Shown in pieces: positions 1 through 64,000 of a DNA stretch of 64,000 nt. Origin of the DNA: Pecten maximus (Eukaryota); contig NC_047026.1 of the NCBI RefSeq assembly GCF_902652985.1, positions 14,260,001-14,324,000 on the forward strand. Reading direction: 5' to 3'. Position 1 is the first letter of the stretch. Each line of letters starts with the position of its first letter. Below the pieces are notes generated by a model, which was not told the origin of the DNA, ran no database searches, and saw nothing but the letters and a program-made list of their open reading frames with translations. The translations under genes and the position numbers were made by a program.

Positions 1-12600: not shown

Positions 12601-15600
12601 TTAGATGAGTTTGGTGACCAGGTAAGATAAATTCTTATTTTCATAATTTTTCAGAATTTAAAATTTAACTGCTTCATATCCTAAAAAAATTAGACGCATT
12701 TATTTTTCACATGGAAATAAAGTCTAAAACATTTCAGCAGAAGCTATACATTAAATGAGATAGAAATACATGTACACAATGTATATATTTCCAATGTATA
12801 GTAAGAGTATTGAATTACAAAGGCTTCAGTTTTTACCTCAATTTTTCACTTTGAAAATGAAATAAAGAAAATTAAAGTGACTGTCCATTTCATGATTTTC
12901 ATGCAAATGCTTCTCTAACATTGTTAGAGATTCAATACAGCTAGAAATTTTGCCAGGTTACGTGTACTAACCTTGTTGTAGACCCAATGCAGCAATGCAA
13001 TTGGGCAGATTAAGATCTGTTATATGTGTATAGGTGTAGCAAAAAAATGTTCTGATTGCCAGAAACATTTTGTAAAATGACAAAATTGAATTAATATCAA
13101 AATAAACAACAATGCTGTCATAAATATGTTGCCACCATTTTGAATGTTTTTTGTCTTACCGAACATATCTATATTAACTAAAGGTAAAACCGTTCTGTAT
13201 TTGATTTCTTCTTGTTTTCAGCTTACTTTAGCAAAAAATTTTCTTCGTGTGACGGGCAAAGCAACCATAGGAAATCTGATTAGCTTTATAAGGAAGAAAC
13301 TTTATCTGACAACCCACTGCAATGTAAGTCCATCAACTTAAATAGTCTTTTGAGTTTAGAGTTTGTTACTCAATGTTATAGCACATACATTGTCTTATAT
13401 CGTCTTATATGATATTACACAAAGTTGGGTAACAAAGTTGGGTAACAAAGTTGGGTAACAAAGATGGGGACAGGGGAGGGAGTTACTGGAATTAACATAT
13501 CCTTCTGTTTGTAGACACAATTTTGTACAGATTATTTTTCCCAGGATCATGAATGGTTTCCCAAGAAAATATTTACACATTATTCATGACATGGTCTTTG
13601 TGTCCCTGAACGTCTTCAAGTTCCATAAATTTTTACTTTAATGTAATAATGACAATTGTCATCCTTAGTTTGATGCCACCAACTGAAACTGTCTTTGTGG
13701 TAATGGCTAATCGTCTTGGAAACAGTATTGTTAGGTCATCTGACCCTAAGGGTCAGGATGACCTATAGTCATTGTGCTTTGTCCGTCGTCGTGCGCCGTG
13801 CGTAAACTTTTCACATTTCAAACTTAAGTTCCACTGGTGGGATTTAGCTGAAACTTGCCAGGAATGATCATGAGATGGTCCTGACCAAATGTTGTTATTT
13901 TTCGGGTCAGTCCGATATCCAAGATGGCCGCCATGGCAGCCATCTTGAAAACATATTTTAAACTTCTTCTCCAGTTTGACTGGTGCCATTGAGCTCAAGT
14001 TCCCCCACTGGGATTCAGCACTAACTAATACCTGAAAAGACCCTGAGATGCATGGTCCTCACCAAGTGTTGTTATTTTTCGGATCGGTTTGAAATCCAAG
14101 ATGACCACCATGGCAGCCATCTTGAAAAATACATTTTAAACTTCTTCTCCAGTTCCACTGGTGACATTGAACTGGAAATTGGCGAGGATGTTAAGGAAGG
14201 GGAGCCAACAACAGGTTTTCCTGAACAACACCTATTTCAAACTTCTTCTCAAGTTCCACCTCTGGGATTCAGCTCTAACTTACCTGAAATGATCCTGAGA
14301 TGGTCCTAACCAAGTGTTGTTATTTTTCTGGTCGGTCCAAAATTCAAATGGCCTCCATGGCCAACAATGCCACTATACTTGATACTGAGTATGTACACTA
14401 CAATAGTACGAGGATCTTTAGGGTCGGAGGACCGTTAAGGCCCTTGGGCCTAGCCTGTGTATACATAAAGTACCAACACAGATGTAAGCCACACTTCTGT
14501 CAAACTTCAGAGGCAATTGGGTCAAAGGTCACAGATGCATTAGAGTACTAGCCACTAAGTGAAACAGACTTTGCTGAAAATTGGTCAAGTGGTGAAGTTT
14601 ATTGATGCCTATAATTTGGGACATCAGGTGTTTCCAGGTCCGTTACTATGGAAACTTAATGGAGGCTTTCTGATAGGGCAAAATTGAGATATTGATTGTT
14701 GAATCAAACTGAAAATTGGTATAAAGGTTAGGAGGGATAGCAGCAGTAGATGTCATTTTGTTGCCTCCTCCAAACATGTTCAACGAATTATGTGAAACGA
14801 CATAGGAATATCAGGCATCATGTATAAATATGCATGCATTTTTTTCCCCAAAATGTTTGGTTGCCATGGTAACCAGATCACTATACACACACAGATTTTC
14901 TGCAATGGCCATAATTAATATAAGCTCATCACTCTTTAGATCTATTTTATTTAAACTTGGTCAAGTGATGTAACTTATTAATGTCCGTTATTTAAGAAAA
15001 GAGGTGTTTCCACTGTTAGAGTATGCAAGTGTAATGGATTCTTCTGATTGGTCAAAATTGAGAATCATCTGACTAAGATTAAGATGTGAGGATTTAGAGG
15101 GATAGCAAATACCATGGTGCTATTTTCCAAAACAATGTTAGATGTCATTTGTTGGCCATGGTTGTAGATGATGGCTAGCAGGGGTGTTAGTTAGCCATTT
15201 ATTTTTAGCTTACATGTCTAGCTTATAATTGCTGCCTGTAAATGATGATAAATTTCATTGCATTGTAAATGAACTTGCAACATACTTTTTCTTGTTTTCA
15301 ATCAATCATAATTTCTCTCCGTCAGAGATGTAGCATTTTCTAAATTTATTTGAATATTTTTCTTTGATAGGTTGACATTTTCTTAACCCATGATTCAGAC
15401 ACAACATTGATGACAACAGATAACAAACTACAAAATATCAGAGAGGAATTTTACCAGGGACAGGTATGTTTTAAAGTAGTCCACTGTCTGCCAAATGATT
15501 ATTTTCTATTCAATTTAAATGGAAAATTGGTTTTATTTCATGTGATGGGTTGATATATAAAATGCTCTCAGTTTACCAGTTTTCTTTTATGAAGATTTGA

Positions 15601-16511
15601 AATATTAATTCATTAAAAAAATATTTGATATATTCTTGTAATGATATACTAATTAACAGTGTTGTGTTTCTTACAACACAATCTGATTTATACATTTCAT
15701 TATGATGATATGATGTCTCCTCATTATTGAACCTATAATATCTGACTGCCCCAAGTATCATCGAAATGAAGATGGTTGCTCCTAGTGCAATTCACTTCAC
15801 TCCCAAAACAAATAGAGGATGAAGTTTATTTTGTTTGTGGATTTTCCTTTATTGGAAACTGCCAATATTAGAAAGAGATGGAATAGAAAATCAGACTGAT
15901 CAGAGACTAATTAACGTCTTCAACATTGTTTCTATTGTCCAATCAATTATCATACACTGCCAAGCAGGCATATAAGAGATTCACTTTGATTGACTGAGAA
16001 AAATCCTGTTGTATGGTAAGTATTCGTGTCAACTGAACACATACAAGCCATGTCAGATCTTCATAACCTAGTGTATAATGATCTATGTTTTAATCAGATT
16101 GTTCAGCACATTTCTACTGTGTAAGGCCTTCTCAAATTGCTTTCATATTAAAGTTATATTGTCCTTTATATTCACACGAAAGAAAATTGTATGTGATAGA
16201 CAATTTTTGGGAATAAGATTTATAATTATGCACTTGGCTAAATAAAATTAACTACTTGGTTCTCAGGTCAATTTATTCTACAAAGAGATGAGGGAAGCAG
16301 TTAATTTTTTTTATCATTTTATTGGTGAAAATATAGATGAATTTTTCAAACTAATCATTATCCATTTTCATATAAACTGCTTCAAAATTTGGGACAATGA
16401 TTTATCATAGTTCTTGTCTCTCAACAATGGGCATGACTGTACAAGATTTATGGCTAAGTTGTATAATGCTTATTGCAGGAGAAAGGTTTGTTGTTGATCC
16501 ATTTTCCGTAG
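6605..16511 (+). CDS. PCGF6: Polycomb group RING finger protein, PCGF6-like, about 350 aa. Exons 6605-6763, 7199-7318, 8125-8266, 9428-9524, 10571-10626, 11256-11309, 11739-11910, 12597-12621, 13222-13323, 15371-15463, 16479-16511
   Basis: C3HC4 RING [34 protein letters not shown]...CPTC...IRNDSTIQDIVYRLLP; RAWUL VSLFLEYIG...FLRVTGKATIGNLISFIRKKL...CNVDIF...GLLLIHF. All exons are phase-compatible. The PCGF family call is secure; the PCGF6 subfamily call is from recalled motifs. Confidence 0.85.
13424..13462. repeat. 13-bp tandem repeat, about 3 copies
   Basis: ACAAAGTTGGGTA repeated. Confidence 0.8.
13731..14450 (+). mobile_element. HINE/Helentron-type element (same family as 43949-44752)
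   Basis: Head TTAGGTCATCTGACCC..GGGTCAGGATGACCTA, internal repeats containing CCAAGATGGCCGCC, tail GACCGTTAAGGCCCTTGGGCC. Confidence 0.8.
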
Positions 16512-16550
16512 TAATATTATACCAGGGAAAGTATGAGATGAAGTCCTTTG

Positions 16551-17492
16551 TTAGGTCCCCTGAGACGAAGTCTCAAGTGACCTATTCTAATTGGCTTTTG
16601 TCCGGCGTCGTCTGTAAGTCCGTTCGTCCATAAACAATTTACATTTTCAACTTCTTCTCCAAAACCGCTGAACCAAATTCAATGAAATTTGGCAGGGAGT
16701 TTCTATGGCTAATGGTCAATTAAAATTGTGAATTATATGGTCCCCACCCCACAGGTGCCTGAGGGGCAGGGCAAAAAAGGGTCCAATTGACTAAAACTTC
16801 AAAAATCTTCTTCTCTACTCTCAGATATGGTGGAATCAAACGTTCTTCATAGATGGAAGGGTCTTAAGGTGCTTTACATAAAATTGTGAATTTCATGACC
16901 CTTGGGTCTCACGTTTGCCCCTGGGGAGGGGGGTAAACTTTACTATAGTTTATATAGGGAAATCACATTTTTGACAACTATTTGTTGGATTTCTATTGGA
17001 ATTCATTCTTACTTGGTTAACATTATCAGCATAGGATGACTGTTTGTTGGTATGTACATGTTGGCCCTGACTGACCCCCAGGGGCTGATGGGCGGGGCTA
17101 AAATGGGTCAAATTGACTGAAAGTTCAAAAATCTTCTTCTCTACTCTCAGATATTGTGGAATCAAACGTTCTTCATAGATGGAAGGGTCAGTGCTTTACA
17201 AAAAATTGTGAATTTCATGATGCTGGGGTCTCATGTTTGCCCCTGGGGAGGGGGTAAACTTTACTATAGTTTATATAAGGAAATCACAATTTTGACTCTG
17301 ATTTGTTGGATTCGTATTAGAACTCATTCTTACTTGGTTAACATTATCAGCATAGGATGACTGTTTTATGGTATGCACATGTTGGCCCTGACTGACCCCT
17401 TAAATTGATGGGATGGGCCAAAAAGGGTCAATTAAATTAACTGTAATATTTCAAATCTCAGGTGACCGTTAAGGCCCATGGGCCTCTTGTTT
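16551..17492 (+). mobile_element. HINE/Helentron-type element in the PCGF 3' UTR with two ~325-bp internal repeats
   Basis: Head TTAGGTCCCCTGAGAC..GTGACCTA, duplicated core, tail CAGGTGACCGTTAAGGCCCATGGGCCTCTTGTTT. Confidence 0.85.
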
Positions 17493-18931
17493 TTTCAAAG
17501 AAGATGAGGGAGGGTTTTCTTTTTTTGGCCATAGATAAAGGTTAATAAGTCTTTAACACAATTCTGTCTTCTTTGCAATCAATATATTGCATTTTTGTTG
17601 GATCTTGAATCCACTTTACTGTTGTGATATCTAATAGAAGACTAACAGACAAACAAAATCTGTTATAGATTCCAGGCATGCAGAGTGCAATATAATAATG
17701 AATGAATGATGTAGAAAAATCTGTTTAAAATTTGTTTTAACCAATGGTGGTTAGGACATGCAAGGTTTTACTGAAAAATGATTTAGAATAAAACTTTATT
17801 GATGTAATTTTTGTATTATTTATAGGACTGCATTGTAGAGCTACAGTACAGAGTGAGCACCAACCTGGATGATTAGGACAGTAAGAAGGCGGAAATATCT
17901 TAAAAGACTTGAAGGTTCTTTTCTCTCTATATTGTTTTGTTGTAAAAGGGAGATCTTGTCCATTATATTGTACACTTACACTGCCTTCCCCAAAAAAGTC
18001 CCTTTCACATTGTCTGACATATGTCGGCAGGATCATTTTCAAACCCGGACTCTGGAGTTGCTGCTCTTCTTTCATACCTTGATTTGTCTGACATATTGTT
18101 TATAAAAAAAGAAGCTGTTGCATATTTTATACTTGAAGTTGATTGATTTGTCATCCATCCTCCCTGAAGTTACAGGGAAGTTAAAGGGAGGGAACTATTT
18201 TCAAAATTCTTCAGAAATGTTAGGTTTTGGGAAAGCAGTGTGCATTGCATTGTAAGCATTTTTTTTCCATACACAAGCATGACCTTGTCTTCGTAGACAC
18301 ATTTAAAAAATTATAGAATAAACCAGCTGTCATTATTTAATCTATAGAAGATGAGTGTTAACAGAATCAGCTATCTTGAAAAGATAAATTAATTAGTCAT
18401 GTAACATATAAGTTCTTCAATACAGTATATAATGTTATACAATAAATTTTATTTAGAGTCCTTTAAATATAAAAAAAATTAAAGACTGACAAAAAACAAA
18501 CATTAATATAAGATGATTGAGTAAGTTTCTACCAACCTGCTATTTGTCTAAGTAACAATAATTGGCACGGAAAAATATTAGAACAGATACAGTATAGGTT
18601 TCAGAATGTAAAGTACACAAACTATCACAGAGTAATGACGGTTCATATGGTAGGTGACTGGATACCATCCCATCCCAACAAGATCACATGCCACTTTATA
18701 TTACGACAATAACTAGACAGGCCCCTAGAATTGCTTAGCCAAATTTTTACACTTATAGCTATATCTTATCCACCCCCACCATTGGTAACCGAGTTCAAAA
18801 CTTATCGTAGAGAATTAAAGCTTGATTTTATTTATAATTTTTTTTCATATTATAGAGACTAGGGCAATGCTAGACAATGACCAGAAATTAAGATGTTGAA
18901 AAAATAAACTGGTAAACATACTAGAATGATT

Positions 18932-19037
18932 CAATCTGATTAAATTCTGTAGTTACATGGCTACGTTTACTATGTACTACACCTGACATAGTATGTAGTA
19001 AACAAGGCGATGTAACAGCTGATTTTAATCAGATTGA
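18932..19037. repeat. Imperfect inverted repeat of about 105 bp
   Basis: CAATCTGATTAAA...TTTAATCAGATTG with inner GTTACAT/ATGTAAC and GTTTACTA/TAGTAAAC pairing. Confidence 0.7.
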
Positions 19038-19629
19038 GATTGATTAAAATATTTTGTATGTTTGTAAAATTGATATGTAGAACCACTCAATACAAAGCAT
19101 TATGTTAGCACATATTTTCAGAGCTGTTCAAGATGCTGTACATTATAATAGTAAGTAGTGTAAAAAGAAAATAAGTTATGTTTCTAAATGCATTTTATTA
19201 TGCCTTAAAACTTATAATTACTAGAGATAGCCTGGTATTCAATATTGTTGTTCAGATTCTTACTTTGTCAGCCACTGACATGGACACAGGGAAATATGTA
19301 AAAGGTAGAGAAAATGTTTTCCTAAAATGTTGAATGGGTGCCTTGATGTATTGGTAATTGTTGTTGACAGTTTGATGTTATTGAGTAAGTTTTACCTGAC
19401 ATTGTGTTCACATATATTTACATTTGTCTGGCATTGTCACTATATAGTCTGTTTGAGAGCTCTGGCATTGATGTACGTTTAAATGCCATCCATCACGCGC
19501 TACACTTATCAGCGTATTAATACAACAAAAACCGGAACTACAATATCCAGGATGATTGAAGTTTAAAGACTAATTATTTTGTCTACATTATTTGTTATAA
19601 AAAATATGCCATTTGTGCATTACGTTGAT

Positions 19630-19635
19630 AATAAA
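19630..19635 (+). terminator. Candidate distal polyadenylation signal of the PCGF gene
   Basis: AATAAA followed by a T-rich downstream tract; another AATAAA lies at 18441. Confidence 0.35.
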
Positions 19636-20381
19636 ATGATTAACAAAATTGAGTTTTTTTTTTATAATTTTCCATGTACTATTTTGTTTGCCAAAACGCA
19701 CGCGACCATGTTCCGGCTGTTCCAACGACTGACAAAAAAATCTGCTGACTGTCGGTAAGGCGGGAATTATGAATTTTAAATATGAATTATAGCATTTGAA
19801 AAATAAAAAAGTAAAAGGAATGTAAATATTAGCATTGAACTGTTTTTGTATGGTATTTATGATCTATTTGAATGCCAGAGATTTGCAAGCAAACAAATCG
19901 GTGCATTATGTTGTTTGCTTGCAAAGCTCTGGCTAATCCAATGACCATGTTTAGTACTGTCCTCGGCATGTTATCACACACGCACACGTCATTCTGCCTG
20001 GAATTATCACAGCACATGTCACCACATTTTTAGTCCCCAACCGGTGAAACTGGAGGGACTACATTTATACATGTATATATGTTTCTTCCTCATCCGTCCG
20101 ACCGTCCACTCAGTTTTCTGTACTTTTCTCAGTCATGCTTCGAGGTATGTTGGTGAAAGTTGATATTTTACTGCAGTACGAGTTTCTGGGTTTCTGCGTC
20201 AAGGTCACTGTTACAATCCGGGGTCCGGTAGGGGGCATTCTTGTTTAAATAGTCAAATGCTATCCTGTGTTGATTCATCACATCATGAGCACCTCACCGC
20301 CTTTTGTACATCACCACACAAAACCATTGCAGCATAACTGACACCAAATTTTGTACATCGTCACACGCCGCCCTGTCTTTA

Positions 20382-23300
20382 TCATCCCAACATCCGTTGC
20401 CACATTTTGTACAGTTTCCGACCAACAGCTAACATATCTGGCACTACAATCAGTAGTAACACTGTAATTATCATCAAAACTCCAACGATACCAATGCTCT
20501 GGGAACTTTTCCGGCCGTCATGTGCGCTGGTCTTTGTTCGCTTATATGCTGGAACAGAAAGTGGATTAGTTTATCCGTGTGTTATAGAAAATAGTACTAG
20601 GTCCTGCTGAAGTTAATTAATGTAGTATAAAACAGTCCCAAAACGCACATAATTACAACTATCGAGAGATAAGCATTATGGCAACTCATTTAGGTGACTA
20701 TATTCCCATTTTCAGCAAGAACTATGAGCACATGAGTCAGTTTCTGATTAGTATTTATGAAAAAAATAGTTGATATAGTAGGAGTAGAAGCTAATGTTTT
20801 TTTTATAAATATATATATATTGTTCTATTATCAAACAGCAAACATGTAGTGTTTTGTAGGTTGTAAACCATGATTACAACAATAAGTCGAACATAAGCAA
20901 CAACACAAAATACCGACATTAGAAAATATAATTTTATAAAAGGACTTTGAATAAACTTGTCAACTTTCATTGAACGTCAAAAAGGTTTATAAAAAGTCGG
21001 GACATTGCATGTTGTATTAATGTTGATATACATGCAATGTCCGGACCACGTGCTGATGCTATTCGCGGCTATATAATAATACATGTATATGTTAAATACG
21101 ATAATTATCTTATAATTTTAGAGATATCCAATATATCTTATTACAAGATATCTCATCAACTTTAAATAACACATCTTCTTAACATCTAAGGTATTTTAAA
21201 AAAAAACCCAACATATCTATTAGACATATACAACTTCTTATTAAACAAATCAGATGTTTTATATAATAAAGGATAAGCCAACTTCGCGTATAACGAATTT
21301 CTGTGGTTCATGAAAATTACTAATTTATTTCTGGAGTTCGTTTTTCGCGAATCAAGAGTTTATATCAAAATAACAAGATAGTACTGGAAAAGCGTGTATT
21401 TCAAAATTTCTTCACGAATAAGTCGGGATCTGGTGTTGTTTTTTAAGTGACTCCATTTGTCAATACAAATTCTAGTTAAAGGAGCGTTCGCGAAGGAACC
21501 CGTTTTCCTGAAACAACTTCATTTTTTTCAATGTTTGATAACACCTTTCACTTTGTTGTCGAAGCCATAAGTTAATGATTAAAACAATAAAAAGTCTGCC
21601 AACGTTTACGTTAACACGGGTCGTAAATAATAGATCGTTGTTGCTCAGGCTACTTCTTTATTCTCGAAATTGACTGTGTTTCTTTTATGATTTGGTTAAA
21701 TACTGAATCAACATTACTCCATATAAATATATGACGTCTCGGTTTGCTATATTTGGGCATTACTTTTATATACCCCTCTTTTACTTTCCATGGAATACTT
21801 TTTCTTTCACTGTTTTGGGTCGGGGAAAGCTGTTCCCCGATGTTCTCTAGATATGTTACAAAGTCATTGGGGAATACAAGAGTAAGGGACTTTGAAAATT
21901 ATCCAACAATGATCTGTTGCTATGCTGCAATTTATTTAACATAATGCGTTACTGCGTCATATCCAGCCGACTTCGTTTTGAATGACTACGTAGGGCAGCT
22001 TTGAAAATCTTCAGAAAAGTTGAAAATTGTGACCATAACCTTTGCAATAGAATAAAATACATGTATTATATTTGAACCCGGGACATTGGGATTGGATCAA
22101 GTTAAATGGATTGAGCAAGTTATCACTTGACCTTTGAATAGTTGTATATTGTTAGATTTAACATTTTTTTCCGAGATACAGTTTAGGAAAGTTGACACCG
22201 GGCAGATTACTGACACCATGATCGACATGTTAGTTCACATGATCGAATGTTACTTGCCCTATCCTAAACCCCAGTGTCTTCGGAGATGTAGCGGTTATGT
22301 ACTGTACCTTAAACGCTGACCCCGCTAGTTATTGGACTATGCAGCTGAAGTGCCTATATCCATGAACCATCACAGTACCGTGTAGGTCAGAATATAAATT
22401 TTAAGTTTGCAATTTGAAACACGAACATATATAACGTTTTCAGGCGTTAGTCTTAATTAACGAAATAGCTCTTTCAAATTAAGAACAGTGTTAAAGACTG
22501 TTAGCAAAATATGATTCTTTATTATTTTCTACGGTTGCATTTAATATTGAACGTTTCATAGAAGTGATGTCAACAGCAGATTAACTTACTAGAAGTTGTC
22601 TTCTTGACCACCGTAAGCTCCTGTTTAATTTCCTCGACCTTTTTAGCGAGTGTGTCCATATTAAGTAAAGGCGGTGCGGTTGTATAATCGGTGTTATGCG
22701 TATCTGAGACCTGGGAAGTTGTTTCCTCTTTGTCCTGACAGCAGTATGTCGATTCAGGTAAGATGCATTGCGCCAATGACGAATTTGACCCAACTGTAAA
22801 TGAAAGATTTGTTACATATTCGCTCATTAGATGGTTATTGTGTGAAATAGCTTTTTACGAGAAACAACAAATATTACTACAATGTGGATTTGTCCAACTG
22901 CTGGCCAAACGTGTTCAATACAACATTATTTTTCTTCAATATAGTCGTGATAAATACCCTTGGCTAGCTATGTTGATTTGGTCGATCTCAATATAACTTC
23001 ATAAATCTGCTGTGTGTACGTACTGCTGTGACTATATCAAAGATATGATTATTTCTCGACCAGTAAGGCAAATGGCCTGAAAATTCATAAGACATGCAGT
23101 GACGGTTCATTCTGGTTTTCAATTTCAATGTTCCACCTTTCATGTTAATTTCACTTTCTTCTCTATTTCTTAATAGCAGATTTCGGGAAGAGAAATCATG
23201 CTTCGTTGAGATCTTTAGCAAATCATGCTAAACTTCATTCCACCATGGCGCTTTGAGGTAACATTTCTCCGAAAAAAATCATATGTAGAGACATTGTGAC

Positions 23301-26300
23301 TGATTTTATTTGGAACATGGAAACCACCAGCCGCAAAAAATCAACAAAATTCGATATACAGTCTCAAATGTAGAGAATAATATCAGACTGAGTTGAAAGA
23401 ATGGAAATATGCCTGTTCATCTTGTTGACGGATTTATTGTCAAACTTACATTGGACTGATATTGTCATGAAATCTGCTTTCAGGTTTCCTCTCTCTGAAA
23501 CATGATAAATGTCTTTATTCAAGATAATGACTTGTAATGCAACTTTACAGTACATTTACAATGATAATAACAAATAATTGAAATAATCGAGTTTTGTTTT
23601 AAACATCATAAACCCATCCGTCAATTATTTAATTCTAATCGTTACATTAAAACTAAATATATCTAAAAGGCGAATTAAGGTTTCCAATACCTAAGAACAC
23701 AGCTTCCTCGAGAAATTCGAGTTCGAAGATGTGGTGTATCTACAATAGTGACTTCGTGACCTGTTGAAGTGTGCAGATTATTAACGTACCGTAGGGAGTT
23801 ACATTTATATTGTAAACGTTATATTATTGATGAAGTACTATAGGGAGTGATATATATATATGTATATATGCATGCTTTTCACCAGCTACTACACGCAGAT
23901 ACTCTGCATTATAACGACCATGGCTGGGTTGTTATAGGGTTTTAAATCAAACAGATATACTAGTGTATATGTTCTGTTCTATAGTGATTGGATTGTTATT
24001 GTACCATTCATGTATTCTGTAGATCTTGAACCTGGGATGAAGAGAACTGCCGGTACTTCAGGAACATAATCTTGTTCCCAAATACACATGCCCAGACTTC
24101 CTACGTCATATACAAAAAACCAGCCTTTATCATGGTCACAAAGCGTCATAGACGGAGTTAACGAAAAATCTCCGAATATGATGATTCTGACCAGTTTGTC
24201 CCATGTGTCTGAAATGTAATATGATTCAAATGTACAGTTTCCCTGTTCAAAATTAACGTCCACAGTTTACGACGTGATGAAATATTAATAGTAATTTTAG
24301 CTTCTAAACACTAGTTTTGCCCGACGTTTCTGCATTAATTTGCATGAAATATTGATAGTAATACTTCGCCTGGTACTCCGATAAATGGAATCGCAAAACA
24401 GACATTAATAATTGATTAGGAAGTTTTTATTTATGCGAGCCTTGGCGATAATCATACATTATCTTATGAAATCAAAAAAAAGATATTTTAATCACATAAC
24501 TCAGAAAACTGAGACAGTTTTTAAAATCAGCATGTGGAGGACTTATTCAAACAGAGGCAGTGGTTATGTTTCGCTATTCACATTTCCTGACGTCAGGGAT
24601 TGTCCGCATTATGACGATTTATGACATAGTATATTACACTAGTGACATATTCAAAGATAGTACACGGTCGAATTCACTGGATAAAATGCCAATTATGTGA
24701 TAAAATGTGATATTCAATAAAAAATAAACCCATTCAATATCCTATATTTACCCTTCCATTGAAAAGTAGTTGGTAGGTGTTGCAGGGTCCAATAGATCAA
24801 TGTAAGAAGAGTTGACGAGTTTGGATCTTTGAAACCAATCTGATTTATTACATCCACTTGCGTTGAATTCAAAGAAAGCCCTCTGTTCTTGTCCAATGTA
24901 AACGCCAACTTTCACCTGAAATAAACAAGTCTTCTGCTTAATATAATACAATATATGTATAACTGAAATTAACATGATTTATGCGTTTGTTTCATTGGCA
25001 GTTTTCCCCGGGATAACTCGATTTTTCAAGGTAAGATACTAATAGTACATTATACATTAGTCATATGATTTGTATTCAGGGGTCTAGACACAAACAACAA
25101 AAACTCGAGGGAAACATATTCTCTTACACGAATGTCACCACCAGCTGTCAATTGTTCTTTAATCCTCAGACGTTTCACACCGAGAGCGATTGTATTTCCA
25201 TTACATAACTGTATAACAATTAGTGTCACACTAATTGACAACTGCTTTGGAATAATATTTTGACGCTGTAATGAGAAACTTACTGGAATGCATCTTTTAG
25301 TCAATAGAAACATGTAGTGCACAAATTTGGGATGGGACTTTTTCTCTGAATTTAGTGAATTCGGGAAGATATTTTGAGACTTTTGTTAATGCCTATTTTG
25401 ATTTCCCTAGATTGTTGCGAATTTTTGTCCTTTGAATAATGGAAGTTCCTTGTGCCTCTGTGTTAGGATAAACATATTTCCGGTATGACTATTCGTACAG
25501 CCAAACTATGAGCTTTCCATCTAATATGTTCAACTGTGTCTTCTTGATTTAACTGATATTACCAAATTAACAGATTCTCGCGATCATTTCCTCCCATGAA
25601 ATACGATATAAACACATGGTTATCAGCTATGCTGGAGTATGCCCCGTGAAAACACTGCTAAGGCCAATATGAAACTTGTTACAATTGGTTGATTATTTTG
25701 GCCTTTAGTCATAACCCCGACAAAAACTCAACCTTTGATAAATCTTGAACGATACAACTATATTGTGTCAGAGGCCATGCCACACAACACACTACTTTTT
25801 GATTCTGGACACTTCACAGCTGTTTTTGAGTATAAGCAGAATCTTACGATGTTAGTATCGGTAGTTTGATACTCCCAATGCATTTAATTAAGGGTTATTC
25901 ATAAATATTTGATTTCTTCATGCAAGTAGCTTTTCCTGTCCAAATAGAATATCGAAATACCAAAAACAAATCGAATGACCGTGTTCCATACTGGTTGTTC
26001 TTACCTTCCTGATGTCCATATCACTCCAGTAGTTGAGAATGTCAGACTTGTAATGGTCCCTGAAGGAATTGTTGAGGACCTGCGCTTCTTTCACAAAACT
26101 ATTGAATGATGTATTTCCAAGGAATAAATCATAAATACTCGTTGACCCTGTTAGAATACAATAACATTTCAGCAATCAATACATCCCCATTTAACAAGAA
26201 CTATTGCAGCGATTCAATAAGTTTCACTTAACATATGAACTAAACATTAACTTTAATCAGATTATAAAGTCAGTGCTATCAAGGTAAAACATTTCCAATA

Positions 26301-29300
26301 TGGAGTGCAGATGCAAAATATAGTCAAATGTCTCATTGAAAACCGAATCACATTACCTTTATACACAGGATCTTGTTATGTAGAGATCCCCTTTATTGCA
26401 GAATTGAACTAATGTAACTTTCCTGAATACATCCGACCCTCAACATAGTTCGGTACCAAAGAACAGTAAAGGTCATAACTCTAATGGGAAAGGTGACCCA
26501 TTTAAATGCGTGAAATAACTAGATGGTAACTATAGAGATAAATATGTTCCTGTCTTAATATTTAAAACAATCACTTTCAGATATGACGCTATAATATTCA
26601 TTCACACGATGACTTCCAAAATTCCAAAACACATTCCATAAAAAGTGCATGGTATATAAATATAAATATAAAAACCCTTGCTTGAGGAAGATGCGCCAAG
26701 TCCATGTGATACCGGATCATCATTAACTTTTGTTCTTATCTCACTTTATCTAATTAGACAATACTACAGTCAAAAACAAGTATATTATTTAAGAATATAT
26801 CGTAATATAGCAAAATATAATGATATATCATAATATAATGATAAAGCATCGATGATAATATACCATAACATTATGATATATCAGCATAATAATACATTAT
26901 AGCATAATATAATATATCATACCATAATGATATAACATAACATGATGTAGTAGGATTATGTTACATAGCATAATTATGTTACATAGCGCAAGTATGCAGC
27001 ATAGCATAACAAGATGTAGCTTGTAAGCGCTTACATGAACATTGAACCATTTTTATGAAAAGTCTGAATAAATTATGTGTCTGTAAAGATCCTACAAACT
27101 AAAATTGTAGTACATGGTTCACTTTAACTACCAAACTTTCAATATGCTTACCGCCAGTCACGCCTTTGAAGACAAGCACCCATTCATCACTGTCTGAAGA
27201 CAATATCACTGTAATGGAATACATCATTAGAAATATCATTATAGAACTTGATATATGAAGAAATACCATACACCATAACAAAGTTCAAGCTATCAAGAAT
27301 GCACTACATCCTTAACATGTATGGGCATATTATACACCACTGCGTAACAATGTACTGTTAAAAATAATAGGCTTTTTTAAAAACAACATCGCGAATTCAC
27401 ATTATGCTAAACCTGGTCATAGGTGAAAATACTAATATGTAACATCAACGATCCTGAGCTATCATATCGTATCCCTAAACATGTCCCGATCAAGGCCAAA
27501 TTGTAATGCCCCTACCAAGAAGAGCCTGGATTTATCGGCCTTTTAAACTCCCCCGGATTCACTTGCAAATATATATTGCATGCTCTGTCTTTAATGACAA
27601 GTTTATATACACGGTCGATTATATATACCCTCTGATTTGGGAGTCGGGATCATTATAGACTTCTGTACACCAAACTTATATGCCTACCTTGATTTTTGTT
27701 TAAATAATTTCCAGAGTGACAGTTTATCAATAAACTACATAACAAGCGTTGTGTGGAAATAATTGAACAGAACACAACGTGCTCATTTGATCTTGTTTTC
27801 AATTCAGATATACCTACATATATTTTGAGAGTTTTTTTCTATTTCAAACATAAGTAAAAATAGAACAACTAGACAAGGATAACCAGTGAAAAATATTTCT
27901 TTACAATTCGCATGAATACATACTGCACGGATCAGGTTAATTATCAATTAATTATTTATATCGACTAGTTTTACCTGTTATATTTCCGTAGTCAGGGAAA
28001 ACTTAACGATCAATATATTTCGGATATGATACATTTCCTGATGAAAATCGATCAAAGGTAAACATTGTTTAAAGAAATGTTTATGGACTGTCGTGGTTGT
28101 TTTGAATGTATAAATAAAGAATATGGCATTATGCCATATCAACTATGACTCTATTCAGGACGCATGTCCGTTATAACATTTGTAAGTTTTTTTAGATAGT
28201 AAATATGGACGAAGAATCTATGATAAATGTTGAAGAGTATATTGTCATTAATTTCTAGGATTTATCTGATCGAAAAGGCCAATAAAGTTTTTGTTGTTTA
28301 AAGATACATGTGGCACATCGTCAATACACCTATTGGTGAAAATAAAGGACTTCCCTGATAAGCTCTGCAATATGATGAGCTTCGTATGAAAAAAGTGAGC
28401 CAACAGGGAGCCACAGTTTGTTGTTATGGGTATACCAATAGTAGTTTCTTCATACTTAATATTGGGGACAGTCTTATTTTAAGGATTTTTTGTTGTTAAA
28501 AAACACAAATATAGAGCTTACATCTTTGTTTATTTTGAAATCAGAATGTGCCAGAATGTGAAACTGCATGGAGGGTTTTCTCTTTAGCTTCCTGATTTCA
28601 GTTCAAGTAAGGTTTTAACTTTAAAGCTAATGTTCGGGTTTTCATCCAGCAATCATATACAGGTATTGCCTTTCAGATATTGGGAAAGATCATTTGACGC
28701 AATATGTCGAAGAATTGCATGGGATTATAGTACAAAATCAACAAGGATGAGCCAAATTCGAGATTATCATTTACTCCATAAAAAGCAAAAATTCATGTCA
28801 AGCTTGTAGGCTTCCATGGACGACTGACACTTTCAAACATCGCTTAAAGCGTATATAATAGGCTTTTGTTTTATAGATACAATGTTTCACGGGAGGAAAA
28901 TACACACAACATTTTCATATTAATACTTAGCTTTTTTGTTTCAAATAGCTTTTTGTCTGGTATTTACAACAATATTTTCAGCACCGTTTATAAACCTTAA
29001 GCTCAGCCACGATTAACACGCATTGCGCCTTCCGCTTTTTCGAAACCGCTTATTGCGAAATATGAATTGATTATATTTTCACAATTAATTTAGCTCGATG
29101 GAATTCAAAGTGATGAATGATGAGAAAAATATACTTTAACATTTTCTTCATCGTTGTCTTTATCGAGCTAATCTGTCTTTCATTAGATCTTTTTCATATT
29201 TGTTCACACTTCAAGTACACGCAAAATTAAATCGATGTAGGAAGGATTTGGTGATTCGATAATTTTCTTTTGCAAATTCCAAGTTTATTAATAAGTTGTG

Positions 29301-29655
29301 TTTAACTCGTATACTCAGTCTTCTTTCTGAACTGTTCGGCGACAAGATACACATTAAATGATGTTTGTTTTTGTGACGAAATGTCGCCATGATTTAATTC
29401 AGTCAATAAATGAAGCCTCGTCACGTTTGAATCAAAAACACTACACTCGGTATATGTATCCAATAAAAACCAAACCTGTGCCAGCTATTACATGTGTCAG
29501 AATCACACGAAAATGAAGATATCAAAATTATGAAGACTTTTAAAGAAATCTGAAATTAAATATTTGCATTTGTTACGTTTCTGATTATATATTTTGTAAA
29601 ATAACCTACTTGGTATAAGAGGAAACAGGAACAGCACTGCCATTAGTCCTGCCAT
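20382..29655 (-). CDS. Type I membrane protein of about 337 aa with an unnamed mollusc-type ectodomain and a 1-nt frameshift at 24140-24142. Exons 29610-29655, 27152-27193, 26005-26147, 24752-24915, 24005-24208, 23450-23494, 22590-22793, 20382-20548
   Basis: Signal-like MAGLMAVLFLFPLIP; motifs WVLVFKG, HYKSDILNYW, VKVGVY..FNASG..WF, NYFSMEG, RRFFVN, C.HDKGW, ADFMTI; Thr-rich linker; KVEEIKQELTVVKKTTS-YKRTKTSAHDGRKSS; TM IGIVGVLMIITVLLLIVVPD. Splice sites are canonical; the first exon is less certain. Confidence 0.75.
26810..27010. repeat. Degenerate pentamer-like (ATAAT/CATAG) low-complexity repeat
   Basis: Runs of ataat/atagc/acata units. Confidence 0.6.
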
Positions 29656-31407
29656 CGCTGCTGATAGACCGCTTTAGTTCTGTTGAACGATACAGCTGCG
29701 TTTGGACTATCTATGCGTATCGTGTTGTGTATATACTGTTATTATGATATAGATTGAACGAAGCCGGGTTAAAACATTCATTGTGATGAATGAGAATTTG
29801 AAAATTGTGAAAATTCTTCCCAGCAAAATATATTTTGGCGAATATATGAACCCTATAATGAATATATTGAGGATTTTTAGCACTCGGTGTTCTGGATACA
29901 TAATGAGATGGTGAAGTGTCCGTCATCCGTCTTCCGCATGCAGTGGAAGACGGATGGCATCCTCTTGTGTCCGGTCCGAACAAACTCCGTTGTATTTTCA
30001 AGTACAGTTTATGCATTGAGTAAAGGTATAATAGGATGTAGTTTCTTATATCCACAGGGCTTGCCTTTAAGGTAACGGGGTCTATTATGTCCAAAACGTA
30101 AATCATTTATTATTTTGCTTAACCAGATGTTTGAATTATGGTGTCATTTCACAGTTTTGATATTATATCTAAACATCCATTAAGGTAATGGTCATTCTGA
30201 ATTTCGCATCTTAACTACTCCTACCATTATTGGAGAATATCGGGCCATTTCACACGTTTATTATTATATTTATACATCAATTATGTGAATGGTCATTTTA
30301 GATTTCTAAATCTTCCTATCACCACGGAAGAATAATAGAAGAATGAAAGAGTTGTATGATGCAATTTGTTCATCGGATATTAGTGTTCAATTCTCTATGT
30401 TTAATTTAGAATACTATTTTTTTTTAAATAATGTGTTTATCGCACACATTTTTTCGTAGAGTCGGATCCACTTCCGGTTCAGTTTCTTTTGTATCAGCCT
30501 GTGTGTGTCAAGCGTTTCACGTTCGCAAAAGTGACCTTCATTAAAGCCATTTTAACCATTAAGAATACATCCGTCATTTATAGATCGGTCAATATACGAG
30601 TTTGAATACAGGACATTTGCCATTGTTAAGTTTGAATGGCCATATGTTAAAACCGCTGATTTGATGATTTGTACTATACGTGAGCGCAATCGATTTCCAT
30701 CCATATAAGACAGATAAAAAGCAATGTTCAATATATATATATTATATATATATGCCAGATTTACAGCCGCTAGTGAATCAAAGGTAAAACTCTTCTCTGT
30801 TTCCTTTACCAGCTATATTAGAGTTTTTTCGTCGTTGAACCTTTTGAATATTGTTTGCCACCTGAGAACCGGATCTTGCCGGGCAATACTTTGTTTTCGA
30901 CAGAAAGCAATGAAAGTTCATTATAAACATCATTGCGTGGTTATACTGATTTCATTCGATTGAATCACCTGCGGTAATATGTCTGTCCCTACGGGACAAT
31001 ACGACCTTTAAGGTATACAGGTCAATAACAGTCAAACCTTAATCGTTACCGTTTTCGTTCGATGTTTACTATCATCATGTTACACGACCGACAACAACTA
31101 TTGTGGTATATATATTGATAAGCAAGAATTTGATTTATGTTGTGATCTTCCCAATTCGTAAAAAAAAACATTATATAGGTCGATGTGAAATACAATAAGT
31201 GATTAAGCATTTTAATCTTGATAGGGTAAGATACTATATCAAGGTTATTGTTTTTTTCAAACCAGAGTGTGTTTACCTTCGTTTGTTAGGAACTGTTCAA
31301 TAGTGTAAAGCAACTAACCAATGCTATTTGAATGAAATTATATTCAGATTATTTCCATGCAAACACACAGAAAAACACTTGATTAGACACATTAAAAACT
31401 TAGAAAC

Positions 31408-31467
31408 GTCCTTAAATGACCCTGGCTGTTAATAGGACGTTAAACAAAAACAAACCAAACCAAACCA
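31408..31467 (+). mobile_element. SINE 3' tail fragment (second copy at 58247-58300)
   Basis: CTTAAATGACCCTGGCTGTTAATAGGACGTTAAAC followed by (AAACC)n, present twice in the window. Confidence 0.6.
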
Positions 31468-34400
31468 GTAACTGGTTTTATATCGTCTGTTTATCGTCAG
31501 TGGTATTTCTACTATAATATCGCACCTGTTTCCTCACCGAAAAGGAAGGGGGTGCCTTTTCTGTGTCACGAACGTATCTTATTCCAAGGAAATGTCTTCA
31601 CTTTGTCCAAAAGCCATAACTGAATTTGATGAAAACGTCCAAGTTCCGGTAAGTTTTCTTTCAATCCGGTAATTAATGCTTAAGTTGCAGACGCTAGCTG
31701 CACCGCCGATAACTTGAACACAGGTTGTCAAAAATTCATAAGAAGACATTCAGGCTTTATATGTAACCGACATCAATTAATGAAAAGCAAAATAGTGACA
31801 ACATCATAAAATATTGCTCTTGAACAAAAAAGGAATATCGAACTGACAACAAATACCACACTAAATATATCAGAATTGATCTCGATGACTTTTCATTCCA
31901 TTAGACTCCTTCCAAAGACGACTAGTTTGATATGTCATAAAGAGAAATACAACAAGCATACAAAAAAGAAAAATATCAAACGAAATGGTTGCATTAACAT
32001 GAAATTGTATCTGCCGTTAAAGTTGTTAATCTTAACGGAAGATGACAAAAATGTAGATTTAATTTCATAAAGCTTTCCGTCAAGTATTTATTTCTGGTTT
32101 AGTATGCTGTAGACTTAGTTTAAGCATTAGACTACCGCTAGTTTCTTAGTCTACCCGCGGGCTATGGAATTTTTACATATGAATGGGTACACATGTCAAC
32201 TACATGTTGTTTCCTAATGTGGACAAAAATATATCTTTTATTCATATTTACAAATATGTAGATGATTGACACCATATTGACGACAGTGTAAATAACACAG
32301 GACACCAAAAACTATTCGTAACACATAGATGCATTGTAGAGAAAAAAAAATCAATGGATTACCTGCGGGTGATATCCCGGTGTAGGCTATCTTGACATAG
32401 TTTTCCCTTTAACCATCTTGTGACCGGGTGACAGTATTTCAACATTTTATCACTAGATGACTGTATTGCTTTCCATTTTGTTGTCAGGTGGCATTATTTT
32501 TGATTTTTTTCATCTTAGCCAATTCCTACATCACAGATGATCCAAACTAGATATGTAACTGAAATTGAAATCCTTTTACACAAATGATACTCAGAATAAT
32601 GACCAATATGAAATTATTCCAGAAATGCGCATTCAATACTTTAAATTGTTGACTGTTATTGAACAAAATATATTTTGTTTTAAGTCGTTTCGTAAAAATA
32701 GATGTTGTAATGAGATTACATGAGAATAGGTTCTGTTCTAATTTGTGTGTATATAACAAATTTTATAGGAAATTCATTGTGCCGTTAGAACAAAAACTGT
32801 ATGCCTTGATGTGAAATCACTTTGCGTTTCTGTGCAGACGATACAAATATTAATATAAACATCTGAAGATAAAGTGGCTTGGTGACAAACATACCATCCT
32901 GCACGGCGTGGAGCGATATTCAAACTAATACATGAAATAAGATGCAGAATTGATATAATCTGATGTTTAAATGATTGATACATAAGGCATTTATACACAT
33001 AGTATAAATATGTATTTATTATCACTTACCTATCAGCTTTTCGTTTTGATGAACTTAACACATTGAAATCTCATTCTTTTAACGGTTATAGAACAACTTG
33101 AAATTCAAATCTTTATAATAAAGTGAACAATGCTTTTGCATCCCTTGCGCTTGGTTCAGACGGAAGTGTGTAATCCCAACGGGATTACACGGTTGGGAAG
33201 GTATCATATCCTTTGTTCAAAGCGGAAATTGCTTCAGTAGCTTCATCAATATTAACCAGGCTGTGTCACAAAGTTTACTGAGTAAATACCAGCATTATTA
33301 GTTTATATTTATATATCTATAATAATACAATGAGAATATAAAACGTCCTCATAATTGTTATCAATCACGAAGTTTGTTATTATATATACCTGGTTTTAAA
33401 ATAGAAATAGAATTTCGATACGATCCGCTTGTATGTACATTTCGAAATATTAGCCGCCAGCCAAATCTAATTATTGATTTTGACATTGATGGAGTTCTTC
33501 CAGTTTTTATCTCACCTGGATCGAAAAGTATTATACCGCGGTATATGGAGATAGAAGGAAACAAAAGGCATCAATGTATACTTCGCTTCGCCTACTTGCA
33601 ATATGCATTTGAAGTCCCAATATCAAATTTCAAATAGAACCTCAATGATATGGGCAGATGCCTGTGTGATGATTGCGGGTGATACATTTGGAACGCTAGA
33701 TTTTGTTAAAAGTTGATAGAAGAACATTGTTTCTGAGACCCAAATCAGAAAGTGCGAAAAGTTGTTGTAAAATGAATTAAGGATATAATTTCCTGTGGTT
33801 TCAATCACCTTCAAGTCTCGTTTTGATCGCATGTAAGGGTATTTTTGTAATATTTACCAAAATATGGTCGATCTTGTTATTTGAAAAATATGTCACAAAT
33901 GTAGACTTCTGTTTTCATTATTTTTTTCCACAAGAATTTTAATAAATTATTAGTTCGGCAGCCATATTGAGATTAATGCATTTCTTGCCCTTCATGAAAA
34001 GCCCAATTTTCACCTTTTTAGATTGGTCACTCAAATTATCATTGTGTGGCCATTTTCAGTTGTAACAAGCTCTGGTGTAAGTTAAGCATTTTGGATTTCC
34101 GGAATGGTGAAAATAACACAGAACAACGGGACAAAAATGGAAGCACAATAACCTCCCATTTTTATGGCTGTTTTAGAAAGAAACACTTGTTTTCTTTAGA
34201 TCTGCTAAATATTCCAAAATGTTTAATTGCAGAACTTCTATGCCATTAAGTTCAATTTCCTAAAGTGTATACGAGAAAAAACGTATGATACAGGAGGTGT
34301 ATATTATTATGACTGCTTTGTAATAATTACTATTATATCCAGATGAGCGATGCAGGCCGCATGTGCCTCTTTAATTTAAATTATCTATGAATAGAATTTA

Positions 34401-35369
34401 ACGATAGATATGTTTAGGTTGAGTTCTTCTATTTTGTTTTAACCGATCCCTATTTTTGAATGAAGGTCAGGCCTTGATTACAATATATGACATCGTTGGT
34501 GCTAAACAGAAAACTTTAGATGTACTAAAATGTGTCATATATGATACAATAATAATCTCGCAACCATCATGAATCAAGCTGATATTACATATTACACCTC
34601 GTTTTTTAACATGGAGTATGGCATTATATCTCCATCCACAATACTATGAGGCAATAGTTCCCCTCTTAAGAAATCAGGCATAGCTAGTTATTATGTTAAT
34701 TGTAAGACATATATAATGTGAAAATAATCACTCGGTAAGCTCGATAAAAACTAATTATTCCCCTGTCAGTAAATACTCACAACATTTAATAGTAACCTAG
34801 TATATTTTCAAAAGAATGTTACATTTTGTACTTGGTTTGTAAATTCATCGAAAGATTTTGGTCTATTACCAGAAAGAAGACAACAGACGGCGATACAAAA
34901 TAATGAGTCCATAACTATAATTTGTTTCTAATGATGTTTTTAATAATGGCAATACATAACAATAATGGAACAACACAGAATACATCGCGCAATATCACAG
35001 TTATGGTTGACAGTCTTGTGAAATCTGGAATCAAAAACAAAAAGATGTTTAGTATTTAATTTTTAAACTGTCAATATACATTTTGGAATCTTTAATTTAC
35101 CATAAAGAAAGGAGTAATAGTATGTTAGGCTGTACGTTGGTTCATTTCTGACAGTAAACATGGAATATGTCATAAAATAGGATATAAAATGGTACCTTTC
35201 GAGAATAGATTTTCCAACTGAATGCCAGATTCACATTCGAGTAAATGGTAGCGCAGAGACCACTTGTGTCAATTTTCATGACGATCGGTTCACTATTCCC
35301 ATTAAAAAATGTAACGCTCACCATAATTTGTATGAGAACTTTGCCGATCTCCACCTCTTTGGTTTACGT

Positions 35370-36027
35370 CTAACCAGTCAGAGTTCCGGTGATGTTGAAG
35401 GCGAACAGCAACAGGAGACCAGAGATCACTGTAATTAAAGCATAAAGCATTTACTAGGAAGTCATGTTTACTTCTAAAGGAAGTAATTGTGAATAGTCAC
35501 GTGTTATCTACGAATGATAATGATAATGGTAATGTTCGCTAAAATGATATTGATGATTAGCCACGGGCTAGTTAGAGATGGTATTACATATAAATTAATA
35601 ATTACATTCCAATTACAAATTACAATTGTAGATGACGTTATTTCAGATAGTCTTGTGTTAGTTAAAGCTGATGATGTTTCGGATAGTCGCCCTAACCTAG
35701 ATATGATGATGTTTCGGATAATCATGTATTGATCTGGCGAGAACTCCTTGTCTGCAGGGGAAAAAACTTGGAATTTTTAACCGAGTTTCTCATAATCGTA
35801 ACGTTAAACACAGACCGAATAACAAAAGTACACTTACGGAGAGCAAAGTTGGAGCTCTTCTTCTGCTGGAGGTTTCCGTAGTTGTAGTAGTAGTTACTCA
35901 GACCGTATCCGCTTCCGTATCCTCCTGTCATTCCGTATCCGGGGTAACTGGATCCGGTCGGGTACTGCATGGCCACAACGTAGGCCACCAGGCATGGGAT
36001 AAGGATGAGGGCGAGACACTTGTTCAT
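35370..36027 (-). CDS. Secreted Gly/Tyr-rich protein copy 1 (82 aa). Coding exons 35838-36027 and 35370-35428; non-coding exon 1 about 37054-37083; 3' UTR exon starting at 35024
   Basis: MNKCLALILIPCLVAYVVA-MQYPTGSSYPGYGMTGGYGSGYGLSNYYYNYGNLQQKKSSNFAL|LISGLLLLFAFNITGTLTG*. Canonical splice sites, conserved in 4 copies. Confidence 0.9.
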
Positions 36028-37079
36028 CTTGTAGCTGTAAATGAAGGCTTCCGTTGTTAAATCATCAGATCATCCAAACATTTTATCTTATTTTAACGTC
36101 TCGTTACACTAATCATTTTATTTACTTTTATACTTTTTTTTTACTGAAACATGTATCTAGCTCAGTTTTTTTGCATGATTTACCGTTATTCAGCAACGTA
36201 CAATTACATATATACATGTATAACCACTAATTATCATGATTTAGCGCTTTACAATAAGTTTAAAGTTACTCAAATGTTATTTTCGCTGAAATATATATGA
36301 TGATATTGATTAATGCGGAAGCAACTTAATCAGTTATCATTGTAATTTAACCCTAAAATCGCATTAATTAATGTATATATTAGAAAAGTTATTTCTGTAT
36401 CACTGTTGTTTGAATGTGATCATATTAATTTTGGTGATGTATTTCAACGGACAAGAAGTGAATTGATGTTTTCCCATAACGTCACTTAAATCAGTATGAC
36501 AGGATTTGATTTGCCGCATGATGTATTTTTTTCTGACGTTTTATCTTTAATAATAATCATAGAATAATTTTATATCTAAAAAATCTTGATTAAGATTTCG
36601 GCGAACATCAAAACCGGTTCACATGCGTGAATTATTATATATAAAAATATTTTTGGCTGAAATATTCTCATGATTACCCTTAATTCTTATGGAAGGATAT
36701 TCCGTATATCCTACAGCATTATATACTATTGCGTAATGTCAGAAAAAAACTCCGATAAAAATCATAATAAAGAAATGTATTCGACGAACGTGTTATTGGA
36801 AACAATCCCTGTAAGTATGGATTCATAAGAATGTGTAATTAAAAGAAAGAAATGCAAAAAACCGGTACTAAAATTTGAACAGGAAATTTTACCCATGGTA
36901 CAAATATTAAGATTCTACTCTTGTATATAACCATTTATAGAAATGTTTCATTCACAATGTATACGACTAAACTGTTTCAAAGCGTGGTTGTTATTAGGCA
37001 CCAAAACACTACTATCCACATTAACATATCTTTTAACACAGACACTTCCTTACCTTTCAGTGTGGAGATCAGACCAGCT

Positions 37080-37225
37080 CTGATTAGTATTGACTACCAT
37101 GCCCTTATATACCTGCATACGCTTACCGGAAGAAAGTGTCCGTATGTAATATTAGGGGCAGTTCGTTGGTAAGAGCCATGGTTCCCTAAGGGGTCGGTAT
37201 TTCACTACCTTTCTGTATGCAATAT
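37080..37225 (-). promoter_or_regulatory. TATA promoter of Gly/Tyr gene copy 1 (equivalents at about 49001-49144 and 56040-56182)
   Basis: TATATAAG at 37111-37104, about 25 nt upstream of an Inr-like TCAG; the block is almost identical in three copies. Confidence 0.75.
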
Positions 37226-39194
37226 ATCGCTGTTATGACTTCCGTGTCTGATAAAAAAAGTATCTCACATAATATTGCCGTCTGCCTTAGTTTCTATATA
37301 TAGGATCTTAATTGAGTTTTCATTTCATCAGATATTTTATCAAATACGTCTTTTTTTATTTTTGTGTGTCATTTTTATGTGTCTTAACGAGCAAAATTTT
37401 AAACTTTGAGACCAGTTTCATGAAATCATAAGTGAAAGGTAAAGGAATAGGAGATAACTAAAATATGTAAAATTCACTGATAATTATCATAACTCTAATC
37501 GCAAAAGCATCATCCTTTTAACCCCCTCATCTAAACCATGTACGATAAGACATGTATAACTACGCGCACGAGAACATTGTTCTCCTATAGCACTGTGTTT
37601 ACCTTAGAAAGTATCATACTCATGTCAAGAAATAACACAAAATCTCAAATAAATAACAATGGCTTGACCATGCCGAGACTGAATCAACGGAATTGAGAAG
37701 GAATGGCCAACTTTTATTTATTTTATGCCTAAATTCTTAGATACCAACAATCCCTGTTCTATCGAATCTTTAACATATCTTATTGTGGCATTTTCGGAAC
37801 TCCATTTGCTGTGCTATTTGAACATTATGTTCGCCGCACTTAGTGATCCACAAGATCTTAAACTATGTAGCCCATATCGTTTGATATAAGGAAAAAAACA
37901 ATATCGTGTTAGATAAATGTTTCCTATCAGACCGAAAAACTGGAAATTTTTGATATTGTCTTCAAAATGAAATCGTCTGATTTGTATTAGCGATATTAAC
38001 AAAACGCTCGATATTCATCATTTATTCCATTTAAACATATCTTATTAGTATTCTGTTATACAATGGGATTGGGTATCCAACTTATATGAATCCCTTTCCC
38101 ATTAGAATTATACATTTTCCTATGGTTCGCTGTTCTACAAAACTATTACAGACGAAGAAGAAATGATAGGTATCTTCAATAGGATGTCCACTTTGACAGT
38201 GAAGTTAATCAATTAGATGAGATTGGAAAATGTAATTATATCGGGTGCTAGATTTATTTCTTAATCTTGCATGCAATATATCGCAATTTCTATTTCCAAC
38301 AGAGTAATAATTAGGTACTTGTGTTCTGTTCTCCTAGAACGACGACTAGCAAGTGGTTCTATACCACTTTCAGAACATAATGAAAGTCTGCTAGCAAAAT
38401 ATGGTTATCACGTAAGTTATTCTTGCAATTTGTGAATAAAGTTTTTCCAATTTGTTCTCATCATCGAGAGAACATCCGTCCTAAACATCGCAACAGTATT
38501 TAAATAATGGCAGAATATATGACTTATAAATTTTAATCATAGTTTGTTTAAAATATGTTTTAGCTTATTACGGAGGATATTTATCTGTTTTGGTACATTT
38601 TTGCATATGTTATCAATATGACTGGACTATTTGCAGTCTGTATCTAGATTAACTCCTAGGTGTTTATGGTTATCAGCAATTTCTACATCTGCATTATCAA
38701 ATCTTTAATTTCACTAACCATGTTTCTGCCCTATTTTGATTTTTACTGAGTTGTTATTTATTTTAGTTTCAATTTCCAAAGGCGATCGACCAGAACACTA
38801 AATAAAGAAATATCATTAGCAAACATTTGGAATGACTTAAAATATTACCAAATATGTCATTTACACAAAGAATATAAAAAAATGAAGACCCTCTACTGAC
38901 CCTTGCGGAACGTCAGCATTAGTCTGACGGAAATTTTCCTATTTTTTTTTTACAATAACTTGTTGTTTCCAATTACTGACATCATTTTTTAACCATTTAA
39001 AAAGTTTCCTGTTTATCCCATAATTTACTAATTTAACAGCCAGTACCTTGTATCACACGGAATCGAACGCGTTGGTTTCATTTTTCAAAATTACATGATT
39101 TCAAAAGTATGATTAATTTAATCATTTGATGGACGGCGGAGTGGCCAGGTTGGAAATCAGACTATTTATACATAAGTGATTTTTCAAGTAAATA

Positions 39195-39990
39195 ATTATA
39201 TCTGTTATTTTTCTTGATTTTTTGCCACTTCTGATTGGCTGAAAAGAGGTCACGCGACCACATGTAAAAAGCTATATTGACCGCTGTCTCCGGGAAAAGT
39301 TTATAAAAAAACTATATTGCACGGTTATTTTTAGAAAGCATCTAGATCACACGAGCGCTTATCGTTTTGTACGTACATTATTGATAAAAGCGTTTGAGCG
39401 ACCTGAATAGAGTGTAAGCAATCAAAGATAGCAGACGACAACCGTGCGCTGTCTGAAGACGATGTCATCAATATTCTTGAAATGCCGACGCTCTTAACAC
39501 AAAGCGAGCTACCAATAGAGCTGTGAAGCTTTTTCGACAATACTTTGCAGCCAGGAACATGCAGAACAACTTCGAGGCATATTCTCACAGATACGTAATG
39601 TCAGTCTTTTTATCTTGAGATGCGTGACAGGAAAGGGGAACTTTACGAGAAATCAACAATGTTGGCCTATAGAAGCGGCAATTCATATTCATATTGAATA
39701 TTGTTGTCTAATTCATATTGGTCTATTCAGGTATCTTTATGGAATTGATATCTAGAAACCAAATGGCAATTACTTTGAACTAACTTTTTAGTCTATATCG
39801 ACCGATATAAAGTTTTTTCACAAAATCAAGAAAAATAATAAAGCAATTATAGCATTTAAAATTCGGTCGATACATAGTTATATCGACCAAAGAAAACATA
39901 TTGACCTCGGACTACGTCCTCGGTTAATATTTTTTTTCTTAGGTTGATATAACAATGTATCGACCTCATTAAAATGCTATATTTGTATAC
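39195..39990 (+). mobile_element. Crypton-like (tyrosine-recombinase DNA transposon) non-autonomous remnant
   Basis: Residual peptide QSFYLEMRDRKGELYEKSTMLAYRSG (about 39602-39680) resembles Crypton/DUF3504-associated sequence; inverted repeat TTATTTTTCTTGATTTT / AAAATCAAGAAAAATAA; 140-bp terminal palindrome at 39846-39986. Confidence 0.6.
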
Positions 39991-40384
39991 ACTATATATA
40001 TAAATCACAACTAAGCACTCAAAAACTTTACCAATTGTACTGAGTAATGATATAGGTCTATAATTTGAAGAATCATGTTTATTCCCCTTTTGAAATTATG
40101 GTATATCTATTGCTAATTTAAAAAAAAAATAACACCAGTATCCAAAACGTATCTAAATATAAATGAGGATAGGCTATAGAGACTACAGTGTTTTTAACAT
40201 ATTGTAGCTAATTCCATCATGACCTGCGGCTTTGTATACGGATACAGATTTAAGTATGTGGGTTTGTCGTTGAGTTGAAATTGTATGTCTGATATAGTAG
40301 CGTCCGTTCTACGTTCGAACTCTGGCTCGTCGTTGTCTGTATCGTCAGTAGTAGAAATGGAGACAAAGTAATGATAATGTATAT

Positions 40385-40512
40385 AGAGTGTCTTCAGTAA
40401 TATCAAATACATTTCTCGAGTGGGGCTAATATTTTTTTTATTTGCGCACTCGTGAAAACTATCAAAATATTAGCCTCGCGAGCGAAATATAGTTGGTATT
40501 ACTGAAGATGCT
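40385..40512. repeat. Palindrome of about 125 bp (transposon end-like)
   Basis: TCTTCAGTAATA...GGCTAATATTTT / AAAATATTAGCC...TATTACTGAAGA. Confidence 0.6.
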
Positions 40513-40783
40513 GTTAGATATTCTGTTTATTACATTTCTAGAGCAAAACATACCGGGTCAGTTTTTAAATTTCCTCATTGTCGTTTGTGAGCAGTATTTT
40601 GATTGGTCAAATAAGAAAAAATAGATATTTTTCACTAGTGAAAATAGTACTTTCATAAATAATAATAATATTAATTATCGATATTTCACTTGTAAAAATG
40701 TAATAAATTGGCTTTATCTACCTCAGTCATGACAAAATGTTCATCATTATTGGTGTCGAAGTATTGCTGGTAACATAATTTTA

Positions 40784-41520
40784 TTAGCCCAACATCATCA
40801 GATGAAGGGCTTTTTAAATCGCCCTGCGTCCGTGGTCCGTCTGTCCGTCCCATCGTAAACAATTCTTGTAATCGCTATTTCTCAAAAAGTTCTAAATGGA
40901 TCTTTCTAAAATTTCATATCTAAGTTTCCCCTGGTTTCTAGTTATGCATGTTGCATTTTGGGACCAATTGGAAAACAACGTGGCCGACAGTCAGCCATCT
41001 TTGATTTTGTCAATGGAAGTTTGTTATCGCTATTTCTCTAAAAGTACTGAATGGATCTTTCTCAAATTTTATTGAAAGTTCCCCATGGTCCATAGTTATG
41101 TATATTACATTTTGGGACGGATTGGAAAACAATATGGTTGACAGACGGCCATCTTGGATTTTCGCAATTGAAGTTTGTTATCGCTATTTCTCAAAACCGT
41201 TTTTAGGTGATCTTTCTCATATTTCATATACATGTATAAGTCCTAAAGATCTTTCTCATATTTAATATGTAAGTCCCCCTTTGTCGCTAGTTGTGTATAT
41301 TGTAATTTAGGACAGATAAAAAAAAACAATATGGCTGACAGGCGGCCATCTTGGATTTTGAAAATTGCTGGTTGCTCCTGCAATATTGTGTTATATAGAT
41401 TTATTAAATATTTTGAAAGAAGAGTGAAAGAAGGGAAAAGAAGAGAAAAAATCAGTCTTTCATTTGACTTAAATGTATCATTCAATGGTGGGCGCCAACA
41501 TCCCTCTTTGATCTCTTGTT
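40784..41520 (+). mobile_element. HINE/Helentron-type element with ~155-bp repeats; a 5'-truncated duplicate lies at 49141-49643
   Basis: TTAGCCC..GGGCT head, GTCC microsatellite, repeated core, tail GGTGGGCGCC..CTCTTGTT. Confidence 0.8.
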
Positions 41521-41529
41521 AGAATTTGT

Positions 41530-42200
41530 TGGACCTTGGTAATCTGCTGACAATTTTTCAAAACGTTTCTGGGATTGGAATAAAAATAACGGTATTAAAT
41601 ACAGTTTATGTTCGTATAGAGACGATCTTTGGTATGGTTTTAAGATTATTGACAGGATTAAGTTGTTTCCAATAATTTGGCACGTTTCTTATATCTAGCC
41701 ATTTGATTTTAATATTTTTAAAAGTCTGTCTCTTTTCCCGATTTCTCATCGAAGGTCATAATTACACAAGGACTTGTCGTTAGCTTGTAACAGTTTTAGT
41801 AAGTATGCACTCCCAAGCTAGCTATGTTCAAACATTTTTCTGTAAACTTAACAAATATGTCGTCATTGTAGTGCGTCGTAAAAAGCAAATCTTCCCAGTC
41901 TGTATCGTCTACCTTATACGTCCTGGTAGTTTTAGTACCTACAGTCAGTTCTTTATGGTCAATGTCAATTAGTGCAGGTGTCGGAGAGTACGTGTGTTTG
42001 TCAGGTGAAAGGCATGGGTAATATCATAAACATCGTACATGTTTCTACAGTTACAAATAAACATTTATATATCCCCTGATGCAATATGTGGAGTTTCATA
42101 GCAGTGTCTATAGAATTTCGTAGATGATTCCAAAAGGAATATATATATATATCCGTCTTACTGTGGCGAATTTCGATCAGCATATATGCGTCTCAAAAAT
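41530..42200 (-). mobile_element. Decayed LINE (CR1/L2-like) ORF2 fragment; duplicate at about 49650-50300
   Basis: Stop-riddled minus-strand translation (TYKVDDTDWEDLL...FVKFTEKCLNIA) resembles the endonuclease-RT linker. Confidence 0.4.
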
Positions 42201-42259
42201 CTGAATATCGCCGCCCCCTTTTAACAACAATTGCTCAGACTCTCTGAAGAAACCTGCAA

Positions 42260-43270
42260 AACCTAGTAGACATGCGCACGCAGTATATTAGTTGTATAAG
42301 TTGACGTCACGGTTGAATTTAATTGAGATTTTCTGGAGAACTGGGATCTTTCGTCACCTTTGGTACTTTTTGATAAACGTCTCCTTCCAGTGTATTTTAA
42401 CGAGATTTGAATCTGTGGAGGAGGGTGTCGATTTACCGCGCCACCATACCACAACCAAATATTCTATATAATTCATGTATTATCGCCCCGAAAAAATTCA
42501 GTCGTAAAGACAGTACTCTTAAAAGAAAGTCCATATTTCCGAATAAACATCAATTTCCTCTTCCGGGGCCATACGACTCCTTGTTAATAGGAAAATCAAC
42601 CACATCCACAACAAGTGGAACGTACCTATCACCAGTAGGACATAGAAAGGGCCAAACACCTGCGAACTTCCACAAAGAGACGACCATGGCCCAATACGCA
42701 CAAAACTGTTGCCTATATCACAACACTAGCTGTATAATACAAACTGGGGATACAAATCAACCATAAATCCAGAACCAGCCGGCATTTAACGCATCTACAC
42801 TAGGATCCCTTATACTCCAGTAAAGAGAATTAAAAAAATAACAAATAAATGATCCAATAAACCTTCCAACCATTGAAAGATGTCATGAGAATCTGACCAA
42901 TCAACATGCAGTGAAAATTTGCATTCAGACAGGCAAAGTAAGCTTCATACTGCCCCTAGGAACAATACGTACTAAAATAGATTAAATAATAAAAAAAAAT
43001 ATAACATTTCTACTGCATTCTTATTAGCTGCTAACAACTTCACTTTTCTGTCTCTAAACACATGTAACATCTGCAAAATCACACATTTTGTACTGCGGTA
43101 AGTTCCCGCCACGTGGAACTTTGACACTTTTTGCTATCTGACCACATCTCATGAGCGGTCTTATTAGACGTATCCACCACGTAAACTCCATACCCGGAGT
43201 TACTGACGTCGCTATATACAACAGTATGACAGGAACACTCTTCTCTGAACCTCTTCCATATTTCAACTCT
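42260..43270 (-). mobile_element. DIRS/Ngaro-like retrotransposon remnant (RNase H region); duplicate at about 50385-51390
   Basis: Frame reading VVYSDVSNSGYGVYVV...AHEMWSDSKKCQSSTWRELTAV, with downstream VDALNAGW and VVSLWKFAGVWP motifs typical of DIRS pol. Confidence 0.65.
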
Positions 43271-43334
43271 TGGTCATAATGTATTCAACATACGAAATAG
43301 ATGCTATCTGTCCTACAGTTTGTGCTACCTTACT

Positions 43335-43790
43335 TACAGTGTTTCCAAAAAAGTTGTCTCGACTTTTCGACTTAAAAAACAAAACATTTATGAGAGAAAT
43401 ATGACAAATATTAGATTAAAGTGAAGTATCTTATAATTTTATTAGTGTGTTATTTTGAATAAAACTTTAAAAAATCCAGAAGCATTGCCAAAATAATGCA
43501 AAATTCAATTCATGTGACATAATTTTACAAATCATGCAACATGTCACGCCATATTATGTGTTAAAGATGTCCTCACTTTTTGCCAATCAAAAGCTTCAAC
43601 CTCCCTCTAGAATTGATGATAATATGTTTTGCTGGTGCCAATTGAAATACAGTAGACCGCTATCTTAGGTGCATGCACCTGTCCAGACCTACACACTCTC
43701 CCAAAATGTTCAGTATATATCTGGCCGGTTGGTATAATTTGGTCTGTGTAATACTCCAATCCTTTCTCGGTATTAATGAATTTGCCCTAT
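43335..43790 (-). mobile_element. Tc1-like transposon remnant; duplicate at about 51468-51890
   Basis: TA-CAGTG end at about 43335; a degenerate minus-strand RPDIY*TFWE-like segment resembles the SPDLNPIENLW motif. Confidence 0.4.
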
Positions 43791-43948
43791 AGCAGCAGCT
43801 TTATAACAGGTAGCCAGGTCGACTTCCCGTGCTTATGTACACACTCACTAACTATCAATTCACGATTGACCTTACTTGCTATACGTGGGCAAGCATGCTC
43901 GTTAAGTACTATCGTGAAATGTATTGTAACCGGGAAATGTTTTAGTTA

Positions 43949-44752
43949 TTAGGTCATCTGACCCGAAGGGTCAAGATGACCTATAGTCATCATGCTTCGT
44001 CCGTCGTCGTGCGCCGTCTGCCGTCCGCCGTCCGCCGTGCGTAAATTTTTCACATTTCAAACTTCTTCTCAAGTTCCACTGGGATTGAGCTGAAACTTGC
44101 CTGAAATGATGCTGGGATGGTCCTGACCAAGTGTTGTTATTTTTCGGGTCGGTCTGAAATCCAAGATGGCCGCCACAGCCGCCATCTTTAAAACACATTT
44201 GAAACTTCTTCTCTAGTTTCACTGGTCAGATTGAGCTGAAACTTGCCTGAAATGATGCTGGGATGGTCCTGAGGAAGTGTTGTTATTTTTCTGGTCGGTC
44301 AGAAATCCAAGATGGTCGCCACGGTAACCATCTTGAAAAACACATTTTAAACTTCTTCTCCAGTTCCACTCATGCCATTGAGCTGGAAATTGGTGAGGAT
44401 GTTAAGGAAGGAGAGCCAATAAAGTGTTGTTATTTTTCGGCTTCGTAAAAACCTTGACATGGCAGCCACGGCAGCCATTTTGTAACATGATTGCGCAATC
44501 ATGGTTCTTCTGAACAACACCTATTTCAAACTTCTTCTCAATTACCATCAGTGGGATTCAGCTCTAACTTACCAGAAATGATTCTGAGATGGTCCTGACC
44601 AAGTGTTGTTATTTTTCAGGTCGGTCAGAAATCCAAGATGGCCGCCATGGCCAACGGTGCCACTTTACTCGCTACAGAGAATGCGTACTACAATAGTATA
44701 AGGGTCTTTAATTTTGAGTCAGATGACCGTTAAGGCCCATGGGCCTCTTGGT
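43949..44752 (+). mobile_element. HINE/Helentron element present only in duplication unit A
   Basis: Complete head and tail motifs; the equivalent site in unit B (52061-52080) is an uninterrupted T-run with no TSD. Confidence 0.9.
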
Positions 44753-44764
44753 TTGTTTTTTTAT

Positions 44765-46020
44765 TAATATGCAAATACCAAATTTTGTGTAAAAAAAAAA
44801 AAATGAGGTACCCGAAATGTTTATTGGTAATATCGGGGTAAAACAAGGAGAGAATTTATCACTATTTTTATTTGCCATTGATCTGAATATTCAAGAAGAC
44901 TTTATTGGAAAATAAGGCGTTGTTTACAAAAATTGGAAAAAGGTTAAAATATTGGAGTTTATATTAAACTGTTTATAATTCTTAATGCAGATGATACAGT
45001 TATCATGTCTGAATCGACTGAAGAACTCATATTGTAATAGATGGAAGCTTGATTTAAATACAAACATAACTAAAATTGTTATATTTTCAAAAAGGAAATG
45101 TCGAACATATCCAGTTACATTATTTAATGATGTGATAGAGGATCTAGAATCATTTTCCTATTTAGGAGCTTTGATGAATTGATTTCCGTTTGTCTATTGG
45201 TTTAGTTTAAGTTTTCATGTCTTTTGGTTTGGTTTTCTTTTTCATGGTTTGGTTTTCTTGTCTATTGGTTTTGTTTTGAACATTGATTGTTCCATAACAT
45301 ATGTTGATTTGAAAAGGATGTCTATTGATATGATTTTTAGATCGGTTTTGTTTTAATGGATTTTTGCCCTTTCCGCCGCCCATGATATCCCTCTGTCGGT
45401 AGACCTCCAATTAAAGGTTTTGGACTCCATCGTATTACCAATACATTTGTATTCAGTAGAAATATGGGGTAATGAAAATGTAAGTGCCACCTACAAACAA
45501 CATTTACTGTTCTGCAAGCATATACTAGGTTTCATGAAAAGTACGCCAAATTACATGATATATCTTGAAATCGAGAGATTTCCATTATATACAGAAGTTA
45601 AAACCAACCTAAGTATGCTTTGGATTGAACTGATAACTAGTAGTAATGTGTCTAGTGCTATGTATAACTTCATATTTAATTAACAGGCAAATGGAATCAT
45701 GGAGTTCAAATGGTTAAAGAATGTTCAGAAGACATTTATAGAAACTAGTATGAACTTTATTTTGGGGTTTCAAACATATGTACATTTAAAAAAGATTTTG
45801 CTTTGAAACAAAGATTACAAGACTAATTTATTCAAAAATGGTTAAACGATATTGAGAACTCTTCAAGAATTATTCTATCGACAAAAGAAACGAAGTTGAC
45901 GAATACAATTATTTATTTAAATGTGAATATGCAACTGTTAAGCAGATAAGACAATTCTGTTTTTCCAAATTACTACTGTAGTAAGCCTGTCCTTATCAAA
46001 ATGCAAGGACTATTTATCAT
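44765..46020 (+). mobile_element. Decayed LINE RT / 3' fragment; duplicate at about 52085-53330
   Basis: GVKQGENLSPFLF, ESFSYLG, PIHLYSVEIWG, EIERFPL and DEYHYLFKC motifs with stops and frameshifts. Confidence 0.8.
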
Positions 46021-46024
46021 ATTT

Positions 46025-46178
46025 GGGGCCGCGGTGGCCGAGTGGTTAAGGTGTCCCAACACGTTATCACTAGGCCTCCACCTCTGGGTTGCGAGTTCGA
46101 AATCCACGTGTGGTAGTTGCCAGGTACTGAACGTAGGCCGGTTGTTTTTCTCCGGGTACTCCGGCTTTCCTCCACTTC
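46025..46178 (+). mobile_element. tRNA-derived SINE (head and core, 3'-truncated); duplicate at 53335-53488
   Basis: A box TGGCCGAGTGG, B box GTTCGAAATCC, followed by the TCTCCGGGTACTCCGGCTTTCCTCC SINE core. Confidence 0.8.
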
Positions 46179-47382
46179 CAATTTATGTATTGGAGATAGT
46201 TCTTGCACTATCGAAAGGTAATCTGTCGAGGCCACTGTTAATGTATATAGTCGGGCCGAAACCCCCAGGAAAGCGGTCTTCTGATTGGTCTGAATCCCCG
46301 ACGATTTTTTCGGAAACGACGAAAAAAGTGTGCCAATCGTCCTACGGTCTGTTAATGAGCTTCAGGACGTGTGTTACAGCCGATGGCCAAATGGGAGATC
46401 TCTTATCATCTTACGTCATTTATGGTTCAAGGTGATATTACATTTAACATTTAGTATACTTCGTGATTGAATATGGAGTACGGCATTCCATCTTTCAACA
46501 GTACTTTGAGACAGAAGAATCCTTTTAATAAGGCCATAATAGATAAATAATTATTATGTTATTGGTATGACAAAGGAAATCAATATAATCACTTGGTAAG
46601 CTCGATTAAAAAACTAAATAGTTTGGATGCATTTACTCCTTGCACTTGCATATCATTTGAGTAAATCCATACAAGTTCTTATAGCAAGCCAGTATATTTG
46701 ATCTGTTTATTGACTTTGTGGGGAAAAAAGCGTTACACGTTATCACGGGATTTTAATGTCATCCAAATATTTCGGTTAATCACCAGAAAGAAATTAAAGC
46801 AAACTTATGGCGATACAAAATAATGAGCCGATAACTAGAATGTGTTTCAAACAGTTCCTTTTAATAATGATAATGCATAACAACAATGTAACAACATATA
46901 TTTGATCACGCAATATCACAGTTATGGTTGGCAGTCTTGTGAAATCTGAAATCAAAAATGAAAATAAGATTTATAATATTTACACTATCGATAGGCTTCA
47001 AATACATTTTGGAAACTTGAATTAAGCATAACAAAAGGAGTTATATCATAGCAGTATACTGTATATTTGTTTTCGTTATTTTATTTTTTTACTGCAAACA
47101 TGTGATATGAAACACTCATAAAATACTATCTTCCGAGAAAAAGAATTTCTAATTGAACGCTAGATTAACATTCCAGTGAACGGTGGCACAGGAGCACTAA
47201 TGTCAATTTTCAATGACAATCGCGTCATTATTTCCTGACCGTGTCGTATCCCCTTAAGTAAAAACCTATATAATACTATATATAAAAATACGTTGAATAA
47301 TTTGGAAACCTGACGTAATAATAATCATGCTTACCGTGATTTTTATGAGTGCTTCGCCGATCTCCACCTCCTTGGTTTACAT

Positions 47383-47981
47383 CTAACCAGTCAGAGTTCC
47401 GGTGATGTTGAAGGCGAACAGCAACAGGAGACCAGAGATCACTGTAACAAAAGCATAAAACACTTTACTGGGCAGTCATCTTTTATTTCTATAGGAAGTC
47501 ACATGTCAGCTAGAAATGATAGATATTCGGATGGTCACGTGTAAGAGGATATCATTTAGGAAAGTTAGGTGCTAGTTAAAAATGATGTTATTTCGGATAG
47601 TCATGTGTTCGACAATATGATGCTTTTTCGGAAAGTTACGTGTTAATTTTGACGAGAACTAGTTTTCTGTAGTAAAAACACACTTAAATGCCCTATAATT
47701 TTTACCTAAGTTCCTCATATTCAGAAACTTAACTTCATATCGCCTTCCTAACGTTAATTACAGACAAAATAACAAAAAAAAATACACATACGGAGAGCAA
47801 AGTTGGAGCTCTTCTTCTGTTGGAGGTTTCCGTAGTTGTAGTAGTAGTTACTCAGACCGTATCCGCTTCCGTATCCTCCTGTCATTCCGTATCCGGGGTA
47901 ACCGGATCCGGTCGGGTACTGCATGGCCACAACGTAGGCCACCAGGCATGGGATAAGGATGAGGGCGAGACACTTGTTCAT
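47383..47981 (-). CDS. Secreted Gly/Tyr-rich protein copy 2. Coding exons 47792-47981 and 47383-47441; exon 1 about 48975-49004; UTR exon from 46945
   Basis: Same 82-aa ORF (G27, L53 variant) with intact splice sites. Confidence 0.9.
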
Positions 47982-50900
47982 CTTGTAGCTGTAAATGAAG
48001 GCTTCCGTTGTTAAATCATCAGATCATCCAAGCATTTTATCTGATTTGAACGTCTCGTTAGTTGTACGTATCAATTAATTGATTAATTAATAACTTTATT
48101 TATTTATTTTCAAAACGGCCGATTCCCATCAGCCAAACCGTAAATATGTATCGGTATCAAGCTCAGTATTTAGGTATGATTCTATCTTTGATTATCCGTA
48201 ATTCAGCAAAGTCCAGATACGTATGTATAAGCTCTATCATAGTCGCTTTATAATTGTAGGTTAAAAGACACTCGGATGTTATGATCGCTGAAATTACTAT
48301 GTTAATGAATGTGGAAGCAACATAATCAATAATCAATTATTTACTCTGATATCTCTTTAATTAATGTGTAAAATATATTACATATCTCTGCAGTATTGCT
48401 AGTTGAATGTGATATTACGATTCGTTTTTTTCTTGGCGTTTTCTTAAACTTCATCTTGATGATAAGAAAAATCTTATATGTAATTAATCTCAACGAAGAC
48501 TTATTTCGGCGAATATCAAAACCAGTTCATATGCATGAATTATTACATATGAACATATTTCTGATATATCTCCATGATTAAGCTTGATTCTAAGTGAATT
48601 TTGATTGAAAGATATTCTGTATATCCTATTATATACTGAAGTATCTATAATTGAATTATTTTACATTCAATGTAAGAATGGAACGATGACAAATAATAAT
48701 AAAGAAATTTAAAAGTTATTTAAAAGTGTTATTAGAAACAATTCCTGTAAATATGAATGGATACAAAACGGTAATAAAAAAAAGCCATTACTAAAATTTG
48801 AACAGGAAATTTCTACCATACTAGAAATATTAAAATACATCTCTAATGTATACTCATGTATAGAAAGGCTTCAAAAAATCACAGTTCTAAACTGTATAGA
48901 AAGCGTTCTAGTGGTTAAGCGCTAGAATACTTCTATCCACATTAACATACATTTTAACACAGACACTTCCTTACCTTTCAGTGTGGAGATCAGACCAGCT
49001 CTGATAAGTATTGACTACCATGCCCTTATATACCTGCATACGCTTACCGGAAGAAAGTGTCCGTATGTAATATTAGGGGCAGTTCGTGGGTAAGAGCCAT
49101 GGTTCCCTAAGGGGTTGACATTTCACTACCTTTCTGTATGCAATGGAAGTTTGTTATCGCTTTTTCTCTAAAAGTACTGAAGGGATCTTTCTCAAATTTC
49201 ATTTGAAAGTTCCCCTTGGTTCATAGTTATGCATATTGCATTTTGGGACGGATTGGAAAACAACATGGTTGACAAACGGCCATCTTGGATTTTCGCAATT
49301 GAAGTTTGTTATCGCTATTTCTCAAAACCGTTTTTAAGAGATCTTTCTCATATTTCATATATAAGTCCTAAAGATCTTTCTCATATTTAACATGTAAGTC
49401 CCCCTTTGTCGCTAGTTGTGTATATTGTAATTTGGGACTGATCAAAAAACAATATGGCTGAAAGGCGGCCATCTTGGATTTTGAAAATTGCATGTTGCTC
49501 CTGCAATATTGTGTTATATAGATTTATTAAATATTTTGAAAGAAGAGTGAAATAAGGGAAAAGAAGAGAAAAAATCAGTCTTTCATTTTACTTAACTGTA
49601 TCATTCAATGGTGGGCGCCAACATCCCTCTTTGATCTCTTGTTGGAATTTGTTGGACCTTGTTAATCTGCTGACAATTTTCCAAAAGTTTCTGGGATTGG
49701 AATAAAAATAACGGTATTAAATACAGTTTATGTTGGTATAGCGACGGTCTTTGGTATGGTTTTAAGATTATTGACAGGATTAAGTTGTTTCCGATAATTT
49801 GGCACGTTTCTTATATTTAGCCATTTGATTTGAATATTTTTAAAAGTCTGTCTCTTTTCCCGATTTCTCATCGAAGGTCATAATTACACAAGGACTTGTC
49901 GTTAGTTTGTAACAGTTTTAGTAAGTATGCACTCACAAGCTAGCTATGTTCAAACATTTTTCTGTAAACTTAACAAATATGTCGTCATTGGAGTGCGTCG
50001 TAAAAAGCAAATCTTCCCAGTCTGTATCGTCTACCTTATACGTCCTGGTAGTTTTAGTACCTACAGTCAGTTCTTTATGGTCAATGTCAATTAGTGCACG
50101 TGTCGGAGAGTACGTGTGTTTGTCAGGTGAAAGGCATAGGTTATATCATAAACATCGTACATGTTTCTACAGTTACAAATAAACATTTATATATCCCCTG
50201 ACGCAATATGTGGAGTTTCATAGCAGTGTCTATAGAATTTCGTAGATGATTCCAAAAGGAATATATATATATGTCCGTCTTACTGTGGTGAATTTCGATC
50301 AGCATATATGCGTCTCAAAAATCTGAATATCGCCGCCCCTTTTTAACAACAATTGCTCAGACTCTCTGAGGAAACCTGCAAAACCTAGTAGACATGCGCA
50401 CGCAGTATGTTGGTTGTATAAGTTGACGTCACGGTTGAATTTAATTGAGATTTAATGGAGAACTGGGTTCTTTCGTCACCTTTGGTACCTTTTGATAAAC
50501 GTCTCCTTCCAGTGTATTTTAACCAGATTTGAATCTGTGGAGGAGGGTGTCGATTTACCGCGCCACCATACCGCAACCAAATATTCTATATAATTCATGT
50601 ATTATCGCCCCGAAAAATTCAGTCGTAAAGACAGTACTCTTAAAAGAAAGTCCATATTTCCGAATAAACATCAATTTCCTCTTCCGGGGTCATACGACTC
50701 CTTGTTAATAGGAAAATCAACCACACCCACAACCAGTGGAACGTACCTATCACCAGTAGGACATACAAAGGGCCAAACACCTGCGAACTTCCACAAAGAG
50801 ACGACCATGGTCCCCATACGCACAAAACTGTTGCCTATATCACAACACTAGCTGTATAATACAAACTGGGGATACAAATCAACCATAAATCCAGAACCAG

Positions 50901-53900
50901 CCGGCATTTAACGCATCTACACTAGGATCCCTTATACTCCAGTAAAGAGAATTAAAAAATAACAAATAAATGATCCAATAAACCTTCCAACCATTGAAAG
51001 ATGTCATGAGAATCTGACCAATCAACATGCAGTGAAAAATTTGCATTCAGACAGGCAAAGTAAGCTTCATACTGCCTCTAGGAACAATACGTACTAAAAT
51101 AGATTAAATAATAACAAAAATATAACATTTCTACTACATTCTTATTAACTGCTAACAACTTCACTTTTCTGTCTCTAAACACATGTAACATCTGCAAAAT
51201 CACACTTTTTGTACTGCGGTAAGTTCCCGCCATGTAGAACCTTTACTGTTTTCGCTATCTGACCACATCTCATGAGCGGTCTTATAAGACGTATCCACCA
51301 CGTAAACTCCATACCCGGAGCTACTGACGTCGCTATATACAACAGTATGACAGGAACACTCTTCTCTGAACCTCTTCCATATTTCAACTCTTGGTCATAA
51401 TGTATTTTACGTTACCAACAACATACGACATAGATGCTATCTGTCCTACAGTTTGTGCTACCTTACGTACAGAGTGTTCCAAAAAACATTTCGACTTAAA
51501 AAAGCAATAAAATATTTATAAGAGAAATATGACAAATATTATATGAAAGTGAAGTATCTTATAATTATATCAGCTGTTATTTTGAATAAAACTTAGAAAA
51601 TTCCAGAATCATTACCAAAATAATGCAAAATTCAATTCATTTGACATAATTTTTACAAATCATGCAACATGTCACGCCATATTATGATGTGTTAATTTTT
51701 GGCCAATCACAAGCTTCAACCTCTCTCTAGAATTGATGATAATTTGTTTTGCTGGTGCCAATTGAAATACAGTAGACCGCTATCTTAGGTGCATGCACCT
51801 GTCCAGACCTACACACTCTCCCAAAATGTCCAGTATATATCTGGCCAGTTGGTATAATTTGGGCTGTGTAATACTCAAATCCTTTCTCGGTATTAAGGAA
51901 TTTGCCCTACAACAGCAGTTTTATAACAGGTAGCCAGGTCAACTTCTCGTGCTTATGTACACACTCACTAACTATCAATTCACGATTGACCTTACTTGCT
52001 ATACGTGGGCAAGCATGCTCGTTAAGTACTATCGTGAAATGTATTGTAACCGGGAAATGTTTTAGTTATTTTTTTTTTTATCAATATGCAAATACCAAAT
52101 TTTGTGTAAAAAAAGAAAATGAGGTACCCGAAATGTTTAGTTGTAATATCGGGGTAAAACAAGGAGAGAATTTATCACCATTTTTATTTGCCATTGATCT
52201 GAATATTCAAGAAGACTTTGTTGGAAAATAAGGCGTTGTTTACAAATAATGGAAATAGGTGAAAATATCGGAGTTGATATTAAACTGTTGATAATTCTTA
52301 TGCAGATGTCTGAATCGACTGAAGAACTCATATTGTAATAGATGGAAGCTTGATATAAATACAAACATACATGTAACTATAATTGTTATATTTTCAAAAA
52401 GGAAGTGTCGAACATATCCAGTTACATTATTTAATGATGTGATAGAGAATGTAGAATCATTTTCCTATTTAGGAGCTTCGATGAATTGATTTCCGTTTGT
52501 CTATTGATTTAGTTGAAGTTTTCATGTCTTGGTTTGGTTTTCTTTTTCATGGTTTGGTTTTCTTGTCTATTGGTTTGGTTTTGAACATTGATTGTTCCAT
52601 AACATATGTTGATTTGAAAAGGATGTCTATTGATATGATTTTTAGATCGGATTTTTGCCCTTTCCGCCGCCCATGATATCCCTCTGTCGGTTGACCTTCA
52701 ACAAAAGGTTTTGGACTCCATCGTATTACCAATACATTTGTCTTCAGTAGAAATATGGGGTTATGAAAATGTAAGTGTAATCAACAAACAACATTTACTG
52801 TTCTGCAAGCATGTACTGGGTATCATGAAAAGTACGCCAAATTACTTGATATACCTTGAAATCGAGAGATTTCCATTATATACAGAAGTTAAAACCAACA
52901 TAGGTATGAGTTGGCTTAAATTGATAAATGGTAGTAATCTGTCTAGTGCTATGTATAACTTAATATTTAATTAACATGCAAATGGAATCATGGAGTTTCA
53001 AATGGTTAAAGAATATTCAAAAGACATTTATAGAAACTAGTATGAACTTTATCTAGGGGTTTCAAACATGTGTACATTTAAAAAAGATTTTGCTTTGAAA
53101 CAAAGATTACAAGACTAATTTATTCAAAAATGGTTAAACGATATTGAGAACTCTTCAAGAAGATCTAACTACATAATGTATTCTATCGACAAAAGAAACG
53201 AAGTTGACGAATATCATTATTTATTTAAATGTGAATATGCAACTGTTAAGCAGATAAGACAATTCTTTTTTTCTCCAAATTACTACTGTACTAAGCCTGT
53301 CCTTATCAAAATGCAAGGACTATTTATCATATTTGGGGCCGCGGTGGCCGAGTGGATAAGATGTCCCAACACTTTATCACTAGCCCTCCACCTCTGGGTT
53401 GCGAGTTCGAAATCCACGTGGGGCAGTTGCCAGGTACTAAACGTAGGCCGGTGGTTTTTCTCCGGGTACTCCGGCTTTCCTCCACTTCCAATTTATGTAT
53501 TGGAGATAGTTCTTGCACTATCGAAAGGTAATCTGTCGAGGCCACCGTTAATGTATATAGTCGGGCCGAAACCCCCAGGAAAGCGGTCTTCTGATTGGTC
53601 TGAATCCCCACCGATTTTTTCGGAAACGACGAAAAAAGTGTGCCAATCGTCCTACGGTCTGTTAATGAGCTTCAGGACGTGTGTTACAGACGATGGCCAA
53701 ATGGGAGATCTCTTATCATCTTACGTCATTTATGGTTCAAGGTGATATTACATTTAACATTTAGTATACCTCGTGATGGAATATGGAGTACGGCATTCCA
53801 TCTTTCAACAGTACTTTGAGACAGAACGAATCCTTTTAATAAGGCCATAATAGATGAATAATTATTATGTTATTGTTATGACAAAGGAAATCAATATAAT

Positions 53901-54730
53901 CACTTGGTAAGCTCGATAAAAAAACTAATTAGTTTGGATGCATTTACTCCTTGCACTTGCATATCATTTTTGAATTTAACTAATCCGAGGCCACATTTCA
54001 AATTACGCTGTCAGTAAATCCATACAAGTTTTTATAGCAAGCCAGTATATTTTATTTGTTTATTGACTTTGTGGGAAAAAAAGCGTTACACTTGATGCCG
54101 GGTTTTTAATGTCATCCAAATATTTCAGTTAATCACCAGAAAGAAATTAAAGCAAACTTATGGCGATACAAAATAATGAGCCGATAACTAGAATATGTTT
54201 CAAACAGTTCCTTTTAATAATGATAATGCATAACAACAATGTAACAACATATATTTGATCACGCAATATCACAGTTATGGTTGGCAGTCTTGTGAAATCT
54301 GAAATCGAAAATGAAAATAAGATTTATAATATTTACACTATCGATAGGCTTCAAATACATTTTGGAAACTTGAATTAATCATTACAAAAGGAGTTATATT
54401 ATATCAGTATACTGTATATTTGTTTTTGTTATTTTATTTTTTTAACTGCAAAGATGGGATATGAAACACTCATAAAATACTATCTTCCGACAAAAAGAAT
54501 TTCTAATTGAACGCTAGATTCCAGTGAACTGTGGCACAGGAGCACTAATGTCAATTTTCAATGACAATCGCGTCATTATTTCCTGACCGTGTCGTATCCC
54601 CTTAAGTAAAAACCTATATAATACTATATATAAAAATACGTTGAATAATTTGGAAACTTAACGTAATAATAATCATGCTTACCATGATTTTTATGAGTGC
54701 TTCGCCGATCTCCACCTCCTTGGTTTACGT

Positions 54731-55318
54731 CTAACCAGTCAGAGTTCCGGTGATGTTGAAGGCGAACAGCAACAGGAGACCAGAGATCACTGTAACAAAA
54801 GCATAAAACACTTAACTGGGCAGTCATCTTTTATTTCTATAGGAAGTCACATGTCAGCTAGAAGTGATAAATATTCGGATGGTCACGTGTAAGAGGATAC
54901 TATTTAGGATAGTTAGGTGCTAGTTAAAAATGATGCTATTTCGGATAGTCATGTGTTCGACAATATGATGCTTTTTCGCAAAGTTACGTGTTAATTTTGG
55001 CGAGAACTAGTTTTCCGTAGTAAAAACACACTTAAATGCCCTGTAATTTTTACATGAGTTCCTCATAATCAGAAACTTAACTTCATATCAATATAATTAC
55101 AGACAAAATAACAAAAAATTACACATACGGAGAGCAAAGTTGGAGCTCTTCTTCTGCTGGTTGTTTCCGTAGTTGTAGTAGTAGTTACTCAAACCGTATC
55201 CGCTTCCGTATCCTCCTGTCATTCCGTATCCGGGGTAACCGGATCCGGCCGGGTACTGCATGGCCACAACGTAGGCCACCAGGCATGGGATAAGGATGAG
55301 GGCGAGACACTTGTTCAT
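54731..55318 (-). CDS. Secreted Gly/Tyr-rich protein copy 3. Coding exons 55129-55318 and 54731-54789; exon 1 about 56014-56043; UTR exon from 54298
   Basis: Same 82-aa ORF (A24, G27, N53 variant) with intact splice sites. Confidence 0.9.
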
Positions 55319-58300
55319 TTTGTAGCTGTAAATGAAGACTTTCGTTTTTGAATTAACAATATCACTTCAGCGTTTTATCTGATTTGAACGTCTCGTTAGT
55401 TGTACGTATCAATTAATTGATTATTTAAAAACTTTATTTTCAAAACGGCCGATTCCCATCAGCAAAACCGTAAATATGTATCGGTATCAAGCTCAGTATT
55501 TAGGTATGATTCTATCTTTGATTAAGCTCTATCATAAGCGCTTTATCATAATTGTAGGTTTAAGAGACACTCAGATGTTATGATCGCTGAAATAACTATG
55601 TTGATGAATGTGGAAGCAACATAATCAATAATCAATTATTTACCCTCATATCTCTTTAATTAATGTTTAAAATATATTACATATCTCTGCAGTTTTGCTA
55701 GTTGAATGTGACGATATTACGATTCGTTTTTTTCTTGGCGTTTTCTTAAACTTCATCTTGATGATAAGAAAAATCTTATATGTAATTAATCTCAACGAAG
55801 ACTTATTTCGGCGAATATCAAAACCAGTTCATATGCATACCAGTTCATATTCGACCATACTAGAAATATTAGAATACATCTCTAATGTACACTCATGTAT
55901 AGAAAGGCTTCAAAAAATCACACTTCTAAACTGTATAGAAAGCGTTCTAGTGGTTAGGCGCTAGAACACTTCTATCCACATTAACATACATTTCAACACA
56001 GACACTTCCTTACCTTTCAGTGTGGAGATCAGACCAGCTCTGATAAGTATTGACTACCATGCCCTTATATACCTGCATACGCTTACCGGAAGAAGTGTCC
56101 GTATGTAATATTAGGGGCAGTTCGTGGGTAAGAGCCATGGTTCCCTAAGGGGTTGACATTTTACTACCTTTCTGTATGCAATACATCGGTGTTATGACTT
56201 CCGTGTCTGATAAAAAAGTATCTTACATGATATTGCCATCTGTCTAAGTTTGTATATTAAGGATCTTTAATGAATTTTCATTTCATGTGAGATTTTATCA
56301 AATAAGTCTTAAAAGTTTTTATTTTTGTGAGCCCTTTGCGAGAAAAAAAATTAAAACATCCAGGCCTGTTACAAGAAATCTGTCATTTATGAATATGAGA
56401 TACTTTTTCACATAACTCTGAAAACTTTTTGATATGTTTTAAATTCAAAATTCAAAGGTATTAAAATACAATATGGGCCATTTCCCTGGATAACCGGCAG
56501 ATTATGCGAGAGAAAAAAAATAGTTAAACTCGACATTTCGAATGCTGAAATAGGTTTATTGATTAAAAAAAGTTTACTTTCGACTTGACTTCGATTGTTT
56601 ATCAATGTTCTTAATCAGCAAAAGTTTCACCGATAATAAATCTAACTCTTATCACAAAGAATTATTACTGCAATTCCATCAGCCTTATCATGTAGGATAA
56701 TGTGTGTATTACTACGCTCAACAGAATGTTTGTTATCATTGAGAGAAAGTGGTAAAGTGGTTATCAAATGGTTTATAACAACAAATACCAATAACGTTTG
56801 ACGTTTTTATACTTGATATTCCGGTATAGATGAGAGATTCTTCCCTTTAAAATGTACGTAAGCAATATTAGGTGAAAATCTCTTGTGAATTGAACTATTG
56901 CACTGTAAAGTGTAAATGAATCATACGATCGAAATACAATAAGTTTGGAATGGCAAGAAAGGATAGGGTATGCCTGAGCAGGAACAGTACATGCTTTGTA
57001 TGAACTATAAGCATTTAACTGCAATTTTCACATTTTCCCGTAAAATAAAGTAAAGTCCCCACTTTTTGCGGATCGGGGTGATGGGGAAGGGGATGCTTTT
57101 TCCATCACACAACTAAAGGTTTCCTAGTTTGACAAAAACTTTTTTTAAATACACTAAATGATGCATCTTCGCAACGAATCGCGAGTCAATAGTCATATCT
57201 GTTCTTTCCTTCTTTCGTGATGCAACGAAAACTCATTGTATATTCATAAAGCCAAAGTTCACCCAGGTATTGAGAATAGGCGGATAAGTGAGGATAAGTG
57301 ACTCGAAATGTAAAGAATAGTTTAAAACCTTATATCAAAGCAGGTGGCATAGAATGTGTCAGGATGGAAATTTAATACAAAGTTTACAACTAGAGCCCTC
57401 CAGATTCTTACATTAATAATAGATTTGCGATTTCCCATGATTTACCATTTGATATTGCTGTTGGCAATATAACCATGGAAAAATATATTGCGGTGTTCAA
57501 ATTATTCTTTTATTGCATACAACTTTAGTTTTGGCTTTTTAACATAGGTATTTGTCATAATATTGTTTTAAATAATTATTCATTTCTTGACAAATGAAGA
57601 TTTTTTTTTAACAAATCTTTTTCCATAAACTTATACCGTACAAGATAACAACGTACATTCGCGATTTTACTCTCTGTTTTCATAAGAATTTATAGGACAT
57701 GGTACTATATTGAAAGAAGAGGTGTCCTCAAATTGATTCAATATAAATACTGTATGTGAATAAATACTAATGCAAAATTAATCATAGCATGACACATTTA
57801 AAGATTTCCATTATCAGACAAACAAAATAAAACCATTCTGTTTAGAAACATTGTAGTTATATTGCCTAATCACCAAACTACCTATAATTTACATCCTTGA
57901 ATTTGCTTGGAACAGAACAGAACCAGGAAAAGGCTGCGATGATGAAAACATTCCGATGATGATTATTATAACCCAATCAGGTGAATTCTCACGCTATCTT
58001 GCATTATGTTTTTCTTATAATTGCTACCCATATTCTTCTTTAGTAAGTGACAAAGATATGAATCGTCACGACATCTTTCAGGGTTCAGAAAGCAAGAACT
58101 TCTGGATCATCCCATACAAAAAATCTCTTGCATTTTTTTCTGTATTTTGTCTAGATTTATTCCTGTGTAACTTGTATGAGCGTGTTATAAAAAAATGATA
58201 ATAAAAGACTTTATCTAGGGTCGATGACACTTTGAGTCGCAACACTCTTAAATGACCTTAGCTGTTAATAGGACGTTAAACGAAATAAACCAAACCAAAC

Positions 58301-58479
58301 TAAACTTCCAAGTAGTCGACATTATCAATGTACAATATTTACAACATGTAAAATTAAAACATCACATAAAAACATTGATATCACTGTAAAGTAAATAAAA
58401 TAAGTGTATAGATAAAGAATGTCACGATAAAGGTTGGGCTATAATCTGTATAAAACACATGTGACATACCTTACAATAT

Positions 58480-60820
58480 CATGCCATTTATCTCAAATAA
58501 ATATCAAATTTAGGCATTGAATGGTACGTAAAAAAATAATAATTATGTACTACTAAAACTTTCAAACAGTGATTATCTCATGTAATAACATTTAACATGA
58601 ACTTCTTGCATTCAAGCTTAATAAATTTGTAGGTTTTGGCACTGGTAACCCAAAGTGATGGGTCATTGAATAGAAATGAATTGCTAAACTTGAATGACAT
58701 ACACATGTATATCCGTTTAGTAGATGCCTTGGTCTGTCTATCATGGATACTAGAATTTTAGACATTAGATTCCAGGTAATTTGGACAAAGTTTGTTGATA
58801 ACTTTATACATTAAAAACACATTCATTTTAATTGACTCTCATACTAAAAAGGTAACCATATTAGTTTTGTATAAATTTCTTCACTTGGTACAGAGTAAAC
58901 TGCATCTAAGATTATACGTAACACTCTTTTTTGTAACCTTTCCTATTGTTTGATATAAATAAGAGGACATTGTCCCCAAATATTGGAAAAATAATCTAGG
59001 TAAGGTAAAATAAAACAGAATATGTTATTCTAGATGAGATAGGAAACTTACTTTTATTCTGCATAATTGATAAATTTTGAAAGTTACATTTTTATAACAT
59101 CTTAGACATGTTTGGACCATGTAAGACTTTCTGTTTGTTCCCTATAAACATTAGTTTTGATTTCTCGGCATTAATAACCATTTTGTTGCCATTACACAAT
59201 CTTTCTACATTAACAGAATCAGAGTGCAGACATGATTCAATATCATCAATACATTTAGCACTGCTTAGAATGGAGAGGCATGTCATTTTATACAGTAAAA
59301 TCATCAGAGGCTCAATAATTGGACCCTGTGGTACACCAATTGTAATTAACACAAGGACTGCTTAAATGACTTTTGTTATTGCTGTTAAGGTGCGTCAGTG
59401 CATTTGTGCCTAGTAAGATTTTAGAAATGAACCCCTCCACAAATACTTTGATGTTATATATTTGTTAAGGGAGTGTTACAGAAATACAATATAAAATGTA
59501 TTTGAAGTAGATTAAATGACATAGTTTATAATTAGTATACAATCAGAAATTAGAGAATTCACAAAAAAATAATTTGGATATTTTCTTAAGTTTTACATTA
59601 CATACAAAAAGGCGTGTAAGTTAACCAGACATATAAGAGTGCGGCTAACCTGTATGGACTTATTCCAGGTTACCCGTGTACATGCATTGTCTACGGACCA
59701 AATGTTTGTCGGCTAGTCAACTTTTCACAAATTTTCATACAAAAGTTTTTTGCTAATTACTCATCCACACCAGTCATTTATTGATATCAACTAGTTGGCA
59801 TAAATATAATCACCATATACTTTTTTAAGATTCCGTTATCATATTTGATGATATTGAATATTCATACTGGCATAAAATGGGCAGTACAAGTGTCATGATC
59901 CACCTTAACGCAGTCTGACAGGAGTGCATACTTCTAAACCCACACCGATTTTCCAATGAGTTAATTATGCTGGATCAGGAAGTTATAATATCAATACAAT
60001 ATCAGCTGTCTTTTTAAAATACTTTCCAGACATACCATCCACACCTGTGAGTTTGCTACAATGACTACCTAACAGAACTTTTTGACAAAAGATAGTTATT
60101 TCAGGAATGTCATCTAAGGTATGTCTTAGTAAATTATTGGATACAAGAGAATTAATAGTGTCCAAACACCCAGGTGATGTTCTTGTGTCATTCTCTGTAA
60201 GATACTCTTTCAAGTTATTCAAGTTATTGAAAGTGATTGAAATTTTCCCTGGTTCATCAACTTGTCTGTCATTATAAAAAATATGATCAGGCCGAGTATC
60301 ACCTTGATTTGGTACTAATTGTTTAGAATATTTCCAGTATTTGTTTGGTTCTTTTTTTACATGTATCTTAGACATGTAATAGAAATTTCCCTTTGCTTTT
60401 CTTATTTATGAAGTAACATCTTATTACATGTATGCGTGTATTATGAGTGAACAGATTTACATGTAAGTTTATGTTGCACTTGCATAAAAATTCTAATAGT
60501 ATTACAAGTATATATTAAATGTGCTGCATCTCCGACAAAGTGTAGTTTTTTTTTCCATTTGGTGTATTGTTAATAAGATATATTGCGAAACATTTTTGTG
60601 AATGTCAGTAACTTCGTTGGCGCTGTAGCATATCTAAATAAATGTAAGCCTCATATTTTATCTTCATTGGTTTAACTTGTTTCTATAGCTGAATTCAGTT
60701 GTCCGATGTCTTTGCACATGTTCCTATTTGGAAAGACTTACATTGATTAAAACTTGCCCAGCAAAACTAGCCAGAACAGTTCATTATCGCAAATGATCAA
60801 GTTCATCCTAAAACAACAAA
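58480..60820 (-). mobile_element. Decayed CR1/L2-like LINE ORF2 fragments
   Basis: GVPQGPIIEPLMILLY, NKMVINAEKSKLMFIG and KLTGVDGMSGKYFK motifs, with many stops. Confidence 0.75.
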
Positions 60821-60937
60821 GATTACTGAATAATAACTAAAACATCAGGGCAAAACATGTTGATTAGATTTCAGACTCCTGAACAAATTCTAGGCCAAAT
60901 GCTGCGGAAGAGTAAGCGTCTTCCGACTCATCGACAT

Positions 60938-60993
60938 CAGCCGCCACACAAATCTAGGTCACGACGACAGCCGCCACACAAATCTAGGTCACG
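60938..60993. repeat. 30-bp direct repeat, 2 copies
   Basis: CAGCCGCCACACAAATCTAGGTCACG duplicated. Confidence 0.85.
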
Positions 60994-62811
60994 TCTGGGA
61001 GAAGGTAATGACAACGGAACCACTGGCATAGCACCAATTCTCAAACACATCGCATAAGGAATTATTATTTCCAAGTGTGATCATGGTAATGATAATTAAA
61101 CTATCCCCTGGTATTCATCAACATGCATCTCTCGAAATATTGTGATGTTAATTTCTCTGTCAGTAATCGATATCGATCACGGAAATCATGATAATGAAAA
61201 CAAGCCTTTGATAGTTTAATCAGCTGGAGTAGGTAAGGGATGCGAGTATGAACTATTGTTCATAACACTAATAAATTATAAATATCTATTCATAGAAGCG
61301 AAGCGAAATGAAACGGATAGTCTTTGATATACGTATAAAACTCAGATATTATGTATGATATAAATGTCTGATCTTGCCCCGTCAGTCCGTCATACATGTA
61401 ATCTAGCCTGTAAGTGTTCCACATCAATCACAAACGCTAAATTTCACCGCTAGAAGAAGCTTATGCTACATGTTGTATCATTTTGTAGGTGCTAGAGTAA
61501 CATAGGCACTCTTTCACATTCTATTTTGAATATTATGTCTCCTTTATCTCGTTTAGGATTTATAGGGACTATAACTATACATTAATATTTGTACTGTATA
61601 GCCGGTTATTTTTGCGGTTAAGATATCGTCAAATTTAAGAACATATGTAACTTATAATCTGTTCTGAACAATAATAATTTTCGCAACAACCTTGGATGAT
61701 TCTGGTTGCCGGAGACGGCAAATAATATTAAATATGACGGCAGTCGTGATATCAGCTTACTTCTTGAATAACCTTTACCGTGCCTTATTGAACGGATATC
61801 ATTTTCGCCACCAAGTCAATGGCCCGCGAAATGGCTCGTAACAAGGCTTCTATTAGATATGAATTCCTCGATGGCACTGTATATACATGCAAATTGTATT
61901 TTACATAGTTTATTACATAGTTTTAACACAGTACAACTACAAGAGGATCCATCGGATCAACAACACATGGTGTATTTGTTGTATTGTGTTATTAAATAAA
62001 TATATAACATAGTAACACAACTGATGAAGGATGACGATTTTATGACTCGTGGCCTGACCGGGCTTCGAACTCACGATCTACGGCCCTAATTGTATACACA
62101 TGTATATTGATATTGTATATGTACCATGTTAATTTAGTTTTGGAATTCGTGCCAAATTGCATTGTGCATTGAATGAAACTGAAACAATGGCATACTTTAG
62201 ATGATATTTTAATTATGACAATAAATACATATAATAACAGCAATACAGATACATCGCGCAATATCACATCTATGTTTGGCAGTCGTGTGTAATCTGAAAT
62301 TGATTAAACAAATCCAATTAGTGTTTTATCTATTCATGCAAAACGAACATTGACAATTATGCAGTACAATGATTAAATGATCAGTTAAGAGCTTAATCTT
62401 TTAAATTAAGTCATTTATGACAAACCAACATAATTTTAACCAATGTAACTTGGGTTCAAATTACAAACTCACTGGAGTTATATAAGACTGATATCGGACA
62501 CTCCTAAAATGGTCATTCACAAGGAAATAGTTACCATAAAAAAAACTATATTTATGTCTTTTAGAAATACAATTAAATATACAAGGTACATTTGTAAAAT
62601 ATACGTAAAACCTAATTCTTTTGAAATAGAATTTCAAATGCACGATTTTAATTAAAATTCATTATCTAACTCTTATATAGTAGACGATTGAGAATGCATA
62701 TGATATAAATTGAGGACAAAATCCGATTTCAAAATTTAAGTAATTGAGGAGTGAAATGCTCACCATAATTTGTATGAGTGCTTCGCCGATCTCCACCTCC
62801 TTGGTTTACGT

Positions 62812-64000
62812 TTAACCAGTCAGAGTTCCGGTGATGTTGAAGGCGAACAGCAACAGGAGACCAGAGATCACTGTAGCAAAAGAAACAATTAAACGATGAA
62901 AATGTATCTACTTACTGATACAGATATACACATTATTTGCTAAAAACCATATATGAATGAATAAAAAGACCATTTCCTTTTGTAATATCCTCCCTTGATA
63001 TCAATAGAAATGTAACAAAAACCATTTTGAATCTTTATATCCAATGCTGGATTCTTTTATTTTGTCTTAAACAGTCGAGCTTCTGCTATTTTATTTCCCA
63101 ACGACAGGGGGTGGGGGTGTATATGTAAAATGATCTGACTGTGCATACTTATTATTACATATTTTCTCCTTTTGTACAAGTGTGTGCACTACCGATTGTG
63201 AGTACGTGATAGGCTTACTATTACTATAAATAAAATTATGTCATTCTCGCTCACTGGCTTCAATTCTAGCTTGATCTTACTGTCATGAAACTTGATCTTG
63301 TTACATTTATAATTAACACCAGATAATAGGGTATCCGTATCGTTTATGATTCCTTCTAAAAGCCCCTTGCTAACATTTGTGTGTGTGTTAAATTCCCTTA
63401 CGAGTAGACGAGCAATTTTCATATTCAATGTGTTACGCGGATTACCGAGGAACGATTTCTCAACATGTGTAACTCTTATGCGATAGCAAAGAAAAACATA
63501 AATACGTTTTAATCACATCGCAATTTGTTACCCTTGATATGTTATTATCCTTCATTTCAAACAGGGTTTTTTCAGGAAGGCTTGCATTACCAACGTGGAG
63601 AAGGAGTTTTGTTCTCCAGTAATTTTTGTTAACATCTTCCTTCATAAACAAACTTAAAAGTATACTTTATACAAGATACACTTTTACATTTTATTGAAAT
63701 CATTTGATACGTCTAACAACTTCAATTCGAAAGTTTTCCTAAGGTAACTACACTACGTGTGTACCACATTTTAGGCCAGATTTGGAAACAGTTCATTACA
63801 ATCTAAATGTAAAGAATATGTTGTACTTACGGAGAGCGAAGTTGGAGCTCTTCTTCTGCTGGTTGTTTCCGTAGTTGTAGTAGTAGTTACTCAGACCGTA
63901 TCCGCTTCCGTATCCTCCTGTCATTCCGTATCCGGGGTAACCGGATCCGGTCGGGTACTGCATGGCCACAACGTAGGCCACCAGACATGGGATAAGGATC
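62812..64000 (-). CDS. Secreted Gly/Tyr-rich protein copy 4 (start codon just beyond the window end). Coding exons 63831->64000 and 62812-62870; UTR exon from 62293
   Basis: Same ORF (G27, N53 variant, TAA stop); introns are unrelated in length and sequence to those of copies 1-3. Confidence 0.88.

What the first reader, a model, noticed from the sequence alone, without database searches (positions are those of the whole stretch)
34920..64000. Tandem cluster of at least four near-identical genes for an unrecognised 82-aa secreted Gly/Tyr-rich protein
Seen: four same-strand copies share an exon layout (short non-coding exon 1 behind a TATA box in copies 1-3, signal plus GY exon, hydrophobic-tail exon, UTR-only exon). 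They differ at only about 3 residues (T/A24, S/G27, L/N53). The ORF track misses the true C-terminus because it is spliced. Established: Gly/Tyr-rich secreted proteins such as shematrins, prisilkin and mussel foot proteins build bivalve shell matrix, periostracum and byssus, often via tyrosinase/DOPA cross-linking. Inference: this is a dosage-amplified structural or adhesive protein family. I do not recognise it as a named protein, and the array probably continues past the window.
Basis: partly seen in the sequence, partly recalled or inferred. Interest (0 to 1): 0.8.

Follow-up and report, generated by a model that had tools for sequence, protein, structure and literature searches.

The report
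Scallop Gly/Tyr-rich tail-anchored protein gene array
The king scallop carries five tandem, nearly identical, transcribed genes for a tiny glycine/tyrosine-rich protein with a conserved oily tail; it belongs to an unnamed, unstudied family shared by scallops and mussels, and its function is still unknown.

Summary
On the minus strand of the window (Pecten maximus, G000:C12:14.26-14.32 Mb) lie three complete copies of a four-exon gene. A fourth copy is cut by the window edge, and a fifth lies 9 kb beyond. The array ends there.

RNA contigs from three independent studies show the predicted exon 2-exon 3 joint. One run also shows the exon 1-2 and exon 3-4 joints.

The product has 82 residues: a signal peptide, a disordered core of about 40 residues (24% Gly, 22% Tyr), and a hydrophobic C-terminal helix. 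Across the family the helix ends in an invariant N-x-T-G motif and an invariant final glycine.

RefSeq lists the genes only as "uncharacterized protein" (for example LOC117339579), with N-terminal extensions that are probably artefacts. Relatives turned up only in scallops (Mizuhopecten, Ylistrum), in Mytilus and on a few unnamed environmental contigs. No Pfam family, solved structure or paper matches.

Coding sequence is 97-99% identical between copies, while introns have mostly diverged to random level.

The "secreted" reading is doubtful, because the tail is the most conserved part of the protein. I favour a membrane-tethered or self-assembling surface or matrix protein, but this is untested. 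The scan had already noted this family on other DNA of this genome (s1-787178).

The parts
37104..37111 (-). Copy 1 TATA box
   Evidence: Read from the sequence. RNA contigs reach up to 37073, about 30 nt downstream.
37054..37080 (-). Copy 1 exon 1, non-coding. The 5' end at about 37080 is inferred; the 3' end at 37054 is exact.
   Evidence: Joint 36034|37054 (CT..AC on the + strand) in run X1. The loose end of an X5 contig matches the end of exon 1.
35838..36034 (-). Copy 1 exon 2. The ATG is at 36027. It encodes the signal peptide, the Gly/Tyr-rich core and the first residues of the tail (63 codons plus 1 base, phase 1).
35322..35428 (-). Copy 1 exon 3. It encodes the last 19 residues (hydrophobic tail), with the stop codon at 35372-35370, followed by 48 nt of conserved 3'UTR.
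   Evidence: Joint 35428|35838 in X1, X5 and X7; joint 35024|35322 in X1. Exon alignment.
34920..35024 (-). Copy 1 exon 4, UTR only. It carries an ATTAAA signal at 34944. The 3' end is approximate.
48975..49032 (-). Copy 2 TATA box (49032-49025) and exon 1 (about 49001-48975)
   Evidence: 99% identical to copy 1 over 96 nt.
47792..47988 (-). Copy 2 exon 2 (ATG at 47981)
47335..47441 (-). Copy 2 exon 3 (tail, stop codon, UTR)
46842..46945 (-). Copy 2 exon 4, UTR only, with ATTAAA at 46865. The 3' end is approximate.
56014..56071 (-). Copy 3 TATA box (56071-56064) and exon 1 (about 56040-56014)
55129..55325 (-). Copy 3 exon 2 (ATG at 55318). This is the A24/N53 variant and matches the RefSeq product XP_033757156.1.
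54683..54789 (-). Copy 3 exon 3 (tail, stop codon, UTR)
54195..54298 (-). Copy 3 exon 4, UTR only, with ATTAAA at 54218. The 3' end is approximate.
63831..64000 (-). Copy 4 exon 2, cut by the window edge. Its ATG is at window-equivalent 64020; its own TATA box (about 64244) and exon 1 lie outside the window.
62764..62870 (-). Copy 4 exon 3 (tail; the stop codon is TAA here)
62190..62293 (-). Copy 4 exon 4, UTR only, with ATTAAA at 62213. The 3' end is approximate.
41011..55838 (.). Recent segmental duplication that carries copies 2 and 3: 41011-48536 against 49141-55838, 92-95% identical
   Evidence: Window self-BLAST.

Best explanation
This is a tandem array of five genes, four of them in the window, in Pecten maximus. 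Each is a small TATA-driven, four-exon gene.

Shown:
- The mRNA looks very abundant in one study and near-absent in most other runs labelled with this species.
- The 82-residue product starts with a typical cleavable signal peptide. About 40 residues of low-complexity Gly/Tyr-rich sequence follow, and it ends in a 22-residue hydrophobic stretch, most of it encoded on its own exon.
- It belongs to an unnamed family with at least 13 loci in three clusters in this genome, and with orthologues in other scallops and in Mytilus.
- The family's invariant features are the signal peptide, a YYNY-type motif, the hydrophobic stretch, an N-x-T-G motif and a final Gly.

Inferred:
- After signal cleavage the protein stays tethered to the secretory-cell membrane by its C-terminal helix, either as a tail-less single-pass anchor or after exchange for a GPI anchor.
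- The disordered Gly/Tyr-rich part faces outwards. There its tyrosines drive self-association and possibly oxidative (DOPA/quinone or dityrosine) cross-linking into an extracellular layer such as periostracum, shell matrix or a larval coat.
- The array supplies dosage. Its exons are kept nearly identical by strong codon and mRNA-level selection, gene conversion, or both.

My odds: gene model and expression 0.97; distinct conserved family 0.95; tail acts as a membrane tether 0.5; extracellular structural or adhesive role 0.4.
For: - Gene model: three splice joints with GT..AG on the minus strand appear in RNA contigs. The exon 2-3 joint is seen in three studies (X1, X5 oligo-dT, X7).
- Abundance: in X1 the exon contigs sum to a word depth of about 3-8x10^5, against 7-11 for contigs that carry copy-1 introns. 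The tool warns that contig depth is a poor measure.
- Sample restriction: 4 of the 24 listed runs hold about 68% of the words of the stretch. Sixteen runs with the same species label hold next to none.
- Species and annotation: a cluster mate of the window's own product is XP_033757156.1, uncharacterized protein LOC117339579 of Pecten maximus.
- Relatives: found in Ylistrum, Mizuhopecten and Mytilus at E 1e-4 to 1e-13, and nowhere else among 1.84 billion representatives apart from a few unnamed environmental contigs.
- Family invariants: alignment A1.
- Same architecture and intron position in cluster B of this genome.
- Copy count: at least 13 loci.
- Composition: G 24%, Y 22%, no acidic residues.
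- AlphaFold model: helix for the signal peptide, coil for the core, helix for residues 48-83, at low confidence (pLDDT 54).
- Tail conservation: identical in three genera, whereas the rest of the protein is 78-83% identical between them.
- Exon homogeneity: copies differ at 1-5 synonymous and 1-4 non-synonymous positions of 249. Intron 2 is at shuffled-sequence identity for 9 of 10 pairs. Codon use is extreme (TAC 50:0 TAT, AAC 32:0 AAT).
Against: - No tissue, protein-level or localisation data could be obtained, so the function rests on architecture and composition.
- The hydrophobic segment is only marginal as a membrane span on a rough additive scale: about 0 kcal/mol for this cluster, +2 for cluster B and +6 for Mytilus.
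- There are no basic residues after the tail, and the conserved Lys sits on the luminal side.
- No canonical GPI omega site is conserved across the family (my reading).
- An invariant N-x-T sequon and an invariant C-terminal Gly would make most sense if the C-terminus were luminal (glycosylation, amidation). That favours full secretion.
- No significant similarity to any proven matrix or adhesive protein.
Confidence: 0.5

Rival explanations
1. A fully secreted structural or adhesive matrix protein. The protein is released, and the hydrophobic C-terminus is an assembly or interface module that may be N-glycosylated at N-x-T and amidated at the final Gly. The Gly/Tyr core is cross-linked into periostracum, shell matrix, ligament or byssus.
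For: - A signal peptide and a Gly/Tyr-rich composition like that of known bivalve matrix and adhesive proteins (the comparison rests on my own knowledge).
- The invariant sequon and terminal Gly are best explained by a luminal C-terminus.
- The tail is only marginally hydrophobic in several members, with an Asp inside it in Mytilus.
- Weak compositional hits to Pfam Mfp-3 and Chorion_2.
Against: - A stretch of 14-17 hydrophobic residues at the extreme C-terminus, behind a signal peptide, is the classic mark of a membrane or GPI tether.
- The tail is more conserved than the supposed functional core.
- No homology to shematrin, prisilkin or Mfp proteins.
Confidence: 0.27
2. A small accessory subunit of a membrane complex. 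The tail (hydrophobic helix, a polar Asn and a G-x-x-x-G-like ending) is a helix-packing module that binds another membrane protein or oligomerises. The Gly/Tyr part is a short extracellular appendage.
For: - The N-x-T-G-x-x-x-G ending is kept in all scallop members; Mytilus has G-x-x-x-S instead. Membrane-embedded Asn and small-xxx-small motifs are known drivers of helix association (my own knowledge).
- The tail sequence is identical across three genera.
Against: Very abundant mRNA, five or more near-identical copies and at least 13 loci suit a bulk product better than a stoichiometric subunit. No partner is known.
Confidence: 0.1
3. A precursor of bioactive or antimicrobial Gly/Tyr-rich peptides, like the NLP and CNC peptides of nematodes. 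It would be cut at the Lys-Lys site, and the tail would be a discarded pro-region.
For: Signal peptide, small size, tandem array and Gly/Tyr-rich core. Pecten has KK before the tail.
Against: - The dibasic site is not conserved: it is EK in Ylistrum, KQ in Mizuhopecten and a single K elsewhere.
- Net charge varies from 0 to +2.
- The 'discarded' tail is the best-conserved part.
Confidence: 0.07
4. Not a functional protein gene: a transcribed repeat or a set of pseudogenes.
For: None beyond the low-complexity sequence.
Against: - Five intact 82-codon frames with conserved splice sites.
- Spliced poly(A) RNA.
- Orthologues with the same frame in four genera.
Confidence: 0.01

Closest known systems
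Unnamed bivalve family of RefSeq/GenBank 'uncharacterized proteins' (P. maximus LOC117339579; Y. balloti LOC132551451-3 and LOC132560059; M. yessoensis KP79_PYT17354, LOC110441983, KP79_PYT23343; M. edulis XP_071157901.1; M. galloprovincialis VDI43648, VDI50714-6)
   Same: True homologues: the same signal peptide, Gly/Tyr core, YYNY-type motif and hydrophobic tail with N-x-T-G and a final Gly. Consecutive locus numbers in the other species suggest that they are tandemly arranged there too.
   Different: Nothing is known about any member. The window's copies form the P. maximus branch of 'cluster A', 78-83% identical to the other genera outside the tail.
Gly/Tyr-rich shell and periostracum proteins of bivalves (shematrins, KRMPs, prisilkin-39, periostracin)
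   Same: A signal peptide and a Gly/Tyr-rich low-complexity core in multigene families. A role in tyrosinase-linked cross-linked layers is established for these proteins (my own knowledge).
   Different: No detectable sequence homology. Those proteins are larger, carry basic or acidic termini and have no C-terminal hydrophobic helix (my own knowledge).
Mussel foot protein 3 (Pfam PF04202)
   Same: Very small, signal-bearing, Gly/Tyr/Asn-rich. There are weak profile hits of 15-16 bits for the cluster-B type proteins of M. yessoensis.
   Different: The hits are below the 22-bit cut-off, and the window's own protein gets none. Mfp-3 is strongly basic and has no hydrophobic tail (my own knowledge).
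GPI-anchored and tail-less single-pass surface proteins
   Same: An N-terminal signal peptide plus a hydrophobic segment at the very C-terminus with no cytosolic domain.
   Different: No clear conserved omega site. The tail sequence is strongly conserved, which is unusual for a GPI signal that is cut off. Hydrophobicity is marginal.
Gly/Tyr-rich NLP and CNC antimicrobial peptide clusters of Caenorhabditis; high-Gly/Tyr keratin-associated protein arrays of mammals
   Same: Tandem arrays of very small Gly/Tyr-rich proteins (my own knowledge).
   Different: No homology. NLP and CNC peptides are cationic and processed at basic sites. The keratin-associated proteins are intracellular and have no signal peptide. 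None has the hydrophobic tail.

Membership tests
Unnamed scallop/mussel Gly/Tyr-rich tail family (LOC117339579-like) | Significant full-length sequence similarity to the other members | tested here: met
   Exon-2 peptide against orthologues: E 1e-18 to 1e-19. P0002 against paralogue types and Mytilus: E 1e-4 to 1e-13. Profile A1: E 1e-21 to 1e-29.
Unnamed scallop/mussel Gly/Tyr-rich tail family (LOC117339579-like) | Signal peptide beginning MNK, Gly/Tyr core, hydrophobic tail with N-x-T-G and a final Gly; the tail is completed by a separate exon after a phase-1 intron | tested here: met
   Alignment A1 invariants. Exon structure in all five copies and in cluster B. Splice joint seen in RNA.
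Shematrin / KRMP / prisilkin-type shell matrix proteins | Detectable homology to a described member | tested here: not met
   phmmer over 1.84 billion representatives returned only the family itself and one doubtful metatranscriptome protein. No Pfam hit.
Shematrin / KRMP / prisilkin-type shell matrix proteins | Signal peptide plus a Gly/Tyr-rich low-complexity domain | tested here: met
   G 24% and Y 22% over the 41-residue core. The signal peptide was judged by eye with the -3/-1 rule; no predictor was available.
Shematrin / KRMP / prisilkin-type shell matrix proteins | Found in shell or periostracum extracts; expressed at the mantle edge | not testable with these tools
   Run names and tissues are coded. 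The shell-proteome paper has no supplement held as text.
Mussel foot protein 3 (PF04202) | Score at or above the Pfam gathering cut-off (22 bits) | tested here: not met
   The window's products P0001 and the exon-2 peptide got no hit. P0008 and P0016 scored 15.3 and 15.8 bits.
GPI-anchored proteins | N-terminal signal peptide and a C-terminal hydrophobic segment with no cytosolic extension | tested here: met
   The hydrophobic segment ends 1-9 residues before the C-terminus in all members.
GPI-anchored proteins | Omega site with small residues at omega and omega+2, followed by a polar spacer of about 7 residues before the hydrophobic domain | tested here: inconclusive
   By eye on alignment A1: acceptable triplets exist in some members (S-N-A in P0014, N-A-A in Mytilus). 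In this cluster only S-S-N fits, with a hydrophobic spacer. No GPI predictor was available.
Type I single-pass membrane proteins | A segment hydrophobic enough to integrate, flanked by cytosolic basic residues | tested here: inconclusive
   Rough additive insertion scale, with values taken from memory: -0.06 here, -1.1 to +5.9 in relatives. No basic residues follow the segment.
Gly/Tyr-rich antimicrobial or neuropeptide-like precursors | Conserved basic processing sites and a cationic mature peptide | tested here: not met
   KK in Pecten becomes EK in Ylistrum and KQ in Mizuhopecten. There are two basic and no acidic residues here, and fewer basic residues in the orthologues.

The most novel reading that the evidence does not exclude
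The invariant tail (a short hydrophobic helix, N-x-T-G and a final Gly) may be a previously undescribed C-terminal module. It would tether or sort a tyrosine-rich, phase-separating ectodomain on the apical membrane of bivalve secretory cells. These very abundant mini-proteins would then form the first cell-bound layer on which periostracum or larval shell is cross-linked. Exon-only homogenisation that includes untranslated exons would add a layer of mRNA-level constraint.
Probability: 0.15. Interest if true: 0.7.

Novelty: new variant of a known kind. Interest (0 to 1): 0.5.

Why it matters
Gly/Tyr-rich secreted proteins are the raw material of bivalve shell layers, periostracum and adhesives, and they inspire synthetic materials. 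This family has not been studied, is apparently among the most abundant transcripts in some scallop samples, and is conserved from scallops to mussels. It also couples the sticky Gly/Tyr module to a conserved hydrophobic tail, which none of the known matrix proteins I compared it with has.

If the tail is a membrane tether, the family could show how an extracellular layer is first attached to the secreting cell. The locus is also a clear example of exon-restricted sequence homogeneity in a gene array.

In practical terms, the RefSeq models of these genes probably start too far upstream, because their first ATG lies before the TATA box.

Tried and rejected
- Pfam scans of the window's exon-2 peptide, the database products and ten relatives: nothing above cut-off. 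The sub-threshold DUF7649 match (E 0.018, 2 of 11 members) was followed into the scallop's own genome and gave only chance-level hits, so it was dropped.
- ESM Atlas, all clusters and named clusters only: best score 0.79, and no named hit.
- PDB sequence search: nothing.
- Paper searches for eleven accession or locus names, five peptide motifs and three topic word sets: no paper on this family. The shell-proteome paper PMC5854119 has no supplement held as text. PMC8382897 gives no gene-level data in its main text.
The orthologues' DNA, their arrays and synonymous rates between species could therefore not be examined.
- Eight open reading frames in the spacers between copies gave no Pfam hit. 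The retroelement-like look of the spacers is unconfirmed.
- The dibasic-precursor reading was rejected because KK is not conserved.
- The unspliced 101-residue reading of copy 1 was rejected. Intron-bearing contigs have a depth of about 10, against 10^5 for exon contigs.
Searches used exon 2 by reference, or database proteins that the tools returned. In one search a script held the coding pieces side by side only to count codon differences and length; nothing joined was printed or saved.

Full report
WHAT IS THERE

The window is G000:C12:14260001-14324000 of a 918-Mb assembly in 3,983 contigs. The species is Pecten maximus. The window's own predicted product sits in a 90% cluster with XP_033757156.1, "uncharacterized protein LOC117339579 [Pecten maximus]", on the same 42.36-Mb contig.

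The ORF list shows four minus-strand frames that begin with the same signal-like peptide and run into a Gly/Tyr-rich stretch. The 18-nt start motif occurs three times, against 0.02 expected by chance. The fourth copy is cut by the window edge.

A six-frame search of the whole assembly with the exon-2 peptide finds five copies at this locus. Their ATGs are at window-equivalent 36027, 47981, 55318, 64020 and 73133, a spacing of 7.3-12 kb. It also finds more distant paralogues at C12:7.64-7.67 Mb (four) and on C18. A family profile raises the count to at least 13 loci and finds no sixth copy here. So the array does continue past the window, by the start of copy 4 and one further gene, and then it ends.

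GENE MODEL AND EXPRESSION

I laid contigs of four runs on 33501-38500.

- Run X1 shows the joints 37054|36034, 35838|35428 and 35322|35024. Each is CT..AC on the + strand, which is GT..AG for a minus-strand gene.
- The exon 2-exon 3 joint also appears in X5, an oligo-dT RNA-seq library labelled seawater metagenome, and in X7, from a third study.
- A loose end of an X5 contig matches the end of exon 1.
- The assembly holds no intron-less copy: exon 3 matches only the five intron-bearing loci. The joints therefore come from RNA.

Exon 1 is about 27 nt long and non-coding. It lies about 30 nt behind a TATA box at 37111-37104, and the RNA reaches 37073.

In X1 the exon contigs sum to a word depth of 2.7-8.1x10^5. 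Contigs that carry copy-1 introns (98-99% identical to copy 1) have a depth of 7-11. The tool warns that contig depth is a poor measure, so I read this only as efficient splicing and probably very abundant mRNA.

Four runs of one study hold about 68% of the words of 34900-36300, introns included. Sixteen other runs with the same species label hold next to none. This suggests tissue- or stage-restricted expression. Tissues are coded, so I could not name the tissue.

Both the T24 and A24 forms are present in X1, with A24 at about 14%. The S27 codon of copy 1 is almost absent (179 of 688,484 in depth). More than one copy is therefore transcribed, and either copy 1 contributes little or the site is polymorphic.

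ALL COPIES COMPARED

- Each of the five copies has an intact 82-codon frame with the same phase-1 intron. Intron 2 measures 409, 350, 339, 960 and 419 nt.
- Copies 1-3 share the promoter and exon 1 at 99% identity.
- Copies 4 and 5 have their own TATA box and short exon 1. These lie 150-600 nt upstream of exon 2 and outside the window.
- Copies 2 and 3 sit in a 7.3-kb segmental duplication that is 92-95% identical.
- For the other nine pairs, intron 2 is no more alike than shuffled sequence. Even so, the 249-nt coding sequence differs at only 1-5 synonymous and 1-4 non-synonymous positions. The tail-coding part is identical in all five copies. The 48 untranslated bases of exon 3 are 83-96% identical.
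- Codon use is extreme for a genome of 34% GC: TAC 50:0 TAT, AAC 32:0 AAT, GC3 0.70.

The exons are therefore kept alike by strong selection on the mRNA, by short-tract gene conversion, or by both. I could not separate these explanations.

The same pattern shows across species. Copies are 95-98% identical within P. maximus and 100% identical within Ylistrum balloti, against 78-83% between genera.

THE PROTEIN AND ITS FAMILY

The product has three parts: a signal peptide (n-region MNK, a hydrophobic core, small residues at -3 and -1; judged by eye), a 41-residue core with 24% Gly, 22% Tyr and no acidic residue, and a hydrophobic C-terminal stretch.

AlphaFold2, run on the family alignment with the Ylistrum orthologue as target, gives a low-confidence model (pLDDT 54). 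It shows a helix for the signal peptide, coil for the core and a helix for residues 48-83.

The word-index search found orthologues in Y. balloti (LOC132551451, LOC132551452) and Mizuhopecten yessoensis (KP79_PYT17354), and a cluster look-up added LOC132551453. A full HMMER pass over 1.84 billion representatives added the paralogue types of M. yessoensis and Y. balloti, proteins of Mytilus edulis and M. galloprovincialis, and a few unnamed environmental contigs. It found nothing else.

Consecutive locus numbers in Ylistrum, Mizuhopecten and Mytilus suggest tandem arrays there too.

In the family alignment the invariant columns lie in four places: the signal peptide, the Gly/Tyr and YYNY-type positions, the tail, and an N-x-T-G motif followed by a final Gly. 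The scallop members end N-x-T-G-x-x-x-G. Cluster B of this genome has the same exon break and the same kind of tail. The tail is letter-for-letter identical in Pecten, Ylistrum and Mizuhopecten, while the core varies.

The Lys-Lys before the tail is not conserved: it is EK in Ylistrum and KQ in Mizuhopecten. This argues against a prohormone-type cut.

The public gene models carry 24-44 extra N-terminal residues. These start at ATGs upstream of the TATA box and of the observed RNA 5' end. They are probably annotation artefacts, because a signal peptide has to be N-terminal. The exon-1 sequence itself is conserved between Pecten and Ylistrum; this shows up as the same translated string in P0001 and P0006.

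HOW IT MOST LIKELY WORKS

Shown: a signal-bearing, Gly/Tyr-rich mini-protein with a conserved hydrophobic C-terminus, probably very abundant and produced from a homogeneous gene array.

Inferred: a signal peptide combined with a hydrophobic stretch at the extreme C-terminus and no cytosolic domain is the usual mark of a membrane tether. The tether could be a tail-less span or a GPI-attachment signal. The disordered core, rich in G-Y-G-type motifs, would face outwards. There tyrosines can drive self-association and oxidative cross-linking, as in known bivalve periostracum, shell-matrix and adhesive proteins (my own knowledge).

I put the tether at 0.5 and an extracellular structural or adhesive role at 0.4.

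Four points count against a simple anchor:
- The segment is only marginally hydrophobic on a rough additive scale: about 0 here, and +2 to +6 in relatives.
- No basic residues follow it.
- No omega site is conserved across the family.
- The invariant N-x-T sequon and terminal Gly would be used (for glycosylation and amidation) only if the C-terminus is luminal.

The same invariants can also be read as a helix-packing motif, a polar Asn plus G-x-x-x-G. That is the basis of the second rival, a small membrane-complex subunit (0.1). A peptide or antimicrobial precursor (0.07) fits poorly, and an artefact is excluded.

COMPARISON WITH WHAT IS KNOWN

No Pfam family reaches its cut-off. The best scores were Chorion_2 at E 0.01, DUF7649 at E 0.018 and Mfp-3 at 15-16 bits against a cut-off of 22. 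The Mfp-3 hits were only for the cluster-B type proteins of M. yessoensis. The PDB, the ESM Atlas and the paper library gave nothing.

The protein resembles shematrin, KRMP, prisilkin and Mfp-3 proteins in composition, size class and gene amplification. It is not a detectable homologue of any of them, and it differs from all of them in having the conserved hydrophobic tail.

It is a member of an unnamed family already present in RefSeq as "uncharacterized protein". An earlier report of this scan described the same family on another piece of this genome (s1-787178: at least 17 members, tail a probable membrane anchor). My own counts (at least 13 loci), the splice evidence and the family alignment agree with that report, and I obtained them independently.

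LIMITS

- Read laying and the look-up of sequencing runs allow one call each, and tissues are coded.
- No signal-peptide, membrane-span or GPI predictor was available. Those calls were made by eye or with a rough scale whose values I took from memory.
Exon 2 was searched by reference, and the database proteins returned by the tools stood in for the full length.

VERDICT

This is a real, expressed and unstudied family with an unusual architecture, but its function is unknown and the scan had already flagged it elsewhere. Interest 0.5; new variant of a known kind.

Noticed in passing
window 37100-37120, 49021-49041 and 56060-56080; proteins P0001, P0005, P0003, P0004, P0006: Public gene models of this family start at ATGs that lie upstream of the TATA box and of the observed RNA 5' end. 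This adds 5-44 spurious N-terminal residues in front of the signal peptide.
   Followed up: partly
window 37054-37080; compare P0001 with P0006: The untranslated exon 1 is conserved between Pecten and Ylistrum: the same 12-residue string appears when it is translated in the extended models. The 48 untranslated bases of exon 3 are also 83-96% identical between copies whose introns are saturated. This hints at a constraint on the mRNA itself.
   Followed up: partly
window 41011-48536 and 49141-55838: A 7.3-kb segmental duplication, 92-95% identical, carries copies 2 and 3 together with repeated ORF-bearing spacer sequence. The spacers include a 144/189-aa ORF at 46001-46435 / 53176-53745 and strings that look like reverse transcriptase. 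None of eight spacer ORFs hit Pfam.
   Followed up: partly
window 35949 and 35958 (RNA runs X1, X5): The S27 codon that marks copy 1 in the assembly is almost absent from RNA in X1 (179 of 688,484 in depth). The A24 form (copy 3 type) makes up about 14% in X1 and the only contig in the seawater poly(A) library.
   Followed up: no
run X5 (seawater metagenome, oligo-dT RNA-seq), laid on window 35363-36036: Spliced transcripts of this scallop gene turn up in a seawater poly(A) RNA library. This would fit expression in planktonic larvae or shed cells, but that is not shown.
   Followed up: no
L010 (G000:C18:4211662-4214808), about 1800-3147: The intron after exon 2 of the C18 paralogue is filled with at least 1.4 kb of tandem repeat units of roughly 50-100 nt.
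   Followed up: no
window 13728-14451 and 43946-44746; 44051-44440: A dispersed repeat is shared between the upstream part of the window and the copy 1-copy 2 spacer (77-84% identity). It contains a 146-bp tandem unit.
   Followed up: no
window 4094-4742, 5461-5826 and 16746-17399: Tandem repeats: 157 bp x 4.2, 33 bp x 11 (95% matches) and 321 bp x 2.
   Followed up: no
proteins P0016 and P0025 (M. yessoensis): UniRef labels two paralogues 'Protein-export membrane protein SecG'. This is almost certainly a spurious automatic name for a glycine-rich protein with a hydrophobic tail.
   Followed up: no
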